A stretch of DNA of 24,893 bases from the sequence record NC_043427.1, one strand, 5' to 3'. Below are positions 1 through 24,893 of the stretch, piece after piece. Both the position numbers and the translations under genes were made by a program. A model generated the notes under the pieces. The model saw nothing but the letters and a program-made list of their open reading frames with translations, was not told the origin of the DNA and searched no databases. How positions within the stretch are numbered: position 1 is the stretch's first letter; every line of letters begins with the position of its first letter.

Positions 1-72
1 TTGGGGGGACTGGGGCTCCCATTCGTTGCCTTTATAAATCCTTGCAAGCCAATTAACAGGTTGGTGAGGGGC

Positions 73-174
73 TTGGGTGAAAAGGTGCTTAAGACTCCGT
101 GTAAGCAAAAGCCAGAGCTGTGTAAAAATGAGGAGAAAGTCAAGATATTGCCCGCTGGGGGTGAGGAAAAGTGA
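73..174 (+). CDS. Small hypothetical protein (33 aa, MGEKVLKTPCKQKPELCKNEEKVKILPAGGEEK)
   Basis: TTG start after GGTGAGGGG; its TGA stop overlaps the GTG of the next ORF (GTGA coupling). Below the ORF-track cutoff. Confidence 0.35.
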   Translation: MGEKVLKTPCKQKPELCKNEEKVKILPAGGEEK

Positions 175-407
175 GTGGAGGAGGGAAGCTCCCTGTAGAC
201 CCAAGCGAGATAAAGCAGATGCCTGAAGAGCAGCTACAGATGGGTATGAGCCTCCTAGAGCAGTTCCTGAAGGAGATAAAGGTTAAGGTGGAGCCGGACG
301 ACAAGGGAGTAAAGAGGATTGTCGTTGTTAGCTGGTATTATGAGATGCCAGACGAGGAAATGGCAAAGATTTTCGCTAAGAGTATAGCGGAGAGCCTCAG
401 GTCATAA
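171..407 (+). CDS. Hypothetical protein (78 aa)
   Basis: ORF with GGGGGTGAGG RBS and genome-typical composition. Confidence 0.75.
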   Translation: MSGGGKLPVDPSEIKQMPEEQLQMGMSLLEQFLKEIKVKVEPDDKGVKRIVVVSWYYEMPDEEMAKIFAKSIAESLRS

Positions 408-441
408 TCCTCCTTCCAACCCCTTTCTTTAAGGTGGTATT

Positions 442-1068
442 ATGGGTAGGATTACTGTTGAGGAAGAGAGTGAGGTAAAGAAGGCTGCAAAGCGGGAGTC
501 TAGCAAGGAAGCATTAGACGTTGGGAGGCCTCTAGGCCCATTAAAAAAAGCGTATCCTGAGGCGTTTGAGAAGCTTACAGCCCTGGAGCACGCTACAGGG
601 AAGAAGAAGATAGAGATAATGGCTGAAGCAATAGAGTTCTATGCGGAACACGCCTTATTGGGGGAGGCTTTCAAGCGGATTAGGAATCTAGACCCGGATG
701 ATATTGAGGCTATATGGATAGTGTTCAACTATTTCGAGATGAAGGCGTGGAAGAGGCAGATGTTCATGGCTAAGGAGCTGATACAGGGAACAATAGGAGA
801 GGTCCTCAGGTGGAGGGAGGAGATTTATTCCGAGGCTTGGGAGCAGGCTAGGCAGTATTACGAGGAGAGGATTAGGAGGATGCAGCAGAGGGGAGACGAT
901 GCTAGGAGGAGGAGGGTGGAGGAGATAACAGAGAAGATTCTAGCGAGGCTTGAGCCTTTAGTTGAAGCAATGGTGGAGCAGATGCTTGCTCCAACTATGA
1001 AGGCAGCAGGGGTTAAAAAGAGGCCTATGGAGAATGTTAAAGTTACGGTAGAGGGCCTTGAGGATTAG
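442..1068 (+). CDS. Ribbon-helix-helix-like DNA-binding protein with C-terminal coiled coil
   Basis: EAFEKLTALEHATGKKKIEIMAEAIEFY fits RHH helices A/B; E/R-rich heptad region follows; AGGTGG RBS. Confidence 0.6.
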   Translation: MGRITVEEESEVKKAAKRESSKEALDVGRPLGPLKKAYPEAFEKLTALEHATGKKKIEIMAEAIEFYAEHALLGEAFKRIRNLDPDDIEAIWIVFNYFEMKAWKRQMFMAKELIQGTIGEVLRWREEIYSEAWEQARQYYEERIRRMQQRGDDARRRRVEEITEKILARLEPLVEAMVEQMLAPTMKAAGVKKRPMENVKVTVEGLED

Positions 1069-1294
1069 AATTGTAACTGAGGATTATGTTGCAATCATTT
1101 CTGTTAGAAGGGCAGCTTACCTCTATCCTCTTCTCCACTGTTTTGACTACAGGGACCCTAGGAGGTGTGTGATTGAGACTCTGAAGAGAAGAGGATATAC
1201 TGTCAAACACGGTTATGTTGATGAGCTAGGGGAGGTAATCGAGACTGAGAGGCATAAGATAGTTATTCAATATAATGAAAGAAAGGGTGATTGA
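1058..1294 (+). CDS. Hypothetical protein (78 aa)
   Basis: ORF overlapping the previous stop, in the same operon. Confidence 0.65.
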   Translation: MRIRIVTEDYVAIISVRRAAYLYPLLHCFDYRDPRRCVIETLKRRGYTVKHGYVDELGEVIETERHKIVIQYNERKGD

Positions 1295-1309
1295 GGATTG
1301 GTGAGGGGT

Positions 1310-1837
1310 GTGGCTAGAGAAAGAGAAGCGGGGTTTGAAAGGGTAATAGGGCTTGTTCTCACGCTTCCCCTAGTGCTTGTGATGACATGGCTCATATTCA
1401 ATGCAGCGGTAGCATTCGCTCAGCGAAAGGAGGAGACAGTTCAGGCTGGGTTGAAGGCAATAGAGACGTATAATGAGAGCACTGCTGTTGAGATACCTGA
1501 GGGCCCGATTGATTATCCTGTTGCCGTATTCGAGCCGGTTAATGGTGCTAGTCATTTCTCATACATTGAGGGCATAAAGATTGAGGACCTGAACCCAGGA
1601 GGATTTGATAGGATTATGGTTGCTGTAGAGGCGGAGCTGGGAAGCGGGGCAAGGGCAACTATAGTTCCGCCTACAGAGATAGCTGGGCCTGACACGCTTA
1701 GGTGGGTCCTTGACAGCGTCCCAACGGGTGATACTATAAAGAAGGTCCTCGTGTATATCTGGGGAGAGACGTTTAGAGCAGACCAGACCGCAACTGCAAC
1801 GATAAGGGTAACTGGGCTCCAGGCGAGGGTAACTTAA
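1310..1837 (+). CDS. N-terminally membrane-anchored beta-rich protein, putative virion/surface protein
   Basis: Hydrophobic helix VIGLVLTLPLVLVMTWLIFNAAVAFA then a beta-strand-rich domain; GTG at 1310 follows GGTGAGGGG; N-E-S sequon. Confidence 0.65.
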   Translation: MAREREAGFERVIGLVLTLPLVLVMTWLIFNAAVAFAQRKEETVQAGLKAIETYNESTAVEIPEGPIDYPVAVFEPVNGASHFSYIEGIKIEDLNPGGFDRIMVAVEAELGSGARATIVPPTEIAGPDTLRWVLDSVPTGDTIKKVLVYIWGETFRADQTATATIRVTGLQARVT

Positions 1838-1843
1838 TAATAA

Positions 1844-2278
1844 ATGGAGCATGATGTAACGATTGGTGAGAGCGAAGTGCCGGTTTGGGAAAGCACGTTA
1901 AAGGGTCTTGCAATCCCCAAGGTCTTCAACGAGCAAAGGACTGGAAACATTAACTTCACGGGGAGCGGGACCCAGGATATCGAAACATTTGCTCCAGCGA
2001 ATGGGTTTGCCTATGTTGAGGGTGTTTATCTCAACTTGCAGAACCCAGGTACAGATGCTGTAACTGTTGATGTTGTTGCAGTCTATGATGATGCAACGGA
2101 AACAGTACTTGCATCCGTTAACCTCTCTGCTGGAGGAGCATTTGAAGACTGGCTAAGGTGGGCTTACGACGCTAAGACGAATGGGAAGACTGTAAAGCAA
2201 CTCAAGATAAGGGCAACTGCTGCTAGCAGCAATTCAGCTCTCAACTACACTGTCAGGGTTACTGGGACAGCACTCTAG
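1844..2278 (+). CDS. Beta-rich putative structural protein (144 aa)
   Basis: T/A/V/N/G-rich alternating beta pattern; sequons NFT, NLS, NYT. Confidence 0.6.
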   Translation: MEHDVTIGESEVPVWESTLKGLAIPKVFNEQRTGNINFTGSGTQDIETFAPANGFAYVEGVYLNLQNPGTDAVTVDVVAVYDDATETVLASVNLSAGGAFEDWLRWAYDAKTNGKTVKQLKIRATAASSNSALNYTVRVTGTAL

Positions 2279-2287
2279 GTGAGTTGA

Positions 2288-2590
2288 ATGCCATTCTGGC
2301 AATCAGAGATTATCAAGGTTATAGTCAAGTACAAGGAGCCAGCAACAATAGAAAATGAGAAGGTTGAACGAGGGATACTAGAGACTGGTAACATTAGCTG
2401 GAGCTCGGGGGCCATAAACGAGTTCTTACTACTTCTTAACCCAAAGGGAGTTATGGATGTAGATTCGAAGAAGCAGCCAACACCATTTATGAATTCCGGA
2501 GGCAGGCCAACTGGGAACCACTTTAACTTAAACGCAAAGGCATCATATGAACACATTCCTCTTATTACATTCTCTGTCGAGGCTGCATAA
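2288..2590 (+). CDS. Hypothetical protein (100 aa)
   Basis: ATG after GGTGAG RBS; C-terminal half looks less gene-like. Confidence 0.6.
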   Translation: MPFWQSEIIKVIVKYKEPATIENEKVERGILETGNISWSSGAINEFLLLLNPKGVMDVDSKKQPTPFMNSGGRPTGNHFNLNAKASYEHIPLITFSVEAA

Positions 2591-2634
2591 GATTATTAAT
2601 AAAAGGAGCCTCTCATAATCTGTGGTGCTTTGTC

Positions 2635-2766
2635 ATGAGCTTTAATGTCCCTACCGAGGCTGTCTCGAAAGCTAGCCTGGACGACCCCAATTGGGGGACA
2701 GGGGCCCATGAAATATTGATAAGCAAAGATTCACTTACTGAACTAGTTGAGAAAGGCACGGCTTAG
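2635..2766 (+). CDS. Possible small hypothetical protein (43 aa, MSFNVPTEAVSKASLDDPNWGTGAHEILISKDSLTELVEKGTA)
   Basis: Fills the gap between neighbours; the frame is open from 2551, so it could be a frameshifted tail of the upstream gene. Confidence 0.3.
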   Translation: MSFNVPTEAVSKASLDDPNWGTGAHEILISKDSLTELVEKGTA

Positions 2767-2774
2767 GGGGTGGT

Positions 2775-3686
2775 ATGATGCCTCTATACAAGATTGAGGT
2801 GGGGAAAAGTAGCATAAAGGGTATTGTTGATGTTAATGGCGGTGTTAGAAGGAATCTCCAGCTTAGGCAGTTCTGGTCTCTCTTAACATCAATATTGCTT
2901 GACACGTCAGTAGCTCTCAGGGATACTGGAGGTTCTCAATATTCTGTTAACTATGGGAGTTCAAACCCGGACCTGGATGCTAGGATTGTGTTGGGCCAGG
3001 GAACGGACCCTCCTTCGTTTGGGCAGTATAACCTTGTGCAGTACTCGAAGGAGCTGCCTACAAACAAGGTTGTATCTGATGTCTCAGGTACTCCTCCATA
3101 CACGAGGGTAACTCTTTCAACTACTGCTGACATAGATGCACAGGAGCTCGGGATTAGGCAGGATATAAGATACTATTACCTGCTTACTAGGACTGTTCAG
3201 CAAGTAGCAATAGGAGACGTTCTGAACTATCATTTAGAGTTTAAGCAGCCCTGGCTGAAGAACTTTGCTTTATTCTGGTTTGGTAAGCTGAATAAGAGCA
3301 ATGTTGATGGGGTATTGGATGTTACTGGAGCTAGTAGGACGTTGAGGACGGCTGGGGATACAACTGCTGGAACTATGAGGCTGCTAATAAGCGAGGATAT
3401 TATAACGTGGAGCCCTACACTATATTCAATACCAAATGCGGTAGAGCTGACTGATTATCATTGGACCTTCTGGAGCAATGACAACTATGTTGTGCTAGTG
3501 TATCTTGCTAGCATAATACCGGCAGTAACTATGACGGTGAACACTATCGGGATAGTTCAGAGACTGTATGACTCGGGTGGGAACCAGTTTGATGCTCTCC
3601 TAGCTGCTTTGGACATATCATCCAGCCCATTGACCTTAGAAGCAAACAAGCACAACTTCATAATGCTGAAATTCGTGTTCCACTAG
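2775..3686 (+). CDS. Putative virion appendage/tail-fibre-like protein with a two-fold internal repeat
   Basis: IVLGQGTDPPSFGQYNL...AQELGI...LLTRTV resembles tail-collar/baseplate domains; the second half repeats the pattern (VLDVTGAS...NTIGIVQ). Confidence 0.5.
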   Translation: MMPLYKIEVGKSSIKGIVDVNGGVRRNLQLRQFWSLLTSILLDTSVALRDTGGSQYSVNYGSSNPDLDARIVLGQGTDPPSFGQYNLVQYSKELPTNKVVSDVSGTPPYTRVTLSTTADIDAQELGIRQDIRYYYLLTRTVQQVAIGDVLNYHLEFKQPWLKNFALFWFGKLNKSNVDGVLDVTGASRTLRTAGDTTAGTMRLLISEDIITWSPTLYSIPNAVELTDYHWTFWSNDNYVVLVYLASIIPAVTMTVNTIGIVQRLYDSGGNQFDALLAALDISSSPLTLEANKHNFIMLKFVFH

Positions 3687-3693
3687 CTCGGCT

Positions 3694-3706
3694 AAACCCT
3701 TATCAT
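3694..3706 (+). promoter_or_regulatory. Putative archaeal promoter (BRE/TATA-like)
   Basis: AAACCCTTATCAT in an intergenic gap about 40 nt before ATG 3741; the same AAACC(C)TT(T)A pattern recurs at 15438, 20537 and 21673. Confidence 0.45.
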
Positions 3707-3740
3707 AACTTTTTTGCTCTTACCTATTCTAGGGGTGCAT

Positions 3741-4526
3741 ATGAAGAGCGTTACGGCAGACCTTCCTTACCCCTACAAGTATGCTCATTGGCTCTGTGTA
3801 TCTATGAGAGCTAAGAGTATGAGTTATGAGGACAGGCTGGAGGCAGCCAGACAATGTTTAGCTGAGGGTAAGACGATAGGAATAGTAAACCTGTTTGGGC
3901 TCAAGCAGCCGTTGGACAGTCAGGGTTACAGGTACAGGTTTGACGGGGTTGCTTCAGTTGTTAGGAGGGATTCTAGGGTAGAGGTTGTTACTGAGAGGAG
4001 AGAGCGGGTTCCAGAGACGGTTTGGGAGAGGCTTGGTATGAGTGAGGAGCAGTACAGGCTGGGCATGAACTACTATAAAACTACTGCAAAAGAGCTGGCT
4101 GGAATATTTGATGTAAGCCTTGAGGAAGAGATTGAGAAGCTGTATAATAAGGCTTATGGGAGGATGACTCCTGAAGAGTTTGGAATAGAGCTTGCAAGGA
4201 TGATTAAGGACAGGCTTTTACAGCTTGTAAGAGAAGCTAGGAGGATGCAGGATGTTTTGAGAATGCTTGAGGAGAGGTATGGCATTAGGCTAGGCATAGA
4301 GGAGCCAACCGAGTTCATAAGGATTGTGGAGGAGGCTAGCCCTAGCAGCGTTATATCAATCCTATTCAAGGAGAACATCTACCAGATTGTCAGGTGGTAT
4401 AACAGGTTGAAGCGTGTTACAGAGCATGTCGAAGTTATAGAGAAGGCTGAGGAGTCTCTGAGGACAGGGAAGCTGCTAGTATCAGAGGAGGAGCTGAAAA
4501 GCTGCTTGAGGGCCTCCCAGAGCTAA
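3741..4526 (+). CDS. Hypothetical protein with N-terminal His/Cys domain (paralog of 24377-24577) and helical C-terminus; 3' end possibly frameshifted
   Basis: ATG 3741 follows GGGGTG; DLPYPYKYAHWLCV...AARQCLAEGKTIGIV aligns with the 24377 ORF. Confidence 0.75.
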   Translation: MKSVTADLPYPYKYAHWLCVSMRAKSMSYEDRLEAARQCLAEGKTIGIVNLFGLKQPLDSQGYRYRFDGVASVVRRDSRVEVVTERRERVPETVWERLGMSEEQYRLGMNYYKTTAKELAGIFDVSLEEEIEKLYNKAYGRMTPEEFGIELARMIKDRLLQLVREARRMQDVLRMLEERYGIRLGIEEPTEFIRIVEEASPSSVISILFKENIYQIVRWYNRLKRVTEHVEVIEKAEESLRTGKLLVSEEELKSCLRASQS

Positions 4527-4605
4527 GGGCAAGGTATGAGAGGCTATTACAGCAGTTTAAGGGAGGGCATACAGGTTTGAGATTCCAGGCTATGCTGTCG
4601 AGGAC

Positions 4606-5829
4606 TTGAATCATGTCTTTAGTATTAGTGGTGGGGATGTGTTTATAGTTCCATCTAGCTATGAAGTAGCATTTGTAACTCTCAACCCTGAATATACTGT
4701 AGCACTTGCCCTCTACCTCGACGTGAAGGTCGAGGGAACACCATTCCCCGTGAAGATTAGTAATGAGATAGTGCTAGAGCCGGGAGAGGTGGAGGTTAGG
4801 GAGAAGGCTGGGGTAGTAGAGGTTGTAGTAGCAGGAAGGAAGTACAGTGGTGCTCTGGCAAATCCAGAAGAGATACTGATGCCAGCGAAATTTGAAACAG
4901 TAGACATGCTCACAATTAGAGTTGATGTTGATGTGTTGAGGCTCATGAGGGACGTTAATACTGTAGCTTTATCGCTTGATGAGGATGTAGGCCTTGCTGA
5001 AGGAGACAACTGGGCTGTCATCGAGTTTGACAAGGATGGCAAGTTTGAGGCCGAGGCAGTGTTTCACGGTCGCTGGATAAGGCAGGCAGTACCTCCGAGC
5101 GTGTTTAGGGCGAGGAAGGATACAGTAACTATGAGGATTGCAAGGGATAGGCCTGTTATAGTTGAGGGTTATACTAGAGCTGGGCAACGGTTTGTTGCTG
5201 CAATAGGGCAATCTGTCGAGTCCCCAGGAATCCCATCAAGGTTCATATATCTTGAGCCAGAGTACATGAGGCCTAGTGAGCTCCTAGGCGTGCTTGAACT
5301 TGCATTTGATGTGGTGCTAGACTATTATAGCATATATGGAGTATTTACGCATTATGATTTCTTCAGTATAGGGCTCTCTAAAGGGGCTTCAGGAAGGTAC
5401 AGGTTGAGGCATAGCTTGCATGTGCCCAGGCCTATTAAGAGGGCAGTTGATATTGCAGGGGGGCTTCAAGCAGCACCGAGAGACGGTGTTTTAGACGTTA
5501 ATGGAGCCTTGCTAGAAGAGGTTGAGGAGCTACCTCGGGACATAGCAGAGGCAAAGGCTAGAGTAGAGGAGTATCAAATAGTTGAGGTATTCAACGTTAG
5601 AACGAAAGTGGATAGAGCTGAAATCAGGGATGGGGAGTTAATACTGTACAAGGGGAGGAGCGAGGTTCTAAGGATAAGCGTGCCTATATCAGGGGACTTT
5701 AGATTCGATAGCGAGCTGATACGGTACTTCACTCCAGGGGGGATAACGTTGATGGAGAGGGATGGGGAAGTTGCGTTGAGGTTTGAGAAGAGCTATAACA
5801 CATGGCTATTCGTGGAGGGGGTGAGATAA
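4606..5829 (+). CDS. PCNA/sliding-clamp-like protein, apparently two clamp-like units in tandem
   Basis: VAFVTLNPEYTVALALYL, RKYSGALANPEEILMP, LAEGDNWAVIEF and EAVFHGRWIRQAV...DTVTMRIARDRPVIVEG follow the archaeal PCNA motif order; the frame is open from 4561. Confidence 0.6.
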   Translation: MNHVFSISGGDVFIVPSSYEVAFVTLNPEYTVALALYLDVKVEGTPFPVKISNEIVLEPGEVEVREKAGVVEVVVAGRKYSGALANPEEILMPAKFETVDMLTIRVDVDVLRLMRDVNTVALSLDEDVGLAEGDNWAVIEFDKDGKFEAEAVFHGRWIRQAVPPSVFRARKDTVTMRIARDRPVIVEGYTRAGQRFVAAIGQSVESPGIPSRFIYLEPEYMRPSELLGVLELAFDVVLDYYSIYGVFTHYDFFSIGLSKGASGRYRLRHSLHVPRPIKRAVDIAGGLQAAPRDGVLDVNGALLEEVEELPRDIAEAKARVEEYQIVEVFNVRTKVDRAEIRDGELILYKGRSEVLRISVPISGDFRFDSELIRYFTPGGITLMERDGEVALRFEKSYNTWLFVEGVR

Positions 5830-6293
5830 TGAACATAACTATGGAGGACATACAAAGGTTTATGGTTGGCTCGATAGGGATAGCTCTGATAGTTGCTATG
5901 GCAACGTTCATGAGAGAGGCTTTACTAGGTGATGAGCAGCCAAAGAAAACAGTTAGGGTTGTCCCTGGGGATGCTGCTTCTGCAATCCACGAGGTCCTAA
6001 GCACTAATGGCTATGTTTACATTGCAGTTGGGGAGGGGTGCAGCTACTGTCCAATAGCGTATTCAATGGTTGAGCTTGCTGGGATTCCAGTGAGAAAGAT
6101 AGTTGATATAAGGAACCTTAGAGACGAGGATGAAGTATGGAAGTTTGCAAGGACAGTTGGCATATCATCTGCTCCAGCACTTCTTCTTGTCGAGGATGGC
6201 AGGGTTGTAAGGGTTATAGAGTTCTCTGGGGATGTTGAAAAGGATAGGGAGGAGATTAAACGTGAGAAAGCTTATCTTGGGGCTGCATTCTAA
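5829..6293 (+). CDS. Membrane-anchored thioredoxin/glutaredoxin-fold protein
   Basis: N-terminal hydrophobic helix, CSYC(P) CxxC, cis-Pro loop GISSAPALLLVEDG. Confidence 0.85.
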   Translation: MNITMEDIQRFMVGSIGIALIVAMATFMREALLGDEQPKKTVRVVPGDAASAIHEVLSTNGYVYIAVGEGCSYCPIAYSMVELAGIPVRKIVDIRNLRDEDEVWKFARTVGISSAPALLLVEDGRVVRVIEFSGDVEKDREEIKREKAYLGAAF

Positions 6294-6636
6294 AGGTGGC
6301 AGGGTTTCGTTCAGCGATTTCATTGAGATTGTAAAGAAGGAGAGGGCTTTTGCCCTGATATCAGGCCCTAACTGTAGGGAGTGTAGTGTGTTGAAGCACT
6401 TGCTGAAGGAGAGTGGTGCTGAGAGGTTCATAAAATACGAGCTTGAGATACCGGTTGATGATGAGGCTATTGAAGCTGCTCAGAAGGCGGGCATAATGCA
6501 TATCCCGATAATAGTTGACTGCTTCAGGGAGTGTGATATGATTATTGATGTGGACCCTTATAGGCAGTTTGAAGAGCTTGTTAGGAGGCTTGTTGGCTAC
6601 GGTTTAGCAGAGGTTAGGGAAGAGAAGGAGTTATAA
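6262..6636 (+). CDS. Thioredoxin/glutaredoxin-fold protein
   Basis: ALISGPNCREC CxxC and GIMHIPIIV; GTG 6262 follows GGAGG. Confidence 0.75.
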   Translation: MRKLILGLHSKGGRVSFSDFIEIVKKERAFALISGPNCRECSVLKHLLKESGAERFIKYELEIPVDDEAIEAAQKAGIMHIPIIVDCFRECDMIIDVDPYRQFEELVRRLVGYGLAEVREEKEL

Positions 6637-6680
6637 TAAAAGCAACTGACTTTAGCTTGTGGTAGAGAGTGGGTGAGAAT

Positions 6681-6812
6681 ATGGCGAGCCCAGTAGACCT
6701 TGCGGCATTGTTTGGGCAGCTAGTGGGGATTCTGCCCTGGATAATGGTAATCGCATTACTGCCGGTCTTGATAAAGAGCATAGTAGAGGCGATAAGGGAG
6801 TTCAGGGCTTAG
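6681..6812 (+). CDS. Small hydrophobic MASP-family protein 1 (43 aa, MASPVDLAALFGQLVGILPWIMVIALLPVLIKSIVEAIREFRA)
   Basis: GGGTGAG RBS; paralogous to 6826 and 20849; not in the ORF track. Confidence 0.8.
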   Translation: MASPVDLAALFGQLVGILPWIMVIALLPVLIKSIVEAIREFRA

Positions 6813-6825
6813 GGGGTGAGGAGTG

Positions 6826-6948
6826 ATGGCTAGTCCGTTCGACCTAAGTCAGATATTCCAGATGATAGTGCCAATAATGATGATACTCTTCGTGGTAATG
6901 CTTGTAAGCGTGCTCTTCAGGAGCCTCAGAGGAGCCTTCACAGCATAA
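6826..6948 (+). CDS. Small hydrophobic MASP-family protein 2 (40 aa, MASPFDLSQIFQMIVPIMMILFVVMLVSVLFRSLRGAFTA)
   Basis: GGGGGTGAGGAG RBS; paralogous to 6681 and 20849; not in the ORF track. Confidence 0.8.
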   Translation: MASPFDLSQIFQMIVPIMMILFVVMLVSVLFRSLRGAFTA

Positions 6949-7017
6949 CACTAGCAGCACTAACGAGGCAGCCAAGCATATATCCAATCAAAGCATCTTT
7001 TTAACCCAGGGGCAGAG

Positions 7018-7236
7018 ATGACTGAAGACTGCAAAGTAGGGGTTAGATGTCCTGTCTGCAATACAGTATTCTTCATTGATAGGATGGCTCTTGCCCAAGG
7101 AGAGATAAAGTGCCCACATTGTGGGGCTTCTCTGGTATTAGTTCCTAAAGACCCAACGCTCTTAGCTCAAATGGCATTGTACAAGGAGCTCAGCTTAATA
7201 TTAAAGAAAGTTGAGAGAATGCTCGGTGGGGACTAG
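7018..7236 (+). CDS. Zinc-ribbon protein
   Basis: CPVC...CPHC pairs with zinc-ribbon spacing. Confidence 0.8.
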   Translation: MTEDCKVGVRCPVCNTVFFIDRMALAQGEIKCPHCGASLVLVPKDPTLLAQMALYKELSLILKKVERMLGGD

Positions 7237-7238
7237 CA

Positions 7239-7508
7239 ATGACGAGCCAGATAAAGGAGCTGGAGAGGAGGGTTTCGAAGCTGGAAGATAAAGTGAATGA
7301 TTTGGAGGTTGCTGTTGGGGACTTGAAGGTTGCTATTGGAAGGCTTGAGGCAAAGATAGACACCCTTGTTCAGCAAAATAAGGAGCTAGTATCAATTATA
7401 AAGTCGAGGAATACTGGCTCCCTCACGGTTTTATTAATAAAATATGTCGTGTTCCCTCTTATTGTCATTCTAGGGGGGTTGATTGGGCTCAAGCTCACAC
7501 TTCCTTAA
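7239..7508 (+). CDS. Coiled-coil protein with C-terminal membrane anchor
   Basis: Regular heptads (LERRVSKLEDKVNDLEVAVGDL) followed by a hydrophobic helix. Confidence 0.75.
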   Translation: MTSQIKELERRVSKLEDKVNDLEVAVGDLKVAIGRLEAKIDTLVQQNKELVSIIKSRNTGSLTVLLIKYVVFPLIVILGGLIGLKLTLP

Positions 7509-7764
7509 ACAAATCATAAAGAAATGGTGGAGCTATGTTGGGAGGAATCCCCTGAAGAACTTGAGGAAGAGGCTTATACTGTGGTATGTTACCCTTGTTT
7601 TTTTGATATTAGCCGATGAATACGTTAAGGAGGGCTATATCCTGAGGCCTCGGGACTTCCTTATTCCATTTACGCATGAAAACCTTCTTCTCGTTTTAAC
7701 CCTAGCTTTTATAATTGCTTACTGGAAGCTCCTGGGTGGGAGGGATGATAGGGATAATAGCTGA
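7483..7764 (+). CDS. Two-TM membrane protein; true start uncertain (possibly ATG 7535 via a frameshift, or TTG 7561)
   Basis: Two hydrophobic segments; no good in-frame RBS/start near the 5' end. Confidence 0.6.
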   Translation: MGSSSHFLKQIIKKWWSYVGRNPLKNLRKRLILWYVTLVFLILADEYVKEGYILRPRDFLIPFTHENLLLVLTLAFIIAYWKLLGGRDDRDNS

Positions 7765-8749
7765 TACTTGGGGGATTTCGTTTAGGAGGGTGGCTTTCCT
7801 CACTGAGATGGGTCTTAGAAGGATTGGCTATGTTTCTAGGGTCTATGAGGTTAGGTCTCCAACGATATTATGGGGGTCTTTTGCGAGGATTATAATCGTG
7901 GGGGATACGGCTCTCCTCCTTAAGATGGGTTCACACGAGGTGTGGGCACCTTATTCAGAGCAGAGGGTTTGGTGGGCAGACACCCCCCTTGAGTATGGCT
8001 CGATTGTTACTAGGAGGATGGTTGATTTTCTCAATGCAAATTATAGGGTTGCAGCGGTAAGCGAGTACAACGCTAGGCAGTATAGGGAGCTGGGTGTTAA
8101 GGTTCACGGACTAATACCGAGGCCTGTTGATATCGGGGCAATAGCTAGGGCTGACAGGACCGTTTGGAGGAGGAAGTTTGGAGGAGAGTATATCTTAACG
8201 ATAGGGAGCGATACGATATTGTTAAGAGACAGATATCCAAGGAAGGGGCTTGACATATGCGATGCTGCCATAGGGCTAATTAAGGGAGAGCTTAAGAAGA
8301 GGGGGATAAGGACGGTTGCAGTTACTAACTGGAACATGATGAACTTCGATTACGTGCTACAGGCTGGTAGTCTATCAGATGAGGAGATATACTCCTTAAT
8401 AGTCGGGGCCAAACTGTTTATCTGGTGTAGCAGAAGAGAAGGATTCGGAATGCCACCCCTTGAGGCTATGGCTGCTGGGGTTCCGATTGTCTACTCGGAC
8501 GCTCCAGCACACAACGAGTTCCTTGTTGGCTATAAGGTGCCTCCAAGAGCTGAGCTCGAAGTAACACATAGGGAATCGGGGCTTCCAATGATTGTTTACG
8601 ACTTCTCAGCTAAACACTTCGCTGATACAATCCTTTATGCTCTAGAGGATATTGAGAATGACATGCATCTTGCCTATGTCGAGGAGGGTCTTGAGAGAGC
8701 GAAATACTTTGACGTTAGAAACGTTGCACAAATGTTAATTGAAATATAG
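7745..8749 (+). CDS. GT-B fold glycosyltransferase (GT4-like)
   Basis: RKG motif (YPRKGLD) and REGFGMPPLEAMAAGVPIV signature. Confidence 0.92.
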   Translation: MIGIIADTWGISFRRVAFLTEMGLRRIGYVSRVYEVRSPTILWGSFARIIIVGDTALLLKMGSHEVWAPYSEQRVWWADTPLEYGSIVTRRMVDFLNANYRVAAVSEYNARQYRELGVKVHGLIPRPVDIGAIARADRTVWRRKFGGEYILTIGSDTILLRDRYPRKGLDICDAAIGLIKGELKKRGIRTVAVTNWNMMNFDYVLQAGSLSDEEIYSLIVGAKLFIWCSRREGFGMPPLEAMAAGVPIVYSDAPAHNEFLVGYKVPPRAELEVTHRESGLPMIVYDFSAKHFADTILYALEDIENDMHLAYVEEGLERAKYFDVRNVAQMLIEI

Positions 8750-8774
8750 GGTATTATGGGGTGTGGGTGGTAGC

Positions 8775-8933
8775 ATGGATGTAGCAGAGGAGATAATAAG
8801 GAGGTTTCTGAACATAGTGATTACTATTGTCGTCTTGACAATGGCTCTCTTCATGTTCCAACCGCTCTTAGAGCGACTGGGGGTTGCTGGAGAGCTAATG
8901 ACAAGGGCAATAGTGTCAGCAGCGACAGGGTAA
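8775..8933 (+). CDS. Small membrane protein (52 aa)
   Basis: ATG after GGGTGG; hydrophobic helix IVITIVVLTMALFMFQPLL. Confidence 0.65.
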   Translation: MDVAEEIIRRFLNIVITIVVLTMALFMFQPLLERLGVAGELMTRAIVSAATG

Positions 8934-9068
8934 CGTTATAATTAATGGAGAATGTATTCTTGAGAGGAGGGGGGTGCATGGCATGAATAGTGTTTCTGCT
9001 GATAAGGTGGAGAAAGCAACGAAGGTTCTTCCGGCATCTGAGGAGAGTGCTCCCGGGAGGTGAGTGGG

Positions 9069-9752
9069 ATGGGGTGGAAGCAGTACCTTAGCATAACTTT
9101 CCCAGATTGCGATAGCTCGTGGGGTGATTTGCAGCCTATCAGGATAATCTTCCCTGATAGGGAGGTTTGTACTCGTGGAGTCCTTACAGATAGTAGCAAT
9201 GTCTACAGGGAGAGCCCGAAAAACGTAATGTATGGAGCATCGAAAGTGAGGATTAGAGTCAAGTATTATGTCATTTTCGAAGCTGGGCAATACGGGAACG
9301 TTGCAATTTATATTAGTACATGGGAGAACGATACTAGGAAGAAGTTTAATGGGCAGTATGAGCTAGTGGGCATTCTTCACTCACTCGATAGTCCCAGGTC
9401 TTACAACGTTATAGAGGAGAGAGAGGCGGTGTTTGAGTTTGAAGGAGCAACGATGAGGATATATGTTGATGGGCAAGAGCTAGCAAGCTACACTATTGAT
9501 GCTCCGCTCACCCACTTCAGCCTATGTGCTGCTACTAAGGAGCTATACGGCTCTACAGGAAGAGCTGGAGTTGCAATTGAACAAGTTGTTGGAGAATATT
9601 ACGACCAGTTTGAGGATATGATTGCTCAGTTCATGAGCATATTCAACGTAATGATACCGATGATGTTCATAATTATGATGTTGCCTATGGTGATTAGCCT
9701 ATTCAGAGGGATATTTGCAGAGCCTGGGGGTGGTAGGCGTGGCCAGGCTTGA
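9069..9752 (+). CDS. Beta-sandwich (ConA/LamG-like) domain with a C-terminal MASP-like hydrophobic helix; candidate adhesin
   Basis: VFEFEGATMRIYVDGQEL is a LamG/ConA-type motif; tail IFNVMIPMMFIIMMLPMVISLFRG; GGAGGTGA RBS. Confidence 0.55.
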   Translation: MGWKQYLSITFPDCDSSWGDLQPIRIIFPDREVCTRGVLTDSSNVYRESPKNVMYGASKVRIRVKYYVIFEAGQYGNVAIYISTWENDTRKKFNGQYELVGILHSLDSPRSYNVIEEREAVFEFEGATMRIYVDGQELASYTIDAPLTHFSLCAATKELYGSTGRAGVAIEQVVGEYYDQFEDMIAQFMSIFNVMIPMMFIIMMLPMVISLFRGIFAEPGGGRRGQA

Positions 9753-10047
9753 GTCTGCTCTAGAGGTTGCAGCTCCTGCTGCTGCTAGGGCTGCTCGGGG
9801 GGCTGCCGAGTTTGTTGCAGCAGAGGAGTTCCCAAGGCTAGTGAGGAACATTATACTAGTGAGCATGATGGGAGCAATGGGCTATATGATACTGAGAACG
9901 TTCCAGGGGGTATCCCCGGCTGTAAGCGAGTCTATAGAGCAGCTTCAGCCTGTAATAGCTACAACAATAGCTGTCGTTGTTCCTATGATGGTAATAGTCT
10001 TCGTGCTTGCAGTGATTAGAGCTATTGTTAGGATAATTGCGGGGTGA
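9739..10047 (+). CDS. Two-helix hydrophobic hairpin protein (coat-like)
   Basis: Two hydrophobic helices linked by RTFQGV, a motif shared with the next ORF. Confidence 0.7.
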   Translation: MARLESALEVAAPAAARAARGAAEFVAAEEFPRLVRNIILVSMMGAMGYMILRTFQGVSPAVSESIEQLQPVIATTIAVVVPMMVIVFVLAVIRAIVRIIAG

Positions 10048-10051
10048 GAAA

Positions 10052-10309
10052 ATGGCATTTATAGCTGGGATAGGGCTTGGAACTCTTTTATCAATACTTG
10101 CAAGGCTAGTCCTGGTAATAGGCGGGGCCATATCGGTATATTACATCTATAGGACGTTTAGCACAACGTTCCAGGGAGTGGAGCAGGCAGCACCAATAGC
10201 TGGGGGGGCTCTAGCAGTTATGGCTGCATTCTTCATGATGTTCCCAATATTCATGATAATGTTCATGATGATGACGCTAATGATAAGTCTGGTGAGGGTG
10301 TTTGACTAA
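10052..10309 (+). CDS. Two-helix hydrophobic hairpin protein (coat-like), Met-rich
   Basis: Two hydrophobic helices linked by TFQGV; GGGGTGAG RBS. Confidence 0.75.
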   Translation: MAFIAGIGLGTLLSILARLVLVIGGAISVYYIYRTFSTTFQGVEQAAPIAGGALAVMAAFFMMFPIFMIMFMMMTLMISLVRVFD

Positions 10310-10466
10310 TGACAGATTGAAGGAGGCGATATACTGGGTTCACACTATTTTCATGTCATTCTTCACTATGGCGGTAACGACGATGGCAATCGAGAAGACG
10401 CTTGCAATAATAAGGGAGAGAAGGTGGGTGTACACATACGAGCTTTATAATGAAAAAGAGGGATAG
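10302..10466 (+). CDS. Small hypothetical protein (54 aa, MTNDRLKEAIYWVHTIFMSFFTMAVTTMAIEKTLAIIRERRWVYTYELYNEKEG)
   Basis: TTG after GGTGAGG; fills the gap before the protease; not in the ORF track. Confidence 0.5.
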   Translation: MTNDRLKEAIYWVHTIFMSFFTMAVTTMAIEKTLAIIRERRWVYTYELYNEKEG

Positions 10467-10492
10467 ATTATAGGGACTGAGAGGGGGTAAGG

Positions 10493-11473
10493 ATGCCAAG
10501 AAAAGAGGTTGTAGCACATATCCTGGAGAAGCGGAGGAGCGAGCTCTTATCTAAGCCCAACGTTGTAGGCTATTCTAACGTTATTCAGAAGAGGATTAGG
10601 AGGGGCAGGGTAGTTGATGAGCCCGTTATACGTGTTTACGTGAAGAAGAAGCTCCCGAGGAACCTGCTGCGGCCTCAGGACTTGGTGCCAGAAGAGGTTG
10701 AGGGAATCAGGACGGATGTCGTTGAGATAGGGGAGGTAGAGGCATGGGCTTTACTGCAGCCTAGAGCTGCAGCTTCTCCACTCTATACTGGGAGATACAG
10801 GCCTGTGATAGCTGGGGTTTCGATAGGGCATTATCAGATAACTGCAGGGACCCTTGGATGGTATGTCAAAGCTCCTAATGCAGAGATACTATTTGCTAGT
10901 AATGCTCATGTATTCACACCTAATGCATCAGGGCAGGAGGGGCAGTATGAGGGAGACCCCATCCTCCAGCCTGGACCATACGACGGTGGCAGAAACCCAG
11001 ATGACAAAGTGGCAGAGTATGTTTGGCATAAGAGAGTAGTGCCTGAAGGCGAGGGAGGCATCAATCACATTGACTTTGCGGTTGCAAGACCAGTTGTTGA
11101 CTACCTTGTTAGAAACTATCACGGTACTCAACCCGTTCACGCTATTGGCCTACTATTCGCTGGGAGTAGCTCGATAACAGTTGTCTGCAAATGTAAGCAC
11201 ATCTATAATGAGGGCTATAGGTTCATAGATTTCACGGGAGCTGAGATGAAGTGTGTAGACCCCCTCGATGATGAGGTAACGTTGAGTGCAACGAAGGAGG
11301 GAAGGACAACGGGATATCACGGAAACATTATAACTGACGAGAGTGCTGCTGTCAGGGTTAATTATGGAGGCTTTACAGCGTATTTCGAGGATGTGATATT
11401 CTTTAGAAACCCCTTCGGGCAACCCGGGGACTCGGGTTCATTTGTCTTTATCCCAGATGCATCATTTGACTGA
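10493..11473 (+). CDS. Trypsin-like (PA clan, Nal1-like) serine protease with N-terminal pro-domain
   Basis: Catalytic triad motifs SNAHV (His), IDFAVA (Asp), GDSGS (Ser); also KEGRTTG and VRVYVKKK...TDVVEIG. Confidence 0.92.
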   Translation: MPRKEVVAHILEKRRSELLSKPNVVGYSNVIQKRIRRGRVVDEPVIRVYVKKKLPRNLLRPQDLVPEEVEGIRTDVVEIGEVEAWALLQPRAAASPLYTGRYRPVIAGVSIGHYQITAGTLGWYVKAPNAEILFASNAHVFTPNASGQEGQYEGDPILQPGPYDGGRNPDDKVAEYVWHKRVVPEGEGGINHIDFAVARPVVDYLVRNYHGTQPVHAIGLLFAGSSSITVVCKCKHIYNEGYRFIDFTGAEMKCVDPLDDEVTLSATKEGRTTGYHGNIITDESAAVRVNYGGFTAYFEDVIFFRNPFGQPGDSGSFVFIPDASFD

Positions 11474-11478
11474 GTGGG

Positions 11479-11919
11479 GTGAGAGGAGTGGGCTTGCAGC
11501 TTATTGAGCCACAGGATGGCAAGATTAATGCAAACTTTAAGGAGATATTCAACATCATTGTTAGGCCCACAACTAGCTATGATAAGATAGTGCTCCGTGA
11601 TAAGGACAGCAAACGTGTTATCACTGAGACTAGAAACCCCCCGGTAAACGAGGATTTACCTTTCACGGTAGCGGCATGGAATGGTGGTACATGGGAGATA
11701 GTTGGCATAGTAAGTAATAGTGAGACTGATAAGCTGGAGGTTCAGGTTAACGTTAGCAGTCCCTTTCCTCCACCGTCTCCTCCGCCTAGCAATATTAATG
11801 CTCAACTGGCTCTGTCAGTTTACACGATTAGCCAGATAACTATGGTTACTGCATTTGTGCTCGCTCTCACAAGGGTATTACGCTTGATAATGAAGAGGGT
11901 TGTTAGAAAGCTGGGATAA
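11479..11919 (+). CDS. Beta-rich ectodomain, Pro-rich linker and C-terminal membrane helix; putative surface/virion protein
   Basis: SSPFPPPSPPPS linker, hydrophobic tail, then basic KRVVRK. Confidence 0.7.
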   Translation: MRGVGLQLIEPQDGKINANFKEIFNIIVRPTTSYDKIVLRDKDSKRVITETRNPPVNEDLPFTVAAWNGGTWEIVGIVSNSETDKLEVQVNVSSPFPPPSPPPSNINAQLALSVYTISQITMVTAFVLALTRVLRLIMKRVVRKLG

Positions 11920-11965
11920 CCCTTTAAAACCAAGGATGACAATAGTAGATGGTTGGTGAAGGCGG

Positions 11966-12142
11966 GTGCCTCACCCAAAGAGGGTTGTTGTTGAGGATAA
12001 TCTTAGTGAGTTGCAGAAGGCCATAATGGAGCTGCACTCTCAGGGCTTCAACAGGATAGAGCTTCATTTTCATGGTAGCAAGAGGCACGCTAGGGAGGGC
12101 ATAAAGCCCGATTTCGTGCTTGTCAGGGCTTTCAGAGAGTGA
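11966..12142 (+). CDS. Small hypothetical protein (58 aa, MPHPKRVVVEDNLSELQKAIMELHSQGFNRIELHFHGSKRHAREGIKPDFVLVRAFRE)
   Basis: GTG after GGTGAAGG; genome-typical codons; not in the ORF track. Confidence 0.65.
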   Translation: MPHPKRVVVEDNLSELQKAIMELHSQGFNRIELHFHGSKRHAREGIKPDFVLVRAFRE

Positions 12143-12198
12143 GAACATGGGGGACCCCTATAAGGTGATGGATGACGAGAAGACTATAGGAGGCTACT

Positions 12199-12409
12199 TT
12201 GTCAGCGGAAGCAATGTACTATGCAGACATGATAGTAAAGCGTTCAAGCTTCATAGCGATTCTAGCGGAGAAGGCTGGACGCCCCCATTGACACGATGAT
12301 TCGGGAGATAAGGGCAGTAGAGATGCTCGGGAAAGCGATAGCGACGGCAGCAGCAAACGCTGCAAAGAGGCTTGAGGAGCTGAAGCAGGTAAGGGAGGCG
12401 GAAGGGTGA
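12199..12409 (+). CDS. Small helical protein(s) with ambiguous reading frame
   Basis: Either TTG 12199 (GGAGG RBS) joined by a +1 shift at C5 12282-12286 to the frame ending at 12409, or two coupled ORFs 12147-12299 and 12296-12409. Confidence 0.4.
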
Positions 12410-12415
12410 GGCGTG

Positions 12416-13459
12416 ATGGTGAAGACGGTAAAGGTTCCGGATGAGCTCTATGAGAAGCTAAAGGAGATGGCAGACTCCCAGGGCAAGGCAATACATGAGG
12501 TAATCTCAGGCCTCCTGGAGAGGATAGAGGTTGGGGAGGTTCAAATCAAGCTCCCAAAGCCAAAATTCATACCATTGAGGTATCCTGCATATTGTGTGTT
12601 AGGGAACCATAAGATTGACCCTGAGGAATACAGGAAGAATACTGGAAGAATACCATATGCTCTTTGGTTCCCAGAGCTAGGTGGAGTAATATGCATTGAT
12701 TGTTTGATAAAAGAGGTATTCACAAAGGAGGAGCAAGCGAAGGTTTTGACAAAACTTGAAGTAGAGATTAGGAAGCTTAGAGCAATCAAGAGACAGCTTA
12801 ACAAGGAAGTAGAGGAGCTTGCAATGCAGTATAGCGTTGCAGAGATATTTGCAAGGCTAGACTCGATTATTAATGAGATAAACGAAGCACTGAAGCTTGT
12901 AAGGAGCCTCGAAGACTATATTTGGTGTAAGGAGGAGGAGTGTGAGGAGAAGAAGAAGGTTGTTCTTGAGGCTATGGAGAAGATTGATGGCATAAAAGAG
13001 CAACTAGAAAAGCTGGAGCTACCCGAGAGTTGGGCTAAGAAGCTGATAAAGAAGGCTGCTTCAGAGTCATATACATCAACATCATATAGCAGCTACAGGA
13101 GGAGAAGGTGGGGGTCGATGGGATGGAAGCGGTTGAAAGAAAGAGCTATCAAGTCGAGGGTTATCAAAACGACGCATCGCCTTGTAGACGGCTCTTTGAA
13201 AGAGTACCAGCGAATCAACTACTACTTCCAGATGTACTTCTCGATTCCAGAGTGGTGGTTGAAAGAGGAGACGAAGCGTTACGAGATACTGCAAGTAGAG
13301 AAGGCGAGAAGCTTCTTAGTGCTACCCCAGGATATTACTCTGGAGGAGTTGGAGTCGTTGAGGAGAGAGATATCGAGCCTGATAAGAAAGGCGAGGAGAG
13401 GCAAACAGATATTTGCGACCAATGCGAGGAAGCGAAAAGAATCTGCAAGGGGAGGATGA
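12416..13459 (+). CDS. RHH, putative Zn-binding segment and coiled coil, fused in frame to an AbrB/SpoVT-like module (internal ATG 13118)
   Basis: VKTVKVPDELYEKLKEMADSQGKAIHEVI (RHH); C-x3-H...CIDC; MYFSIPEWWLK...FLVLP (AbrB-like). Confidence 0.7.
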   Translation: MVKTVKVPDELYEKLKEMADSQGKAIHEVISGLLERIEVGEVQIKLPKPKFIPLRYPAYCVLGNHKIDPEEYRKNTGRIPYALWFPELGGVICIDCLIKEVFTKEEQAKVLTKLEVEIRKLRAIKRQLNKEVEELAMQYSVAEIFARLDSIINEINEALKLVRSLEDYIWCKEEECEEKKKVVLEAMEKIDGIKEQLEKLELPESWAKKLIKKAASESYTSTSYSSYRRRRWGSMGWKRLKERAIKSRVIKTTHRLVDGSLKEYQRINYYFQMYFSIPEWWLKEETKRYEILQVEKARSFLVLPQDITLEELESLRREISSLIRKARRGKQIFATNARKRKESARGG

Positions 13460-13519
13460 AGCTAACGAGATTTTGCCTTGATGCTAAGGAGTATTGCATT
13501 GCGGTTGGGTGTGGATGGG

Positions 13520-13741
13520 ATGAAGGTTAGGGACTTCTGGAGGAGATACCTCGAAGCAGACGACGTTGAGAGGCTTGACTTGATTAAGGGGTTGCTAGAG
13601 AGGCATATCCACGCATGCTATACAATATACAAGGATAATAGAGTTCTTGGAGTTCATTGTCTAGTATCAATTGTGAACTCGTTTTTCCTTGATTTGATTA
13701 GGGTGCTCGGGGAGGAGAGAGATGGGCTGCGTGAGGAGTAG
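13520..13741 (+). CDS. Hypothetical protein
   Basis: In-frame ATG 13520 after GGTGTGGA; overlaps the next ORF. Confidence 0.6.
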   Translation: MKVRDFWRRYLEADDVERLDLIKGLLERHIHACYTIYKDNRVLGVHCLVSIVNSFFLDLIRVLGEERDGLREE

Positions 13742-13940
13742 AGTTCTCTGGGGAGATGTTTATGATAAGCTCTTTCATGTTGTTGAGGAGGCTGCTAGAA
13801 AGGGCAGGGTTGATATCGTTAAAGAGGCAAGGAAGCTGATTAAGGATTTGGAAATGTGGGACCCAAGTGAGGAGGTCTGCTATGACGAATTCTATAGTAG
13901 GATATCACGTCTGAAGGCGATGTTGAGGGTGAGAAAATGA
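13722..13940 (+). CDS. Hypothetical protein (72 aa)
   Basis: GGAGG RBS; ATGA overlap with the next ORF. Confidence 0.65.
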   Translation: MGCVRSRVLWGDVYDKLFHVVEEAARKGRVDIVKEARKLIKDLEMWDPSEEVCYDEFYSRISRLKAMLRVRK

Positions 13941-14125
13941 AAGTATCAACAGTGTTTAGAGTGTTTGTAACTGTCATTGCATTAATCCTATTTGCTTTCA
14001 GCATTCTCTACATCCCACCAGAATTTCTTTCGAATGATATATTTGCTGCAACACTATTTCTTTCGCTCTTCATGCTATTACTAATCGTTGTACTTCTCAT
14101 ATGGACCTCTCCAGCCCTCGATTAG
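13937..14125 (+). CDS. Two-TM small membrane protein (62 aa)
   Basis: Two long hydrophobic segments; GGGTGAG RBS. Confidence 0.7.
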   Translation: MKVSTVFRVFVTVIALILFAFSILYIPPEFLSNDIFAATLFLSLFMLLLIVVLLIWTSPALD

Positions 14126-14181
14126 GGTTTTGGCACATACAGACTAAGTAGTAAGGTTTATTACCCCCCGTGCCAAAACTG
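14125..14181. repeat. Inverted repeat flanking the recombinase promoter
   Basis: GTTTTGGCAC 14127-14136 and GTGCCAAAAC 14170-14179 with a 33-nt spacer that contains the TATA-like AAGGTTTATTA. Confidence 0.85.
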
Positions 14182-14201
14182 GTAGGGTGGAGGGATGCGG
14201 G

Positions 14202-15413
14202 ATGCCCAGGCCCTCTATCCAGAATGTCCTCGATTTAAGGCGGGATGAGGTCCTTGAGCTCCTTGGTCGAGGCATCCCAGCGGAGGATGTAGCGAAGAAA
14301 TTCGGGGTATCAAGGAGGACGCTATACCGCTGGCTAGAGCGTCAAGGCCTCACTGTTCAGAAAATCAGGGAGGAGTACCAGAAGCTGAAGGAGGAGCGTG
14401 AAAGGCGGAAGAGGGAGAGGCTAGCAGCTATTGGTGAGATACCGGAGGACTTCGAGAAGTTTGTTGAAATCGAGGAGGTAAGAAAGTTCCTTGACTGGCT
14501 CAAAGCAAGGAGGGTAACAACAGCAGTAGACATCGTGAGAACCCTACACAGGGTATGCCTAGACCTTGGTATCCACCCGATGCTACTGCTTGAGGATGAG
14601 GGGAAGGAGAAGCTGACGAGCCTCCTAGCCAAGTACAATGAAATGTATAAGAAGTGGACTGTGGAGAGCATTAAGGCCAATCTCAGGCTGTGGTACAAGT
14701 TCAACGAGAAGATGCCCCCCGCTATATTGAGCCTCGAAGCCTACAAGTCCAACATGGCTCACCTAGCGTGGTTCAACGTTAGCGATAGAGCCGTAATCCT
14801 TGAGACAGCCTTCCGCTTACTCGACAAGGAGCAGTTTGACAAGGTTAGAGCAGCTTTATTGTTCCTATTCTATACTGGGTCGAGGGCTGAAGCCCTGACT
14901 AACGTGAGGTTTGAGGCTCGTGAGGTTCAAGTTGATGGTAAGAGGATTACAGCGATAATAGCAATCACGAGGGAGAAGGGTAGGCACGGGAAAAAGCAGT
15001 GGGAGAAGCCTCTCCATCCAGTCATCTATGAAAAGTACATCAAGGGCAGGCTGCCATTCTCCCAGGCGGAGCTCAAGTGGTTGAGGAGGGTCCTCAAAGC
15101 GATATACAGAGAAGCTCTGAAGGGGCAGGAGAGCAGCGTGAAATATGAGTATGCTATGAAACACGTCATTCATATCTGGAGACACACGGCAGCAATGAGC
15201 ATGTTGCATGCGACGGACTGGAACGTTGGACTTGTTGCTGAGATTCTTGGGTGGGAGAGCCCCGATATTCTCCTCAAAATTTACGGCAGGATGCCTCCAG
15301 AGTGGAAGATTGCCCAGGCGTTGGGTGTAACTGTCGAGAGGCCTCCGTTCAGGTTTGTTTACGGGAATGAAGAAGAGAGGCTCAAGGAGCTTAGAATTCT
15401 GGAGCTCCCTTAA
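14202..15413 (+). CDS. Tyrosine recombinase with N-terminal HTH
   Basis: HTH (AEDVAKKFGVSRRTLYRWL); catalytic R (YTGSR), K (REKG), HxxR (HIWRH), W (LGWES, Cre-like) and Y (LKIYG). Confidence 0.92.
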   Translation: MPRPSIQNVLDLRRDEVLELLGRGIPAEDVAKKFGVSRRTLYRWLERQGLTVQKIREEYQKLKEERERRKRERLAAIGEIPEDFEKFVEIEEVRKFLDWLKARRVTTAVDIVRTLHRVCLDLGIHPMLLLEDEGKEKLTSLLAKYNEMYKKWTVESIKANLRLWYKFNEKMPPAILSLEAYKSNMAHLAWFNVSDRAVILETAFRLLDKEQFDKVRAALLFLFYTGSRAEALTNVRFEAREVQVDGKRITAIIAITREKGRHGKKQWEKPLHPVIYEKYIKGRLPFSQAELKWLRRVLKAIYREALKGQESSVKYEYAMKHVIHIWRHTAAMSMLHATDWNVGLVAEILGWESPDILLKIYGRMPPEWKIAQALGVTVERPPFRFVYGNEEERLKELRILELP

Positions 15414-15437
15414 CCTCTTCGTACAGCAAGAAGAGGC

Positions 15438-15452
15438 AAACCCTTTTTATAG
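15438..15452 (+). promoter_or_regulatory. Putative archaeal promoter
   Basis: AAACCCTTTTTATAG, intergenic, about 36 nt upstream of ATG 15488. Confidence 0.6.
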
Positions 15453-15487
15453 TTATGCCCCTTCAAGATTTTTAGTGGTGAGACCAT

Positions 15488-15709
15488 ATGGAGCTTGTTG
15501 ATGAAATCAGATGGTTGAGGGAGGCTTTGCAGGACCTCGAAGACAGGGTTATTAATTGGGTGTCAAGACCCAGGGTTTACACGAGTCTCAGGGAAGCGTT
15601 TGAGCACACTGCAACCGATATTATGCTTGCTAGGACGCTTTTGGATATAGCAGCTTACAGGGAGGAGCTAGCACGGATAGAGAGGGTGGTGAAGGATGCA
15701 TGGGGTTGA
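15488..15709 (+). CDS. Helical/coiled-coil hypothetical protein (73 aa)
   Basis: GGTGAG RBS; heptad pattern. Confidence 0.7.
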   Translation: MELVDEIRWLREALQDLEDRVINWVSRPRVYTSLREAFEHTATDIMLARTLLDIAAYREELARIERVVKDAWG

Positions 15710-16100
15710 TGTTGAGAAGAGGATTTCCGAGCTGCTTGACGAATTTCAGCTATTCACCCCTCCTTTCCAGCAGCATATAATCAGCATCGAGGAGATTCTC
15801 CCTAAAACACCAATCTGTGTGATGCCAGAAGATATGAGAAGGATAGTTGCGAGTGCAAGGCTTGGAGATAGGAACATTGTTCTCTCTACACGGAGAAGGA
15901 TTAAGTTTGACACGACTATAACAGCAAAGGTTGACCCAGCAGCAAAGGCCTTCCTCGATGAAATGATTTCGCTCGGGATATTCGAGAATAAGAGCGAGGC
16001 GATAAGGGTTGCAATTTACCTCCTAAGGGAGGTGTTTGAGAAGGCGATACAGCAGAAGAGGGCTGAGCTAGACAATTTTAATAATGAAGGGAGAATATGA
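15696..16100 (+). CDS. Protein with C-terminal ribbon-helix-helix domain
   Basis: TITAKVDPAAKAFLDEMISLGIFENKSEAIRVAI is a CopG/Arc/MetJ-type pattern. Confidence 0.8.
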   Translation: MHGVDVEKRISELLDEFQLFTPPFQQHIISIEEILPKTPICVMPEDMRRIVASARLGDRNIVLSTRRRIKFDTTITAKVDPAAKAFLDEMISLGIFENKSEAIRVAIYLLREVFEKAIQQKRAELDNFNNEGRI

Positions 16101-16118
16101 GGAATGGTGGTGAGGGTT

Positions 16119-16235
16119 ATGGCTGCTCTCGGAAGCCCAGGACTAGCTGAGACGTTATCTAGCATAATGTATTGGCTCATGATAATAGGAGGGCTACTAG
16201 CTCTAGCGTATCTCCTGATTGAGGTGCTCAGATAA
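16119..16235 (+). CDS. Small single-TM protein (38 aa, MAALGSPGLAETLSSIMYWLMIIGGLLALAYLLIEVLR)
   Basis: GGTGAGG RBS; TAATG overlap with the next gene; not in the ORF track. Confidence 0.65.
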   Translation: MAALGSPGLAETLSSIMYWLMIIGGLLALAYLLIEVLR

Positions 16236-16516
16236 TGAGCATCGAGGAGCTGAGGAGTATTGATGTTGAATGCATATTCAGGCTAATAGAGGAGTATGCA
16301 TCTTACCTCCCAGAGGGAACGAGGAGCGTAATACTTGAGAACTTGAGGAACAAGAGGATAGCGGATGCTAAGGCCTTCGTTGAAGGCATATTGGGGGAGA
16401 AAATAGAACCAGAGAGGCTTGTGAAGGATAACAGTTTAAAACCAGTCTTAGTTTTAGCTTTACATCGGTGCGGGAAGGGTGGGCAGGCTCCTAGTAAGGC
16501 ACTCCAGGGCATTTAG
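16235..16516 (+). CDS. Hypothetical protein (93 aa)
   Basis: Coupled ORF with genome-typical composition. Confidence 0.7.
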   Translation: MSIEELRSIDVECIFRLIEEYASYLPEGTRSVILENLRNKRIADAKAFVEGILGEKIEPERLVKDNSLKPVLVLALHRCGKGGQAPSKALQGI

Positions 16517-17435
16517 CCTGACAAAAAAGGCTAGAGAGATTGCAAGCATACTTGGTGGGATTCTTTTAGGGCCCAATGATAACATTATAGTTGACTATCC
16601 AGCGGTTGCCCTTTATGTGCTTACGGCTAACAATCTAGACCTCGGTTTAGTTGCTTCCACGTATTTTCAGGCTAGAAGGAATATTTTCTATGCTATAGCT
16701 GAGGGAAGACCTAAGCTTCATTGGCTGGCTAGGGAGATGCTCGATAATTCAATTGTTATTGCTCCTTCTGAGTACTCTGCAAGCAAGATTAGCGAAGCGG
16801 GCATACATGTAGAGCGTGTTATCCATTTTGCAGTTACCCCTCCAAAGGTTGACTATGATTACGCTATTAGTCTGAGGCAAAAGTTCCAGGGGAAAAAGCT
16901 GGTCGTATGGGTGGGGGCTAACATGTATCGGAAGGGTGTTGATTTGATTGAGGATGCAGCGGAAACACTCGGTAACGATTATGCGGTTTACGTTGTAACT
17001 GGGCCTGGAGACTATAACATTAACGATATTAAAGCGAAGAACGTTCATGTTGACGACAGAGTGTTTAGGCTCCCCGAGGATAAGCTGGGGGCATTATATT
17101 ATGCAGCGGACGCACTCCTAATGACGACGAGGAACGAGGGGTTTGGGCTACCCTCTATAGAGGCTACACTAATAGGGACACCAGCAGTCATACCTGAACA
17201 CCCGGTGCTTCAAGAGGTCTTGGGAGACTGTGGGTTCTTTTACGAGGTGAGGAGGGTTAGGATTGAGGATTTCTTCGGCTTGATGGATATGGAATATTAC
17301 GAGCCAGATATCTCAACCCTGCCTGAAGCGATGGAGAGGGCTCTTAGGGAGGGGGTTTTAACTAGGTGTATTAGCGTCCTTAGTAAGAGGTTTGGCCCAG
17401 ATAATTACAAGGCGTTTCTTAGGTACTTGATTTAG
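16479..17435 (+). CDS. GT-B fold glycosyltransferase (GT4-like)
   Basis: VWVGANMYRKGVD and RNEGFGLPSIEATLIGTPAV motifs. Confidence 0.92.
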   Translation: MGRLLVRHSRAFSLTKKAREIASILGGILLGPNDNIIVDYPAVALYVLTANNLDLGLVASTYFQARRNIFYAIAEGRPKLHWLAREMLDNSIVIAPSEYSASKISEAGIHVERVIHFAVTPPKVDYDYAISLRQKFQGKKLVVWVGANMYRKGVDLIEDAAETLGNDYAVYVVTGPGDYNINDIKAKNVHVDDRVFRLPEDKLGALYYAADALLMTTRNEGFGLPSIEATLIGTPAVIPEHPVLQEVLGDCGFFYEVRRVRIEDFFGLMDMEYYEPDISTLPEAMERALREGVLTRCISVLSKRFGPDNYKAFLRYLI

Positions 17436-17440
17436 GAGGG

Positions 17441-18613
17441 GTGAGAGGCGTGAGAGTTCTGATAACAGGTGTAACTGGGTTCAAGGGCTCTTATCTTGCG
17501 AAGAGGCTCGTTGAGGAGGGATGGAGGGTTTTCGGGCTGGTCAGGGGGAGAAGCGATAACCACAGATTCGTAAGGCTTAGACTACTGGGGATTCTCGATA
17601 ACGTGGAGCTTGTTGATGGGGACATGACAGACCCTGTGAGCTTGCAGAGAGCGATAGCTAAGACCCAGCCGGACGTGATATTTCACCTTGCGGCTCAATC
17701 TTTCGTTGGAAGGAGTTTCGAGGCTCCGCTGGAAACATTTAACATTAACGCTTACGGGACGGTAGCCCTACTTGAGGCTGCAAGAGCTCATGTACCAGAC
17801 TCTAAGATAATCGTTGCAGGTAGCAGTGAGGAGTATGGTAAACAGTTCATATCGGAGATGCAGTGGGAGAGGAGCGGGAAGCCGGGTCCAGAGCCTAAAA
17901 GGCTCCCCGAGCTCCCGATTCGTGAAGACAACCCGCTTAGACCTGTTAGCCCATATGCTTTGAGTAAGGTTGTTGAGGACTTTGCTTGCCAGGCCTATGC
18001 TAGGATGTATAACATGGATTGTACAGTTCTCAGGGTCTTCAATACTGAGGGCCCTCTCAGGGGAGAGGTCTTCGTTACGGCATCAATAGTGAAGCAGCTT
18101 GTAGCAGTCAAGAACGGCTTGAGAAAATATGTCGAGCTAGGCAACGTTGCAGCTATGAGGGACTGGTCTCATATCGAGGACACCATTGAGGCTTATTATA
18201 ACGCTACAAAGGTGAGAGGAGGCGTTTACAACGTTGGTAGCGGGAGGATTAACAGTGTGCTCTACTTCCTTGTTAGAGCGTTTAACGCTGTGTTTAATGA
18301 TGAGGCAGAACTCGTTAGGATAGAGGATAGGAACGTTATTACACTGTTCCCAGAGGAGGTTGACGAGATGATTTTGAGTTACATGAAGGAAGGTGTTGAA
18401 CCATTCAAGCCAGGCATGAGGATATCTGTGATAGGCAAGAGACATAGTGTTGATGTGGTTCTTAGCAGAGAGAGGTTCAGGCCTGCTGACGTTCCTCTGC
18501 TACAAGCTGACTATTCAAGGTTTGCACAAGCTACTGGATGGAAGCCTATGAGGAGCCTAGACGACATCATAGAGGACCTTGTAAGCTTCTATACTGGAAG
18601 GTGGAAGCCTTGA
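17441..18613 (+). CDS. gmd: GDP-mannose 4,6-dehydratase-like extended SDR
   Basis: TGVTGFKGSYLA Rossmann loop, HLAAQSFV, SSEEYG, YALSK (YxxxK), FNTEGPLRGEVFVT and LGNVAAMRDW; substrate is inferred from motif resemblance. Confidence 0.75.
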   Translation: MRGVRVLITGVTGFKGSYLAKRLVEEGWRVFGLVRGRSDNHRFVRLRLLGILDNVELVDGDMTDPVSLQRAIAKTQPDVIFHLAAQSFVGRSFEAPLETFNINAYGTVALLEAARAHVPDSKIIVAGSSEEYGKQFISEMQWERSGKPGPEPKRLPELPIREDNPLRPVSPYALSKVVEDFACQAYARMYNMDCTVLRVFNTEGPLRGEVFVTASIVKQLVAVKNGLRKYVELGNVAAMRDWSHIEDTIEAYYNATKVRGGVYNVGSGRINSVLYFLVRAFNAVFNDEAELVRIEDRNVITLFPEEVDEMILSYMKEGVEPFKPGMRISVIGKRHSVDVVLSRERFRPADVPLLQADYSRFAQATGWKPMRSLDDIIEDLVSFYTGRWKP

Positions 18614-19269
18614 AGGCCCTCCAACGGATGGAGAAAGTGGTGGAACAGGCCAAGAAATGGGCTAGCAAGGGAGACGGAATCATTAGCGGTAGTGTTGCAG
18701 CATGGCTACAGGGAATTAAATTGCAGCTTCGAGACGCAGACATAATTGTTAAGAAGATGCCTAGCATTAAGGAAGTGGAGATAGTGAAGGCCGAGAGGGT
18801 TGTTTACGGGAGCACTATAAACGACGTTGTTGCATTCATTGATGATGGGGTTGGTGTGGAACTAGTTGCTAATCCAGTTGTGTACAGGTACCTTGCTGAG
18901 AGAGGTGTTGTGGTTGATGGGCTGAAGGTTGTGTCGTTGAGTGAAGTATTTGCAATGAAGCTGGCAAAGCTTGCAATAAGCCTTGGAGCCAGTAAAGCAG
19001 ATATTATCTGGCATCAAGTGCCAAAGACGGTATCAGACTTACTGTTGCTTTACGATGAAGGCGTTGTTGATTTTGCCCGTGTAAGAGATTTCATCGAGAC
19101 GTTTGGGTTCAGGGACGCTATTGCATTGCTAAGATACAGCCATATTGCTCTTGAAGTGCAGATGTCGTTTACTCTAGCATCATACTATCTTGGAATATAC
19201 GATTACGAGGAGGTTATGGAGATTTATCGAAGCATGATGAGGGAGACGTTGGAGGTGCTCGGGGTATGA
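18610..19269 (+). CDS. Pol-beta-superfamily nucleotidyltransferase (AbiEii/MenT-like) paralog 1
   Basis: IISGSVAAWLQG...RDADII, VELV, and KVVSLSEVFAMKL...SDLLLL; start TTG 18610 (TTGA overlap) or ATG 18628. Confidence 0.75.
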   Translation: MKALQRMEKVVEQAKKWASKGDGIISGSVAAWLQGIKLQLRDADIIVKKMPSIKEVEIVKAERVVYGSTINDVVAFIDDGVGVELVANPVVYRYLAERGVVVDGLKVVSLSEVFAMKLAKLAISLGASKADIIWHQVPKTVSDLLLLYDEGVVDFARVRDFIETFGFRDAIALLRYSHIALEVQMSFTLASYYLGIYDYEEVMEIYRSMMRETLEVLGV

Positions 19270-19865
19270 GGTTAAGGGCTTACACGTTAGAAGACCTAGC
19301 TAGAGTCTATAAAAAGGTAGATGCGAAGTTCAAAGTCGTTGTTGGGGATATTGTGGCCTGCATCTATGGATATCCTTGCTTGGCTAAAGACATTGACTTA
19401 GTTATGCCGCTTGAGCTAGCTGGGAGGCTCAAGAACCTGCCAGGCGTGAAACTCGGAGAAGGCAAGGTTGTTGAAACAGAGATTGACGGCATAAACGTTA
19501 GCTTCAACCTTGAGCCCATGTTCAGGCTTAAGCTATTCTACATGCCTTTTATTGAGGTATCAAGGATTAACGGGGTAGAGGTTGCTCATTACTCTCTGGA
19601 AAGGTATGTTGCTGGACGGCTGAAAAGGCTAATAATAATGCTAAGGAACGGGAAGGAGAATATCTATCTCATACCTTATCAGTTGATGGACTTGGTGCCA
19701 ATCCTGTGTGATAAGAGAGAGATACTATTGGGGGCTAGGCGTATTCTTGAGAGGAGGTTTGACATGGATTATAACGAGTTGTTGCGGATGAATAGGGACA
19801 TTATTGATGCTGCAAACAATATGAGTAGAGACATATTCGGAGTTGCTTGCAGATGGTCGTGGTGA
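19266..19865 (+). CDS. Nucleotidyltransferase-fold paralog 2 (degenerate)
   Basis: VVVGDIVACIYGYPCLAKDIDLV and YSLERYVAGRL...MDLVPIL; ATGA overlap. Confidence 0.7.
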   Translation: MRLRAYTLEDLARVYKKVDAKFKVVVGDIVACIYGYPCLAKDIDLVMPLELAGRLKNLPGVKLGEGKVVETEIDGINVSFNLEPMFRLKLFYMPFIEVSRINGVEVAHYSLERYVAGRLKRLIIMLRNGKENIYLIPYQLMDLVPILCDKREILLGARRILERRFDMDYNELLRMNRDIIDAANNMSRDIFGVACRWSW

Positions 19866-19868
19866 ATC

Positions 19869-20537
19869 GTGGTGGTATGGATAAGGGATAGGTGTTGCTT
19901 GAGGGCATTAAGCCTTGCAGAAGCCGTTTTAAAGGAGAGTACAGCGTTCCCTGCTGGGAGCCTTTTGCTCCTCAAGGGTGGTGTTCAGACTTACTTTAGG
20001 GATATTGATATTATGAGTACTGTTGAGGATTACGAGAGGAATGCTGAAGTTTTCAATAGAATCCTGAGTGAATGCACAGTCTTGAAGCATAGATGGCTTG
20101 CTAGGAGCTGTTTTGGTTGCCCTGTCGAGCTTATACCCGTCCCGAGCTTCCTAAAGGAAGAATACGAGAGGAGGGGCCCAGTAGAGTTTTGGCTTGGAAC
20201 TAACATTGCGAAACTTACACGTTGGAAGCACGAGTTCACGGCTGCAAAGTTCCTAGCAAAACTTTTTGTCGTGTTGTCCCAGGTGGATGATATTAGCATT
20301 GAAGATGTTAGGGAGCACTTAGAGGTTCAGAGGAAAGTTGGTTACATGCGGGGTAAGATTCAGATTAAAAAGAGCACGTTTACTCCTGCATATTATCTTT
20401 ACAGATACATCTATATTAGCGATGATACGAGGTTTGTTGAAGCAGCTTATGAGCACGAGTTAGGCGTATTCTCATCAAGGCTTATTGCATTTTTTGAGAG
20501 GCTTCGCTCACACGGAATACCCGTTGAAATCCTTTAG
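19869..20537 (+). CDS. Nucleotidyltransferase-fold paralog 3
   Basis: FPAGSLLLLKGGVQTYFRDIDIM and PVELIP. Confidence 0.65.
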   Translation: MVVWIRDRCCLRALSLAEAVLKESTAFPAGSLLLLKGGVQTYFRDIDIMSTVEDYERNAEVFNRILSECTVLKHRWLARSCFGCPVELIPVPSFLKEEYERRGPVEFWLGTNIAKLTRWKHEFTAAKFLAKLFVVLSQVDDISIEDVREHLEVQRKVGYMRGKIQIKKSTFTPAYYLYRYIYISDDTRFVEAAYEHELGVFSSRLIAFFERLRSHGIPVEIL

Positions 20538-20550
20538 AAACCTTTATTAT
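20537..20550 (+). promoter_or_regulatory. Putative archaeal promoter
   Basis: GAAACCTTTATTAT about 36 nt before ATG 20586. Confidence 0.55.
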
Positions 20551-20585
20551 GGGTCTGCATCATTGTATATGGATGGTGCCCAGCG

Positions 20586-20828
20586 ATGGACCCGGAGCTG
20601 AAACCCATTATTCGGCTTATCCTTCTAAGGCTCGTGGAAGAGCCCGGGGCAAGAATGAAATATAGAAAGCTTTACAGATATGTTCAAGAGCACGCAAAGA
20701 AATTCGGGGTATCCCCAACTGAAGCCATTTACGCAGCAGCCAACCTAGACCTTATTGTTATTGAGGGAGACGAGGTAAGGCTGACAGAGAAGGGGGAGAA
20801 AGAAACATTTATAATAATGGGATGGTAG
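20586..20828 (+). CDS. Winged-helix DNA-binding protein
   Basis: LDLIVIEGDEVRLTEKG wing/terminal helix motif. Confidence 0.7.
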   Translation: MDPELKPIIRLILLRLVEEPGARMKYRKLYRYVQEHAKKFGVSPTEAIYAAANLDLIVIEGDEVRLTEKGEKETFIIMGW

Positions 20829-20848
20829 CTAGAGTTATGGTGAGGGTT

Positions 20849-21019
20849 ATGGCTAGCCCATTAGATTTATCATCAATATTCGGCCAGCTAGTGCCAATAT
20901 TCGTGTTCATCATGATATTTGTACTGCTGATTACGCTGTTCAAGACCCTCTTCAGAACAATATCAGGGGCCTCTGCTAGGAGGTTTCCAAGCATCTTAGC
21001 TAGGATAAGGGGCAGGTAA
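20849..21019 (+). CDS. Small hydrophobic MASP-family protein 3 with a basic tail (56 aa)
   Basis: MASPLDLSSIFGQLVPIFVFIMIFVLLITLF; ATG 20849 after GGTGAGG. Confidence 0.8.
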   Translation: MASPLDLSSIFGQLVPIFVFIMIFVLLITLFKTLFRTISGASARRFPSILARIRGR

Positions 21020-21032
21020 GGAGGGGATAGCC

Positions 21033-21305
21033 ATGCCCACGTTCAAGGTCTATCTCTGGGAGTGGGATACTGAGAATGGAGAGTATGTCTATCGAGATTA
21101 TGAAGGAGAGACAGTAGAGGCTGCAAATGAGGAGGACCTCTGGAGGACGCTTGAGAGTTGGCTTAGGGATATAGCTAAGGAGGCTGCAGGGGAAGGCTGG
21201 GACTGTGAGTTTACACCTAATGCAGAACTACTCTGTACAAGATGTGAAGAGGGATACTGTGAATCGAGGCAGATAGGCTATGATGTAGAAAAGGTTAGCC
21301 CATAA
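21033..21305 (+). CDS. Small acidic protein (90 aa)
   Basis: GGAGGGG RBS; 23 D/E against 8 K/R; four Cys. Confidence 0.75.
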   Translation: MPTFKVYLWEWDTENGEYVYRDYEGETVEAANEEDLWRTLESWLRDIAKEAAGEGWDCEFTPNAELLCTRCEEGYCESRQIGYDVEKVSP

Positions 21306-21342
21306 CACCTTTTAGCCCAAAAGCAGCCGAAATTAGAAACGG

Positions 21343-21627
21343 GTGGAAGGCTTGGAAAGGGATGTCTTCTGTGTTGTGGCTGGTAAGGGCTATCAGGGGA
21401 CATCTGTAGTTGGGGCTACTATCGTGTGCTATAGGACGTATGATGACACAAAGCAGATAACTATCAAGGCTACTAAGGCTGGGAGGACAATGGGGGGTAG
21501 GAGTGTCTGGAGAATGTGGATTGAGGGAAGACCCGAGACCGAGAACACAGTATTTATTAGAAGGGCAACAGAGGAGGAGCTTAGGAGGATGGCACATCTC
21601 CTATTCGGGCACATGGTGCCAAAGTGA
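21343..21627 (+). CDS. Hypothetical protein (94 aa)
   Basis: ORF in the co-oriented accessory cluster. Confidence 0.6.
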   Translation: MEGLERDVFCVVAGKGYQGTSVVGATIVCYRTYDDTKQITIKATKAGRTMGGRSVWRMWIEGRPETENTVFIRRATEEELRRMAHLLFGHMVPK

Positions 21628-21739
21628 TTAGTTGAATACTCAGAAGAGGTTGGGGATGTCCTCTAACCCCTCAAACCTTAATTTTATCCTGGGGTAGCTC
21701 CCTTGTTTGAGGTGTTGATACTGATGAGGCTATTCAGAG

Positions 21740-22000
21740 ATGTTCTTAGAGGGCTCAAGCTATTCTTCAAGAGTTTTTTTCGATAGAGACCCTGCCTGGG
21801 TTAAGAGGTTCAAGTATGAAGTCAAGCTCATCCATGAGCAAGGAGGAAGAATCATAAAGGCTGTGGAGTGCAATGATGGATATGCTATGGTCTTTGAGGT
21901 AAAAGGAAAGAGATATTATCAAAGGTGCTGGAGTAGAGGCATAATAGTATCATGTTATACAGGATATGTGGAGGGAAGGAAGTATGGCAGCCTATGTTGA
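21740..22000 (+). CDS. Hypothetical protein (86 aa)
   Basis: ORF downstream of a TATA-like intergenic stretch. Confidence 0.6.
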   Translation: MFLEGSSYSSRVFFDRDPAWVKRFKYEVKLIHEQGGRIIKAVECNDGYAMVFEVKGKRYYQRCWSRGIIVSCYTGYVEGRKYGSLC

Positions 22001-22109
22001 TGATTATGATGAAGAATGCAAGGAAATCTGCAAGAGGATATGCAGGGAGCTTAAGCATAAGAAGGAAGAAAATGAGTATGAGCTCTATCAGGGGACCATA
22101 GGGCATTAG
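21984..22109 (+). CDS. Small charged Cys-containing protein (41 aa, MAAYVDDYDEECKEICKRICRELKHKKEENEYELYQGTIGH)
   Basis: ATG after GGAGGG; Cx3Cx3C; fills the gap; not in the ORF track. Confidence 0.55.
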   Translation: MAAYVDDYDEECKEICKRICRELKHKKEENEYELYQGTIGH

Positions 22110-22120
22110 GGGGATTCCAC

Positions 22121-22456
22121 ATGGTTAAGGTCTATGCCATTGACAGGGATGGAACTCTTGAGACTGGAGAGCCTCCAGGTCCTCTCAAGATATGCCAAGT
22201 CCTCAAGCTCCTCAAGCAAGGACACATCCTCTACTCCTATGGAAATTACAAGCTGATTGAGGAGCTGCCCATTCCCTATGCCCCAGGGAGGGACAAATGG
22301 CAGAGGCTCAAGTGGATAATGGAGAGGCATCCTGATGCAGAGGAGTACATCTATATTGATGATGTGGACCAAAAGATGCCTGGATGGAAGTGGCTTAAAC
22401 CCGAGGAGGCAGCAAGGATGATAGGACCGTGCCCCCATGAGGAGAGGGCCCTATGA
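22121..22456 (+). CDS. Minimal capless HAD-superfamily phosphatase
   Basis: Motif I AIDRDGTL, motif II LYSYG, motif III Lys (DKWQRL), motif IV YIDD. Confidence 0.75.
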   Translation: MVKVYAIDRDGTLETGEPPGPLKICQVLKLLKQGHILYSYGNYKLIEELPIPYAPGRDKWQRLKWIMERHPDAEEYIYIDDVDQKMPGWKWLKPEEAARMIGPCPHEERAL

Positions 22457-22690
22457 GGAGCGGGGAGCAATGACTGGGGAGCCCCACCTGAGGGGTGTGT
22501 GCCAAAACCTCTCCTATAATAAAAATCTCTCCTTAGTAGGCTCGGGAAATGAGAAGAATAACCCCCCGGGATTGGGAGGCCCAAAGGAGAAACCATCAAA
22601 GGGGAAATGGCACACAGGACCATAATTCCAACTCTACATAGTCTAGGGAGTATCCTTAACTGAAGGCCTCTTCCTCATTGTTTAGAGGGG

Positions 22691-22718
22691 GTTTTGGCAC
22701 AGACACAAGTGCCAAAAC
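22691..22718. repeat. Perfect 10-bp inverted repeat with 8-nt spacer (recombinase core-site-like)
   Basis: GTTTTGGCAC-AGACACAA-GTGCCAAAAC; the same arm occurs at 14127, 14170 and 22499. Confidence 0.9.
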
Positions 22719-22759
22719 TGTGCCAGCATCATTGTCCATATGAAAAGGTCATCAGATAA

Positions 22760-22839
22760 TGGGGGTCCCAATCCGCTTGCTTATGGTATCCCAGCCATGA
22801 GGCTCATGGTATCCCAACTTCATCAGTCATGGTATCCCA
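22760..22839 (+). repeat. Iteron-like direct repeats with 23-bp period
   Basis: ATGGTATCCCA at 22783, 22806 and 22829; a degenerate copy ending TCCCA at 22770 is in register. Confidence 0.9.
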
Positions 22840-22860
22840 CATTATCATTACTATGTTTCA

Positions 22861-22905
22861 AAGCCCTCTTTCAAACATCATGAATCATTGATGTGAATAG
22901 GGCTT
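22861..22905. repeat. Imperfect hairpin
   Basis: AAGCCCT/AGGGCTT, TTC/GAA and ACATCA/TGATGT stems around an 8-nt loop. Confidence 0.7.
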
Positions 22906-23034
22906 CGGCCTGTGCCAATTTGCAAGTTTTGAGTTAATAGGCATAAGAGTTTAGCTTATAGATGGTACAGAAGAGTTGTGTCTTTAAGCCAATCACCTTA
23001 CCAATTAAGGTATGTTTCCCAGCATACTCTAGCC

Positions 23035-23117
23035 TACCATCAAGTATGCTTTTTTCCATTCACTTAGAATACCCGAAGCTTACCATTCAGTATGCATAGT
23101 AATACCATCAAGCATAC
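23035..23117 (+). repeat. Dispersed TACCAT-containing repeats upstream of the wHTH/RHH cluster
   Basis: TACCATCAAGTATGC (23035), TACCATTCAGTATGC (23081), TACCATCAAGCATAC (23103). Confidence 0.7.
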
Positions 23118-23148
23118 CATCATGGATGCTAGGTGGATATATCGGGGT

Positions 23149-23496
23149 ATGCTCCTTAAAAGTGCGGTCTCCACAAGAAACAATATCGGTCGGAGGGGTT
23201 TGGTGGTGGATGAGGAATCATTCACCACAATCTTAAGGAGGCTTCATATGCCAGGATACCTCAAGGCTCTGCTGTACATCGCATATAAGTCTAAGAAGAC
23301 GGAGAACGGGGTTGTGCAGCTTCCGTTAGTGCTGAGAAGAAGCAAGTACCCGTTTAACCGCAACGACATCTATAGGCTTGAGTATGAGGGGATGATTGCT
23401 ATGGTTAAGGAAGAGAATAGGATAGTCGTTTCAATGCTTGCTAAGGGCTGGGAGGAGCTCAAGGCTTTAAGAGAAATCTTGGAGGTGGTCTCATGA
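23149..23496 (+). CDS. Winged-helix DNA-binding protein
   Basis: DIYRLEYEGMIAMV...VSMLAKGWEEL; ATG 23149 follows GGGGT (upstream ATGs are possible). Confidence 0.7.
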   Translation: MLLKSAVSTRNNIGRRGLVVDEESFTTILRRLHMPGYLKALLYIAYKSKKTENGVVQLPLVLRRSKYPFNRNDIYRLEYEGMIAMVKEENRIVVSMLAKGWEELKALREILEVVS

Positions 23497-23777
23497 AGGT
23501 GATTCAGACAAAGTTGGGTGAGGAGGAGTATAAGGTTCTAAAGGAGATTGCAGAGGCTCAAGGAGTCAGCATGTACGAGCTCGTTAGAAGGATAGTGTTG
23601 AAGGAGCTTGCAAAGATGGGGAAGGTAAAGCGGGATAAGATTAACAGTCAAGACAGGCTAGAGGAGCTTGAACATAGGGTATCAATGTTGGAGGAGCGAG
23701 TTAAGAGAATCGAGACGGATATCAAAGAAATCAAGCAACGACTCCAGAGGAACTCGATTGATAGGTGGGTGAGATAA
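23493..23777 (+). CDS. RHH protein with C-terminal leucine zipper
   Basis: KVIQTKLGEEEYKVLKEIAEAQGVSMYELVRRIV and LEELEHRVSMLEERVKRIE. Confidence 0.85.
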   Translation: MKVIQTKLGEEEYKVLKEIAEAQGVSMYELVRRIVLKELAKMGKVKRDKINSQDRLEELEHRVSMLEERVKRIETDIKEIKQRLQRNSIDRWVR

Positions 23778-24136
23778 TGAACAAGATAGACAAGGATATA
23801 CTTGAGGCCGTGATGAAGATGACAAACCAGAGGCGTGATGTTAAGATAACGAAGGATGAGCTGTTTGTTTACATGTACCTGAGCATGAAGAGGAATGGCT
23901 TGAAACCATATAGCTTCGAGACGATAGCCAGGAGACTTAGAATCCTCGTTAGAAAGGGCTACTTTACCGTGAAATACGTTGAAGAGAAGAAAGGCAATCT
24001 GAAGTGGAGAAGAGCATACTACATTCCACGAAGGCTAACAATAGCTGCAAAGCTGAAGGCAGAGCAGTTAAGGTCTGCTACTCTAACAGTTTATGGGGTT
24101 AAAGTTGGAGCCAGCAGTAACAGCAGCGAGCGATGA
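23777..24136 (+). CDS. Winged-helix DNA-binding protein
   Basis: SFETIARRLRILVRKGYFTV recognition helix and wing; TAATG overlap. Confidence 0.75.
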   Translation: MNKIDKDILEAVMKMTNQRRDVKITKDELFVYMYLSMKRNGLKPYSFETIARRLRILVRKGYFTVKYVEEKKGNLKWRRAYYIPRRLTIAAKLKAEQLRSATLTVYGVKVGASSNSSER

Positions 24137-24398
24137 AGAGCTAAAACAGAGAATTATGAAGGTCTTGCAGAACGGGAGCAAGACTCTTGTCGAGGTTCAT
24201 TTTTTAGTTGAGAAGACTGGCTTCGTTGTTTCTTACAGGCGTCTCAAGCTGGTTGTTGACGAGATGGTTCAATCTGGGCTTATAGAAAAAATGAGGGACG
24301 GAAAAAAGGTAAAGTATAAGATAAAAGAAGGGCAGCATAAGATATGGCTCGAATACCCCTGGAGAGGTGAGGAAGAGTGGGCAAGTATGCGACTCTAA
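24093..24398 (+). CDS. Winged-helix DNA-binding protein
   Basis: RIMKVLQNGSKTLVEV...LKLVVDEMVQSGLIEKMRDGKKVKYKI. Confidence 0.8.
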   Translation: MGLKLEPAVTAASDEELKQRIMKVLQNGSKTLVEVHFLVEKTGFVVSYRRLKLVVDEMVQSGLIEKMRDGKKVKYKIKEGQHKIWLEYPWRGEEEWASMRL

Positions 24399-24577
24399 CA
24401 CAGGACCTTCCCGAGGAGTACAGGAAGGCTCACCCCATATGTGTGGCTAGTAAAGTGGCCAAAATGGGCTACGAGCCTGCAAGGGCTCCTAGGGACGTGA
24501 GGCAGAGAGCAGCCGAGGAGTGTATAAGGGAGGGCAAGCTGCACGGCATAGTGAAGCTGCTAAGCCCCTCGGTTTGA
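24377..24577 (+). CDS. Stand-alone His/Cys domain protein (paralog of the 3741 N-terminus)
   Basis: DLPEEYRKAHPICVASKVAKMGYE...RAAEECIREGKLHGIV; GAGGTGAGG RBS. Confidence 0.8.
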   Translation: MGKYATLTQDLPEEYRKAHPICVASKVAKMGYEPARAPRDVRQRAAEECIREGKLHGIVKLLSPSV

Positions 24578-24582
24578 AGGCC

Positions 24583-24804
24583 CTAGAACCTATACCTCCT
24601 AATTATTTTTTCAATGTCGCTTACACTGAACTTCTTCTTCTTGTTTGACATCAAATACTGAATTTGAAGGAATCTCAGTACTCTTACAACCTTTCCAATT
24701 GGATGCTTTAAGAGGATATCTGTCATCTTGTCTGCATCATCCTCTCCCAACCCTAGCTCGATGAGAGTCCTTCTTATCATATCTCTGAATTCTTTCCGCT
24801 CCAC
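24583..24804 (-). CDS. Only credible reverse-strand gene; helical, basic protein (73 aa)
   Basis: AGGTAGGTGA RBS on the minus strand; local purine skew is inverted; convergent with 24377-24577. Confidence 0.8.
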   Translation of the reverse strand: MERKEFRDMIRRTLIELGLGEDDADKMTDILLKHPIGKVVRVLRFLQIQYLMSNKKKKFSVSDIEKIIRRYRF

Positions 24805-24850
24805 ATTATCACCTACCTGTAAAGTTGTTGGCTACTGCTAATTTGGGTTT

Positions 24851-24893
24851 CCCAGTCTCTCCCAGTCTCCCCCATTAATTCATATTCACCTAA
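24851..24893. repeat. Left arm and loop of the junction-spanning stem-loop, plus a CCCAGTCTC tandem repeat
   Basis: 24861-24877 pairs with 24891-24893 plus 1-14 when the window is circularised; CCCAGTCTC at 24851 and 24861. Confidence 0.8.

Follow-up and report, generated by a model that had tools for sequence, protein, structure and literature searches.

[quoted passage not shown] The ACV record carries 57 annotated coding sequences, all but one of them on the + strand (56/57), and no + strand ORF spans the circular junction. The published inventory (GenBank annotation, ICTV profile) includes a tyrosine recombinase, thioredoxins, a serine protease, glycosyltransferases and DNA-binding proteins. 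Annotated as DNA binders in GenBank are ORF43-80 (20586-20828, + strand; a winged helix-turn-helix (wHTH) protein), ORF54-119 (23777-24136; weak match to Pfam HTH_24, 0.08) and ORF55-80 (24156-24398), and as ribbon-helix-helix (RHH) proteins ORF35-134 (15696-16100) and ORF53-94 (23493-23777), both with weak matches to Pfam RHH_1 (0.008 and 2e-4, respectively). New with respect to the GenBank annotation, the ICTV profile and the searchable papers are the nucleotidyltransferase (NTase) triplet ORF40-42, the clamp-like signal of ORF11-407, the paired GTGCCAAAAC sites and the relatives described below.

No match to a Rep, primase, polymerase, helicase, terminase, FtsK or HerA family was obtained in searches of the ACV ORFs, in which Pfam covered all 57 (the 40 that are 72 aa or longer, at E<=1, plus the 17 smaller ones) and PHROGs, NCBIfam and PADLOC covered 20, 10 and 9 ORFs, respectively, chosen from the larger unknowns. 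Regular-expression scans of all annotated ORFs returned neither a Walker A motif ([AG]xxxxGK[ST]) nor an HUH motif (hydrophobic-H-hydrophobic-H-hydrophobic), and the longest six-frame stop-to-stop segment that carries either of them measures 54 aa and lies on the antisense strand. Relaxed scans of the ORFs showed no DEAD/DExH, DTD or SLYP motif and found HxH tripeptides in ORF27-58 and ORF30-86 only; that of ORF27-58 was rejected as a conserved motif, its second histidine being a phenylalanine in the homologue from one relative (L008). The preliminary description of this DNA had reported, by eye, neither an HUH motif set nor a Walker A loop and no recognisable Rep, polymerase, helicase or packaging ATPase, and this holds for the small ORFs as well, a divergent member of these families not being detected either. 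The absence is real, yet it is already in the literature: according to the ICTV profile, ACV has no identifiable polymerases or rolling-circle (RCR) Rep and probably relies on the replisome of its host. It should be read as an absence at the level of detectable homology, around 30 of the ORFs being ORFans that have no usable structural model.

Distant metagenomic relatives of ACV exist, among them a 48.6-kb contig (NODE_672) that is syntenic with ACV and in which neither the precomputed Pfam matches of the whole contig nor a scan of its large unknown proteins pointed to a Rep, polymerase, helicase or ATPase. Identity to the relatives' proteins is highest for the recombinase (66%), followed by ORF29 (54%), ORF10 (38%) and ORF3 and ORF11 (26-32%, full-length).

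The recombinase, ORF33-403 (14202-15413, + strand), has an N-terminal resolvase-type HTH (Pfam HTH_7, 1.6e-8) and, behind it, a divergent catalytic domain of the tyrosine-recombinase type. It matches the PHROG integrase families phrog_216 (1.2e-8) and phrog_1 (2.5e-7), its residues R228, H324-x-x-R327, W351 and Y361 are invariant in an alignment with relatives that are 66-68% identical, and the 66%-identical orthologue matches Pfam Phage_integrase in precomputed annotation. Solved recombinases gave no sequence match. Judged by the family matches and the retained catalytic residues, ORF33-403 is a real tyrosine recombinase.

A 10-mer, GTGCCAAAAC, occurs exactly five times in the genome (five matches at <=1 mismatch, all of them exact; 0/100 shuffles reach five), four copies forming two inverted pairs and the fifth lying at 22499-22508. 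The first pair (14127-14179; 14127-14136 on the - strand and 14170-14179 on the + strand) flanks a TATA-like TTTATTA immediately upstream of the ORF33-403 start codon and is probably an operator or recombinase-binding site; a relative's recombinase gene has the same promoter architecture, with an analogous perfect 10-nt inverted pair upstream. The second pair forms a perfect palindrome, GTTTTGGCAC-AGACACAA-GTGCCAAAAC (22691-22718), which has the 10-8-10 layout of lox/dif-type core sites, can form a hairpin in ssDNA and is located in the main intergenic region. This 336-nt non-coding region (22626-22961) also contains the sole iteron cluster of the genome, three exact copies of ATGGTATCCCA at 23-nt spacing (22783-22839, + strand; three matches are reached in 1/100 shuffles). 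Both the recombinase with its sites and the iterons had been proposed from the sequence before, and both were borne out.

ORF29-347 (12416-13459, + strand) combines an RHH domain (Pfam RHH_5, 9.6e-4; PHROG Arc-like repressor, 0.002) with a Cys/His region, a coiled coil and a C-terminal domain; of the five ACV proteins for which relatives were compared, it ranks second in conservation, after the recombinase, and its homologue adjoins the recombinase in the relatives L008 and L018. ORF10-261 (3741-4526, + strand) begins with a conserved domain and continues as a coiled coil, and in relatives its homologue is fused to that of ORF11 in a single protein of 672-690 aa. ORF11-407 (4606-5829, + strand) is a tentative candidate for a sliding-clamp fold, the PCNA-like protein of the preliminary description. 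Most of the top 50 Foldseek matches of its AF2 model in the PDB are clamps, among them Pol III beta (E 7e-4) and Sulfolobus PCNA (probability 0.98-0.99), and those in BFVD are phage DnaN and PCNA proteins; what weighs against the assignment is the model itself (mean pLDDT 44.7, only residues ~320-400 reaching 74-87), TM-scores of 0.2-0.37 and sequence searches in which no sequence or profile similarity to clamps was found. The HAD phosphatase that had also been proposed, ORF49-111 (22121-22456, + strand), is an ORFan in which, of the HAD motifs, only motif I (AIDRDGTL) and motif IV (in YIDDVD) can be seen by eye, and for which no Pfam, PHROG, NCBIfam or PDB match and no homologues were found; BLASTP against a relative's HAD-methyltransferase protein aligned motif I alone (E 0.15).

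That polymerase motifs are missing stands as far as recognisable DNA polymerases are concerned, but not for nucleotidyltransferases: the three tandem paralogs ORF40-219, ORF41-199 and ORF42-221 (18610-20537, + strand) carry an invariant G27..G35..D42xD44 signature of the Pol-beta superfamily (alignments A1 and A4). Their profile matches the PDB 'putative nucleotidyltransferase' TM1012 (E 4e-4 and 9e-4), a weak match to AbiEii (E 0.098) was also obtained, no Pfam, NCBIfam or PADLOC family was reached at threshold, and the AF2 model of the group (pLDDT 43) is unusable. A glutamate in the downstream strand of ORF40 and ORF42 (VELV / VELI) is a serine in ORF41 (VSFN; alignment A1). The triplet is directly preceded by GDP-mannose dehydratase and glycosyltransferase genes, as in a relative, and a closer metagenomic relative keeps a 55%-identical homologue. 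All three are classed here as NTase-fold proteins of a minimal type, none of them a recognisable DNA polymerase.

This is a known virus, and its lack of replication enzymes is genuine and already on record; the best explanation, and one we consider probable, is that its genome is copied by the host replisome. The incoming circular (+) ssDNA would be converted to a double-stranded replicative form, all copying being done by the Aeropyrum machinery (primase, PolB, PCNA/RFC, MCM). The viral input would be limited to accessory factors: several small RHH and wHTH proteins, whose target would be the non-coding region that holds the iterons and the palindrome, a clamp-like core protein (ORF10/ORF11) as a possible addition, and the recombinase together with binding sites of its own. 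Strand cleavage by tyrosine recombinases yields a 3'-phosphotyrosine plus a free 5'-OH and can therefore not provide a 3'-OH primer as HUH Reps do. This argues against rolling-circle synthesis being primed by ORF33-403, for which the resolution of multimers or integration is the likelier role. Acting on the 10-8-10 site, it would most plausibly resolve multimers to unit circles, or integrate and excise the genome, and it would probably regulate its own expression via the first of the two inverted pairs. A search of 185,579 species genomes with ORF10 as a probe returned no integrated element of the ACV type, so an integrative lifestyle is not supported. Assembly could proceed without a packaging ATPase, the virion being a helical filament of nucleoprotein that forms around the DNA, with no preformed capsid to fill. 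A positive sign of host-replisome recruitment was sought in ACV and not found: there is no ORB-like cluster (five one-mismatch matches, all within coding sequence) and no PIP-box motif in any of the ORFs. The host-replisome model also leaves the production of ssDNA progeny without a nickase unaccounted for.

A less likely alternative is that ACV does encode a replication initiator, primase or ATPase whose divergence or novelty of fold keeps it from being recognised, for instance in ORF9-303, ORF10-261, ORF21-227 or ORF52-134. For most ACV proteins no homologue can be detected; searches of 5.8 billion proteins, or of 1.8 billion cluster representatives, turned up one relative at most for ORF11 and for ORF49. 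Viruses of hyperthermophilic archaea are, in general, known for extreme sequence divergence. With so many ORFans, and with both AF2 models of low confidence and too poor for excluding folds, a novel initiator could hide among the ORFans. However, P-loop and HUH motifs are normally kept even by very divergent members of these families, and Walker A, HUH and DxD-plus-His patterns occur in no ACV ORF of adequate length; moreover, the searches of the 48.6-kb relative pointed to no such enzyme either.

More doubtful is the proposal that the recombinase nicks its sites to start replication and forms, with the iteron-binding wHTH proteins, the PCNA-like protein and the HAD phosphatase, a self-contained non-HUH module. 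Several of its parts were retained (the recombinase and its sites, the iterons in the same non-coding region, tentatively the clamp), conservation among the proteins compared is highest for the recombinase and ORF29, and an end blocked by a 3'-phosphate could in principle be freed by a 3'-phosphatase of the HAD type. Nothing shows joint action, however: the recombinase chemistry creates no 3'-OH, the HAD assignment comes from motifs, the clamp call depends on the low-confidence model, and the genes are scattered (~4.6, 14.2, 20.6-24.4 and 22.1 kb). That ORF40-42 supply the missing nucleic-acid synthesis, e.g. by untemplated tailing or priming on ssDNA, is very improbable despite the invariant motif, the TM1012 match, the tandem copies and the conserved homologue, given that the closest matches are minimal NTases with small molecules or RNA ends as substrates and not templated polymerases, that the gene order points to a modification module, that the glutamate is not kept in ORF41, and that no gene of this type was noticed in the 48.6-kb relative, albeit short of a direct comparison of its ORFs with ORF40-42.

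Compared with known systems, ORF40-42 share the G[SG]...DxD motif with TM1012/AbiEii-type minimal nucleotidyltransferases, the profile match extending across the motif region, but they are three tandem paralogs with no evident HEPN or antitoxin partner. ORF11-407, at 407 aa, is about as long as a three-domain beta clamp (366 aa in Escherichia coli DnaN) and its model matches mainly Pol III beta, archaeal PCNA and phage or virus clamps; unlike processivity clamps, it has no viral polymerase or clamp loader to serve, and the fusion of its homologues to a coiled-coil protein is unusual for a clamp. With the HUH-Rep ssDNA viruses (Microviridae, Inoviridae and the CRESS-DNA viruses of Cressdnaviricota) ACV shares a circular (+) ssDNA genome and a non-coding region that, with its hairpin and iterons, resembles many RCR origins; it differs in having no HUH or YxxK motif set, Rep family match, SF3 helicase or assembly ATPase, and in a genome several times larger than those of rolling-circle ssDNA viruses. 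A parallel in layout is offered by XerCD/dif, Cre/loxP, XerCD on CTX-phi ssDNA and integron IntI/attC, where a tyrosine recombinase likewise comes with a site in which an 8-nt spacer separates inverted arms of ~10 bp, and the ACV site can fold into a hairpin in ssDNA as in the systems that use folded ssDNA; ORF33-403 differs in bearing an extra N-terminal resolvase-type HTH. In all these systems a separate Rep or the host replicates the DNA, and the recombinase only resolves or integrates.

The sequence was found to be identical to the type genome HE681887 (100% nucleotide identity across 24,893 nt), which places it in the Spiraviridae as Aeropyrum coil-shaped virus (ACV). The record (HE681887.1/NC_043427.1; Alphaspiravirus yamagawaense) describes the circular (+) ssDNA genome of a virus that infects Aeropyrum pernix, and its GenBank annotation holds 57 CDS, of which 56 are on the + strand. 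A 'hypothetical recombinase' (ORF33-403), a serine protease and a GDP-mannose dehydratase are among the annotated products, as are two thioredoxins, two glycosyltransferases and several RHH and wHTH proteins. No + strand ORF was found that spans the circular junction.

The preliminary description had recognised no Rep, polymerase, helicase or packaging ATPase in this genome, and motif scans and HMM searches confirmed that view. Regular-expression scans of the 57 annotated ORFs retrieved neither a Walker A loop ([AG]xxxxGK[ST]) nor a hydrophobic HUH or HUQ motif, and six-frame matches to Walker A or HUH were confined to short or antisense segments (the longest 54 aa). The three GK[ST] tripeptides present in the ORFs all lack a glycine-rich loop, and the 'AEGKT' of ORF10 was rejected as a deviant P-loop for the same reason and because its surroundings look helical by eye. 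Relaxed scans of the ORFs recovered no DEAD/DExH, DTD or SLYP motif, the sole hhhDhD was that of thioredoxin ORF13, and HxH was limited to ORF27-58 and ORF30-86. The 'LHFHG' of ORF27-58 was dismissed as an HUH motif, the protein being 58 aa long and its homologue on a metagenomic contig (L008) reading LHFFG, with the second histidine replaced by phenylalanine. Similarly, no match to Rep, primase, polymerase, helicase, terminase or other ATPase families was obtained with Pfam (40 ORFs of at least 72 aa at E<=1, plus the 17 smaller ORFs), PHROGs (20 ORFs), NCBIfam (10 ORFs) or PADLOC (9 ORFs). Thus, no protein combines an HUH motif II with the YxxK tyrosine of motif III or matches a Rep-family HMM; P-loop NTPases (SF3 helicase, FtsK/HerA, terminase packaging ATPase) are missing both as Walker A loops in the annotated ORFs and as family matches; and DNA polymerases and archaeo-eukaryotic primases are missing as family matches and as DTD or SLYP motifs. 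We infer that no packaging ATPase is to be expected, because the ACV virion is a nucleoprotein filament. The absence of replication enzymes repeats a published negative, and the question of how replication works in the largest known ssDNA virus when no Rep is encoded dates from 2012.

The non-canonical replication module suggested in the preliminary description was supported in part. Its recombinase proved to be real, and candidate sites for the enzyme are present. ORF33-403 has a resolvase-type HTH at its N-terminus (Pfam HTH_7, 1.6e-8) and a C-terminal domain matching PHROG integrase families (1.2e-8 and 2.5e-7), and its orthologue in a 48.6-kb metagenomic relative carries a precomputed match to Pfam Phage_integrase. 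In the alignment R228, H324-x-x-R327, W351 and Y361 are unchanged in the relatives, so that both catalytic residues and integrase HMMs identify the protein as a tyrosine recombinase; it is too divergent to have a sequence match among solved structures. There are exactly five copies of the 10-mer GTGCCAAAAC in the genome, whereas none of 100 shuffled sequences had five or more. One inverted pair (14127-14136 and 14170-14179) brackets a TATA-like element immediately before the start codon of the recombinase gene, a second forms a perfect 10-8-10 palindrome (22691-22718) inside a 336-nt non-coding region where three exact copies of the ATGGTATCCCA iteron, spaced at 23 nt, are also found, and the fifth copy of the 10-mer is at 22499-22508. 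Both inverted pairs are non-random and are candidates for the core site of ORF33-403. Core sites of the lox/dif/FRT type have the same 10-8-10 layout. In the relative, too, the recombinase gene is preceded by a perfect 10-nt inverted pair with a TATA-like element between its arms, and an AT-rich non-coding stretch holds more copies of the 10-nt element. Since both viruses have an inverted pair at the recombinase promoter, the architecture of the putative recombinase sites is conserved.

Another finding was that ACV, for which the ICTV profile lists no known relatives, has several distant relatives in metagenomes. The largest is NODE_672 of ENA ERZ1742239 (48,627 bp; stretches L024, L011, L015, L018, L020 and L022), parts of which recur in ERZ27227320, JGI 3300014911 and SRR6823441; the JGI 3300014911 stretches are L013, L016 and L019, and other sequences came from QMWT01000106.1 (L008) and ERZ23495249 (L003). 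NODE_672 is about twice the size of ACV and syntenic with it, with seven genes in ACV order and proteins 26-66% identical to those of ACV. Sequence comparison showed homology for five genes, among them an ORF3-like gene (32%), a fusion of ORF10 and ORF11, an ORF29-like gene (54%) and, on the minus strand, the recombinase (66%). The match to an ORF2-like protein was made by eye, and the thioredoxin, a glycosyltransferase and the protease were paired through Pfam family and position only. From the Guaymas Basin, a 3.3-kb contig assigned to a Thermoprotei genome bin bears the recombinase together with an ORF29-like gene. IMG/VR scans with alignments of ORF10, ORF3 and the recombinase returned ACV itself only, and a scan of genome contigs with ORF10 found nothing. 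No Rep, polymerase, helicase or ATPase was found in NODE_672, either in precomputed Pfam matches over the whole contig or in our own scan of its large unknown proteins.

The recombinase and ORF29 are far better kept in NODE_672 than ORF3, ORF10 and ORF11 (26-38% full-length identity), as seen when 12416-15413 of ACV is compared with L018 3308-5807, and in the relative ORF29 is divided into two pieces and the recombinase is encoded by the other strand. This conservation and arrangement suggest either strong constraint or exchange of the module between viruses. NODE_672 begins in a poly-A run and has neither inverted terminal repeats nor an end overlap (L024 1-90, L022 1-70), and it is not a doubled 24-kb circle. 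Its end sequence is presumably an Illumina Nextera adapter; if so, the use of tagmentation would mean a double-stranded template at the time the library was prepared. GC skew on the coding strand of ACV is positive in every 1-kb window (+0.10 to +0.36, without sign change), and that of the relative is likewise positive except at its minus-strand genes; it tracks the coding strand in both and was rejected as a marker of an origin or of ssDNA. NODE_672 also carries genes that are absent from ACV. Those for a RAMP protein, Csf3, a PAPS-reductase-like protein and a Cys-rich protein of 182 aa look like a type IV CRISPR-Cas effector set; the others encode a radical-SAM protein with an intein, a HAD-methyltransferase fusion, a nuclease resembling Cas4 and two repeat proteins that are very rich in Cys (L020 16325-19437, 10383-12740 and 13427-14218; L024 8615-9244).

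We also found a nucleotidyltransferase signature that the preliminary description had missed. ORF40-219, ORF41-199 and ORF42-221 are tandem paralogs (22-27% identity) in which G27, G35, D42 and D44 are invariant, also in the aligned sequence P0005, in agreement with the hG[GS]x9-13Dh[DE]h motif of the Pol-beta superfamily (G27..G35..D42xD44). Their profile matches TM1012, a 'putative nucleotidyltransferase' in the PDB, across this motif (E 4e-4 and 9e-4), and on a metagenomic contig a 55%-identical homologue adjoins a GDP-mannose dehydratase fragment, as in the ACV gene order. The three proteins are probably minimal nucleotidyltransferases acting as modification enzymes and do not look like replicative polymerases. 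We found no mention of the triplet in the searchable literature. The AF2 model of ORF40-219 (four sequences; pLDDT 43) gave random Foldseek matches and was discarded; it was kept as a negative control, indicating that a poor model alone gives no coherent matches.

For the PCNA-like protein of the preliminary description the outcome was mixed: structure comparison favoured it, whereas sequence and profile searches found no clamp. The candidate, ORF11-407, is the largest ACV ORF of unknown function and one of the few genes that ACV has in common with its only known relatives, which carry it as a fusion with ORF10. It has no sequence match in Pfam, PHROGs, NCBIfam, PADLOC or the PDB, and word-indexed and IMG/VR homologue searches returned only itself. 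Exhaustive HMMER comparison with 1.8 billion cluster representatives yielded one true relative, the protein P0006 (E 1e-8), with an ORF10-like N-terminus fused to an ORF11-like C-terminus; a second match was a spurious zinc-finger repeat protein. The AF2 model from this two-sequence alignment is poor (mean pLDDT 44.7, reaching 74-87 only at residues ~320-400), yet sliding clamps make up most of its top 50 Foldseek matches in the PDB, including Pol III beta (E 7e-4), Sulfolobus PCNA and the African swine fever virus clamp (probability 0.98-0.99), the 9-1-1 checkpoint clamp and A. pernix PCNA1, and phage DnaN and PCNA proteins are matched in BFVD. TM-scores are low (0.2-0.37). The ORF40-219 model is equally poor and its matches were random, so the clamp signal is no general by-product of low model quality. 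Neither phmmer nor hmmsearch with ORF11-407 retrieved a clamp from the PDB, hhalign against E. coli DnaN was not significant (probability 0.3), and a short GDFxFxSxL likeness to DnaN was out of register and rejected as chance. A clamp-like fold of ORF11-407 is, on the predicted model, plausible but unproven. As to its neighbour ORF10-261, the highly conserved N-terminal domain (3741-3900) shares 'C..EGK(L/T)(H/I)GIV.L' with ORF56-66 (24377-24577), and a 79-aa ORF of the relative (L006 6225-6464) has the same motif.

The HAD phosphatase of the proposed module found no support beyond the motif level. ORF49-111 carries AIDRDGTL (DxDGT) and YIDDVD (DD), and had no match in Pfam, PHROGs, NCBIfam, PADLOC or the PDB and no homologue; in a BLASTP comparison with the HAD-methyltransferase fusion of the relative, motif I alone aligned (E 0.15).

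Several small ACV proteins form groups of their own. ORF14-47 (6669-6812), ORF15-40 (6826-6948), ORF36-43 (16104-16235) and ORF44-65 (20822-21019) are apparent paralogs, small and hydrophobic, all with a transmembrane segment and a basic tail and three of the four starting with 'MASP.DL'; a DNA repeat of 47 nt is common to the start regions of ORF36 and ORF44 (16078-16124, 20808-20854). The four proteins look like coat proteins of the inovirus type and may correspond to the 5-13 kDa minor virion proteins. Two small ORFs weakly matched T4SS_pilin (Pfam). ORF5-178 and ORF6-144 (1301-2278) have similar '...(T/I)(V/I)RVTG...' C-termini and look like paralogs, and with a comparable pair in the relative (242 aa and 223 aa, L018 7994-9405) they may be structural proteins.

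On the best-supported reading, ACV relies on the host, as the literature already proposes, and its genome would be copied by the host replisome. The recombinase would most likely act at the lox-like site in multimer resolution or genome integration, and most likely also regulate its own expression at its promoter. For host recruitment we scanned with the ORB-like pattern TCCANNGGAAAC and obtained no cluster in ACV, only scattered one-mismatch matches in coding sequence; a PIP-box motif was equally absent from the ACV ORFs, and candidate host-recruitment signals were therefore rejected. A second explanation is that a replication initiator may be hidden among the approximately 30 ORFans that have no structural model. 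Less likely than reliance on the host replisome, and in our judgement rather improbable, is the proposal that ORF11-407 is a virus-encoded sliding-clamp homologue which, with the recombinase/ORF29 pair and the lox-like palindrome, takes part in Rep-independent replication and monomerisation of the 25-kb circular ssDNA, the 48.6-kb relative representing a wider, previously unseen lineage defined by this gene set.

The new leads (the nucleotidyltransferase triplet, the clamp-like core protein, the site pairs and the relatives) modestly raise the value of the published negative. They provide handles in the form of a lox/dif-like recombinase site, a possible clamp-fold core protein and three paralogs with a predicted nucleotidyltransferase fold, and with the metagenomic relatives comparative genomics and deeper alignments become possible for the first time. 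Should the clamp or recombinase leads prove true, they would point to a strategy for circular-ssDNA replication without an HUH endonuclease. Priming of rolling-circle synthesis by the recombinase itself is unlikely, because cleavage by a tyrosine recombinase yields a 3'-phosphotyrosine and a free 5'-OH, a polarity opposite to that of HUH Reps.

Follow-up and report, generated by a model that had tools for sequence, protein, structure and literature searches.

An undescribed domain with two invariant cysteines, encoded as a free protein and as a protein head in Aeropyrum coil-shaped virus and its metagenomic relatives

The window, that is, the whole stretch of DNA analyzed here (NC_043427.1; 24,893 nt), is identical to HE681887, the complete circular ssDNA genome of Aeropyrum coil-shaped virus (ACV, Alphaspiravirus yamagawaense). 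The Spiraviridae comprise a single isolate with no known relationships to other viruses, and no replication or capsid genes have been recognized in ACV (ICTV profile, PMC7416610). Two genes of the window, ORF10-261 and ORF56-66, encode similar stretches of protein (table 1). Residues 3-52 of ORF10 align with residues 6-62 of ORF56 with 23 of 57 identities (40%; 54% positives; BLASTP E 2e-11), and the only gap, of 7 residues, falls in a loop between two predicted helices. When ORF56 was searched against the six frames of the genome, positions 3747-3896 were matched (E 3.8e-8) and no third copy was found. A sequence-only reading had proposed that one domain occurs here both stand-alone and as an N-terminal fusion, with one copy ending an operon and the other preceding ORF11. 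The pairwise statistics are significant and bear out the shared domain, and the gene order is as it was described. Comparison of sequences thus confirms that a real, previously undescribed domain of ~55 residues occurs once in ORF10-261 and once in ORF56-66.

Table 1. Features of the two domain-bearing loci of the ACV genome (window coordinates).
Feature	Position	Strand	Remarks
ORF10-261	3741..4526	+	GenBank "hypothetical protein"; domain head, short beta region, then helical bundle/coiled coil (~residues 100-260)
Domain copy 1	3741..3905	+	N-terminal head, residues 1-55 of ORF10-261; HMM match at residues 2-55
Cys19 codon of ORF10, first invariant cysteine	3795..3797	+	TGT; invariant column in alignment A2
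Cys39 codon of ORF10, second invariant cysteine	3855..3857	+	TGT; invariant column in A2 and A4
Extension limited to long forms	3906..3965	+	Alignment A4; pattern L-K-Q-P-x-D-x-x-G-Y-x-Y-R-[FY]-D
ORF10/ORF11 junction	4527..4605 (79 nt)	.	TAA 4524 ends frame 3 (ORF10); TAA 4558 ends frame 1 upstream of ORF11
ORF11-407	4606..5829	+	Corresponds to the C-terminal half of fused 672-839-aa relatives
ORF55-80, winged-helix gene directly upstream of ORF56	24156..24398	+	GenBank; 22-nt overlap with ORF56 start
ORF56-66, domain copy 2 (free form)	24377..24577	+	GenBank "hypothetical protein"; last gene of plus-strand operon ORF51-56
Cys22 codon of ORF56	24440..24442	+	TGT; invariant in A2
Cys49 codon of ORF56	24521..24523	+	TGT; invariant in A2

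Both copies are basic (ORF56 is 7.4 kDa with a pI of 9.3; the pI of the ORF10 head is 9.1), and Cys19 and Cys39 of ORF10 are the counterparts of Cys22 and Cys49 of ORF56. The conserved letters pointed out from sequence (DLP, AH, CV, YE, AA, C, EGK, and GI) are present, while the proposed His/Cys character reduces to a shared set of one histidine and two cysteines: the shared histidine is H16 in ORF10 and H19 in ORF56, and H56 of ORF56 is replaced by Ile in ORF10. Annotated starts (GTG at 24377 and ATG at 3741) are supported because relatives begin with MGKY or with M.S[IV]TKDLP. The free form in ACV begins with GTG, overlaps ORF55 by 22 nt, and lies behind a strong GGAGAGGTGAGGA stretch (window 24377-24398); in relatives it begins with ATG after a spacer of ~30 nt. 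In ORF10, strands are predicted at residues 64-90, just past the extension that is limited to long forms (single-sequence AlphaFold2 model).

The domain belongs to a small family. A word-index search with ORF56 recovered four clusters of homologues of 62-66 aa (68-88% identity), and the same search with whole ORF10 recovered only ORF10 itself. A profile search of 1.84 billion representatives returned 23 proteins at E ≤ 1e-3, one of them spurious, leaving ~22 relatives. These are free forms of 53-139 aa and heads at the N termini of longer proteins (211, 231, 261 [ORF10], 672, 759, 826, and 839 aa). The spurious match, P0016 (6,656 aa; E 8.6e-14), was rejected as the sum of 24 repeats that each score <4 bits and cover profile positions 5-25 only. 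Its repeat, T-x-T-D-x-L-P...W-x-C, matches the first third of the profile and calls for caution in building a family model.

Across the 26 sequences of alignment A2, which are 34-86% identical to ORF56, three positions are invariant (A18, C22, and C49 in ORF56 numbering) and four more are at least 90% conserved (H19, V23, E52, and G53). His19 is Asn in two members; His56 is present in most and is elsewhere Ile, Leu, Gln, Asn, or Val. The length of the inter-helix loop is highly variable, such that the cysteines, one per helix, are 19 to ~45 residues apart. Free and long forms differ systematically in helix 2 and in the loop (A2 and A4), and each of the subfamilies, free and long, has its own conserved surface. 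In a maximum-likelihood tree, the heads of long forms fall into two clades, both well supported, that branch from within the free forms.

All family-bearing contigs long enough to judge are ACV-like. They share with ACV the ORF2/ORF3-like, thioredoxin-like, and small ORF14/15/16-18-like genes and a GT4 glycosyltransferase, to which a subset adds the protease, the ORF29-like gene, and the tyrosine recombinase. Because these relatives are metagenomic contigs and mostly incomplete, absences among them are provisional. Pattern scans built on alignment A1 yielded no confirmed relative in IMG/VR and none in 185,579 prokaryotic species genomes of GTDB, each species being represented by one genome. 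The literature searched, to which the original description of ACV did not belong, makes no mention of the domain or of relatives of ACV.

Searches for a known family or fold were negative. ORF56 has no family in Pfam, PHROGs, or NCBIfam at E ≤ 1, ORF10 gives chance-level rows only (one in Pfam and one in PHROGs), and the 26 members of A2 together add four single-member chance matches. Sequence profiles (A1, A2, and A3) found no relative in the PDB; a RelA fragment at E 0.55 was dismissed as chance. Structure searches with the ORF56 model were at background level in the PDB by Foldseek (best E 2.5), in 48,161 representative PDB chains by VIA-align wide (best Z 3.4), and in BFVD (best E 1.4). 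In the ESM Atlas, the best TM by query was 0.48 and covered the hairpin only (residues 16-54), and the Atlas's own model of ORF56 has generic helical neighbors only. Searches with the single-sequence model of ORF10, in which the head is poorly modeled (pLDDT 30-54), returned generic helical bundles only, as did those with its helical part (best Z 8.0). The family that could not be recognized by eye is thus equally without a match in Pfam, PHROGs, NCBIfam, PDB profiles, and four fold libraries. The domain is new only in the sense that no described family or fold can be assigned to it; no new mechanism is implied.

In relatives, the long form is a single protein that spans what ACV encodes as ORF10 and ORF11. 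The genes for P0012, P0014, P0015, and P0029 occupy the place of ORF10/ORF11, with thioredoxin-like genes directly downstream as in ACV, and the fused proteins at exactly this position are 759-839 aa in length. P0012 aligns with ORF10 over residues 1-214 (E 1e-37). Two others match both ORFs in order and at an equivalent genomic position, as expected of a Rosetta-stone protein. P0015 matches ORF10 in frame 3 (E 7e-34) and, through its residues 480-700, positions 5041-5685 of ORF11 in frame 1 (E 5e-6); P0029 matches ORF10 in frame 3 (E 7e-21) and, through its residues 348-658, positions 4924-5796 in frame 1 (27% over 320 aa; E 4.7e-11). Lengths agree as well, with 261 + 407 = 668 aa for ORF10 and ORF11 and 672 to 839 aa for the fused proteins. 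The sequence-only reading had noted that the head-bearing ORF precedes ORF11; the link is stronger than was claimed, given that relatives encode both as one protein. A single frameshift cannot join the two ORFs in ACV, because each of the two frames is closed by its own stop in or at the junction. Judged from the reading frames, their separation is therefore either a true split or a state that needs at least two changes to reverse.

Within long-form proteins, conservation is concentrated in the head. The head of ORF10 is 71-80% identical to those of P0012, P0014, and P0015, versus 26-33% for the rest of the protein (global alignment), which shows the head to be by far the most conserved part, as far as aligned sequences can tell. 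Short versions resembling ORF10 occur elsewhere (P0020 and P0021; 211 and 231 aa). Both forms occur together on contig L028: a divergent free form (P0025), which has 36% identity to ORF56 in A2, and a fused form of 839 aa. The duplication therefore predates the split of the ACV and L028 lineages. Carriage of both forms by at least two divergent lineages, ACV and L028, marks the two copies as old paralogues. Contig L019 shares ORF5, 6, 9, and 10/11 with ACV in the same order, with the long form following the block of ORF5, 6, and 9. When ACV ORF4-11 (window 1058-5829) were compared with contigs L004-L018, no match was found on those of the L004/L005/L017 type. By these comparisons, ORF4-11 seem to constitute a variable module.

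The free form is under the strongest constraint of any gene that ACV shares with its nearest relatives. ORF56 is 80-86% identical between ACV and four ACV-like lineages, and for all other shared proteins identity is 27-70% (61-65% for the recombinase, no more than 70% for ORF14-47, and 36-40% for the neighboring winged helix). At the level of nucleotides, the gene is 72-76% identical, with third codon positions 44-47% identical, dS saturated, and dN of 0.09-0.15 between ACV and relatives (0.04-0.15 overall); among the homologues in relatives, dN/dS is ~0.04-0.07. The low identity of third positions and saturation of dS indicate that conservation does not result from recent exchange. Start, length, and position of the free form are kept in 15 contigs. 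These substitution patterns show that purifying selection on the 66-aa form is very strong, and no other gene is as well conserved between ACV and its nearest relatives. Since winged-helix neighbors of the free form and the remainder of the long form are far less identical, the domain is the most constrained element in both of its settings. Its shortness and lack of a known family might suggest that ORF56 is a remnant of a partial duplication and has no function, but this is scarcely credible against a dN/dS far below 1 at saturated synonymous sites in several lineages and against a start, length, and position conserved in 15 contigs.

The genomic neighborhood of the free form is also conserved. 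On longer contigs of relatives, it is always the last gene of a plus-strand operon, preceded directly by a small DNA-binding gene and followed by a convergent gene on the minus strand. The upstream DNA-binding gene encodes a winged helix that in relatives matches F-93/TBPIP winged-helix models, except on two short contigs where it encodes a C2H2 zinc finger. On recovered contigs of the L004/L005/L017 type, which are mostly incomplete, no long form is seen and an ORF3-like gene is directly followed by a thioredoxin-like gene. The free form is nonetheless retained there, and no gene is more conserved; it thus appears to be an autonomous protein that works alone. Conversely, contigs L019 and L020 have a long form and no free form within the recovered stretch.

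These distributions bear on the earlier proposal that the short form regulates a replication protein by pairing with the long form's head. Coexistence of both forms in ACV and L028, as well as physical joining of the long form to the ORF11 part in relatives, are in line with it. However, retention of a highly conserved free form on contigs that show no long form, the reverse situation on L019 and L020, and the failure of sequence models to confirm a clamp-like ORF11 render it improbable, and a role of the short form as regulator of the long one finds no support on the contigs recovered. The proposed replication role rests on ORF11 being PCNA-like. Models of PCNA_N (PF00705) and DNA_pol3_beta (PF00712) matched none of the six frames of the genome at E ≤ 10, and a profile of ORF11 and its relatives found no clamp in the PDB. 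Structural neighbors of ORF11 in the Atlas do include viral and bacterial beta-clamp clusters, at a weak TM of 0.22-0.30 and on a model with a pLDDT of 0.36. With clamp models finding nothing, likeness of ORF11 to PCNA, and with it the replication role, lacks confirmation.

Modeling predicts that the domain is a basic helical hairpin. In the AlphaFold2 model of ORF56 (alignment A1; mean pLDDT 81), helices span residues 20-29, 39-51, and 58-62, with the variable loop between the first two, and a single bridge (residues 18-55) closes the open end of the hairpin. Cys22, at the start of the first long helix, and Cys49, at the end of the second, are predicted to be at the same closed end and would thus be near each other. 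Around the bridged end of the model are both invariant cysteines, the near-invariant His19, the turn Glu52-Gly53-Lys54, and, in most members of A2, His56. A homodimer prediction with two copies of ORF56 (A2) scored 0.00, which counts neither for nor against binding.

The arrangement fits, as a possibility, the suggestion made from sequence that the domain is disulfide-locked or metal-binding. The two cysteines alone are universal, and a disulfide is for this reason slightly the better bet. Proteins of hyperthermophilic archaeal viruses often contain disulfides (PMC4187194). Even cysteine counts only slightly outnumber odd ones among ACV proteins (15 even vs. 12 odd), too weak a bias to serve as evidence. 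Candidate metal ligands in A2 are the invariant Cys22 and Cys49, His19 (at least 90%), the variable His56, and possibly Glu52 (at least 90%) as a fourth. A His/Cys/Cys/(His or Glu) metal site is favored by conservation of His19, Glu52, and Lys54 beyond the needs of a simple staple and is weakened by the replacement of His19 by Asn in two members and by the variation at His56; we regard it as rather unlikely, though worth keeping in view. That the pair serves as something other than a disulfide or metal site is less likely still.

Several known systems resemble the domain in part. TAZ-type domains have helical zinc sites with His/Cys ligands at the ends of helices. Similarly, His19, Cys22, Cys49, and His56 or Glu52 of the domain are near helix ends that are brought together in the model; however, the two cysteines alone are invariant and no zinc-finger model matches. 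SAP/HeH helix-extended-loop-helix modules have in common with it two helices, an extended variable loop, small size, and basic charge, but they share no sequence motif with it, and their sole trace, a match to a SAP domain by Foldseek at E 9.7, is noise (best VIA-align Z 3.4). The disulfide-stabilized small winged-helix proteins of STIV and SSV1 (PMC4187194) are alike in size, in their origin from a hyperthermophilic crenarchaeal virus, and in having a cysteine pair able to tie two secondary-structure elements. This is a shared property and not a family relationship, given that the domain is predicted to be a helical hairpin and not a winged helix. The upstream neighbor of the free form in relatives is an F-93-like winged helix. 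Two candidates were rejected. A CHCH (twin CX9C) hairpin was ruled out because the domain has one cysteine per helix versus two, spaced 19 to ~45 residues apart, and a winged helix or HTH was ruled out because neither copy matches an HTH family and no winged-helix fold is among the matches.

We suggest, at a probability of roughly 0.45, that this is an undescribed cysteine-pinned domain found only in ACV-like viruses, used both as a free protein and as a head, that docks to a target, for which we favor viral DNA or nucleoprotein. The cysteine pair, whether as a disulfide or as a metal site, would lock the hairpin at the ~90-95 °C of the host, making the domain a compact, heat-stable docking head for a conserved macromolecule. 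As the head of a long form, it would tether the coiled-coil and beta-rich body to that target. Viral DNA or nucleoprotein is our best guess for the target because both copies are basic, the free form is in an operon of small DNA binders, and virions contain minor proteins of 5-13 kDa that have no assigned genes (PMC7416610). Targets of free and long forms need not be identical, since each subfamily has its own conserved surface, and the paralogues may differ in binding, since their second helices and loops differ.

The unplaced virion proteins also suit a narrower explanation, in which ORF56 is itself a minor virion or nucleoprotein component, among the unassigned bands of 5-13 kDa, and the domain fixes the ORF10/ORF11 protein to the nucleoprotein filament, perhaps at terminal appendages. 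A basic protein of 7.4 kDa would match such minor components, for which genes are unassigned (PMC7416610). The free-form gene, however, is in an operon of small regulators apart from putative structural genes, and we consider this explanation unlikely; it overlaps with docking to DNA or nucleoprotein and does not exclude it.

Sequence-specific viral DNA binders usually evolve fast. Conservation of the domain is extreme relative to the 30-40% identity of its winged-helix neighbor, and a host protein fits as a target at least as well. The domain could accordingly be an adaptor that binds a conserved protein of the host, for instance a component of the replisome or transcription machinery of Aeropyrum-like hosts, that the free form blocks or recruits and to which the long form brings its body. 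Extreme conservation beside fast-evolving neighbors is typical of contacts with slow-evolving host machinery, and the family is absent from the cellular genomes scanned. But the domain has no recognizable host-binding motif, and its basic charge and its place in an operon of DNA binders point at least equally to nucleic acid. We view a host adaptor as a serious although less likely alternative that deserves more weight than a virion component.

A bolder version of docking to viral DNA would have the domain act as the genome-recognition head of the spiravirus replication or packaging machinery. The free form would tag the viral genome, perhaps at repeat-rich noncoding regions, and the long form would bring its coiled-coil and clamp-like body there. 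This version is a long shot, somewhat less likely than a virion component. If true, it would open a way to learn how the largest known ssDNA genome is copied or coiled without a Rep or polymerase. The unity of ORF10 and ORF11 in relatives ties the domain physically to the sole candidate replication-type protein that has been proposed for ACV. Regardless of its target, the domain is the most conserved coding element common to ACV and its metagenomic relatives and can be used as a marker to find and delimit the group. ORF56, at 66 aa, is small and easily expressed, and its partner would reveal a core step of ACV biology.

Other genes near the domain vary among lineages. Relatives L004-L012 have a gene for a Cas4/PD-(D/E)XK nuclease two genes upstream of the free form, and in some of them a radical-SAM gene and a small gene of RAMP-like type (Cas_VVA1548) are present as well (examples of these genes are at L004:8884-9474 and 6086-6493 and at L006:2526-3239). 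No ACV counterparts of these three were found by tblastn with ACV proteins. The tyrosine recombinase gene is opposite in strand to the ORF56 homologue on four contigs (L004:4727-5950, L008:1523-2806, L012:2223-3437, and L018:2457-3680). In ACV, ORF33-403 and ORF56 are both on the plus strand, and the recombinase gene has therefore been inverted between lineages. The gene downstream of the thioredoxin/glutaredoxin-like gene of relatives matches the catalytic chain of ferredoxin-thioredoxin reductase (PF02943; L004:12580-13248, L021:3617-4177, and L028:8620-9180). ORF13-124 of ACV (window 6262-6636) aligns with part of this PF02943-type protein and matches a thioredoxin model only weakly. The gene for the putatively cysteine-pinned head thus has a virus-encoded thiol-redox pair as its neighbor.

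Follow-up and report, generated by a model that had tools for sequence, protein, structure and literature searches.

A candidate clamp-fold protein with remote similarity to PCNA in Aeropyrum coil-shaped virus, probably encoded by one gene that the database entry divides into ORF10 and ORF11

ORF11 of Aeropyrum coil-shaped virus (ACV) may encode the clamp-fold portion of a ~696-codon protein specific to spiraviruses, in which residues 73–217 would be a very remote homologue of PCNA and the last ~110 residues a further clamp-type domain; we give this reading an even chance of being right. The window analysed here, 24,893 nucleotides in length, equals the full ACV genome (HE681887). To our knowledge, this 24.9-kb genome is the largest known for an ssDNA virus, and neither a Rep nor a polymerase nor any other replication protein has been recognised in it. 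ORF11 (CDS 11-407; positions 4606–5829 on the plus strand, with the stop codon TAA at 5827–5829) is annotated as a hypothetical protein, and its entry in BFVD (J7QC59) is also uncharacterised. The original prediction had described two fused PCNA-like protomers in the frame that opens at 4561, and had noted that no such gene belongs to the ACV annotation. The latter statement was confirmed: neither the annotation nor the ICTV summary contains a PCNA-like gene, and no clamp loader is encoded by ACV according to its annotation. A full-text search for Spiraviridae together with PCNA, the reach of which did not extend to the original description of ACV, returned no clamp claim.

The strongest evidence comes from profile–profile comparison of the first 217 residues counted from position 4561, a segment (the N-half) of the right size for a two-domain PCNA protomer. 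An N-half profile of two sequences (ACV and its homologue P0002) was aligned by hhalign to a profile of 22 PCNA sequences over 140 columns with a score of 40.7, an E-value of 1.7e-5 and a probability of 78.3%, the target being a single, hypothesis-driven family, such that another family might in principle score higher. The alignment is collinear and pairs ORF11 residues 73–217 (positions 4777–5211, plus strand) with residues 84–245 of Pfu PCNA at ~16% identity, running from the end of PCNA domain 1 across the interdomain linker and through the whole of domain 2 as far as the ‘LAP’ motif. Among 200 shuffles the mean score was 14.8 (sd 2.7) and the maximum 26.0, the reversed query scored 14.8, and the maximum of an earlier control of 120 shuffles was 26.9; the real score stands ~9 sd above shuffles. 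Two cases of true but undetectable kinship serve as yardsticks: the two domains of PCNA, compared with each other, score 19.2, and a comparison of PCNA with E. coli DnaN scores 18.6. The score increases with profile diversity. Diverse PCNA profiles gave scores of 39–41 (probability 73–78%, E 2–3e-5), always collinear with PCNA residues ~83–245; the same alignment was obtained with three other PCNA subsets, among them a profile of Pfu, DPANN and viral PCNAs (score 39.1) and one of eight viral PCNAs alone (score 33.5, E 2.9e-4), and the score went down to 20 with a narrow profile of Pfu PCNA and 11 closely related DPANN sequences. ACV and P0002 each separately pick the same PCNA region (P0002 alone scores 27.9), combining both raises the score, and ORF11 is the top scorer against the PCNA profile among the ACV proteins. 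The similarity of the N-half to PCNA is collinear and above chance, and these comparisons support a PCNA-type clamp relationship that is weak but reproducible.

Conventional searches did not assign ORF11 to the PCNA family. Neither PF00705 (PCNA_N) nor PF02747 (PCNA_C) was recovered: HMMER scans of the whole protein and of four pieces against Pfam returned no match even at E ≤ 10, scans of NCBIfam, PHROGs and PADLOC returned no meaningful match and no PCNA, and BLASTP of ORF11 against Pfu PCNA gave non-significant E-values of 0.3–0.7. Phmmer and hmmsearch of the PDB with ORF11, N-half and C-half profiles found nothing relevant; in the positive control, phmmer with Pfu PCNA retrieved 99 PDB clamp sequences. 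An exhaustive phmmer search identified P0002, from a Guaymas Basin metagenome, as the single true homologue of ORF11 (E 1e-8; 27% identical across 343 residues of the query, aa 48–390). A further match from this search, P0003, was rejected as a false positive, being a eukaryotic zinc-finger repeat protein. Word-indexed searches with ORF11, P0002 and their alignment yielded self matches only, IMG/VR scans yielded ACV itself and nothing else, and a first metagenome scan with ORF11 patterns yielded no match. P0002 and the protein of a third family member, L017, were scanned likewise against Pfam, NCBIfam, PHROGs and PADLOC, with nothing meaningful beyond weak, coiled-coil-type noise in the P0002 linker. 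By hhalign, the L017 protein gave no signal to PCNA, DnaN or the ORF11 family downstream of its ORF10-like part, yet clamp-like motifs are visible in it by eye.

The resemblance of the first ~200 residues to PCNA, which the original prediction had read from motifs occurring in order, therefore holds at the profile–profile level and is invisible to BLASTP and HMMER. At the level of single motifs, hhalign reproduced two of the three proposed equivalences, LAEGDNWAVIEF and EAVFHGRWIRQAV...DTVTMRIARDRPVIVEG; the first, VAFVTLNPEY, was left unaligned or set one strand later in PCNA, and residues ~99–115 were aligned with the PCNA linker region. AlphaFold2 models, built on a two-sequence alignment, predict a β-α-β-β-β-α-β-β-β order of secondary structure for residues 116–215 at pLDDT <50, too low a confidence to confirm the PCNA fold there. 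The ORF11 protein is acidic overall (pI 4.97, as compared with 4.6 for Pfu PCNA). Both homologues carry basic residues at R127, R130, R174, R183, R185, K186, K293 and R294, and conserved basic residues sit on predicted helices 123–131 and 170–186, the latter with five K/R and no D/E. The models thus hint at the positive helices on an otherwise acidic body that characterise clamps, weakly so because the helix positions derive from low-confidence models and the hhalign alignment.

A second line of evidence comes from the predicted structure of the C-terminal domain (aa 313–422; 5497–5826, plus strand), modelled by AlphaFold2 as a long helix followed by five β-strands, an α-helix and three β-strands. 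Confidence is confined to the last ~95 residues (pLDDT block means of 77–91 for aa ~338–407 in the C-half model). When the C-half model was compared with the PDB by Foldseek, ~36 of the top 50 matches were β clamps, PCNA or 9-1-1 proteins, all of them sub-threshold; the best, E. coli β, had an E-value of 0.045 and a probability of 0.57, and TM was ≤0.33 for clamp matches over the whole C-half model. In BFVD the self hit was followed by phage β-clamp and PCNA entries with probabilities up to 0.82 and E ≥ 0.07, and the self hit alone reached E ≤ 0.001 in either database. The longest C-half alignments are to three-domain β clamps. A Foldseek search with the full-length model (mean pLDDT 44.5) was uninformative because of that low confidence and was set aside. 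These models suggest a clamp-type domain at the ORF11 C-terminus. The middle region (aa 218–312; 5212–5496, plus strand), with pLDDT mostly <50 in both models, may be a degenerate clamp-like domain, as it aligns collinearly, at a marginal score, with domain 1 of the N-half by hhalign; it shows no hhalign signal to PCNA. Such a signal is also absent from the C-half, and no part of ORF11 gives one to E. coli DnaN, a comparison in which PCNA is equally silent. Between N-half and C-half, hhalign gave a score of 23.4 (E 0.011) collinear over ~167 columns, with 100 shuffles at ≤21.0 and a reversed control at 21.3, and BLASTP gave a non-significant E of 0.34 over 8 residues; judged from these scores, the similarity between the halves is only suggestive. 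The idea that the second half repeats the pattern of the first consequently finds its evidence in the predicted structure of the last ~95–110 residues only, and not in BLASTP or in hhalign against PCNA. Structural modelling of the two halves, the check proposed for a clamp fold, yielded a clamp-like but sub-threshold C-terminal part and an N-half with pLDDT <50. What speaks for a clamp fold is accordingly divided between the hhalign signal of the N-half to PCNA and the clamps that Foldseek finds, below threshold, at the C-terminus.

The N-half begins upstream of the annotated gene. As originally predicted, the ORF11 frame is open from 4561, following a TAA at 4558–4560, and the stretch 4561–4605 (plus strand) adds 15 coding-like codons ahead of the annotated TTG start at 4606, with no ATG, GTG or TTG among them. 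By codon log-odds trained on ACV these codons score +11.0 (in-frame windows 6.5 ± 3.5, off-frame −7.6 ± 5.9), and the homologue aligns into them (RFEIP/RITIP, with R5, I8 and P9 invariant); the extension is very probably coding. AlphaFold2 places a strand at aa 4–9 with low confidence. The added codons would encode the opening strand and helix of the first clamp-like domain, which is complete only with a translation start ahead of the annotated TTG.

Immediately upstream lies ORF10 (10-261; 3741–4526, plus strand), composed of a conserved N-terminal domain of ~60 residues (about 3741–3950) followed by a helical, coiled-coil-like region. Residues 29–81 match the P0002 N-terminus at 68% identity (E 7e-24), and ORF10 shares 37% identity over 231 aligned residues with the 839-aa ORF of L017 (E 1e-34). 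In both relatives a single long ORF, of 690 aa (L018+L002) or 839 aa (L017), begins with the ORF10-type N-terminal domain. The N-terminal motif of the family, LPYPY[KR]YAHWLC...SYEDRLEAA, is highly conserved. Across the ORF10/ORF11 junction (4497–4567, plus strand), codon usage follows the coding signal from the ORF10 frame through a bridging frame into the ORF11 frame by two −1 frame changes, one at an A-run (4497–4500) and one at G-runs (4561–4563 and 4565–4567). The last 10 codons of the ORF10 frame before its stop have a codon log-odds of −6.3, and the bridging frame, open over 4451–4606, contains 21 codons at 4499–4561 that score +12.2. From these sequence features, ORF10 and ORF11 are probably one gene of ~696 codons that the database entry splits in two, and ORF11 is most likely the C-terminal two-thirds of its product and not a stand-alone gene, a point missed by the original prediction. 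Two programmed −1 ribosomal frameshifts ~65 nt apart were judged unlikely, as neither site carries a classical slippery heptamer.

The annotation may nevertheless be right in treating ORF10 and ORF11 as separate genes in ACV with a TTG start at 4606, the fusion in the relatives being either lineage-specific or ancestral with a later split. The deposited sequence carries stops in all three frames across the junction, the TTG at 4606 is canonical, the bridging peptide has no significant BLASTP match to P0002, and gene fission and fusion are common in viruses. Such an arrangement would, however, leave coding-like scores running without a gap along frames 0, 2 and 1, with both frame changes at homopolymer runs, and a strongly coding-like stretch aligned with the homologue just outside the gene; the start at 4606 would also cost the predicted domain its first strand and half of its first helix. 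The agreement in length (696 versus 690 codons) and the fact that neither relative is split also argue for one gene, and we consider separate genes somewhat unlikely.

The neighbourhood of the putative fused gene is partly conserved. The start of ORF12 (5829–6293, plus strand), which encodes a membrane-anchored thioredoxin-like protein, overlaps the ORF11 stop in the sequence TAATG, and an ORF12 homologue (30% identity, E 4e-8) is found 4 nt past the stop of the long ORF in a relative. ORF56 (66 aa; 24377–24577, plus strand) is a stand-alone paralogue of the ORF10 N-terminal domain (BLASTP 40% identity, E 2e-11) that is matched by the N-termini of the relatives too. Scans for DNA repeats, promoters and terminators around ORF11 revealed nothing above chance.

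A more fundamental alternative is that ORF11 is no clamp, the PCNA likeness being a convergent or chance match between alternating β/α amphipathic patterns, and that ORF10-11 is specific to its lineage and plays some unrelated part, for example in virion assembly, in the terminal appendage or in interaction with the host envelope together with the neighbouring membrane thioredoxins. Every standard search was empty, the hhalign probability is at most 78% and the signal is lost with a narrow profile, Foldseek E-values exceed 0.01 throughout the PDB, AlphaFold2 can hallucinate common α/β topologies from two sequences, the conserved neighbour is a thioredoxin-like membrane protein and not a replication gene, and L017 carries no clamp signal. 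Coincidence would, however, have to account for two independent methods converging, in two parts of the protein, on the same fold that had been predicted beforehand. It would also have to produce a score ~9 sd above shuffles that grows with profile diversity, independent hits of both homologues to the same PCNA segment, and the prevalence of clamps (~36 of 50) among the top PDB matches. We therefore regard the absence of a clamp as unlikely, while leaving it a real share of the probability.

If ORF11 does adopt a clamp fold, its closest known counterparts share some of its features and differ in others. The helix–strand pattern of domain 2 in the alignment, the C-terminal ‘..LAP’ strand (YLAPS in the relative) and the acidic character with basic helices resemble archaeal and eukaryotic PCNA (e.g. 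P. furiosus, PDB 1GE8). In contrast to PCNA, a protein of ~250 aa, the ORF11 protein has ~420 aa (probably ~696 with ORF10), possesses an additional C-terminal half and lacks HMMER or BLAST similarity. In the phage and archaeal-virus collection searched, genuine PCNA genes were confined to dsDNA viruses that infect halophiles and methanogens. The clamp homologues of archaeal viruses (PhiCh1, phiH, CGphi46, HSTV-1, HHTV-1, HFTV1, HATV-3 and a Methanomicrobiales virus) are ordinary two-domain PCNAs of ~240 aa with 24–34% identity to Pfu PCNA, from dsDNA viruses of Euryarchaeota, whereas ACV has an ssDNA genome and a crenarchaeal host, and its protein has diverged much further and is ~three times as long. 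HCIV-1 VP1 (gene 9, 1608 aa) also harbours a PCNA-like module within a far larger viral protein, but that segment is readily found by tblastn (25% identity, E 2e-8), and the remainder is unrelated to ORF10/11 as far as tested. For the C-half model, Foldseek ranks DnaN and phage β-like clamps highest (E. coli β in the PDB, phage PolIII-beta-like proteins in BFVD), and a three-domain single chain is one possible architecture for ORF11, although in sequence the N-half resembles PCNA.

The herpesvirus processivity factors UL42, UL44 and BMRF1 are likewise clamp-fold proteins so diverged that structure alone reveals their kinship; these clamps form no closed rings, use no loaders and bind DNA directly (PMC4889955). 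They always occur alongside a viral polymerase (PMC4889955), which ACV does not have. Viral PCNA homologues that stand alone, with no viral polymerase, are also known (PMC4889955). Herpesvirus factors are, by analogy, the likeliest functional parallel for a virus without a clamp loader. ORF11 could then be a clamp fold that closes no ring, acting, without a loader and by direct binding to DNA, as a processivity factor or tether much like monomeric UL42 or the C-shaped UL44 dimer; the ORF10 coiled coil might mediate its dimerisation, and with only three clamp domains it could form a β-clamp-like homodimer. ACV lacks a clamp loader, and loader-less viral clamps are typically open, direct DNA binders (PMC4889955). 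Consistent with such a form are also the conserved basic residues on predicted helices, the coiled-coil-like linker upstream and the three-domain β clamps in the longest Foldseek alignments. Host RFC could, however, load a viral clamp, and the structural models are too poor for counting domains or viewing interfaces, which leads us to rate this open form as distinctly unlikely.

The weakest reading is the original one, in which two PCNA protomers, duplicated in tandem and fused (four domains), close a six-domain ring with one host subunit and hijack the replisome. In its favour, the N-half is PCNA-like, the C-terminus has a clamp-like domain, the score between the halves exceeds all 100 shuffles, and crenarchaeal PCNAs, including those of A. 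pernix, are heterotrimers; we nevertheless consider it very improbable, given that the halves are marginally similar with a reversed control close to the real score, that the C-half is silent against PCNA, that residues 218–312 seem too short, or too degenerate, to make up a complete clamp domain, and that the probable ORF10 fusion with its coiled-coil-like linker suggests self-association rather than a 1:1 host complex. The ring and clean tandem-duplicate claims are left unsupported because the half-to-half similarity is only suggestive.

The data presented above have led us to propose a model, centred on a clamp-fold protein with a remote PCNA relationship, in which the product that the ACV entry shows as ORF10 and ORF11, parted by two −1 frame changes at homopolymer runs, would be a virus-encoded DNA clamp or processivity-type tether. 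Domain 1 would be made complete by residues 1–72, among them those from the 15 codons ahead of the annotated start; the clamp domains would number three or four. Conserved basic helices on the acidic body would face the DNA, and clamp surfaces would recruit the host PCNA-interacting enzymes PolB, FEN1 and ligase to the viral template, while the N-terminal domain (present as the free paralogue ORF56) and the coiled-coil-like linker would serve in targeting and/or dimerisation. The rudivirus SIRV2 faces the same problem of bringing the host replisome to viral DNA, and its proteins bind host PCNA (PMC6105669); SIRV2 recruits the host clamp, whereas ACV may carry a clamp-like protein of its own. 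A bolder version, which we consider a long shot, is that ACV and its Guaymas Basin relatives possess a single-chain clamp in which three or four clamp domains are joined to a targeting domain and a coiled coil. Such a device would work without viral polymerase, Rep or clamp loader, either as a ring with a host PCNA subunit or as an open C-clamp.

These results bear on the annotation and on the biology of the spiraviruses. Since ORF10 and ORF11 are probably one gene, the reference annotation would be corrected, and syntenic relatives in Guaymas Basin sediments mean that ACV can no longer be regarded as lacking known relatives. If the clamp-fold reading is true, the protein would be the first candidate replication protein of ACV and a concrete handle on its replication mechanism, and virus-encoded clamps would be extended to crenarchaeal and ssDNA viruses. 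Such a clamp would explain how a 24.9-kb ssDNA virus without Rep or polymerase engages the host replisome, and the single-chain device, if real, would be the key to a so far unrecognised mode of replication of the largest ssDNA virus genome.

Over the 2.5 kb compared, the sequence matches HE681887 / NC_043427 at 100% identity, which identifies it as the circular ssDNA genome (24,893 nt) of Aeropyrum coil-shaped virus (ACV; Alphaspiravirus yamagawaense). According to its ICTV profile, ACV has no known relatives and encodes a protease, a recombinase, thioredoxins, sugar enzymes and DNA-binding proteins, while lacking an identifiable polymerase or Rep and probably needing the host replisome for replication. 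GC skew is positive in all 1-kb windows (0.10–0.36) with no switch point, indicating a G-rich packaged coding strand along the whole genome. ORF11 (CDS "11-407", 4606–5829, plus strand), annotated "hypothetical protein", lies between ORF10 (3741–4526), also annotated hypothetical, and the thioredoxin-like ORF12/13. As originally described, it ends in a TAA at 5827–5829 and its frame is open from 4561, behind a TAA at 4558–4560; this frame has no ATG, GTG or TTG within 4561–4605, which leaves the TTG at 4606 as the annotated start.

The original prediction held that ORF11 encodes a divergent, apparently tandem-duplicated PCNA-like clamp. Judged by standard similarity searches, this resemblance is not distinguishable from chance. 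ORF11 and its pieces matched nothing in Pfam, NCBIfam, PHROGs or PADLOC, phmmer found no match among PDB sequences, and BLASTP against Pyrococcus furiosus (Pfu) PCNA gave E values of 0.3–0.7 only; as a positive control, 99 distinct PDB clamp sequences were recovered with Pfu PCNA as query. BLASTP between the N-half (aa 1–217, counted from 4561) and the C-half (aa 218–422) returned a sole match, FVTLNPEY / FIYLEPEY (E 0.34).

An exhaustive phmmer search across 1.84 billion representatives identified P0002 (672 aa, E 1.2e-8) as the one true relative, with 27% identity across ORF11 aa 48–390; the second match, P0003, was disregarded as a eukaryotic zinc-finger repeat protein. P0002 is encoded on a 2.3-kb contig (L002, 2329 nt) of JGI metagenome 3300014911, sampled from Guaymas Basin hydrothermal sediment (PMC6478937). 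It is a fusion of an ORF10-like start (68% identity to ORF10 over the first 53 residues, E 7e-24), a coiled-coil-like middle and an ORF11-like stretch of the last ~450 residues. A scan for the conserved N-terminal motif yielded two further contigs from the same sample. L018 (8.5 kb; 8508 nt) shares an exact 123-nt overlap with L002, completing the gene at 690 aa. L017 (3074 nt) carries at 245–2764 a third family member, one ORF of 839 aa, whose first ~220 residues match ORF10 (E 1e-34) and whose last ~600 aa show no detectable similarity to ORF11, P0002, PCNA or DnaN; its C-terminal end looks clamp-like by eye only (e.g. ...DLYLVVPYRD). Together, L018 and L002 carry homologues of ACV ORF55, 56, 57 (minus strand), 2, 3, 10+11 and 12 in the ACV circular order, but with ORF4–9 missing. 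Uncultivated relatives of ACV exist. A protein of 209 aa encoded at L018 4611–5240, with no counterpart in ACV, recalls Cas4-type PD-(D/E)xK nucleases in its cysteine pattern and motifs, as judged by eye only. Because the ORF11 stop and ORF12 start overlap (TAATG, window 5826–5832) and the downstream membrane-anchored CxxC thioredoxin-like gene is also kept in the relative (L002 2053–2062), co-expression of the two genes is suggested.

In the relatives, the ORF10 and ORF11 homologues form a single continuous ORF. Codon log-odds scoring, with the 54 remaining ACV genes as training set, revealed a coding signal that passes gaplessly across three frames: first the ORF10 frame, up to ~4493, with coding character lost ~10 codons ahead of its stop (−6.3); a third frame, open over 4451–4606 and coding-like across 4499–4561 (+12.2, 21 codons); and the ORF11 frame, strongly coding-like from 4561 (+11.0, 15 codons). 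Both frame changes fall at homopolymer runs (A4 at 4497–4500; G3 at 4561–4563 and 4565–4567), and 3741–5829 read across them gives 696 codons against 690 in the relative. The homologue alignment extends into 4561–4605, where a low-pLDDT model also places the first strand and helix of domain 1. This evidence makes it quite likely that ORF10 and ORF11 are one gene of ~696 codons, probably split by the reference annotation. Miscalled homopolymers or genuine mutations would account for its interruption in the deposited sequence, and double recoding at the junction seems unlikely. The ORF10 N-terminal domain (3741–3950) has a stand-alone 66-aa paralogue in ORF56 (24377–24577; 40% identity, E 2e-11), and the shared domain matches no known family.

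Similarity to PCNA emerged from profile–profile comparison. A query profile of two sequences, ACV and P0002, was aligned by hhalign in a hypothesis-driven comparison with PCNA as the sole family. The PCNA alignments drew on Pfu (1GE8), human (exact against 1AXC) and yeast (exact against 1PLQ) PCNA, 11 DPANN archaeal PCNAs from genome contigs and 8 archaeal-virus PCNAs. Against the first 14-sequence profile the family scored 36.6 (probability 41%, E 2.7e-4), compared with 19.3 and 18.1 for the reversed query and target and a maximum of 26.9 in 120 column or block shuffles (mean 15, sd 2.7). The score fell to 20 when the profile was cut to Pfu and closely related DPANN sequences, and the signal returned, larger, with more diverse profiles: the N-half scored 39.1 (E 3.2e-5, probability 73%) against Pfu, DPANN and the 8 viral sequences, 40.7 (E 1.7e-5, 78%) against all 22 and 33.5 (E 2.9e-4, 40%) against the viral sequences alone. 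The null matched to the 22-sequence profile peaked at 26.0 over 200 shuffles (mean 14.8, sd 2.7), and the reversed query scored 14.8. The alignment was constant across profiles, pairing ORF11 aa ~73–223 with PCNA ~83–245, and the same PCNA region was picked by ACV alone (22–25 over 83–122 columns) and P0002 alone (27.9). ORF11 was the highest scorer among ACV proteins, and two true, ancient relationships, PCNA domain 1 with domain 2 (19.2) and PCNA with E. coli DnaN (18.6), scored below it. With the 22-sequence profile, DVLRLMRD of ORF11 pairs with the first helix of PCNA domain 2, HGRWIRQAVPPSVFRARK with the second helix, TVTMRIARDRPVIVEGY with the two strands that follow it, and FVAAIGQ (YLAPS in P0002) with the C-terminal LLAPR strand. 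Two of the three motif equivalences originally proposed were thus reproduced; that of VAFVTLNPEY with ISMRAMDPSR was not.

Structure prediction addressed the other end of the protein. From a two-sequence alignment, AlphaFold2 modelled the full-length protein poorly (mean pLDDT 44.5), with confidence only for the last ~90 residues, and Foldseek on this model was uninformative. Modelled separately, the C-half (aa 218–422) reached pLDDT block means of 77–91 for its last ~95 residues, in the order long helix, five strands, short helix, three strands, the order seen in a clamp domain beginning at its alphaA. Foldseek placed the E. coli beta clamp first in the PDB (E 0.045, probability 0.57), and ~36 of the 50 top matches were beta clamps, PCNAs or 9-1-1 subunits. 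In BFVD, two uncharacterised proteins of Tenacibaculum phages (E 0.007 and 0.015) ranked directly below the self entry J7QC59 ("uncharacterized"), ahead of phage PolIII-beta-like clamps, a T4-type sliding clamp and giant-virus and iridovirus PCNAs (probabilities up to 0.8). Apart from the self entry, no match in either database passed a conventional threshold; coming from an all-fold search, another part of the protein and another method, the clamp matches nonetheless point to the same fold. The two halves aligned collinearly and marginally in hhalign (23.4, against a shuffle maximum of 21.0 and 21.3 for the reversed control), and aa 218–312 had no interpretable fold in either model. The architecture first envisaged, a ring completed by one host subunit and a fusion of two protomers, is very improbable.

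A DNA-clamp fold is probably present in at least part of the ORF11 protein, and ORF11 most likely supplies the clamp-fold part of a larger protein specific to spiraviruses, whose mass would be roughly 77 kDa as estimated from 696 codons. The order of that protein would be an N-terminal domain, a coiled-coil-like linker, a PCNA-like two-domain module, a middle region and a C-terminal clamp-type domain. The ORF11 protein resembles clamps in being acidic (pI 5.0) and in having conserved basic residues on its predicted helices. A role for it as DNA clamp or replisome tether is a more tentative proposal. Viral PCNA homologues standing alone, without a viral polymerase, exist, and herpesvirus clamps are open and loader-independent (PMC4889955); rudiviruses recruit host PCNA (PMC6105669). 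A precedent for a PCNA-like segment inside a large viral protein is the 1608-aa VP1 of the sphaerolipovirus HCIV-1 (gene 9; KT809302.1 3472–8298), annotated 'hypothetical' or 'head protein', in which the segment lies at 4561–5280 (25% identity to Pfu PCNA, E 2e-8). PCNA-like genes were also seen on a 2.5-kb contig labelled 'Burkholderia sp.' MAG (JASLEG010000379.1, 25% identity) and a 295-kb contig labelled 'bacterium' MAG (DAIQOR010000001.1, 38%), both of which are probably archaeal or eukaryotic/viral DNA that was mis-binned or mislabelled.

The ORF11 protein is uncharacterised in GenBank and BFVD, and no link between Spiraviridae and clamps was found in the literature searched, a scope outside which the original 2012 ACV paper lay. 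If the assignment is true, ORF11 would be a new, extremely diverged viral clamp homologue. Such a homologue would bear on how ACV replicates.

Follow-up and report, generated by a model that had tools for sequence, protein, structure and literature searches.

We found that the genome of Aeropyrum coil-shaped virus (ACV) encodes a family of proteins built around one hydrophobic helix, which occurs bare in ORF14, ORF15 and ORF44, within a hairpin in ORF22 and ORF23, and behind a head domain in ORF21. The window analysed, 24,893 nucleotides from record NC_043427.1, is the complete genome of ACV (HE681887), a circular ssDNA archaeal virus that is coil-shaped and exits its host without lysis. A first-pass annotation had proposed a modular family of bare, hairpin and head-bearing forms; the grouping holds statistically for these six proteins, but not for ORF20, ORF26 and ORF36, which had also been included. 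The helix set supplies the best current candidates for virion or assembly subunits of ACV, in a role that is unproven.

The bare form is carried by three small genes:

ORF14: 6681..6812, + strand; 43 aa from the MASP start (GenBank ORF14-47 begins at GTG 6669).
ORF15: 6826..6948, + strand; 40 aa, second of the tandem pair, Met-rich 'IVPIMM' clade (GenBank ORF15-40).
ORF44: 20849..21019, + strand; 56 aa from the MASP start, third paralogue (GenBank ORF44-65 begins at 20822).

Judged from their sequences these proteins are true paralogues, as had been proposed. The motif M[AS]SP.D[LI] occurs at exactly three sites in the six-frame translation (6681, 6826 and 20849) and at none in 300 shuffled windows. 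Pairwise alignments of the three proteins far exceed those of shuffled controls (z = 10-17), and they score 75-91 bits with the family HMM. The statement that two of them were absent from the ORF track turned out to be an artefact of that track, since GenBank annotates all three, as hypothetical proteins. Shine-Dalgarno-like motifs precede two of the MASP starts, GGTGAG 4 nt before the ORF14 ATG and GGTGAGG 3 nt before the ORF44 ATG. Each protein opens with MASPxD at its N-terminus and continues with a stretch of exactly 25 uncharged residues, one or two of them prolines; a Lys or Arg follows, and then a tail that is basic or amphipathic. The D-25-K/R spacing was observed in 24 of the 25 collected family members. 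The resulting acidic N-end, hydrophobic core and basic C-end give the small proteins a pVIII-like polarity. ORF14, the founder of the 'LPWIMVIALLP...KSIVEAIREFRA' clade, has a tail with a net charge of only +1. The ORF44 tail (...ARRFPSILARIRGR) is basic, with a charge of +7. When the profile built from the paralogues was run with HMMER against 1.84e9 proteins, 13 matches were obtained, of which 12 are proteins of 38-65 aa with the same layout, and no named family was among the 13. The description of these helices as Met/Ile-rich was only partly borne out: 4-9 Met per helix, against a proteome average of 2.9%, were counted in ORF15, ORF21C, ORF22 and ORF23C only, but ORF14 and ORF44 contain a single Met each. 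The N-terminus MASPxD[LI] is acidic and devoid of basic residues in all members, unlike the class III signal peptide of archaeal type IV pilins and archaellins, in which a short basic N-terminus and a cleavage site precede the hydrophobic helix.

Orthologues of the trio were found in many metagenomic relatives of ACV. Those of ORF14 share 65-86% identity across six or more lineages, and when ACV is compared with a 48.6 kb relative no protein is better conserved than ORF14, at 77% identity. Codon comparison with another relative (REYS) indicates that the small proteins are under purifying selection, with 16 synonymous versus 7 non-synonymous changes in ORF14 and 10 versus 3 in ORF15. The ORF44 orthologue P0010 begins at MASP, keeps the tail RFPSILARIKGR and is flanked by an ORF42-like upstream fragment and an ORF45 homologue. 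The conservation of the +7 tail suggests contact with nucleic acid.

The head-bearing form is encoded by one gene, which was analysed at the level of fold and of sequence:

ORF21: 9069..9752, + strand; 227 aa, with a ConA-like head (residues 1-178), a C-terminal helix and a short basic tail.
ORF21 C-terminal family helix: residues 180-215, nt 9606-9713, + strand; matches the small-protein family.

The ORF21 head is confidently predicted to be a ConA-like beta-sandwich. The AF2 model has a pLDDT of 86.7 overall and above 90 for residues 1-178, and for the head Foldseek against PDB and BFVD returned L-type lectins (among them ERGIC-53 and soybean agglutinin), GH16 and Eph ligand-binding domains, with E between 3e-6 and 1e-4 and a probability of 1.00. 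Most of its viral ConA-like matches are tail-fibre or receptor-binding proteins, phage tail proteins among them. Pfam returned only a hit below the gathering score (Laminin_G_3, 13.3 bits versus a cut-off of 27.6). That this protein closes with the family helix, as the first-pass annotation had noticed, was confirmed by sequence comparison. Four ORF21 orthologues matched the 25-sequence HMM at E 8e-5 to 5e-4 among 2768 six-frame pieces, and the ORF21 helices of four lineages were the top non-family matches in that set (E 4.6e-4 for the ACV helix; 17-20 bits for ORF21C). The helix aligned to the family in hhalign with 84% probability, in a register that differs by 7 residues from that of HMMER, and cross-lineage BLASTP of small proteins against ORF21 helices gave E 7e-5 to 2e-4.

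Two adjacent genes encode the hairpin form:

ORF22: 9739..10047, + strand; 102 aa, an N-terminal amphipathic helix and a two-helix hydrophobic hairpin with a family-like second helix (VVPMMVIVFVLAVIRAIVR).
ORF23: 10052..10309, + strand; 85 aa, hairpin paralogue of ORF22, with 9 Met among the 37 residues of its second helix.

Both proteins contain TFQGV and two hydrophobic segments, and the 18-residue stretch with 8 Met that had been quoted with them was found as described. They align in hhalign at 89.5% over 59 columns (E 2e-6). In the AF2 model of ORF22 (pLDDT 69.5), residues 2-58 and 60-101 form two long helices separated by a break at residue 59. The assignment of the family helix to the hairpins is supported more weakly than for ORF21 in the case of ORF22 (one orthologue reached HMM E 1.4e-3, and hhalign gave about 38-40%) and is not significant for the ORF23 helix alone (hhalign 1.6%); ORF23 joins the set because it is a paralogue of ORF22. 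ORF22 homologues form at least 30 clusters in metagenomes, and ORF23 orthologues contain 12-22% Met in six lineages.

Further helices of the genome were compared with the family:

ORF12 N-terminal TM helix: 5829..5930, + strand; precedes a thioredoxin-like domain, possible further member.
ORF20: 8775..8933, + strand; 52 aa, conserved single-helix protein with orthologues, membership not demonstrable.
ORF26: 11488..11919, + strand; 143 aa, beta-rich head, PPPSPPPS linker, C-terminal helix and basic tail.
ORF36: 16119..16235, + strand; 38 aa from ATG 16119, single helix.

ORF20, ORF26 (previously placed at 11479) and ORF36 do each have one hydrophobic helix, but it resembles the family no more closely than do the control TM helices of ORF17, ORF18, ORF20, ORF26 and ORF5 in the same genomes, all of which have background scores. 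The E value of ORF36 was 0.09 with a model of 3 sequences and exceeded 5 when the model had 25; ORF36 has the same 16-nt start context (GGTGAGGGTTATGGCT) as ORF44. For ORF26 the hhalign probability was below 1%. It has the architecture of the head-plus-helix members and lies after the protease, and its positional counterpart in one relative (L024, 11482-11850) is a different, Ig-like head fused to a helix of the family type that carries LPWI, a motif of the ORF14 clade. The idea of a modular family is strengthened by this second type of head on the family helix. The ORF12 helix, which the first-pass annotation had not listed, reached 54% in hhalign (E 1.3e-4, column-shuffle z = 12, a value inflated because column shuffling breaks up the hydrophobic block), and its membership is tentative because the HMM gave only E 0.03-0.04.

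Most of these genes lie in a block with two further enzymes and recognisable expression signals:

TATA-like box TTATAATAA: 6631..6639, + strand; 41 nt upstream of the ORF14 ATG.
T5 run: 6998..7002, + strand; 3' of ORF15, candidate archaeal terminator.
ORF19: 7745..8749, + strand; glycosyltransferase of the conserved block.
ORF25: 10493..11473, + strand; trypsin-like/Nal1-like serine protease of the conserved block, possible maturation protease.
TATA-like box TTATAATAA: 20809..20817, + strand; same 9-mer, 31 nt upstream of the ORF44 ATG.

The order of two small genes, glycosyltransferase, ORF20-23, protease and head-plus-helix gene is kept in all relatives with enough sequence, and the adjacent paralogous small genes stay paired in every lineage. 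ORF25 homologues of relatives have an additional C-terminal hydrophobic helix. On the + strand this exact 9-mer is confined to 6631 and 20809; relatives have AT-rich boxes at the position equivalent to that of the ORF14 box, and four of them have longer T-runs at the equivalent place after the small pair. ORF14 and ORF15 are a candidate bicistronic unit with its own promoter-like box and T-run.

The published ACV virion is non-enveloped, with major proteins of 23 and 18.5 kDa and only minor bands at 5-13 kDa; these band sizes are published with no gene assignment, and ACV has no assigned structural genes. The small trio has masses of 4.5-6.3 kDa, ORF44, ORF22 and ORF23 span 6.3-10.8 kDa, and one may guess that ORF21 (25.8 kDa) is the 23 kDa band. 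The best-supported reading, on circumstantial evidence and at slightly under an even chance, is that the helix proteins are virion subunits assembled from the membrane in an inovirus-like manner. The glycosyltransferase, serine protease and helix genes would then constitute a conserved morphogenetic block of ACV-like elements. After translation, the helices would enter the host membrane; the circular ssDNA would be extruded without lysis, and the helices would leave the membrane along with it. Their hydrophobic cores may pack side by side, leaving the basic C-ends, and most of all the +7 ORF44 tail, to face the DNA. Head-bearing ORF21, and perhaps ORF26, would co-assemble through the common helix and expose lectin-like heads, for example on terminal appendages. 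An adhesin role of ORF21 is favoured because viral ConA-like heads are typically receptor binders. Such a logic would be that of inovirus pVIII, pVII, pIX and pIII, arrived at with unrelated sequences.

This virion role is favoured by the conserved block, the promoter-like box and T-run of the small pair, the 77% identity of ORF14, the pVIII-like polarity, the circular ssDNA genome, the non-lytic release and the existence of minor 5-13 kDa virion proteins. It is disfavoured by the size of the major bands, far above 4.5-6.3 kDa, by the lack of similarity to pVIII, Pf3, APBV1 or SSV coats, by the weakly charged ORF14 tail, by the lack of a pI-type ATPase or secretin among the 20 ORFs scanned, and because three of the nine proteins originally listed (ORF20, ORF26 and ORF36) are not demonstrably members. 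In addition, a 6-residue N-flank with a 25-residue uncharged core would make the surface of a bare-helix capsid very hydrophobic, and so short a polar flank brings the layout nearer to a plain membrane anchor. The same sizes and the same lack of similarity to known coat proteins speak for helix proteins that remain in the host membrane, outside a virion whose true capsid is made of other ORFs of about 23 and 18.5 kDa, a reading that we consider rather unlikely. The proteins would then serve, with the same rather low probability for these roles jointly, as an assembly or egress platform, as an anchor for the glycosyltransferase, thioredoxin and protease, or as a superinfection-exclusion or viroporin-like factor. 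D-25-K/R is indeed the standard layout of a single-pass anchor, and similar helices anchor enzymes, as at the N-terminus of the ORF12 thioredoxin and at the C-terminus of the protease homologues in relatives. However, virion incorporation and membrane residence are compatible in viruses extruded through membranes; the conservation of ORF14, the tandem pair and its expression signals suit an abundant structural product rather than an accessory factor; the conserved ORF44 tail suggests nucleic-acid contact; and ORF44, ORF22 and ORF23 fall within the range of the minor virion proteins.

Host-derived lipid is found in virions of spindle-shaped and some filamentous archaeal viruses. An ACV virion carrying such lipid, with helices and hairpins embedded in it and ORF21 as a surface glycan-binding spike, would fit the extreme hydrophobicity of helices whose polar outer segment is nearly absent, the two glycosyltransferases and one sugar-modifying enzyme encoded by ACV, and hairpins sized like spindle-virus and clavavirus coat proteins. 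It is very improbable, however, for a virion described as non-enveloped, and no connection in fold or sequence to the coat proteins of spindle-shaped viruses or clavaviruses was found. A different objection concerns the family itself, of which the trio alone might be real, the likeness of the ORF21, ORF22, ORF23 and ORF12 helices being due to convergence or composition under the same membrane constraints. The extended members score only 8-20 HMM bits, which is noise level in a large database, the alignment register varies with the method, and the inflated column-shuffle z reaches about 4 for ORF26 and ORF23 without real similarity. Yet the five control TM helix groups of the same genomes stay at background, the ORF21 helices of four lineages lead the non-family matches among the 2768 pieces, BLASTP independently matches across lineages, and LPWI occurs in both the ORF14 clade and the Ig-headed protein, so that we regard a trio-only family as improbable.

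If the virion role is taken to its full extent, ACV would represent, together with its many uncultured relatives, an independently evolved archaeal counterpart of the filamentous ssDNA phages, with a nucleoprotein rope made mainly of ORF14, ORF15 and ORF44; we judge this distinctly improbable. Were it true, a unit of about 4.6 kDa would give the 18.5 kDa band as an SDS-resistant tetramer (4 x 4.6 = 18.4) and the 23 kDa band as an SDS-resistant pentamer (5 x 4.6 = 23.0), and the 5-13 kDa bands would be monomers to trimers. ORF21 and ORF26 would cap the ends as appendages through the common helix, and the conserved Met-rich helices (up to 22% Met) would provide a plastic, hydrophobic sliding interface that lets the virion act as a spring.

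The family resembles the coats of inoviruses (pVIII), clavaviruses and fuselloviruses, to which the first-pass annotation had pointed, only in its design; no link in sequence or fold was found. It matched no coat family in Pfam or PHROG and, up to E 10, no chain in the PDB. The ORF22 and ORF23 hairpins (85-102 aa) resemble in size the two-hydrophobic-helix capsid proteins of about 70-100 aa of Clavaviridae (APBV1 VP1) and spindle-shaped viruses (SSV1 VP1 family), and APBV1 infects the same host genus as ACV. Their sequences matched no PDB chain, and Foldseek returned nothing up to E 10 for the ORF22 model, whose pLDDT is 69.5 and whose simple hairpin shape is hard for that program. To our knowledge, the extreme Met content of the ORF23 type (12-22%) is not a described feature of Clavaviridae or spindle-virus coat families. 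As to the ORF21 head, it has the fold of the ConA-like lectin/glucanase domains of phage tail fibres, ERGIC-53 and legume lectins at about 10% identity, and we know of no ConA-like member that ends with this helix module. An adjacent paralogous pair also recalls the paired paralogous major capsid proteins of archaeal filamentous viruses (Lipothrixviridae, Tristromaviridae; SFV1, PMC6105669). Those pairs are larger helix bundles around A-form dsDNA, whereas in ACV each unit is one helix of 40 residues and the DNA is single-stranded.

The closest parallel in design is with the inoviruses, which have circular ssDNA and are released without lysis, as is ACV. Their coat layout, a short single alpha-helix with acidic N-end, hydrophobic core and basic C-end, was found in the family: on both sides the subunits have 32-56 residues in this arrangement, and in polarity and size the ACV helices match the Pf3 coat and M13 pVIII sequences extracted from the genome records of those phages. 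Both Pf3 coat and the ACV small proteins are without a signal peptide. The dimensions differ, with a polar N-flank of 6 residues in the ACV family versus 18-20 in pVIII and Pf3 and an uncharged core of 25 versus 18-19. Against Pf3 coat, pVIII, pVII and pIX the family stayed below 4 HMM bits and at a Smith-Waterman z of at most 2.8, and Pfam gave no match to a pI-type ATPase or secretin (pI and pIV homologues) in the 20 ACV ORFs scanned. The ACV virion is a coiled rope with 23 and 18.5 kDa major proteins, whereas that of inoviruses is a straight tube. The ACV thioredoxin-like genes adjoin the coat-like genes; assembly of Ff phages requires host thioredoxin, which is offered as a lead only. A C-terminal hydrophobic anchor with basic tail is common to M13 pIII (...ANILRNKES) and ORF21 (...ISLFRGIF...RRGQA). 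The inovirus pIII anchor is not paralogous to pVIII, whereas in ACV the head-bearing and bare forms have one and the same helix module.

The small single-helix proteins ORF14 (6681), ORF15 (6826) and ORF44 (20849), all beginning with MASPxDL, are paralogues, as the first-pass annotation had proposed: their pairwise Smith-Waterman similarity lies 10-17 SD above that of shuffled sequences, and the transmembrane (TM) helices of ORF32, 18, 12, 5 and 17 give z ~0 against the trio in the same comparison. The motif M[AS]SP.D[LI] occurs exactly three times in the six-frame translation, at these three genes, and in none of 300 shuffled windows. Two of the three had been thought absent from the ORF track. 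GenBank in fact lists them all (ORF14-47, ORF15-40 and ORF44-65, each as "hypothetical protein") and the gap lay only in the track used at first pass; the genes are annotated but uncharacterised. MASP is the start of the trio orthologues, and a Shine-Dalgarno-like GGTGAG(G) motif lies 3-4 nt 5' of the MASP ATG in ORF14 and in ORF44. Judging from the sequence, the true starts of ORF14 and ORF44 probably lie downstream of the annotated ones (GTG 6669 and ATG 20822, respectively). Codon changes relative to the relatives are mostly synonymous (16 synonymous and 7 non-synonymous in ORF14, 10 and 3 in ORF15), and in 24 of the 25 members collected exactly 25 uncharged residues separate the conserved Asp from the first Lys or Arg. 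Together, these data show that the small-protein family is real and under purifying selection. Three clades are visible among its members, and the ORF14-like and ORF15-like genes form a tandem pair in every case.

Clades of the small-helix family
ORF14-like: LPW...LLP, tail KSIVEAIxEFRA
ORF15-like: VPIM, short basic tail
ORF44-like: long basic tail with conserved RFPSILARI[KR]GR

The family profile was run against 1.84e9 representative proteins (word-indexed search and full HMMER scan, E < 1e-3). This HMM search built from the paralogues, suggested when the family was first noticed, returned 13 matches. Twelve are proteins of 38-65 aa with the same layout; the thirteenth, a repetitive protein of 475 aa, is most likely spurious. 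The relatives' contigs and ACV have a common gene order: thioredoxin-like genes, small gene A, small gene B, Zn-ribbon, coiled-coil TM protein, glycosyltransferase, ORF20-like, ORF21-like, ORF22-like and ORF23-like genes, serine protease and a head-plus-helix protein.

Metagenomic contigs and loci related to ACV
ENA ERZ23495249: 7.2 and 2.2 kb, ~75% amino-acid identity to ACV
ERZ1742239 NODE_672 (loci L004/L008/L011/L013): 48.6 kb, 38% GC
JGI Ga0180298_1000104 (L024): 17 kb
Ga0186907_13189 (L030): 24.7 kb
Ga0496349_003064: 7.6 kb
Further relative loci: L018, L007/L010, L023, L025-L027

In metagenomes the ORF22 family alone falls into 30 or more clusters at 90% identity; a scan of the GTDB representative genomes for proviruses found no copy. 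Between ACV and NODE_672, ORF14 is the best-conserved protein (77% identity, against 66% for the integrase, 44% for the glycosyltransferase and 37% for the protease), and no ORF44 orthologue was found in NODE_672 up to 44.7 kb of its 48.6 kb. This contig is almost wholly one-stranded; its genes include those for a Cas4-like nuclease, an intein-containing radical-SAM protein, a methyltransferase and a RAMP-like protein. Were it ssDNA too, it would be roughly double the current record holder in size. One or two family-type small genes were also seen in the distant elements L022 (2192-2538 and 3623-4081, with N-terminal extensions before A[PI]DI) and L027 (3467-3586; 2291-1923 on the - strand), which likewise encode a beta-rich protein with a similar terminal helix. 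The neighbouring proteins in L022 have no BLAST relation to ACV proteins. As such elements carry the module among otherwise unrelated genes, it extends beyond the ACV-like group.

These results show a gene block conserved over previously unrecognised ACV relatives. The Spiraviridae have been described as a single-species family without known relatives; the dozens of related metagenomic lineages are evidence that the family is not an orphan, and they make comparative and structural work possible.

Outside the small pair, the N-terminus of ORF10 (ORF10-ORF11 at 3741-5829) and ORF56 (24377-24577) are paralogues with the common motif DLP..Y..AH..CV. A single 694-aa protein in NODE_672 corresponds to a fusion of ORF10 and ORF11. 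The close relative REYS lacks both, ORF12 directly following ORF9 there. ORF5 (ORF5-ORF6 at 1301-2278) has an N-terminal TM helix and a beta-rich domain; from their similar ...RVTG ends, ORF5 and ORF6 may be paralogues. The ORF5-9 block was not detected in NODE_672 by BLASTP.

An HMM of 25 family sequences was run over the complete set of 2768 six-frame pieces from ACV and relatives. Behind the family's own members ranked the C-terminal helices of the orthologues of ORF21 (9069-9752, a head followed by a helix) from four lineages (E 8e-5 to 5e-4). Next in rank were a 37-aa NODE_672 protein; an orthologue of the two-helix hairpin protein ORF22 (E 1.4e-3); and, from L024, a protein of 122 aa (E 1.6e-3) whose Ig-like beta head precedes ...DWGLVVQMFMQWLPWILMIMLITLMVSLL. 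Profile-profile comparison with the family gave probabilities of 84% for ORF21 (E 7e-6), 38-40% for ORF22 (E 3e-4) and 1.6% for the second hairpin protein, ORF23. ORF22 and ORF23 match each other at 89.5% over 59 columns, so that the two hairpins are paralogues. By BLASTP, small proteins of one lineage match ORF21 helices of another (E 7e-5 to 2e-4). Control helices taken from these genomes (ORF17 C-helix, ORF18, ORF20, ORF26 C-helix and ORF5 N-helix) scored 10-13 with probabilities below 1%. Column-shuffle z values were 12 for ORF21, 9.5 for ORF22, 3.7 for ORF23, 4.0 for ORF26, 2.3 for ORF20 and 0.6 for ORF17; since this control destroys the hydrophobic block, a relation cannot be read from a z of about 4. 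These analyses show modular reuse of the family helix in three ACV proteins, ORF21, ORF22 and ORF23, and in a relative, where it is joined to another type of head. That the true family is the trio only appears unlikely; common descent and convergence are not cleanly separable for the extended members. For the ORF21 helix the HMMER and hhalign registers are 7 residues apart, and hence no residue-level homology is claimed for it.

An unexpected hhalign match came from thioredoxin-like ORF12, whose TM helix at the N-terminus (5829-5930) reached 54% and a column-shuffle z of 12. This helix matches the family HMM weakly (E 0.03-0.04) and its membership is therefore tentative. In ACV and in relatives, two thioredoxin-like genes lie directly 5' of the small pair.

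ORF20, ORF26 and ORF36 had also been counted as further single helices of the set. Each does contain one hydrophobic helix, and none has a demonstrable relation to the family; they were not accepted as members since their scores equal those of control helices. ORF26 consists of a beta-rich head, a Pro-rich linker, a C-terminal helix and a basic tail, an architecture found also in the family-helix protein of L024, at the same place after the protease. ORF44 (20833-20851) and ORF36 (16103-16121) have an identical 16-nt GGTGAGGGTTATGGCT over the Shine-Dalgarno-like motif and start codon; the annotated upstream starts, 20822 and 16104 respectively, are probably wrong. ORF36 protein similarity to the family was not significant in pairwise and HMM comparisons. 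ORF24 (10302-10466, 54 aa, one TM helix), missing from the first list and kept in REYS, gave a pairwise z of 5.1 against the ORF22 C-helix and of about 3 against the ORF21, ORF23 and ORF26 helices. The serine-protease homologues of relatives, 363-372 aa long, end in a hydrophobic helix, which ACV ORF25 (10493-11473, 326 aa) lacks.

Protease homologues with a terminal helix
L004, 13891-15009
L018, 5608-6699
L024, 8183-9277
L030, 10664-11767

The description of the set as Met/Ile-rich holds for the helices of ORF15 (4 Met in 25 residues), ORF21 (8 in 29) and ORF23 (9 in 37), against 2.9% Met in the ACV proteome; it fails for ORF14 and ORF44, with one Met each. The helices contain no trypsin sites. 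In six lineages of 38-47% GC, orthologues of ORF23 (10052-10309) contain 12-22% Met over the whole protein, and the second helix of ORF23 and its orthologues (L004, L010, L018, L024, L025 and L030) contains 25-35%. As Met has a single codon, this richness is selected and not compositional. Candidate promoter and terminator elements flank the small genes.

Candidate expression signals
6631-6639, + strand: 9-mer TTATAATAA, 41 nt before the ORF14 ATG
20809-20817, + strand: 9-mer TTATAATAA, 31 nt before the ORF44 ATG
6998-7002: T5 run, 3' of ORF15

The 9-mer has no other exact copy on the + strand, and in relatives AT-rich boxes lie 5' and longer T-runs 3' of the small pair. A box in front and a T-run behind suggest that the pair is transcribed on its own as a short unit, which would suit an abundant product; its expression is probably high.

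The "ConA-like" label given to ORF21 is borne out at fold level by AlphaFold2 and Foldseek. The model (four homologues, pLDDT 86.7) predicts a ConA-like head, formed by a beta-sandwich over residues 1-178 (pLDDT there mostly >90), with a single helix at 180-215. Foldseek matches with E values of 3e-6 to 1e-4 include the L-type lectins ERGIC-53 and soybean agglutinin, Eph ligand-binding domains, GH16 glucanases and sialidase carbohydrate-binding modules; among viral models, they are ConA-like domains of phage tail fibres and tropism determinants. Pfam Laminin_G_3 reached only 13.3 bits.

The window and the genome of Aeropyrum coil-shaped virus (ACV, HE681887 / NC_043427, Spiraviridae) have the same length, 24,893 nt, and agree at 100% over the 6 kb compared (window 6000-12000). 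GenBank lists 57 ORFs for ACV, almost all of them on the + strand, with positive GC skew over the whole length. Its virion architecture is the most unusual among known ssDNA viruses. The virion has no envelope and is a coiled rope in which the two halves of a circular nucleoprotein intertwine; each end bears a 20-nm appendage, and release is without lysis (PMC7416610). The 2020 ICTV profile assigned no structural gene and knew no related virus (PMC7416610). The accessible literature on the Spiraviridae and ACV yielded no gene-level structural assignment, nor did it describe the family, the modular reuse of its helix or any relative of ACV.

We infer that the helix proteins are subunits stored in the membrane, from which either the virion or its assembly site is built. 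Small helices would polymerise, and head-bearing members would co-assemble through the shared helix, an inovirus-like assembly logic reached with unrelated sequences. That these proteins are virion subunits is a tentative proposal, with a little under an even chance of being right. Against it stand the sizes published for the major bands, 23 and 18.5 kDa, and a polar N-flank so short that it would suit a plain membrane anchor. The possible use of the helix as an enzyme anchor (ORF12, and protease homologues in relatives) also counts against it. The proteins might instead remain in the membrane of the host without ever becoming part of the virion, which we consider rather unlikely; that they belong to a lipid-containing virion is more improbable still. 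The calculated masses nearest to the major bands are those of ORF21 (25.8 kDa) and ORF5 (19.3 kDa, nearest to the 18.5 kDa band); to equate them with the bands is only a guess. A 4.5-4.7 kDa unit taken four times (18-18.8 kDa) or five times (22.5-23.5 kDa) also falls near them, which is numerology. The analysis provides candidates that are concrete, conserved and testable, namely the small helices and the proteins in which their helix recurs, as part of a hairpin or below a lectin-like head. It also defines a morphogenetic block common to all relatives found.

The family profile retrieved no PDB chain at E <= 10 and no match above threshold among Pfam coat families or PHROG. The family was also compared with Pf3 coat and M13 pVII, pIX, pVIII, pIII and pVI, taken from their genome records. 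Sequence similarity was absent: the Pf3/M13 set scored below 4 bits with the HMM and z <= 2.8. On a possible link to clavavirus and fusellovirus hairpin coats, the ORF22 profile found nothing relevant in the PDB, and its AlphaFold2 model (two long helices, pLDDT only 69.5) had no Foldseek match. The acidic N-terminus indicates that the family has no class III (pilin) signal peptide. The likeness to the Pf3/M13 coats lies in design: 32-56 residues, an acidic N-end, one hydrophobic helix and a basic C-end, and M13 pIII and ORF21 alike finish with a hydrophobic helix and a short basic tail. The proportions differ, with an N-flank of 6 residues in ACV versus 18-20 in Pf3 coat and pVIII and a core of 25 versus 18-19. 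Small hydrophobic helical subunits together with a head-bearing adhesin-like protein in an extruded ssDNA virus are known from inoviruses; new here are the archaeal setting, the sharing of one helix module and the richness of the hairpins in Met. Should the virion role be confirmed, coat and adhesin subunits of ACV would have one common polymerisation module, and the inovirus solution, the coating of extruded ssDNA by helices stored in the membrane, would have been invented independently a second time in ACV.

Follow-up and report, generated by a model that had tools for sequence, protein, structure and literature searches.

A probable NAL1-like serine protease with a permuted second barrel in Aeropyrum coil-shaped virus

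A protein search of a phage collection identified the analyzed stretch of DNA (the window; 24,893 bases, NC_043427.1) as the whole genome, a circular ssDNA molecule, of Aeropyrum coil-shaped virus (ACV, HE681887; Spiraviridae). Its ORF 25-326 very likely encodes a NAL1-like serine protease of the PA clan in which the second barrel of the chymotrypsin fold is permuted. The order along the protein is the catalytic His, the catalytic Asp, the GLLFAGS block, KxGRT, GDSGS, and the chain end. The canonical strand order of the second barrel (β7–β12 and the C-terminal helix, with the 214–216 wall after the serine) is absent. The first-pass annotation of the DNA had placed an IGLLFAGS segment at 11141–11220, between the Asp and the KEGRTTG...GDSGS region, and a stop codon ten residues past GDSGS. 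The translation agrees with this layout and with all its coordinates: residues 217–243, beginning with IGLLFAGS, are encoded at 11141–11221, the block covers residues ~214–238, KEGRTTG begins at residue 268 (nt 11294), and the protein stops ten residues past GDSGS. The layout had been read as an internal permutation that keeps the His–Asp–Ser triad, and this reading is supported by sequence comparison, by structure prediction including a control of canonical order, and by covariation, as described below.

The protease gene and its family

In HE681887, ORF 25-326 is annotated as a "putative serine protease," so the gene and its general character were already on record. The features of the gene are listed in Table 1. 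In the model of the ACV protein, the block between the Asp and KEGRTTG consists of a strand (residues 214–224, with GLLFAGS at 219–225), a second strand (228–233), a helix (234–238), a short strand (243–245), and a linker. The remaining second barrel follows with β7 (265–270, KEGRTTG), β8 (274–290), β9 (295–305), the serine loop, and β10 (317–321). The chain ends 12 residues beyond Ser314, at the point where canonical relatives turn into β11.

Table 1. Positions of the features of the ACV protease gene in the window
Feature	Position (nt)	Strand	Description and basis
ACV ORF 25-326	10493..11473	+	326 aa; probable NAL1-like trypsin-fold serine protease with permuted (type A) architecture; ORF translation
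Putative N-terminal NAL1_N-like domain	10550..10732	+	Residues ~20–80; includes Lys53 (10649–10651)
Catalytic His139 codon, SNAHV (FASNAHV)	10907..10909	+	Aligned with NAL1 His234; 121/121 type-A rows
Catalytic Asp194 codon, IDFAVA (HIDFAVA)	11072..11074	+	Invariant in alignments A1 and A2; 121/121 type-A rows
Block, probably relocated	11117..11257	+	Residues 209–255; model secondary structure, homology to canonical tails, covariation
Remaining second barrel, canonical order	11258..11455	+	Residues 256–321; model secondary structure
GDSGS	11426..11440	+	Residues 312–316, Ser314 at 11432–11434; aligned with NAL1 GDSGS/Ser385; Ser in 121/121 type-A rows
Ten-residue C-terminal tail and stop codon	11441..11473	+	β10 and 5 residues; stop at 11471–11473; translation

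The family matches that reached significance for the ACV protease in Pfam and PHROGs were only NAL1-like or trypsin-like. The PHROGs profile phrog_20754 ("protease") matched residues 1–326 at profile positions 2–290 of 324 (E-value 4.7e-126), and the sole Pfam match was NAL1_N on residues 33–72 (24.3 bits, under the gathering cut-off of 27 bits). Rice NAL1 was the best match in the PDB both by sequence (E-value 7e-6 to about 1e-5, residues 30–178) and by fold (Foldseek E-value 1e-14; VIA Z score 18.6), and Streptomyces griseus protease B (SGPB) showed a weak sequence match around the serine. The chymotrypsin fold, with its two six-stranded barrels flanking the active site, is present in the predicted structure of the ACV protein (VIA Z scores 12.8–13.2 and rmsd 2.2–2.3 Å to alpha-lytic protease, SGPB, and 2sfa), together with the triad order of the PA clan (His, Asp, Ser) and a GDSG-type serine motif. 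NAL1 is a hexameric cage protease with the triad His234/Asp291/Ser385, and its activity needs an ATP-stabilized trimer and the hexameric cage (PMC12012508). With NAL1 numbered from the 8pme construct (88–458), residue 30 of ACV corresponds to residue 116 of NAL1 in the gap-free phmmer alignment, which puts Lys53 of ACV on Lys139 and His139 on His234. Ser314 is aligned with Ser385. Lys139 of NAL1 contacts the γ-phosphate of ATP (PMC12012508).

Two segment orders among the relatives

A word-based protein search gave about 6,700–6,800 significant matches, mostly of ~330 residues, and the architecture counts given here refer to the best 120 of these >6,700 matches. Two forms, first distinguished in an alignment of 18 sequences, were found. 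In type A, to which ACV and most of the close matches belong, the Asp and KxGRT are separated by a block with the consensus FVGLxFAGS...VCK...I...GY, and GDSGS is followed by only a few residues. In type B, represented by four sequences of that alignment, the Asp–KxGRT interval contains no block, and GLLFAGS is found together with a short strand and a helix ~10 residues past GDSGS. Motif counting assigned 100 of the best 120 matches to type A and 10 to type B; the remaining 10, unclassified by regular expressions, were type A on inspection, their serine motif being altered to, for example, GWSGT or GDSGN. None of the best 120 matches had the block motif on both sides of the serine. The number of residues after the serine motif is 4–11 in most type-A proteins and 37–41 in nearly all type-B proteins. 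In one type-A member from Brockarchaeota, a 245-residue Ig-like extension is attached to the C terminus just past β10. Like the triad, Gly219 and Gly224 of the block are found in all 121 type-A rows, and Lys53 is found in 120 of them. Judged from this invariance of the triad and block glycines, the type-A proteins appear to be working enzymes under selection.

The two forms are also separated by host lineage. The 11 classifiable type-A genome loci are from Acidilobaceae, Thermoprotei, Bathyarchaeia, and Brockarchaeota, with one exception binned as "Desulfaltia"; this sequence is on a 5.6-kb contig, which is probably mis-binned, and nests among Bathyarchaeia. The 23 type-B loci that could be classified are without exception bacterial (Chloroflexota, Bacillota, Chlorobaculum, Myxococcota, and Woeseiaceae). 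A gene for a metallo-β-lactamase-fold protein was observed within 3 kb in 6 of the 11 archaeal loci. The first-pass annotation had stated that GL(L)FAG, which shapes the substrate-binding site, follows GDSGS in Nal1-like and other trypsin-fold proteases; this holds in P0055, P0070, P0072, and P0107 and in the 23 bacterial loci. It had also held that the permutation would be refuted if homologues had this order as the family norm, and in a narrow sense they do. The order is indeed permuted relative to the bacterial, NAL1, and classical S1 forms, but it is not specific to ACV: it is the norm among the closest relatives of ACV and at all classifiable archaeal genome loci, which indicates that the event is old and clade-wide and that the virus inherited its result. 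A rearrangement confined to ACV, such as a sequencing or assembly artefact, a recent scramble, or a decaying gene, has nothing in its favor beyond the unusual order itself and a negligible chance of being correct, since it is refuted by homologues with the same order (100 of the best 120 matches, from several archaeal phyla and including an ACV-like contig with 48% identity), by the invariance of the triad and block glycines in 121 sequences, and by a very confident model.

The permuted order affects the annotation of these proteins. Type-B proteins are recognized by the Pfam models Nal1_C, Trypsin_2, or NAL1_N, and Nal1_C matched the canonical proteins P0107 and P0070. In the Pfam searches, Nal1_C matched neither ACV nor the type-A proteins P0002 and P0031, and the latter two had no Pfam match of any kind. 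The permutation is the likely reason for the missing Nal1_C match. NCBIfam gave no match for ACV or the two type-A homologues tested and contains no model for either form, and PADLOC found nothing for the ACV protease or its relatives. Because of their order, these proteins thus escape domain annotation, no domain model tried captures the arrangement, and proteases of archaea and their viruses are under-called by profiles that expect the canonical order.

The internal block and the origin of the permuted order

The internal block may be the displaced C-terminal part of the second barrel. Alternatively, the first barrel may be followed by an inserted, unrelated hairpin with a GLxFAG-like motif by chance, and the original strands of the C terminus may have been lost, leaving a second barrel that is incomplete or otherwise closed. 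A profile built only from the 60 residues that follow the serine motif in ten type-B proteins matched the internal block in 110 of 110 other proteins. On ACV, it matched residues 216–240 with an E-value of 9.6e-9, and the best E-value among 660 shuffled or reversed controls was 0.55. In a gap-free comparison with the tail of P0107, residues 217–238 of ACV have 13 identities in 22 positions (z = 14.3, 500 shuffles). The similarity, which far exceeds chance expectation, spans the motif and the following strand and reaches into the helix; such an extent, at the level of profile E-value 1e-8, is unexpected for an unrelated hairpin.

An AlphaFold2 model of the ACV protein was built from an 80-sequence type-A alignment (pLDDT 94.1, pTM 0.92; pLDDT 95–98 in the block region), and a model of P0107 (pLDDT 83.5) served as the canonical control. 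After the Asp strand, the elements of the ACV model are in the order β11, β12, helix, short strand, β7, β8, β9, Ser, and β10. The P0107 model has strands at 225–230, 234–250, and 254–265, Ser275, and a strand at 278–281, and it ends with a strand at 285–293 (GLLFAGS), a strand at 297–302, a helix at 303–310, and a short strand at 312–314. The block of ACV therefore has the same strand–strand–helix–short strand series as the canonical tail, which also argues against an inserted hairpin. As compared in the two predicted structures, the difference is a circular permutation with the cut in the β10–β11 hairpin, in which four elements at the end of the second barrel have been transferred together to its beginning.

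Table 2. Collinear structural alignments of the ACV and P0107 models with known proteases
Reference	ACV model	P0107 model
Alpha-lytic protease (198 aa)	147 aligned, chain 1–152 (chymotrypsin 15A–207), Z 12.8, 2.3 Å	180 aligned, chain 1–198, Z 18.6
2sfa (191 aa)	149 aligned, chain 1–155	180 aligned, chain 1–191, Z 19.8
SGPB	Alignment ends at chymotrypsin 207–208	Alignment ends at 242
NAL1	Residues 89–397, Z 18.6	Residues 96–447/449, Z 25.6

Superposition on trypsin-fold proteases had been proposed in the first-pass annotation as a check; the collinear alignments in Table 2 are in line with the permutation. The collinear alignment of the ACV model ends just past the serine, at chymotrypsin position ~207, whereas the canonical control aligns end to end (to 242–245); although its model is less confident, the control aligns both better and further. 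The collinear partner in proteases of the alpha-lytic and SGPB type runs out at residue 322–323 of the ACV model. The 31–33 residues left without a collinear partner equal the displaced elements in size, a coincidence that an unrelated insertion does not predict. When Foldseek was forced to align ACV and NAL1 sequentially, the rmsd was about 7 Å and the TM score 0.58, despite the E-value of 1e-14.

Covariation, a line of evidence independent of the structural models, was analyzed by corrected mutual information in 95 non-redundant type-A sequences, with shared ancestry left uncorrected in the resulting scores. The pairs 221–309 and 229–309 ranked 2 and 8 of 51,360 (z = 9.1 and 7.8). Residue 221 is the third of GLLFAGS, residue 229 opens the next strand, and residue 309 is located five positions before Ser314. 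We take residue 309 to be chymotrypsin position 190 and, with Gly224 set on Gly216, residue 221 to be position 213. In classical S1 proteases, the positions that would be equivalent to 221, 229, and 309 form walls of the S1 pocket. The states of 221–229–309 are G-S-L (64), L-T-S (18), L-G-I (17), G-G-L (10), L-T-A (3), and L-T-G (2), the last being carried by ACV and P0002. A size swap is apparent, in that the change from Leu to Gly at 221 goes with the larger Leu at 309. At the equivalent positions, 28 of 33 type-B proteins have L-T-S.

The insertion of an unrelated hairpin draws some support from the fact that no protein with both copies was found in the best 120 matches or the genome loci. 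However, in addition to the evidence given above, the positions of the block before and after the serine are strictly mutually exclusive, and the block residues covary with a residue next to the serine loop as walls of the S1 pocket would. We regard this alternative as very unlikely. The placement of the block at the canonical position of β11, β12, and the helix is strongly supported by homology, element order, alignment ranges, and covariation; likewise, there is strong support for the retention of the three-dimensional fold and the S1 pocket, with the connectivity alone altered.

In a quick maximum-likelihood tree, midpoint-rooted with no outgroup such as plant NAL1 and comprising 35 type-A and 28 type-B sequences, type A forms one side of a branch with an SH-aLRT value of 99. 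A single change of state suffices on this tree, compared with about 21 in label shuffles. Close to the base of type A, ACV and P0002 are grouped with a support of 98, and the type-B sequences nearest to type A are P0107, P0070, and a sequence from Myxococcota. A single origin of the permuted order, which defines a large and mostly archaeal clade, is strongly supported. As far as we know, all other trypsin-fold proteases have the canonical order, and the direction of the change is hence taken to be from canonical to permuted. We propose that ancestors with the canonical order, similar to the present bacterial forms, gave rise to type A by one permutation event. The displaced segment would comprise β11 (the substrate-binding wall with GLxFAGS), β12, and the C-terminal helix, which would now lie between the first barrel and β7, with a new linker of ~20 residues joining the helix to β7. 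The second barrel may have been duplicated in tandem and its outer parts then lost, which is the classical route to circular permutation. Neither the best 120 matches nor the genome loci included an intermediate carrying the block twice. ACV and the related metagenomic virus described below would have inherited the permuted form.

To our knowledge, few enzyme scaffolds have been studied as thoroughly as the chymotrypsin fold, whose order of strands is commonly regarded as invariable. In our full-text literature search, mostly of open-access journals, neither a permuted trypsin-fold or PA-clan protease nor a prokaryotic NAL1 relative was found to be described, and circular permutation and chymotrypsin-like proteases were mentioned together there only generically. 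A large natural clade that retains the triad and the S1 pocket, with the wall and the last strand moved across the serine, provides a test of folding order and connectivity. The free C terminus directly after β10 is a new fusion point.

Genomic context, role, and comparison with known proteases

The homologue P0002, with 48% identity to the ACV protease, is encoded on a metagenomic contig of 39,965 bp (L002). On this contig, ACV ORFs 19, 21, 22, 23, 25, 27, and 29 have collinear homologues, as has the ACV tyrosine recombinase (57% identity). The shared collinear genes indicate that ACV has at least one relative and that the protease lies within a shared module, in which it is flanked by small hydrophobic proteins. 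The Pfam search of the ACV neighbors (ORFs 21–24, 26, and 27) gave sub-threshold noise alone. Two more close homologues are on contigs of 22–29 kb rich in unassigned genes and glycosyltransferases; these contigs look viral or mobile and otherwise have nothing in common with ACV. An Acidilobaceae genome contains a cellular copy among housekeeping genes, without viral context. Only 2 of 151 sampled genomes of its class had a match to the ACV query, indicating a patchy distribution. The protease appears, by its sequence, to be one of the very few ACV genes with a recognizable activity, and its conservation in the newly seen relative offers a practical handle on how the unusual virion is built.

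ACV infection is chronic and non-lytic, and the virion has two major proteins of 23 and 18.5 kDa and minor proteins of 5–13 kDa (PMC7416610). Neither a signal peptide nor a membrane segment was found in the sequence of the ACV protease. The enzyme would accordingly be placed in the cytoplasm by its lack of an export signal, and it probably forms a NAL1-style oligomer stabilized by ATP. Homology to NAL1 and the gene position suggest an endoprotease that may cut a few viral or host proteins. Cleavage of a few viral proteins encoded nearby, during assembly, is our tentative choice, with a somewhat less than even chance of being correct. Maturation of structural proteins, raised in the first-pass annotation and suggested by the gene position, is possible; the significant Pfam and PHROGs matches of the protein included no prohead or maturation protease family.

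The same enzyme may instead act on host proteins in support of the chronic non-lytic infection, not on virion proteins, which we consider somewhat less likely. The regulatory protease NAL1 cleaves, within its cage, certain proteins connected with transcription (PMC12012508), and such a role would suit an infection without lysis and the presence of cellular archaeal copies among housekeeping genes. The gene, however, has the same place in ACV and L002, within a run of small hydrophobic proteins, and other close homologues occur on virus-like contigs; both facts discriminate weakly between host and viral targets. The egress of a non-enveloped virion through the S-layer needs some explanation, and an exported protease that cuts the host S-layer, a target proposed in the first-pass annotation, would provide one. 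The lack of an export signal, combined with release without lysis, makes this unlikely. Moreover, hydrophobicity averaged over 19 residues peaks at the GLLFAGS strand, which is buried, the N terminus is a charged helix in the model, and the closest characterized relative, NAL1, is an intracellular cage protease. We therefore consider S-layer cleavage highly improbable.

Among the known systems, rice NAL1 (PDB IDs: 7y77, 8hau, 8pme, 8pmg, 8pmi, and 8pn2) resembles the ACV protease in that an NAL1_N-type domain, putative in ACV, precedes a two-barrel serine protease, and the structural alignment of the two begins at residue 1 of the ACV model. Their sequence identity is about 20%. NAL1 is canonical, with about 50 further structured residues past the end point of ACV, and an insertion of ~35 residues between the His and the Asp, found in many relatives, is absent from ACV. 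The bacterial type-B proteins (P0107, P0055, P0070, and P0072; Chloroflexota, Bacillota, Chlorobaculum, and others) show 36–41% identity to ACV in the shared parts. They have the motifs TDVVEIG, SNxHV, IDxAVA, KxGRT, GDSGS, and GLLFAGS and probably the N-terminal domain in common with ACV, and the L-T-S pocket combination is common to them and a part of type A. In these proteins, unlike in ACV, the serine precedes the GLLFAGS strand as well as the strand and helix behind it.

Both barrels of the ACV model can be superimposed on alpha-lytic protease and S. griseus proteases A and B (PDB IDs: 2alp, 3sgb, and 2sfa) with rmsd values of 2.1–2.3 Å and Z scores of ~13. The substrate-binding strand of SGPB has the same GLxxxGS pattern. 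Unlike ACV, these enzymes have the canonical order, lack the NAL1_N domain, and are secreted with a pro-region, and only their first 152–155 residues have a collinear partner in ACV. A protease similar in outline is ORF267b of AFV8 (Betalipothrixvirus), which is of the trypsin type, ends 4 residues past GDSGG, and has a Gly-rich, strand-like stretch upstream. Unlike the ACV protein, it has 267 aa and lacks the NAL1_N region. Common descent with type A was not found by the type-A profile (2.7 bits) or hhalign (probability 9%), and ORF267b could be either a very distant member of type A or an independent case. Taken together, we cautiously suggest, at rather less than even odds, that the clade represents an undescribed natural permutation within one barrel of the chymotrypsin fold, that it is an unrecognized family of well over 100 and probably thousands of members from archaea and their viruses, missed by Pfam and NCBIfam, and that proteases such as AFV8 ORF267b could be its far-diverged members. 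If the AFV8-like proteases do belong to it, a permuted form of the trypsin fold would be an ancient feature common to archaeal mobile elements.

Variation among the type-A proteases

The permuted-order (type-A) proteases, in which the GLLFAGS block precedes the catalytic serine, differ from one another in several features. In the serine motif, a subgroup of six homologues (P0041, P0077, P0086, P0089, P0099, and P0117) has GWSGT, GWSGS, or GYSGS in place of GDSGS and an Arg instead of Trp two residues past the motif, while the His, Asp, and Ser are retained; these proteins may be specificity or regulatory variants. Between the catalytic His and Asp, a Cys-containing insertion of ~35 residues is present in most type-A and some type-B (canonical-order) proteins of the 18-sequence alignment A1, and it is absent from the ACV protease, P0002, P0003, and P0039. 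At the C terminus, P0039 is extended by 245 residues that include an Ig-like domain (Big_3_5), indicating that the type-A C terminus directly past β10 tolerates fusions.

Coordinates of the features discussed in this part
Feature	Location	Strand	Remarks
Site without insertion in ACV	window 11030-11070		between residues ~180 and 190; A1 columns 210-243
Type-A protease P0039	L008:2992-4602		Brockarchaeota
Short separate reading frame	L047/L048, G001:C1:440159-440374	minus	~90-100 aa; beside Acidilobaceae protease gene
Metallo-β-lactamase-fold gene	L006:4013-4672		Lactamase_B E 3e-30; matching ORFs in L009, L011, L013, L014, L015
ACV-like region	L002:1-14532		ENA ERZ23491094 scaffold_704, metagenomic contig, 39,965 bp
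AFV8 ORF267b	L049:20943-21746		lipothrixvirus protein

Additional NAL1_N domains

The short reading frame is separated by ~0.9 kb from the protease gene of the Acidilobaceae locus, and its match to the ACV protease is confined to residues 18-87, the NAL1_N-like domain (56% identity). The frame resembles a free-standing version of this domain adjoining the full protease. A second NAL1_N domain was also found within a canonical-order group of 428-429 aa proteins (P0072, P0096, P0106, P0108, P0112, P0114, and P0116). The Pfam scan in this group covered P0072, which has the additional domain at its C-terminal residues 370-415 (E 1.4e-12); the other six are close homologues of equal length and motif spacing. 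The extra domain seen in P0072 may be left over from a tandem duplication, and events of this type could yield a barrel permutation as well.

Genomic settings of the homologues

In 6 of the 11 archaeal loci, covering both Acidilobaceae and Bathyarchaeia, a metallo-β-lactamase-fold gene is located no more than 3 kb away from the protease gene, in variable orientation. The sole "bacterial" type-A locus is a 5.6-kb contig labeled Candidatus Desulfaltia (DATKWY010000078.1). Its protease was placed within the Bathyarchaeia sequences in the tree and shows identical motif spacing; the contig is probably mis-binned.

The ACV-like region of L002 contains collinear homologues of ACV ORFs 19, 21, 22, 23, 25, 27, and 29, together with homologues of the 408-aa tyrosine recombinase and of a glycosyltransferase of ACV (57 and 45% identity, respectively). 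A shorter copy of the region occurs on L003. L002 is probably a second spiravirus-like genome or provirus; ACV is the sole family member in the ICTV profile. Two other metagenomic contigs, L045 (28,976 bp) and L046 (22,305 bp), are virus-like, with mostly unassigned genes largely on one strand, and L046 also carries an intein-containing gene. Their type-A proteases show 46 and 41% identity to that of ACV, respectively, and apart from the protease, only a glycosyltransferase is shared with ACV.

Comparison with NAL1 and AFV8

In rice NAL1, hexamer stacking is mediated by an extra strand in the barrel that bears the His–Asp insertion site. Because the insertion is missing in ACV, its protease may assemble differently. 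As to other viral proteins, kinship of AFV8 ORF267b to the ACV clade was not demonstrable. Nevertheless, ORF267b has AWHNV, DVAIVE, and GDSGG motifs, its chain stops four residues past the serine motif, and a YGVISATNG stretch lies upstream of that motif. The protein could represent a further trypsin-fold protease with a permuted order.

Follow-up and report, generated by a model that had tools for sequence, protein, structure and literature searches.

What do three consecutive ORFs, all labelled hypothetical in GenBank, contribute to a virus in whose genome they directly follow a glycosyltransferase (GT) gene and a GDP-sugar dehydratase gene? The question is raised by ORF40, ORF41 and ORF42 of the Aeropyrum coil-shaped virus (ACV, Spiraviridae), whose complete genome of 24,893 nt (identical to HE681887.1) is the window analyzed here. 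The functions of the two sugar genes, ORF38 and ORF39, are already annotated in GenBank, and the UniProt entry of ORF40 (J7Q329) is already named ‘Nucleotidyltransferase’.

Gene organization and promoter-like boxes

The coding share of the ACV genome is 93.5% and tight gene packing is a general rule throughout. The original prediction described five ORFs as one tight string on the + strand, to which all coordinates below refer, and its coordinates, overlaps and motifs were all reproduced. Specifically, ORF38 and ORF39 are separated by a 5-nt gap, the ends of ORF39 and ORF40 overlap by TTGA, those of ORF40 and ORF41 by ATGA, and ORF41 is 3 or 6 nt away from ORF42. The string was also said to end at the next promoter, which stands for a promoter-like box, but its start at ORF38 had to be revised, since the string begins at ORF34 and the genes from ORF34 to ORF37 are packed as tightly as ORF38-ORF42. 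The opening gene, ORF34-73 (15488..15709), encodes a small acidic protein with a weak homologue in the 40-kb relative L004, where the gene order is kept. ORF35-134 (15696..16100) is an RHH DNA-binding protein by annotation; its C-terminus resembles the ParD-type RHH (TIGR02606, E-value = 2.5e-5, below the cut-off) and its homologue is syntenic in L004. ORF36-43 (16104..16235) is, to judge from its sequence, a short hydrophobic peptide, and ORF37-93 (16235..16516), whose last 38 nt are shared with the start of ORF38, has a weak homologue immediately 5' of the GT in L004.

Two boxes of the type AAACC-TTT-TAT flank the ORF34-ORF42 string. The first promoter-like box, AAACCCTTTTTATAGT at 15438..15453, joins a purine-rich element to a TATA element about 40 nt 5' of ORF34, and its stretch of the matching kind is AAACCCTTTTTAT (15438-15450). 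The second, AAACCTTTATTAT at 20538..20550, is found inside the 48-nt gap between ORF42 and ORF43, with the TATA-like box TTTATTAT at 20543-20550. When at most one mismatch is allowed, the pattern AAACCYTTTWTWW has only two sites, 15438 and 20538, both intergenic and at about -45 relative to a start codon. We propose the 15438 box as the start of a transcription unit whose end would be marked by the 20538 box. The NTase-like ORFs, the GT4 and the GMD-like gene appear to be co-transcribed within this nine-gene unit, ORF34 to ORF42.

Sugar genes

ORF38-318 (16479..17435) is a GT-B family 4 glycosyltransferase according to both Pfam and PHROG. It exceeds the Pfam thresholds of Glycos_transf_1 (PF00534, 44.3 bits) and Glyco_trans_1_4 (PF13692, 41.9 bits), scores 28.5 bits against PF20706 (cut-off 26), matches the glycosyltransferase PHROG 2170 (E-value = 1.8e-53) and shows an E-x7-E-like stretch (EGFGLPSIE). 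ORF39-390 (17441..18613) is a GDP-mannose 4,6-dehydratase-like SDR of the GMD/RMD family, with 257.5 bits against PF16363 (GDP_Man_Dehyd) and 176.6 against the NCBIfam GMD model TIGR01472, which is under the equivalog cut-off of 415. Its PDB matches are the Aquifex GMD 2z1m (E-value = 2.6e-50), relative to which it has two insertions, and the RMD 2pk3 (E-value = 1e-43); the S-x-E and YxxxK positions are aligned.

Nucleotidyltransferase-like proteins

The nucleotidyltransferase (NTase) fold originally claimed for all three ORFs is supported by profile, AF2/Foldseek and BFVD model matches, and it is highly probable that ORF40, ORF41 and ORF42 are Pol-beta-fold NTases. In each, an alpha/beta catalytic lobe at the N-terminus is followed by a bundle of helices at the C-terminus. 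Of 56 ACV proteins tested, these three alone match the loose motif G[GSD]x9-15DxDh (at residues 27, 27 and 29). Shuffled ACV proteomes contained 0.33 motif proteins on average and at least three with P = 0.005, a value in which the adjacency and the identical N-terminal position of the three ORFs are not counted.

ORF40-219 (18610..19269, TTG start) encodes a bilobed protein with a complete catalytic set (G27-S28, D42-A-D44, V-E84-L-V) and a conserved Lys117 where the helical lobe begins. Its orthologues P0002 and P0004 are 55 and 28% identical to it, and the proteins of this clade are acidic to neutral (pI 5.4-6.6). A profile of eight family members retrieved TM1012 from the PDB (E-value = 8.3e-6), the alignment spanning helix 1, the G-S, the DxD and the V-E strand. 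The AF2 model (pLDDT 89.3, pTM 0.89) matched JHP933 over its full length (E-value = 1.1e-6, TM 0.51), MenT1 (E-value = 4.6e-4) and TM1012 (E-value = 1.6e-3) in Foldseek.

ORF41-199 (19266..19865) is a divergent paralogue. As had been noted, it has GD in place of GS (G27-D28, with D42-I-D44) and lacks the third carboxylate, at whose expected position Ser79 is found; Glu83, four residues beyond, is conserved. Calling it a pseudo-enzyme was premature, since its 39% identical orthologue at 6842-7510 of L004 keeps the GD, the DxD and NVSFNLEP, which suggests an active site that is altered yet conserved, not a decaying one. Pairwise BLAST among the paralogues is weak (E-values of 0.003 and 0.038; none for ORF41-ORF42). 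A jackhmmer search seeded with ORF40 picks up ORF41, hhalign aligns it with the ORF40 group over 107 columns (P = 4.5e-5), and its BFVD model (J7QC75) is the second best viral match of the ORF40 model (E-value = 5.6e-6, TM 0.48/0.53). ORF40 and ORF41 are well supported as distant paralogues of one family.

ORF42-221 (19872..20537, alternative GTG start at 19869) is the most divergent paralogue. Its catalytic set is complete (G29-S30, D44-I-D46, V-E86-L-I), and the third carboxylate predicted for the first and third paralogues is thus present in both, as VE84LV and VE86LI. A homologue search with ORF42 found none anywhere, and hhalign to the family covers the 30-residue motif region only (P = 0.003-0.007). 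The AF2 model (pLDDT 84.4), which is partly circular because the family alignment was its input, matched MenT1 (E-value = 6.5e-4, TM 0.47-0.57), then CCA-adding enzymes, TUTases, TM1012 and ANT(2'')-Ia. In topology it departs from the ORF40 model by having a helix at 51-64 in place of a hairpin, and the Foldseek matches of both models are NTases only. The BFVD model of ORF42 (J7Q212), which like that of ORF41 was made independently by others, is the eighth best viral match of the ORF40 model (E-value = 1e-3, TM 0.53). Motif and structure models would together place ORF42 in the family.

Distribution and synteny

The family is so far confined to spiravirus-like viruses: a Pfam search gave no match for its members, and a search of about 1.8 billion proteins yielded only two relatives. 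Most spiravirus-like contigs with the core genes ORF3, 19, 21-23, 25, 27, 29 and 33 lack it, including some that span the equivalent region. It is also missing from contigs without a GMD, even from L011, which has an ORF38-like GT. The predicted coupling of NTase and sugar genes is seen again in two related viral contigs of metagenomic origin, in which family members stand beside GT or GMD genes despite rearrangement. L002 retains the order GMD, ORF40 homologue, ORF41 homologue. In L004, which is heavily rearranged, the ORF41 orthologue lies immediately 3' of the GT, a fusion of a family member with an ORF49 homologue and a fourth member come immediately after the GMD, and an ORF40-like gene is located upstream of the GMD, two small ORFs away. 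The probability that at least two of four members occupy the four slots flanking the GT and the GMD by chance is about 0.01.

The small protein encoded by ORF49-111 (22121..22456) looks HAD-phosphatase-like only through its DRDGT...GN...K...DD pattern; Pfam, NCBIfam and PDB searches gave no match. In phmmer it matches the L004 gene at 12558-13583 (E-value = 3e-33), and it is tied to the NTase family because this homologue forms one fusion protein with a degenerate member of the family.

Proposed role of the gene unit

Sugar or glycan tailoring is our tentative preference over a MenT-like modification of RNA 3' ends, and the ORF34-ORF42 unit may be an accessory glycan-tailoring module. ORF39 would convert GDP-mannose to GDP-4-keto-6-deoxyhexose, or on to a 6-deoxyhexose, and ORF38 would place a sugar on a surface protein of virus or host. 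The sugar hydroxyls of this glycan, or of its nucleotide-sugar precursor, would then receive a nucleotidyl or phospho-linked substituent from the NTase paralogues, and such transfer is the chemistry of ANT(2'')/lincosamide NTases and LicD. The paralogues may form a hetero-oligomer with ORF41 as a specialised or regulatory subunit, and ORF49, if HAD-like, would take off a phosphate in the same pathway. Glycan tailoring agrees with the persistence of family members beside GT/GMD genes in L002 and the rearranged L004, with their absence where GMD is absent, and with the assignment of their only sequence-detectable relative, TM1012, to the ANT(2'') family. The presence of three to four paralogues that are conserved and functionally distinct would be in keeping with several acceptor positions in the pathway. 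Additionally, the pI of the ORF40 clade is unlike the electropositive RNA-binding cavity described for MenT1 (PMC10435456), and the chronic, non-lytic infection of ACV (PMC7416610) is a poor fit for three translation poisons. However, adjacency is weak evidence in a 93%-coding virus and may, in three related genomes, be inherited rather than selected, a GMD and a GT4 are self-sufficient as a pair without an NTase, and the top full-length structural matches, JHP933 and MenT1, are of a type that acts on tRNA rather than sugars. The HAD reading of ORF49 is at motif level, and an NTase-phosphatase fusion suits RNA 3'-end repair equally. The proposed link to LicD/fukutin was not borne out, as none of the eight family members matched LicD in Pfam and no FKRP, fukutin or LicD was named among the best 50 Foldseek matches of either model. 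Concerning the suggested decoration of virion glycans or viral DNA, no description of glycans on ACV virions was found in the literature within reach, and no gene supporting DNA modification was found in the ACV genome.

Almost as probable is that ORF40-42 are MenT/AbiEii-like NTases that extend host tRNAs at the acceptor end, or other RNAs at the 3' end, by nucleotide addition, their co-transcription with sugar genes reflecting operon packing only. They might then modulate host translation, serve as an addiction module stabilising the chronic carrier state or, with the HAD-like phosphatase, restore tRNA 3' ends after damage by host defences. The AbiEii/MenT relationship named in the original prediction gained from structure prediction, which placed ORF40 and ORF42 in the NTase fold with JHP933 and MenT1 as the closest full-length relatives. 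These two head the matches of ORF40, whose model (a seven-stranded sheet and a helical bundle) fits the description of MenT1, while MenT1 (TM up to 0.57) precedes CCA-adding enzymes and terminal uridylyltransferases among the matches of ORF42. P0002 weakly matches AbiEii (PF08843, E-value = 0.098) where the helical lobe begins, and the conserved Lys at this place recalls AbiEii motif III. Small genes of the RHH or wHTH type are located within or beside the unit (ORF35, ORF43 and an RHH gene after L004_213), and bacterial CCA-adding enzymes, in which an HD phosphatase domain is joined to the NTase, offer a precedent for the phosphatase/NTase-like fusion. Nevertheless, no family member reaches the Pfam AbiEii threshold, motifs I and II are spaced by x13 where DUF1814 has x15 with an internal Arg, motif IV (+DxxD) is not evident, and an AbiEi or MenA partner gene is not recognisable. 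The acidity of ORF40-clade proteins also speaks against this reading, three or four toxins would be awkward for a non-lytic chronic virus, and the repeated GT/GMD adjacency after rearrangement would be left unexplained.

It is improbable that ORF40-42 nucleotidylylate proteins, like GlnE or the MNT antitoxins that AMPylate HEPN toxins. The virus would in that case switch off host HEPN-type RNases of toxin-antitoxin or CRISPR type III accessory systems, and the genes would form an anti-defence cassette, as had also been suggested. HEPN-MNT pairs are abundant in hyperthermophilic archaea. The Pol-beta fold and the intact catalytic sets of ORF40 and ORF42 would allow such an activity, fast divergence among several paralogues, one of them (ORF42) an ORFan, is what arms-race genes typically show, and ORF38 passes the Pfam threshold of ‘GT4 in conflict systems’ over 61 residues only (PMC8195603). 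That match, however, is confined to the generic GT4 core, Pfam gave no match to MNT families and PADLOC none of note, and ORF40-42 have twice the size of minimal NTases and a C-terminal lobe without a conserved Rx4-6H motif. A still smaller probability attaches to a service to genome or virion, with ORF40-42 acting on the 24.9-kb ssDNA genome as terminal transferases or in its priming, or supplying the 23-kDa major virion protein. ACV has no identifiable replication protein (no recognisable Rep or polymerase), and Pol-beta-fold enzymes can extend nucleic-acid 3' ends. The calculated mass of ORF41 is 23.1 kDa, and the accessible part of the source describes the major virion proteins, of 23 and 18.5 kDa, by mass only (PMC7416610). 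A replication or capsid protein would be expected to be universal, but most core-gene-bearing spiravirus-like contigs lack the family. Finally, chance motif matches in ORF41 and ORF42 proteins of another fold are very improbable, for the weak pairwise BLAST and the circularity of the ORF42 model are outweighed by the motif statistic even before adjacency and position are counted, by hhalign for ORF41, by the independent BFVD models and by the NTase matches of an ORF42 model unlike that of ORF40 in topology.

Comparison with known systems

GMD + GT4 pairs make 6-deoxyhexose glycans, as in the Pseudomonas D-rhamnan pathway, and chlorovirus PBCV-1 encodes a GMD. Like them, the GMD-like ORF39 adjoins a GT4, and it is virus-encoded as are cyanophage and chlorovirus GMDs. 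Unlike in such pairs, there is no 4-reductase or epimerase gene in ACV, and ORF39 carries two insertions and falls under the equivalog cut-off. We know of no GMD/GT4 cluster with three Pol-beta NTases. LicD, fukutin and FKRP (PF04991, PF06828) have the NTase fold in common with the viral family and act in glycosylation pathways with NDP-activated donors; the closest template for the NTase domains of fukutin and FKRP was TM1012 (PMC2794190).

TM1012, assigned to PF10706 (ANT(2''), aminoglycoside 2''-adenylyltransferase-like), is the sole relative of the viral family detectable by sequence and a structural match for the ORF40 and ORF42 models. In the characterised members of its family (ANT(2'')-Ia), the acceptor of AMP is a hydroxyl group on a sugar, an activity that would be in keeping with the neighbouring sugar genes of ACV. 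The alignment is nonetheless restricted to the N-terminal lobe, the viral proteins are 40-60 residues longer with a different helical lobe, and hmmscan with the PF10706 model detected no viral family member. AbiEii/MenT proteins (DUF1814, PF08843), including H. pylori JHP933, share with the viral proteins a size of about 190-230 residues, the two-lobed build of NTase sheet and helical bundle and the conserved Lys where the helical lobe begins, and M. tuberculosis, like ACV, has several divergent paralogues per genome. The viral family differs from them in its lack of a significant PF08843 match, in motif spacing, in an unclear motif IV, in the missing cognate antitoxin gene and in the acidic ORF40 clade, and its members are viral and sugar-gene-linked rather than part of a cellular defence or toxin-antitoxin locus.

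Genome Context and Proposed Transcription Unit

Over its 24,893 bases the sequence shows 100% identity with HE681887.1. This record is the whole genome, a circular ssDNA, of Aeropyrum coil-shaped virus (ACV, Alphaspiravirus yamagawaense, Spiraviridae). In GenBank, ORF38-318 is labeled "putative glycosyltransferase" and ORF39-390 "putative carbohydrate modification (GMD)", and ORF40-219, ORF41-199 and ORF42-221 are all labeled "hypothetical protein". These five genes had been predicted to form one tight string at 16479–20537, and its coordinates and junctions hold: a 5-nt gap, a TTGA overlap, an ATGA overlap and a last gap of 3 or 6 nt, set by which GTG begins ORF42. The tight packing stands, but the start at ORF38 does not, since 38 nt are shared by ORF37 and ORF38 and the genes from ORF34 to ORF37 lie equally close together. 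Such packing is the normal state across the ACV genome, which is 93.5% coding (PMC7416610). Allowing at most one mismatch, AAACCYTTTWTWW matches the genome at just two sites, one in the gap ahead of ORF34 (15438) and one in that ahead of ORF43 (20538), both about 45 nt 5′ of a start codon. The latter is a predicted promoter-like box in the gap after ORF42, where the string had been expected to end at the next promoter. Given the two boxes, the transcription unit is likely to comprise nine genes, ORF34 to ORF42. An inverted repeat, CTCTTCGTACAGCAAGAAGAG (15415–15436), immediately follows the stop codon of the recombinase gene and precedes the promoter-like box of ORF34; it may act as terminator or as binding site.

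A Divergent Family of Predicted Nucleotidyltransferases

No match for ORF40, ORF41 or ORF42 was found in Pfam, NCBIfam, PHROGs or PADLOC, and hmmscan of single members against Pfam gave no match to ANT(2″) (PF10706). Single-sequence phmmer against the PDB returned for ORF40 only TM1012, a Thermotoga "putative nucleotidyltransferase" (E-value = 0.24), and noise for ORF41 and ORF42. Pairwise, ORF40 presents 22% identity with ORF41 over 155 residues (E-value = 0.003) and 24% with ORF42 over 208 residues (E-value = 0.038); ORF41 and ORF42 showed no similarity to each other. An exhaustive search of about 1.84 billion proteins gave only two credible relatives of ORF40, P0002 (56%) and P0004 (28%); two other matches, to long proteins of 1,414 and 1,540 aa, covered short stretches only and were taken as spurious. 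A word-indexed search returned one relative of ORF40 and no homologue of ORF42, a family-profile search added no further member, and in IMG/VR the alignments of ORF40 and ORF41 matched nothing besides ACV itself. More members came from the contigs of viral relatives, namely an ORF40-like protein of 213 aa, an ORF41 orthologue of 222 aa (39% identity, with the G-D, the DxD and an NVSFNLEP block kept) and a 332-aa protein whose N-terminal 230 residues are a degenerate copy.

Family profiles reached TM1012 with E-values of 8.3e-6 (eight-sequence profile against the PDB) and 1.2e-4, over the N-terminal lobe only, and the alignment spans helix 1, the G-S, the DxD and the third-carboxylate strand. 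The TM1012 fragment itself belongs to PF10706, the aminoglycoside-2″-adenylyltransferase family (E-value = 1.2e-22). By hhalign, the ORF41 pair was joined to the ORF40 group over 107 columns (P = 4.5e-5), and ORF42 was linked through a 30-residue motif region only (P = 0.003–0.007). The AlphaFold2 model of ORF40 (pLDDT 89.3, pTM 0.89), built like that of ORF42 from the eight-sequence alignment, has a seven-stranded sheet followed by a helical bundle. Its best PDB match in Foldseek was JHP933 (4ok0, E-value = 1.1e-6, TM 0.51), followed by MenT1 (4.6e-4) and TM1012 (1.6e-3). The ORF42 model (pLDDT 84.4) is partly circular because the family alignment served as input, and it differs locally, with a helix where ORF40 has a hairpin. 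MenT1 was its best match (TM up to 0.57), ahead of CCA-adding enzymes, terminal uridylyltransferases, TM1012 and ANT(2″)-Ia. All significant Foldseek matches of both models were nucleotidyltransferases (NTases), so the models predict the alpha-beta-alpha-beta-alpha-beta core. In BFVD, a library of viral models made by others and independent of our ORF40 model, ORF41 (J7QC75) ranked second against that model (E-value = 5.6e-6) and ORF42 (J7Q212) eighth (E-value = 1e-3, TM 0.53). UniProt already names ORF40 (J7Q329) "Nucleotidyltransferase".

The predicted NTase fold was thus borne out for all three ORFs by models, Foldseek and BFVD, and for ORF41 also by hhalign. It is practically certain for ORF40, very probable for ORF41 and, a step lower, probable for ORF42. 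The three genes are very old duplicates of one gene.

Active-Site Motifs

The motifs of the NTase fold, including hG[GS] at the start of the second helix, were defined previously (PMC2794190). At this site ORF40 has S-G27-S28 and ORF42 A-G29-S30; ORF41 has V-G27-D28, a variant kept in its orthologues. The second motif, [DE]h[DE]h on the second core strand 9–13 residues past G[GS], is found as D42-A-D44-I in ORF40, D42-I-D44-L in ORF41 and D44-I-D46-I in ORF42, each at a spacing of 13, and strands 42–47 and 45–50 of the ORF40 and ORF42 models bear the DxD. A third carboxylate (h[DE]h) on the adjacent strand is represented by E84 in ORF40, which aligns with the Glu of the TM1012 strand, and by E86 in ORF42; these are the VELV and VELI of the original prediction. 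The position is E or D in P0002, P0004 and the 213-aa member, and Ser79 in ORF41 and its orthologue. Of 56 ACV proteins tested, exactly three, ORF40, ORF41 and ORF42, contain the loose motif G[GSD]x9-15DxDh (at residues 27, 27 and 29). Shuffled proteomes held a mean of 0.33 such proteins, with at least three in 0.5% of trials, adjacency not being counted.

To call ORF41 a pseudo-enzyme, as had been proposed, is not yet justified: orthologues keep its altered residues, and this speaks for a change of function rather than its loss. It is the N-terminal domain of the 332-aa fusion protein that is clearly degenerate, with G-E, E-R-I-E for the DxD and Ser at the third-carboxylate position. We also considered the G-D of ORF41 as a mimic of the inhibitory phosphorylation of MenT and rejected it, since the phospho-acceptor of MenT1, T39, lies outside the hG[GS] motif, two residues before the catalytic Asp.

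Sugar-Modifying Genes

The identification of ORF38 as a GT4 glycosyltransferase was upheld by two Pfam profiles, PF00534 (Glycos_transf_1, 44.3 bits against a threshold of 26.4) and PF13692 (Glyco_trans_1_4, 41.9 against 27); it also matched PHROG 2170 (E-value = 1.8e-53). A further Pfam match, "GT4 in conflict systems", was discarded as evidence of anti-defence because it spans only the generic 61-residue GT4 core. ORF39 scored 257 bits on PF16363 (GDP_Man_Dehyd) and matched the Aquifex GDP-mannose dehydratase (GMD) structure 2z1m (E-value = 2.6e-50), the catalytic S/T-x-E and YxxxK positions being in register, in agreement with the proposed GMD-like SDR. The structure 2pk3 of a GDP-4-keto-6-deoxymannose reductase (RMD) aligned almost as well (E-value = 1e-43), and the score on the NCBIfam GMD equivalog TIGR01472 (176.6) falls under its cut-off of 415. 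For these reasons we assign ORF39 to the GMD/RMD family as a whole, not to one exact reaction. A tblastn search of phage records with GMD recovered GMDs of cyanophages (about 32% identity); none of the 25 best records listed came from another archaeal virus. ACV also has a second GT4-like glycosyltransferase, ORF19-334 (7745–8749). In contrast to ORF38, it has homologues in the longer spiravirus-like contigs covering that region (E-value ~1e-82 in three), and it is therefore part of the core gene set.

Relatives and Gene Neighborhood

Scanning with the ACV recombinase gave 15 spiravirus-like contigs in JGI hydrothermal metagenomes (Ga0136651, Ga0190363, Ga0180301, Ga0190338, Ga0209834 and Ga0180298); among genome contigs the single viral contig recovered was one that had been binned in a Guaymas MAG (QMWT01000106.1), again one of the 15. 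These contigs (loci L008–L022 and L026) bear the ACV-type recombinase at 60–68% identity, and Spiraviridae-like viruses therefore seem widespread in hydrothermal samples. ORF29 and ORF27 also have homologues in most of them, and ORF19, 21–23 and 25 in the longer ones. In contrast to ACV, the recombinase gene is inverted with respect to the genes around it. The ICTV profile lists a single species in Spiraviridae (PMC7416610).

Two relatives with the NTase family were found. A 1.6-kb ENA contig (L002) keeps the order GMD, ORF40 homologue, ORF41 homologue; its GMD homologue (2–746) lies in two overlapping frames, 2–613 and 594–746, either through an assembly frameshift or as a pseudogene. The other is an ENA contig of 39,965 bp (ERZ23491094, JOHN19-1 scaffold_704; loci L025, L004 and L023), which is colinear with the whole ACV genome. 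The 37,833 bp covered run from inside an ORF19 homologue to an ORF17 homologue and have no internal repeat, so that the contig is no concatemer. Should it prove to be the ssDNA genome of a spiravirus, its size would far exceed that of ACV, itself reportedly the largest ssDNA genome according to the title of the 2012 genome paper. Gene order is heavily shuffled in the stretch equivalent to ACV ORF33–56. Even so, the ORF41 orthologue is established immediately 3′ of the ORF38-type glycosyltransferase, the fusion protein and the 213-aa member immediately 3′ of GMD, and an ORF40-like gene two small ORFs upstream of GMD. Finding at least two of the four members in the four slots beside the two sugar genes has a chance of about 1%, a figure that shared ancestry inflates. 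The original prediction had called for a synteny check, and in both relatives the family indeed lies next to the glycosyltransferase or GMD.

GMD and the NTase family are absent from the other spiravirus-like contigs, including two that span the equivalent region, so the cassette is accessory; as far as three genomes show, the family co-varies with GMD. Contig L011 has an ORF38-like glycosyltransferase beside a lectin-like gene, with neither GMD nor NTases. The lectin-like protein (5461–5970, minus strand; Pfam Agglutinin_C, E-value = 8.5e-6, slightly under threshold) is encoded about 500 bp from the glycosyltransferase, a single small ORF lying in the interval. In L016, three tandem ORFs of 158 aa at the corresponding position were considered as minimal NTases and rejected, having neither motif nor HMM match.

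ORF49 and the Largest Non-Coding Gap

The fusion protein (L004 12588–13586) carries an ORF49 homologue behind its degenerate NTase-like copy: its C-terminal 105 residues are 47% identical to ACV ORF49-111 (22121–22456). ORF49 has a DRDGT...GN...K...DD pattern, conserved in the two-sequence alignment as DRDGT...GN...K...D and typical of HAD phosphatases, whose motifs are DxDxT, S/T, K and DD. No Pfam, NCBIfam or PDB match was found for ORF49, and we infer from the motif only that it may be HAD-phosphatase-like.

The largest non-coding gap (22626–22961) harbors a hairpin, GGTTTTGGCACAGACACAAGTGCCAAAAC (~22690–22718), and three direct copies of ATGGTATCCCA (~22783–22840). Within it, 22708–22845 is 73.6% identical to L004 19513–19650, above the conservation of coding DNA. 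Three copies of the motif GGTTTTGGCACAKAC were counted against 0.04 expected, one of them just upstream of the recombinase gene (sites include 14126–14140 and 22495–22509). The gap is a candidate replication origin or recombination site.

Possible Functions of the Family

The modeled NTase fold determines the chemistry but not the acceptor: a nucleotidyl or phospho-linked group would be placed on a hydroxyl in a metal-dependent reaction. We slightly and tentatively favor sugar or glycan tailoring, with a role on RNA close to it, because the neighborhood with the glycosyltransferase and GMD survives rearrangement and the family is absent where GMD is absent. Moreover, TM1012 is the sole sequence-detectable relative, and characterized members of its ANT(2″) family nucleotidylylate sugar hydroxyls. 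TM1012 is also the nearest template for fukutin/FKRP domains (PMC2794190). The ORF40 clade is acidic to neutral (pI 5.4–6.6), in contrast to the electropositive cavity for tRNA of MenT1 (PMC10435456), and ACV, whose infection is chronic and non-lytic (PMC7416610), would be an odd carrier of three translation poisons. A more specific form of glycan tailoring in this hyperthermophilic archaeal virus, in which complete ORF40 and ORF42 and altered ORF41 would act as a heteromer with GMD, GT4 and the HAD-like phosphatase to place nucleotide- or sugar-phosphate groups onto glycans, is rather unlikely. If true, it would be a chemistry undescribed for any virus and a functional branch of MenT/ANT(2″)-like NTases not seen before.

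MenT/AbiEii-like modification or repair of RNA 3′ ends is a possible but doubtful alternative: JHP933 and MenT1 are the better full-length structural matches and a phosphatase is a plausible partner, but the family fails the AbiEii profile, its motif spacing is x13 rather than x15 and it has no clear +DxxD motif (PMC3985639), and no antitoxin is recognizable. Protein nucleotidylylation against host HEPN effectors is improbable, and a genome or virion role still more so. A major capsid protein or replication factor was rejected because the family is missing from most spiravirus-like contigs, DNA hypermodification because the annotation lists no base-modifying enzyme, and a HEPN RNase in the C-terminal lobe for want of a conserved Rx4-6H. 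Neither would the NTases synthesize GDP-mannose, as sugar-1-phosphate nucleotidyltransferases differ from them in fold.

Novelty and Significance

No member of Spiraviridae other than ACV has been cultivated, and the majority of the 57 ACV genes lack an assigned function. A full-text literature search gave no paper tying ACV to such enzymes. Already known are the fold, the GT4 and GMD-like kinds of enzyme, the GenBank labels of ORF38 and ORF39 and the automatic NTase name of ORF40. What is new is that ORF41 and ORF42 belong to the same family, that this family has so far been found only in spiravirus-like viruses and has complete and altered members, that it travels with GMD and a glycosyltransferase, and that one member is fused to an ORF49-type domain. 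Three adjacent ORFans thereby gain a fold and an active site, and are shown as a virus-specific family moving with sugar-modifying genes; the 40-kb colinear contig and the metagenomic relatives can be used for comparison with ACV. No described GMD/GT4 cluster is known to us to contain Pol-beta NTases, nor any virus to encode a MenT-like trio. Should the enzymes act on glycans, they would represent a new type of reaction for viral glycobiology and for MenT/ANT(2″)-like enzymes; should they act on tRNA, they would be, to our knowledge, the first MenT-like effectors used by a virus and not by cellular defence. The mechanism is directly testable, since standard assays can test either outcome.

Comparison with Known Nucleotidyltransferases

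The LicD/fukutin enzymes, named in the original prediction as members of this fold, were not recovered as relatives: no viral member matched PF04991 or PF06828 in Pfam at E ≤ 1, and LicD/fukutin proteins are absent from both Foldseek PDB top 50 lists. For AbiEii/MenT (PF08843), no profile match was obtained with ORF40, ORF41, ORF42 or the L004 members, and P0002 reached 13 bits (E-value = 0.098) against a cut-off of 22.5. AbiEii/MenT proteins are characterized by motifs I–II (hG[GS]x15DhD with an internal Arg), III (Lys) and IV (+DxxD) (PMC3985639). In the viral family the x15 spacing is 13, and Arg or Lys stands at −1 of the first Asp rather than at −4. With regard to the motif III Lys, the ORF40 clade has an invariant Lys-Leu (K117-L118), replaced by Arg in the ORF41 clade, and the +DxxD pentad is absent, the next helix having a conserved P-[KY]-x-h-x-D. 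No AbiEi-like antitoxin gene was recognized near the family, where only small RHH or wHTH genes lie. In contrast, the modeled structures match the two-lobed build of AbiEii/MenT proteins, as represented by JHP933 (4ok0) and by MenT1 (8an4/8an5, TM 0.47–0.57).

Follow-up and report, generated by a model that had tools for sequence, protein, structure and literature searches.

How the Aeropyrum coil-shaped virus (ACV) copies its genome is a question which dates from 2012. The window considered here is the whole 24,893-nt stretch of NC_043427.1, identical to HE681887.1, which represents the complete ssDNA genome of this virus; we know of no larger ssDNA virus. ACV is devoid of a recognizable replication protein (PMC7416610) and consequently a host-dependent origin is expected. 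A preliminary description of the sequence likened the main non-coding region to the replicons of plasmids on account of its iterons and an AT-rich tract, and noted in addition a palindrome, a hairpin that could be a complementary-strand origin and a neighboring operon that could provide initiators. This view is partly supported, for the iterons, which are conserved, and for the layout, which is origin-like, but not for the hairpin, the palindrome and the initiator. What, then, is the function of this region?

Relatives of ACV and extent of the non-coding region

The comparative evidence is that between ACV and one truncated relative, a metagenome contig of 1.7 kb (L004) from sample SAMN12239311 (ENA ERZ23495249), which was the single relative found and is the first sequence relative for the sole known spiravirus. 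Searches of IMG/VR with the iteron pattern, ORF52, the ORF54 alignment and a 30-nt conserved block retrieved ACV itself only, as did a word-index protein search with ORF52 and ORF11 as queries; the ORF54 query returned ACV and one further protein, P0005. The contigs that encode P0005 (L008 and L009) have only the ORF54-like gene in common with ACV and lack the iterons, and were set aside as relatives of the control region. A metagenome scan with the iteron pair gave three tandem arrays, all unrelated to ACV. The remaining L004 proteins were present on no further contig and therefore L004 could not be extended leftward. No Rfam family was matched, and GC skew over the whole circle is positive throughout, with neither an origin nor a terminus signal.

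The region was rightly described as the main non-coding one: the largest annotated gap measures 336 nt and no other large non-coding region occurs in the genome. It probably extends over about 746 nt, because codon-usage scores class ORF50, ORF51 and the initial 37 codons of ORF52 as non-coding (-0.14, -0.02, and -0.13 bits/codon, respectively; ORF52 from 23203 onward through ORF57, +0.4 to +0.55 bits/codon), a counterpart of ORF51 is missing in L004, and the L004 homolog of ORF52 (P0003, 93 aa) aligns to residues 52–130 only. The annotated ORF50, ORF51 and the initial ORF52 codons are, on this basis, probably not coding.

22457–23202, no strand assigned: probable full main non-coding control region (codon usage and comparison with L004).
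22499–22533, plus strand: GTGCCAAAAC box and, after it, a TATA-like CTATAATAAAAATC lying between copies of the direct repeat AAAA(C/T)CTCTCCT (read from the sequence; beyond the reach of L004).

The second of these features may be a promoter located inside the non-coding region. A long-range inverted repeat (22495–22516 / 22683–22704) was dropped as a structure since the folding of 22457–22730 is no better than that of shuffled sequences (z = -1.06).

Opposed repeat arrays around an AT-rich centre

The features that make up the body of the region, from left to right, are the following.

22691–22718, no strand assigned: palindrome GTTTTGGCAC-N8-GTGCCAAAAC (inverted-repeat search, folding).
22716–22747, plus strand: 32-nt block AACTGTGCCAGCATCATTGTCCATATGAAAAG, identical in ACV and L004 (longest exact run in the alignment).
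22758–22778, plus strand: 21-nt invariant block AATGGGGGTCCCAATCCGCTT, which includes the degenerate iteron at 22760–22770 (ACV/L004 alignment).
22783–22849, plus strand: three exact iterons ATGGTATCCCA with the invariant tail CATTATCATT; invariant run 22829–22849 (repeats, TRF, L004 alignment).
22861–22905, plus strand: imperfect 16-bp hairpin, ACV-specific (folding, L004 comparison).
22910–22926, plus strand: conserved box CTGTGCCA(A/T)TT(T/A)GCAAG (76% identity over the 34 alignment columns containing the box).
22917–23016, no strand assigned: AT-rich centre, 33% GC, with a forward ATGGTA at 22962 (GC scan, alignment).
23017–23130, minus strand: right-hand array of four reverse iteron cores ATGGTA at 23035, 23081, 23103, and 23115 (repeat search, alignment).

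The iterons proved to be as first reported, since the exact 11-mer occurs at 22783, 22806, and 22829 with a period of 23 (TRF) and nowhere else in the genome (chance expectation for an exact 11-mer, 0.01 per genome). The degenerate fourth copy, TGGGGGTCCCA, agrees at 7 of 11 bases, and its sequence is identical and likewise in register in L004. This contig carries identical 11-mers at positions 95, 118, and 141, with an identical 23-nt period and diverged spacers: iteron bases are the same at 33/33 positions and inter-iteron spacers at 15/24 (spacers counted by eye on the alignment). The divergence of the spacers points to a footprint of selection and not to recent transfer. Over 159 nt the left block shows 86% identity between ACV and L004 and exceeds in conservation every part of the neighboring genes (ORF52–54 coding DNA: 60%, and at most 73% in any 159-column window). 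The alignment thus supports the iterons as functional cis-elements under strong purifying selection. Within the 32-nt block are a CTGTGCCA box and a mini-ORB-like dyad, TCCATATGAAA (22735–22745), the latter a weak match obtained with a pattern that was relaxed after the sites were seen.

Opposed arrays of one core, ATGGTA(T), flank the variable AT-rich centre, which is a new observation. Reverse-oriented cores number 4 in ACV and at least 8 in L004, and their array lies just upstream of ORF52–55. The cores are embedded in (G/T)CATACCAT(C/T)AAG(T/C)ATGC units with spacings of 46, 22, and 12 nt in ACV and 12, 23, 46, 34, 23, 13, and 65 nt in L004, that is, a phasing of about 11.5/23/46 nt; the array also contains the inverted repeat AGCATACT/AGTATGCT followed by T6 (23050–23055). 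Eight of the 17 ATGGTA sites of the genome fall within 22783–23120, four forward and then four reverse, and the binomial probability of such clustering in the 746-nt region is 1e-8. Judged from these sequence data, both arrays are real, selected arrays of putative binding sites.

The tract between them, noted before for its AT-richness, is indeed poorer in GC than the genome mean (46.7%) but is not distinctive, being the third-lowest 100-nt window (those at 24600 and 13964 have an equal or lower GC content). ACV/L004 identity drops to 35% in this centre, and L004 has a variable segment in the same position.

The two secondary structures of the left half are present as well. The hairpin consists of 16 bp in three segments, with a dG of -10.7 kcal/mol at 37°C (z = -4.0 vs. 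shuffles), and ranks in the top five 60-nt windows of the genome by stability; the palindrome, with its 8-nt spacer, folds with z = -2.5. Neither is kept in L004, where the segment equivalent to the hairpin (52% identity) has z = -0.55 and that equivalent to the palindrome, whose dyad is broken by two non-compensatory changes, has z = +0.88. A rough nearest-neighbor estimate gives a stem Tm of about 58°C for the outer 7-bp stem of the hairpin alone and about 78°C for the palindrome vs. the 90–95°C of the host. Lack of conservation and a stem Tm below the host temperature leave the suggested role of the hairpin as a complementary-strand origin without comparative support. The pair of 10-mers that forms the palindrome recurs on either side of a TATA-like box ahead of the recombinase gene ORF33 (14127–14136 / 14170–14179).

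Small DNA-binding proteins and an ORB4-like element

The right array is followed by a promoter-like segment and by the wHTH/RHH operon, which is present as annotated.

23136–23161, plus strand: TATA-like boxes GGATATATC and CTTAAAAG (sequence reading, comparison of upstream regions).
23168–23199, plus strand: split copy of the host Orc1 site ORB4, formed by TCTCCACAAGAAAC (13/14), a 10-nt insert and GGAGGGGT (8/8).
23203–23496, plus strand: ORF52 with revised start, predicted winged helix plus C-terminal helix, PadR/AF1382/AspA/TubR-like (codon usage, P0003 alignment, model pLDDT 90, Foldseek).
23493–24398, plus strand: ORF53 (RHH and coiled coil), ORF54 (winged helix, long wing, C-terminal helix), and ORF55 (wHTH) (annotation, domain search, models).

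Modeling identifies ORF52 as a winged-helix protein starting at 23203. Its Foldseek matches to AspA (the pNOB8 centromere binder) and TubR are weak (E = 0.02–0.1) and equaled by those to PadR regulators. Syntenic homologs of the genes of the ORF53–55 segment exist in L004, and the candidate regulators show 40–58% protein identity between both genomes. The operon had been regarded as a source of RepA- or Orc1-type initiators, a view which does not hold: ORF52–55 are too small (80–119 aa; ORF52, ~97 aa from the revised start) and single-domain, with one winged helix per model, and neither an ATPase nor a tandem winged helix is found among them. No Rep family was matched in Pfam or PHROGs. By their predicted folds ORF52–55 resemble DNA binders of the PadR/AspA/RTP type rather than initiators such as RepA or Orc1/Cdc6, and are candidate binders of the arrays. 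As for ORF54, its winged helix matches Cdc6/Orc1, DnaD-N, and RTP about as well as PadR proteins.

The segment 23136–23161 is the probable promoter of the ORF52–56 operon, as predicted from its TATA-like boxes; ahead of other ACV genes, a TATA is located near -44 and GGTG/GGAGG near -10. Some 10–25 nt separate the end of the right array from these boxes downstream of it.

Downstream of them is the element related to ORB4, the host version of which is TCTCCACAGGAAACGGAGGGGT (PMC8287685 supplement; PMC5376975 methods; the host ORB sequences were taken from these two papers). It matches 21/22 ORB4 bases and is the sole match in the genome with one mismatch or less (expected, 0.007 per genome). 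L004 has at the aligned position a contiguous ORB-like site, CTCCACTGGAAGGAGGGGGGT. The polarity of the element is that of ORB3 and ORB4 at host Ori1, with the dyad beside AT-rich DNA and the G-string distal. The G-string doubles as the Shine-Dalgarno sequence of the ORF52 GTG at 23203, and the dyad falls at about the predicted transcription start, an arrangement that would fit an operator equally well. A degenerate ORB consensus is not enriched across the ACV genome. The two ORB-like dyads (strong at 23168, weak at 22735) are both on the plus strand and only one has a G-string; an inverted pair of two or more ORBs flanking an unwinding element, as in Orc1/Cdc6 origins, was not found. In a scan of genome contigs the ORB1/ORB4 20-mer hit nothing but a Thermoplasmata MAG, A. 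pernix not being returned, and the scan was discarded. Binding assays with purified A. pernix Orc1 and ORB4 have already been published (PMC8287685).

A possible replication origin or operator

The best reading of the region, put forward tentatively and somewhat short of an even chance, is that of an origin which also autoregulates the ORF52–56 operon, modeled on the replicator-initiator arrangement of cellular ori-cdc6 loci and iteron plasmids. According to this proposal 22457–23202 would be a cis-acting control region on the double-stranded replicative form of ACV. The left array (three exact iterons and one conserved variant) and the right array of reverse cores would be bound cooperatively by small winged-helix/RHH proteins, perhaps one or more of ORF52–55. 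The nucleoprotein complex would bracket the fast-evolving AT-rich centre, where unwinding may occur, and would mark the replication origin, the outcome judged most likely; at its right flank the ORB4-like element would bring in host Orc1-1, which in turn would load the MCM helicase of the host. Binding of the same complex would also repress or adjust the ORF52–56 promoter, with which it overlaps. In favor of an origin, the cores are clustered and the left array is conserved, the centre between the arrays is AT-rich and free to vary, as in unwinding elements, a near-copy of a host ORB is present, the winged helix of ORF54 matches Cdc6/Orc1 among others, and the genome offers no better candidate region. 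Against it, no initiator-sized protein is encoded beside the region, the hairpin and the palindrome dyad are not conserved, the AT-rich tract is not the extreme of the genome, GC skew is silent, only one strong ORB-like site is present and the 10-nt insert in the ORB4-like element is foreign to host ORBs. The more specific claim that the double-stranded form is copied via the host initiator, with a captured or mimicked ORB4 recruiting A. pernix Orc1-1 and then MCM while the arrays and small viral proteins license or time the event, is rather unlikely.

Two known types of origin invite comparison. A period of 22–23 bp is typical of plasmid iterons. Origins of iteron plasmids (RepA/pi/TrfA type: R6K, pPS10, RK2, F, P1) share with ACV the exact, regular direct repeats, with a period of ~22–23 bp or about two helical turns, beside an AT-rich stretch and a promoter, and the ACV sites could likewise serve both initiation and autoregulation. 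Unlike these plasmids, ACV lacks a Rep_3/RepA-like two-domain initiator (none was found in Pfam scans), and ORF52–55, beside the iterons, include no cognate Rep with two winged helices; it also has a core of 11 nt instead of 17–22 nt, a second, inverted array, and an archaeal host. In archaeal replicator-initiator units (A. pernix Ori1, Sulfolobus oriC1-3) ORBs are placed on both sides of an AT-rich unwinding element, and an orc1/cdc6 or whiP gene is adjacent. ACV resembles them in the opposed repeats around an AT-rich centre, the location upstream of winged-helix genes and the near-ORB4 element, but it has no orc1/cdc6 or whiP gene, its one convincing ORB-like site is split by 10 nt, its dominant repeats, ATGGTATCCCA, are unrelated to ORB, and its genome is packaged as ssDNA. 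In this host lineage a winged-helix protein without an AAA+ domain, WhiP, can specify an origin (PMC3607249). WhiP is a tandem winged helix, whereas the ACV proteins are single-domain and of ~100 aa.

A function in transcription control only is nearly as likely as the origin, and equally tentative. The arrays, the GTGCCAAAAC boxes and the ORB-like dyad would be operators for the small wHTH/RHH regulators, which would switch the ORF52–56 operon, and perhaps a promoter near 22513–22527, during chronic infection, with replication starting elsewhere or being site-independent. The proximity of the right array to TATA-like boxes, the location of the ORB-like dyad at the predicted transcription start, the PadR/MarR-type regulator folds of ORF52 and ORF54, and the GTGCCAAAAC pair around the TATA-like box upstream of ORF33, a classic operator geometry, are consistent with such a role. 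A purely transcriptional precedent is the RHH protein F55 of SSV1, which recognizes an 11-nt site present in tandem at several promoters, and AvtR and SvtR oligomerize along ~100 bp (PMC5569661, PMC9608457). Like these crenarchaeal systems, ACV, also a virus of a hyperthermophilic archaeon, carries an 11-nt site in tandem in its control region and encodes RHH and wHTH regulators close by. F55 sites, however, overlap BRE/TATA elements and start sites of known transcripts, while the left array of ACV lies ~370 nt upstream of the ORF52 start (~460 nt in L004), hundreds of nt from the nearest gene, with no identified promoter and, in the ACV/L004 comparison, no adjoining conserved TATA box or ORF. 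The left block is also far better conserved than the regulators, and such invariance is uncommon among operators bound by viral repressors that evolve fast. Finally, transcription control alone would leave ACV without any candidate origin.

It is improbable that the region acts on the single-stranded plus strand as a signal for packaging or assembly. Capsid or terminal-appendage proteins would read the iterons and invariant blocks, which would mark one turning point of the folded circular filament, as does the packaging hairpin of Ff phages. The intergenic region of Ff phages holds both origins and the packaging signal together. The three exact iterons and the invariant blocks are all on the packaged strand, and conservation of exact sequence instead of dyad symmetry suits recognition of ssDNA; moreover, the circular virion is folded so that two halves intertwine, and its ends differ from each other (PMC7416610). 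ACV is comparable to Ff in having a single non-coding region, a circular ssDNA genome and a folded-back filament. Ff has conserved hairpins and an HUH nick site, whereas the ACV hairpins lack conservation and an HUH Rep is absent (PMC7416610). No conserved secondary structure was found in the packaged strand (ACV z = -4.0/-2.5 vs. L004 -0.55/+0.88), and an HUH rolling-circle origin finds neither a Rep gene in ACV nor a post-iteron hairpin conserved in L004. No link connects the capsid proteins to these motifs, and the reversal of the core in the right array points to recognition of dsDNA, which argues against packaging.

Still less probable is a recombination site, in which the palindrome would be the core for the tyrosine recombinase ORF33 (dimer resolution or integration) and the direct repeats ~65 nt away arm-type accessory sites. 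The core sites loxP, FRT, and dif have inverted arms around a short spacer, a geometry like that of the ACV palindrome with its ten-bp arms and 8-nt spacer. The recombinase has an N-terminal HTH, and the arms recur upstream of its gene, as expected with HTH autoregulation. Nevertheless, both arms are changed and the symmetry is broken in L004, and the ICTV profile, which gives the infection as chronic and non-lytic, makes no mention of integration (PMC7416610). The iterons outdo the presumed core in conservation and a tRNA-like (att) segment is absent.

Least probable of all would be a centromere-like site for partition of the replicative form with ORF52 (AspA/TubR-like) or ORF53 (RHH) as binding protein. 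Direct-repeat centromeres (tubC, parC) are arrays of 10–12-bp repeats. AspA and TubR are among the Foldseek matches of ORF52 and the infection is chronic and non-lytic (PMC7416610), but those matches are the weak ones which PadR regulators equal, and the NTPase which accompanies repeats and binder in plasmid systems (ParA, TubZ, or ParM-type) was not detected in the scanned ORFs.

With this analysis a vague gap is replaced by a short list of elements, namely three invariant iterons, two invariant blocks, an opposed array and a near-copy of the host Orc1 site, and four small proteins are named as candidate binders. Should transcription control prove to be the sole function, the region would serve as a small model system for viral gene regulation at 90°C. 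If the origin reading with the host initiator is true, it would represent, within the literature searched, the first origin of an archaeal virus that operates via an ORC-type initiator of the host, and would account for the copying of an ssDNA genome that encodes no Rep.

Extent of the control region

The window sequence is identical to HE681887.1/NC_043427.1, the complete genome of Aeropyrum coil-shaped virus (ACV; family Spiraviridae), a circular plus-sense ssDNA of 24,893 nt. The host is a hyperthermophilic archaeon, and according to the ICTV profile ACV lacks genes for DNA polymerase, RNA polymerase and rolling-circle Rep; no large ACV ORF matched any replication family. GC skew is positive in nearly all 500-nt windows of the circle (about +0.1 to +0.4) and about zero or lower only in 22200-23100. 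Being positive nearly everywhere, it gives a cumulative curve with no turning point, apart from a plateau at the control region.

The main non-coding region described previously is the largest gap in the annotation (336 nt).

Codon-usage scores (bits/codon; score trained on long ACV genes)
ORF50, 22470-22625: -0.14
ORF51, 22962-23099: -0.02
ORF52, first ~36-37 codons, 23092-23202: -0.13
Rest of ORF52 and ORF53-57: +0.42 to +0.55

Among 1.8 billion representative proteins the only ORF52 homologue is P0003 (93 aa, 43% identity), encoded on L004, a 1,712-nt ENA metagenome contig (ERZ23495249, SAMN12239311, REYS20-1_SAMN12239311 scaffold_86987). Its alignment covers ORF52 residues 52-130 and its start coincides with the ACV GTG at 23203, which is preceded by GGAGGGG and is most likely the true start of ORF52. 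ORF51 has no counterpart on L004, and both ORF50 and ORF51 are doubtful genes. Because of the codon scores, the alignment and start of P0003 and the absence of ORF51 from L004, the control region probably spans 22457-23202 (about 746 nt), more than is annotated.

At the left edge lie a short direct repeat in tandem (CCCCATGAGGAGAGGG/CCCTATGAGGAGCGGG, 22433-22464) and, at 22504-22533, two copies of AAAA(C/T)CTCTCCT around a TATA-like ATAATAAAAAT, a possible promoter directed into the non-coding region. Between ORF1 and ORF57, the only minus-strand gene of ACV, lies another non-coding region, a small one (24805-24893, on to base 1); it carries 2.5 copies of TCCCAGTCTC and a hairpin of -12.9 kcal/mol, and adjoins the 100-nt stretch with the highest AT content in the genome (24600-24700, 31% GC). 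This is probably a divergent promoter region, though an origin might alternatively be sought there.

Repeat arrays and their conservation

The preliminary description had read the region as origin-like, and its iterons are borne out: ATGGTATCCCA occurs exactly at 22783, 22806 and 22829 and nowhere else in the genome (about 0.01 copies expected by chance), TRF returns a period of 23, and the degenerate fourth copy stands in register at 22760-22770 (TGGGGGTCCCA, 7/11 bases matching). Of the 17 ATGGTA hexamers in the genome, eight fall within 22783-23120 (binomial probability of the clustering in the 746-nt region, 1e-8), in the order of four forward copies (the three iterons and 22962) followed by four reverse ones:

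23035, 23081, 23103 and 23115, minus strand: reverse ATGGTA copies

The latter are embedded in units such as TACCATCAAGTATGC, which stop about 10-25 nt upstream of TATA-like boxes at 23136-23161.

L004 begins with 602 non-coding nt, after which come syntenic homologues of ORF52, ORF53, ORF54 and ORF55; its positions 1-1712 are syntenic with ACV 22689-24400, non-coding motifs included. The non-coding part holds 13 ATGGTA cores, with a reverse-repeat zone richer in copies than that of ACV. Given the reverse-core spacings (46, 22 and 12 in ACV; 12, 23, 46, 34, 23, 13 and 65 in L004), the two arrays share a phasing of roughly 11.5/23 nt.

Coding nucleotide identity between ACV and L004 is 60% (maximum 73% per 159-column window), with amino-acid identities of 40% for ORF52 and 58% for ORF54. 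The non-coding segments range more widely.

Nucleotide identity of non-coding segments, ACV versus L004
22691-22849, left block: 86% (137/159)
Hairpin segment: 52%
CTGTGCCA(A/T)TT box: 76%
AT-rich centre: 35%
Reverse-repeat zone: 56%

The left block contains exact runs of 32 nt (22716-22747), 21 nt (22758-22778, holding the degenerate iteron), 20 nt and 21 nt. Since the iterons are identical at 33/33 positions, with the exact 23-nt period kept (L004 95, 118, 141), but the two inter-iteron spacers at only 15/24 (counted by eye on the alignment), the pattern reflects purifying selection acting at particular sites rather than recent transfer of the whole block. The arrays are very probably real, selected protein-binding sites.

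A chance find on an unrelated metagenome contig, L006 (PVBE010260084.1, 780-1210), comprises two inverted arrays of about 8-10 GGTGGTATCCCAAAT(T/G)T repeats around an AT-rich stretch, with the core TGGTATCCCA common to the ACV arrays; it has the textbook form of an iteron-type origin or operator, apparently of another mobile element.

Secondary structures and a candidate host-type origin box

The palindrome at 22691-22718 (10-bp arms, 8-nt spacer) and the hairpin at 22861-22905 (16 bp, dG -10.7 kcal/mol, z = -4.0) both exist and rank within the top five 60-nt windows for stability (37 C). In L004 no significant hairpin follows the iterons (z = -0.55), and two non-compensatory changes disrupt the palindrome (z = +0.88). 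Rough nearest-neighbour estimates place Tm near 58 C for the outer 7-bp stem of the hairpin alone and near 78 C for the palindrome, against host growth at 90-95 C. Because the structures are not kept in L004 and these estimates fall below the growth temperature, comparison lends no support to the earlier proposal of a complementary-strand origin at the hairpin; a reading as two half-sites, for an operator or a recombinase, suits the palindrome better. An AT-rich tract does exist at 22917-23016 (33% GC), but two other 100-nt windows are as low or lower in GC, so that it ranks only third-lowest.

Both palindrome arms belong to a (T)GTGCCA(AAAC) family with six copies in the control region (P = 3e-6); the family resembles a transcription-factor operator and may be bound by the HTH domain of the recombinase. 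Immediately upstream of ORF33, the recombinase gene, the arms (GTTTTGGCAC/GTGCCAAAAC) recur in inverted orientation at 14127-14136 and 14170-14179, separated by 33 nt with a TATA-like GTTTATTA box between them, and a looser pair lies at 21588-21625; this recurrence suggests that one regulator, perhaps the ORF33 HTH domain, acts at several loci.

Ori1 of Aeropyrum pernix has four Orc1-binding ORB elements, of which ORB1 and ORB4 share CTCCACAGGAAACGGAGGG(G) (PMC8287685 supplement), and the 22-mer TCTCCACAGGAAACGGAGGGGT is printed as a binding substrate (PMC5376975); host sequences for the comparison were taken from these sources.

23168-23199, plus strand: ORB4-like site

ACV 23168-23181 (TCTCCACAAGAAAC) matches the host ORB at 13/14 positions and is the only match with <=1 mismatch in the genome (about 0.007 expected per genome; present in ~1% of Markov-simulated genomes). 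A 10-nt insert and GGAGGGGT (8/8) follow; the aligned L004 position reads CTCCACTGGAAGGAGGGGGGT, a contiguous dyad and G-string. Polarity is that of ORB3 and ORB4 at Ori1, the dyad beside AT-rich DNA and the G-string away from it. Within the 32-nt invariant block, at 22735, lies a second, weaker dyad (TCCATATGAAA); the pattern TCCANNNGAAA, relaxed after the sites were seen, has three genome matches, two of them in this region. A degenerate ORB consensus showed no genome-wide enrichment in ACV, and the authors of AGV1, another Aeropyrum virus, sought ORBs and found none. The G-string doubles as the Shine-Dalgarno sequence of ORF52, and the dyad sits about at the predicted transcription start.

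Neighbouring proteins and the function of the region

Modelled from 23203 together with P0003 (pLDDT 90), ORF52 is predicted to fold as a winged helix plus a C-terminal helix; the structures closest to it are PadR-like regulators, AF1382, the pNOB8 centromere binder AspA and TubR. The ORF54 model (pLDDT 83) shows a winged helix whose wing is long, again with a helix at the C-terminus. The best matches of this model, all alike in TM-score (about 0.55-0.6), are winged-helix domains of yeast and fly Cdc6, DnaD-N, the terminator protein RTP, archaeal Orc1/Cdc6 (including A. pernix ORC1) and PadR proteins. ORF53 comprises an RHH domain and a coiled coil. Neither an ATPase domain nor a second winged helix was found in ORF52-54; of the suggestion that these proteins are initiators there stands a plausible role as site-specific DNA binders, but not membership of the RepA or Orc1 class. 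In this lineage an origin can be specified by an initiator that has no AAA+ domain, as WhiP illustrates, although WhiP, unlike the ACV proteins, has winged helices in tandem (PMC3607249).

Two other metagenome contigs, L008 (2572-2859; JGI 3300023440 Ga0256750_1015146) and L009, also carry a winged-helix gene resembling ORF54 (56% identity, with the recognition helix KPYSFETIARRLR conserved), beside a 244-aa RHH/NikA-like protein. As the gene context differs and neither contig has ATGGTATCCCA sites, the family extends beyond spiravirus-like elements.

The favoured, tentative reading is that the region serves both as an origin and in autoregulation on the replicative form, because opposed arrays flank a variable AT-rich centre with an ORB4-like site, no other sizeable non-coding region exists and the virus must borrow the host replisome. 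Nearly as likely is its main rival, a purely transcriptional operator region of the SSV1 F55 type, which accounts equally well for the right array and the ORB-like dyad but less well for the distant, hyper-conserved left block. A packaging signal, a recombinase site and a centromere are minor alternatives. With L004, the sole known member of the Spiraviridae seems to have gained its first relative at the sequence level.

Follow-up and report, generated by a model that had tools for sequence, protein, structure and literature searches.

A helically phased array of CCCAGT/CCCATT cores with hairpin potential as a candidate operator between divergent putative promoters of Aeropyrum coil-shaped virus

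Regulators of archaeal viruses can have their operators at viral promoters, as is the case for F55 of SSV1 at the T5, T6 and Tind promoters and for SvtR of SIRV1. Hairpin-type signals on single-stranded DNA are found in the minus-strand origins of Ff, G4 and phiX174 and in the packaging signal of Ff, and iteron plasmids (pPS10, R6K, P1, F) combine origin iterons at a spacing of 22-23 bp with an inverted half-iteron operator at the rep promoter. The locus described here, in the genome of Aeropyrum coil-shaped virus (ACV), can be compared with each of these. As in the operators of SSV1 and SIRV1, short repeated sites are situated beside TATA boxes in a hyperthermophilic crenarchaeal virus, with RHH and wHTH genes nearby; in ACV, a lone divergent small gene adjoins the main promoter. 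In contrast to those operators, the ACV array does not cover a TATA box or a start site and is located between and upstream of both TATA boxes, its binding proteins are candidates only, and the site also exists as a hairpin in a virus with an ssDNA virion genome.

The locus and the geminivirus/CRESS common region both belong to circular ssDNA genomes and lie between divergent genes; each has a TATA box, short repeats in direct and inverted orientation, and a hairpin that combines a GC stem with an AT-rich loop. The ACV locus differs by having neither NANTATTAC nor an HUH Rep, by repeats that form the stem rather than flank it and by a genome about ten times larger. The intergenic hairpins of Ff (M13/fd) are likewise imperfect and reside on the packaged strand of a circular ssDNA that is folded back in an elongated virion, but they are longer (about 30-78 nt), are not composed of repeated cores and do not lie between divergent promoters; for the ACV hairpin, it is the folding potential that was assessed. 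The likeness to iteron plasmids consists in the combination of a promoter-side inverted array with three direct repeats spaced by 23 nt (22779-22839); no Rep-like initiator is identified in ACV. Archaeal ORBs, the sites of Orc1/Cdc6, likewise have an AT-rich centre surrounded by inverted repeats that contain G-runs, but the ORB core and the orientation of its G-string are absent from ACV and the centre is too short for an unwinding element. By analogy, the function of the locus would resemble that of the promoter operators of crenarchaeal viruses and its architecture that of the mixed promoter/origin regions of small ssDNA viruses. No description of the array or of any other cis element of ACV was found in the searchable literature, the coverage of which did not extend to the original ACV paper.

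The stretch of DNA analysed (the window) comprises 24,893 nt and has the same length as HE681887.1/NC_043427.1, to which it is 100% identical (6 kb compared). This record is the complete genome of ACV (Alphaspiravirus yamagawaense, Spiraviridae), a virus of Aeropyrum pernix, and is annotated as circular with 56 genes on the plus strand and a single gene, ORF57-73, on the minus strand. According to the ICTV profile, the virion DNA is a circular positive-sense ssDNA folded into two antiparallel halves, neither a polymerase nor a rolling-circle Rep is recognisable, replication is probably host-dependent and the growth optimum of the host is 90-95 °C. The Spiraviridae comprise no classified virus other than ACV, and the ssDNA genome of ACV is far larger than usual while no replication protein is recognisable in it, which makes any cis element of this virus of interest.

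A sequence-only reading of the window had proposed a stem-loop that forms when the last and the first bases are joined; its coordinates, arms and pair counts all proved exact when the sequence was rechecked. Numbering begins at the TTG of the annotated ORF1-57, the earliest start codon available behind the TAA stop that ends the record. Because the depositors began at the start codon of this maximal ORF, the splitting of the hairpin at coordinate 1 is an artefact of numbering. The contiguity of the two ends, assumed in the same reading, agrees with the circular annotation and is independently confirmed, since the related scaffold introduced below crosses the ACV junction without interruption. 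The further argument that the hairpin supports circularity was right in so far as the ends do join; the hairpin itself is little evidence for it, as the depositors, by choosing where to start counting, also fixed the point at which it is broken. The annotation bears out the placement of the element between the lone minus-strand gene and the first plus-strand genes.

The stem has 17-nt arms with 15 Watson-Crick pairs, one G-T pair and one C-T mismatch, and is embedded in a larger array (Table 1). Six cores of the type CCCAGT/CCCATT are present in ACV, of which A, B and C are direct, C' and B' inverted and D direct again. Two parts of this arrangement had escaped the sequence-only reading, namely unit D and a perfect tandem of two TCCCAGTCTC copies (24850-24869), which precedes and overlaps the left arm and gives rise to an alternative pairing register. 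The centre-to-centre spacings of the cores are 10, 10, 22, 9 and 9 nt, that is, one or two turns of B-DNA, and the array is thus helically phased. The potential of the plus strand to form a 17-bp hairpin results from the inversion of the core sites. Units C, C' and D carry a common G-to-T variant of the core, which, as unit D is outside the hairpin, reflects a pattern of site classes and not an effect of pairing. Given their positions, base pairing offers no explanation for unit A in ACV or for unit D in either genome.

Table 1. Sequence features around the junction of the ACV genome (L004, related metagenome scaffold; positions in L004 are those of the scaffold)
Feature	Position	Strand	Remarks
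ORF57-73, lone minus-strand gene	24583..24804	-	annotated; four-helix protein predicted
Shine-Dalgarno-like GGTGAT	24808..24813	-	3 nt upstream of the ORF57 GTG start; TATCACC invariant between ACV and L004
Putative TATA-like AAATTA of the ORF57 promoter	24839..24844	-	35-40 nt upstream of the start codon
Unit A, CCCAGT	24851-24856	+	in the TCCCAGTCTC tandem, outside the hairpin; degenerate in L004 (CCTATC)
Left arm, CCCAGTCTCCCCCATTA	24861..24877	+	holds units B and C; inverted-repeat search and folding
Unit B, CCCAGT	24861-24866	+	in the TCCCAGTCTC tandem and the left arm; kept in L004
Unit C, CCCATT	24871-24876	+	within the left arm
Loop/spacer, ATTCATATTCACC	24878..24890	+	AT-rich, 13 nt; central ATATT common to L004
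Right arm, TAATTGGGGGGACTGGG	24891-24893 plus 1-14	+
Right arm, first 3 nt, TAA	24891..24893	+	doubles as the stop preceding maximal ORF1
Unit C', AATTGGG	24892-5	inverted	within the right arm
Right arm, remainder, TTGGGGGGACTGGG	1..14	+	inverted units C' (AATTGGG, 24892-5) and B' (ACTGGG, 9-14)
Unit B', ACTGGG	9-14	inverted	within the right arm
Unit D, CCCATT	18-23	+	outside the hairpin, 9 nt from B'
Putative TATA box, TTTATAAA, ORF1/plus-strand set	31..38	+	L004 counterpart TTTAAAAG at 610-617
Shine-Dalgarno-like GGTGAGG	63..69	+	upstream of revised ORF1; L004 equivalent AGGTGGTG at 648-655
Revised ORF1, 33 codons from TTG73, (M)GEKVLKTPCKQKPELCKNEEKVKILPAGGEEK	73..174	+	matches L004 gene 660-773

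Besides ACV there is at least one more member of the family, which made a comparative analysis possible. L004, an ENA metagenome scaffold of 7,226 nt, is syntenic with ACV and carries the sole homologue of ORF3-208 among 5.8 billion proteins searched. It is collinear with ACV over ORF55/56, ORF57 (on the minus strand), the intergenic region, ORF1, ORF2, ORF3 and onward, with an amino-acid identity of 72% for ORF2, and an ORF2 profile matched only ACV and L004 among the 5.8 billion proteins. Scans of IMG/VR with ORF3, ORF57 and the ORF2 alignment returned ACV itself only, the P0008 and P0009 scans as well as protein scans of the JGI metagenomes and the GTDB genomes gave no further relative, and a DNA pattern scan of the JGI metagenomes gave two matches that were chance-like. 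A second relative spanning the junction was not found in IMG/VR, the JGI metagenomes, GTDB or the protein databases.

In the alignment of the two intergenic regions, the block from unit A to the TATA box is 74% identical (56 of 76 positions). The non-coding stretches on either side of it are only 38% and 31% identical, and ORF57 has 45% amino-acid identity to its homologue in L004. Five of the six units, B, C, C', B' and D, are found in L004 as perfect CCCAGT/ACTGGG (at 548, 557, 578, 588 and 597), which amounts to five copies in 55 nt with spacings of 9, 21, 10 and 9 nt. This is the strongest cluster of any 6-mer in the scaffold, and none of 100 shuffles reached it. In addition, B' and D of L004 form the perfect 7-1-7 palindrome ACTGGGA-c-TCCCAGT; its spacer of 1 nt is far too short for a hairpin loop, and the arrangement would be ideal for a dimer on duplex DNA.

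These data bear on the trivial possibility that the stem-loop has no cis function and arose by chance, or that it is the by-product of a coding sequence, either the annotated N-terminus of ORF1 or a small GGLGLP peptide. Taken by itself, ACV gives only modest statistics. The junction inverted repeat is the best ungapped one of the genome (loop of up to 30 nt), but an equal or better one occurred in 14.5% of 200 dinucleotide-shuffled ACV genomes, which takes it only weakly beyond chance. The coding variant draws on the fact that ACV codons 2-11 and an L004 ORF at 571-633 both give GGLGLP.., two of the differences between them being synonymous. Against this, the L004 frame stops after 20 codons and is out of frame with ORF1, a stop is present three codons before the ORF1 start, and the TATA box would fall within the putative peptide ORF. 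A chance origin does not account for an island of 74% identity amid flanks of 31-38% nor for a five-copy cluster never reached in shuffles of L004. We therefore regard an absence of cis function as very unlikely.

L004 folds into a homologous hairpin (z = −2.65) with a spacer of 15 nt (ATCTGATATTGAGTT for ATTCATATTCACC in ACV), and GGACTGGG of the right arm is invariant. RNAalifold analysis of the two sequences yielded 17 pairs: 14 are identical, one differs on one side only, another two have changed on both sides in a compensatory way, and no pair is lost. In a second pairing register, 13 pairs are invariant and one is compensatory. In one pairing register, three of the non-Watson-Crick positions are G-T on the plus strand; the other departures are the C-T mismatch of ACV and, in L004, a bulged A. 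Two sequences are too few for this covariation to carry any statistical power. The pairs and the bases that compose them do show, however, that the dyad symmetry and the sequence itself are both under constraint.

The stability of the hairpin was estimated from the sequence. The 83-nt junction DNA folds at −15.1 kcal/mol (z = −3.0), a value matched by 2 of 200 shuffles, and in a scan with 60-nt sliding windows the junction ranked about fourth in the genome at −12.9 kcal/mol. More stable 60-nt folds occur at 17860-17919 and 9772-9831, both within genes, and the fold at 22660-22719 ties with that of the junction. Melting temperatures of 73-79 °C for the naked hairpin of ACV and of about 84 °C for that of L004 were obtained by a rough extrapolation from 25-70 °C, with parameters for 1 M NaCl and no proteins or polyamines; the DNA parameters of ViennaRNA at 90 °C gave physically meaningless structures, which were discarded for this purpose. 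As both estimates are below the 90-95 °C optimum of the host, a hairpin that is stable in vivo would need a protein. Rfam gave no matches in the window or in L004, and no intrinsic terminator was predicted by a sigma-70 promoter/terminator scan, a model that is not applicable to archaea.

The packaged genome being single-stranded, the hairpin can form in virion DNA. It could serve in the packaged or incoming plus strand as a priming site for complementary-strand synthesis, or as a packaging or turn signal at the end of the folded nucleoprotein, the latter being among the functions proposed in the sequence-only reading. The circular (+)ssDNA in two antiparallel halves (ICTV profile) is compatible with such a role, and, with no replication protein identified in ACV, a start site has to be found by host enzymes. 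Further points in its favour are the rank of the hairpin among the inverted repeats of the genome, the complete retention of pairing in the sole relative, and the occurrence, in one register, of three of the non-Watson-Crick positions as G-T on the plus strand. This last bias could, however, simply reflect C-to-T deamination on the G-rich packaged strand. A signal acting on ssDNA also leaves the outside copies A and D and the helical phasing unexplained, and the sequence is conserved far more than pairing needs. The estimated melting temperature lies below the growth temperature of the host, three other segments of the genome (those at 17860, 9772 and 22660) fold at least as stably, and the non-coding region 22626-22961, with its perfect 10-bp hairpin and its iterons, has a more origin-like appearance. 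We regard this role as possible but doubtful. It could coexist with a role at promoters, by analogy with the common region of geminiviruses.

The sequences on either side of the array resemble the elements of two divergent core promoters. TTTATAAA, which would serve the 56-gene plus-strand operon, is the only TTTAWAWA on the plus strand of the ACV genome and keeps its place in L004, and it is separated by 42 nt from the revised start of ORF1 (50 nt in L004), which compares with 37-49 nt between other TATA-like hexamers of ACV and their start codons. In archaeal promoters the centre of the TATA box is at about −26. By this general geometry, transcription on the ORF1 side would start near position 61. 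On the ORF57 side, an element TAAT(T/C)T is present in both genomes, its TAAT being kept inside the stretch of 38% identity; the L004 copy at 529-534 is 37-42 nt upstream of the start codon. From these elements we infer a promoter on each flank. The array fills the roughly 80 nt between these two putative core promoters, its edges being 7 nt before the TATA box at 31-38 and about 6 nt after the TAAT element upstream of ORF57.

The comparison also corrects the start of ORF1. In L004, the ATG of the ORF1 counterpart (protein MGEEKKFETPC...) aligns with TTG73 of ACV, and an in-frame TAG stop at 648-650 precedes this start by three codons. Because of this upstream stop, coding is not conserved over the annotated codons 1-24 of ACV ORF1. 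ORF1 very probably has a true length of about 33 codons (73-174), as suggested by the alignment. The right arm of the hairpin falls within the annotated start of ORF1, a third point that had escaped the sequence-only reading, and is very probably not coding.

Taking together the array, its phasing, the copies outside the stem, the pattern of site classes, its position, its conservation, the estimated melting of the naked hairpin below the host optimum and the neighbouring genes for DNA-binding proteins, we consider with evenly balanced confidence that the stem-loop is the dyad core of an operator-like array of protein sites that controls divergent promoters. Among the three functions offered by the sequence-only reading, a nicking or origin site, a packaging signal and an operator, the last fits best, with the qualification that the promoters themselves are putative. 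Of the 17 pairs, 13 or 14, according to the register, have unchanged bases on both sides, and the contrast between the 74% of the block on the one hand and the 38%/31% of its flanks and the 45% amino-acid identity of ORF57 on the other shows that the sequence is conserved and not the pairing alone. A point against the operator is that the upkeep of the dyad (two compensatory changes and none broken) would be predicted equally by a functional ssDNA hairpin. In the operator reading, the array would act in the double-stranded intracellular form, between the ORF57 promoter and the plus-strand promoter. Its sites, lying along one face of the helix, would be occupied cooperatively by a DNA-binding protein in dimeric or oligomeric form, which would thereby set the balance between ORF57 and ORF1 with the downstream plus-strand genes. 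A further point against this reading is that the array is upstream of both TATA boxes and over neither, and archaeal sites in such a position are more typical of activators than of repressors. The hairpin on the packaged plus strand may in addition offer units B and C as duplex sites to the same protein, although the operator would not require this.

The binder would probably be viral. Candidates are ORF53, ORF54 and ORF55, which are encoded immediately upstream of the junction region, and ORF57. ORF53 is an RHH protein (Pfam RHH_1, E = 2e-4) and ORF54 and ORF55 are annotated as wHTH proteins. For ORF57, two distant homologues were found and AlphaFold gave a model of four helices with a pLDDT of 92.5. 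Fold searches with this model returned nothing significant, the best match in the PDB being PDCD5 (E = 0.7) and that in BFVD being ACV's own protein only; a match to HTH_Cbp1 was not significant (E = 0.033) and was seen in one of four family members. By fold searches and family scans, ORF57 has no recognisable DNA-binding fold. The array yields a short DNA probe for its cognate protein, and it predicts two promoters with their start sites.

Three types of known sites were compared with the junction, the first of them a rolling-circle origin of the CRESS/HUH type, in which a Rep would nick the loop. The intergenic stem-loop between divergent genes of a circular ssDNA genome is a feature of such origins, and the loop holds ATATT. 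Nevertheless, ANTATTAC has seven matches in the ACV genome and none at the junction, and the loop motif differs between CATATTCAC in ACV and GATATTGAG in L004 at the would-be nick, and the 3' 'AC' is not conserved. The loop had been noted at the outset to resemble the nonanucleotide only loosely, and NANTATTAC has no match at the junction. The absence of an HUH Rep noted at the same time is in line with our Pfam scan, in which no HUH/Rep domain was detected in the 20 of 57 ACV proteins covered, and with the ICTV profile, according to which there is no Rep homologue. Such an origin is extremely improbable.

Tyrosine recombinases that act on folded ssDNA hairpins exist. The core site of these enzymes consists of inverted arms of 11-13 bp and a crossover spacer of 6-8 bp, and folded ssDNA sites have a stem of at least about 25 bp with two boxes. 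The junction could be considered as the target of ORF33-403 of ACV, which the annotation names a recombinase and which has been described as one of the tyrosine type; it would be used as a duplex core or, in the manner of integron attC or CTX-phi attP(+), as folded ssDNA. The sequence of ORF33 showed only an N-terminal HTH in searches of Pfam, NCBIfam and the PDB. The spacer of 13-15 nt does not agree with the canonical 6-8 bp, and a 17-bp stem is too short for two boxes and a centre. No tRNA-like sequence is present in ACV, and a pattern of the left arm (one pattern, GTDB) gave five matches in unrelated taxa and none in Aeropyrum or related genomes. A better candidate is the repeat GTTTTGGCAC with its five exact copies, which flanks the promoter region of the recombinase and the large non-coding region. 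We think recombination at the junction most unlikely. The proposal of a nicking or origin site is not upheld, given that the motif at the nick position is not conserved, that no Rep was found and that arms and spacer misfit the core of a tyrosine recombinase.

The third type would be an origin in viral duplex DNA that recruits Orc1/Cdc6 of Aeropyrum by mimicry of the host ORB, as suggested by inverted G-string repeats around an AT-rich centre. The four ORBs of A. pernix Ori1 have in common TCCAnnGGAAA followed by GGGGT (PMC8287685). With a weight matrix built from these four, the highest score out of 15.1 was 3.3 at the junction and 7.9 in L004; the orientation of the G-string is wrong relative to the core, and the AT-rich centre, at 13 nt (15 nt in L004), falls short of tens of bp. 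With no weight-matrix match at the junction, host ORB mimicry was rejected, its probability being close to nil. Since the defining features of CRESS origins, ORBs and recombinase sites were looked for and not found, the element is placed outside these families.

As for the position of an origin, GC skew is uniformly positive along ACV and, having no switch, is uninformative as an origin marker. The largest non-coding stretch of the genome, 22626-22961, is the more origin-like candidate by its sequence when compared with the junction, and the two regions together narrow the search for the origin. It contains three 15-nt direct repeats GCTyATGGTATCCCA (22779-22839) with an exact spacing of 23 nt, flanked by an 11-nt inverted repeat, as well as a perfect 10-bp hairpin (GTTTTGGCAC-8 nt-GTGCCAAAAC) and another, imperfect hairpin. 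For ORF52, no homologue was found. The junction array and the 23-nt-spaced repeats have the pentamer TCCCA in common, which is weak evidence of kinship, the 22.7-kb region being known from ACV alone. It is conceivable, though unlikely, that a spiravirus protein recognises the CCCAGT hairpin as a duplex handle on the plus strand, for the start of synthesis and/or the fold at the virion tip, and also binds the TCCCA iterons at 22779-22839, with the junction as operator and the 22.7-kb region as origin. If true, this would constitute a new Rep-independent replication system in the largest known ssDNA virus genome. The region 22626-22961 also holds two of the five most stable 60-nt folds of the genome, and among the five genomic copies of the 10-mer GTTTTGGCAC, one inverted pair with a 33-nt spacer is found immediately upstream of the recombinase gene.

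As annotated, ORF1-57 (1-174) is probably too long at its start, judging from its sequence next to that of L004, a syntenic metagenome contig that was the only relative found to span the joined last and first bases of the window. Comparison with L004 placed the start at TTG73, which left 33 codons, and the shortened product bears a conserved TPC-x6-C...VKILP motif. The annotated codons 1 to 24 overlap one arm of the hairpin, the 17-nt inverted repeat across the junction, as well as the TATA box. The latter is TTTATAAA at 31-38. In the entire 24.9-kb genome the plus strand matches TTTAWAWA nowhere else, which suggests that the plus-strand gene set has a single dominant promoter of the canonical type.

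The gene order of L004 is that of ACV from ORF55/56 through the junction as far as about ORF19, with amino-acid identities of 72% for ORF2, 53% for ORF3 and 45% for ORF57, the sole minus-strand gene. L004 appears to be a fragment of a second spiravirus-like genome, whereas the ICTV profile lists one species only. Within the compared stretch, DNA identity peaked at the start (24360-24400) and the end (24522-24566) of ORF56-66, where it reached 87-93%. The ORF57 family is tiny: among 1.8 billion representatives it comprised, besides the L004 homologue, two 78-aa proteins with 27-32% identity, and none of its members matched a Pfam family.

Coordinates of the features considered
Feature	Location	Remarks
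ORF57	24583-24804	
ORF33-403	14202-15413	annotated as recombinase
Direct repeats GCTyATGGTATCCCA	22779, 22802, 22825	three copies, spacing exactly 23 nt
TCCCA copies	22766, 22789, 22812, 22835	within 22626-22961
Perfect 10-bp hairpin	22691-22718	within 22626-22961
Imperfect hairpin	22861-22905	within 22626-22961
GTTTTGGCAC copies	14127-14136, 14170-14179, 22499-22508, 22691-22700, 22709-22718	10-mer
L004	ENA ERZ23495249, scaffold_12983	metagenome contig, 7,226 nt

The biggest non-coding region of the ACV genome, 22626-22961, looks origin-like. Here the direct repeats are flanked on both sides by an inverted repeat, GATAATGGGGG/CCCACATTATC, and the region also holds two hairpins. The arms of the perfect one are a pair of copies of the 10-mer GTTTTGGCAC, of which the window has five exact copies. 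Another pair, inverted and with a spacer of 33 nt, lies in the 76-nt gap directly upstream of the recombinase gene ORF33. The copies may be sites for the recombinase or for a regulator. ORF33-403 is named a tyrosine recombinase by ICTV. Sequence searches of Pfam, NCBIfam and PDB found only an N-terminal HTH of the resolvase or transposase type (HTH_7, E = 1.6e-8) and recognised no catalytic domain.

If the hairpin were one fold-back of the circular nucleoprotein, a role that the sequence-only reading had considered, the other would be expected near 12143-12295. This non-coding gap, 153 nt long, is some 220 nt away from the position (around 12,438) that faces the hairpin loop across the diameter of the circle. 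No conspicuous structure was seen in the gap, and its nearness to that position is not significant. Among the 60-nt DNA folds across the genome, the two with the highest stability are both intragenic, at 17860-17919 and 9772-9831. The strongest clustering of a 6-mer anywhere in the genome is inside ORF49-111, where CTCAAG/CTTGAG occurs four times within 60 nt (22157-22216).
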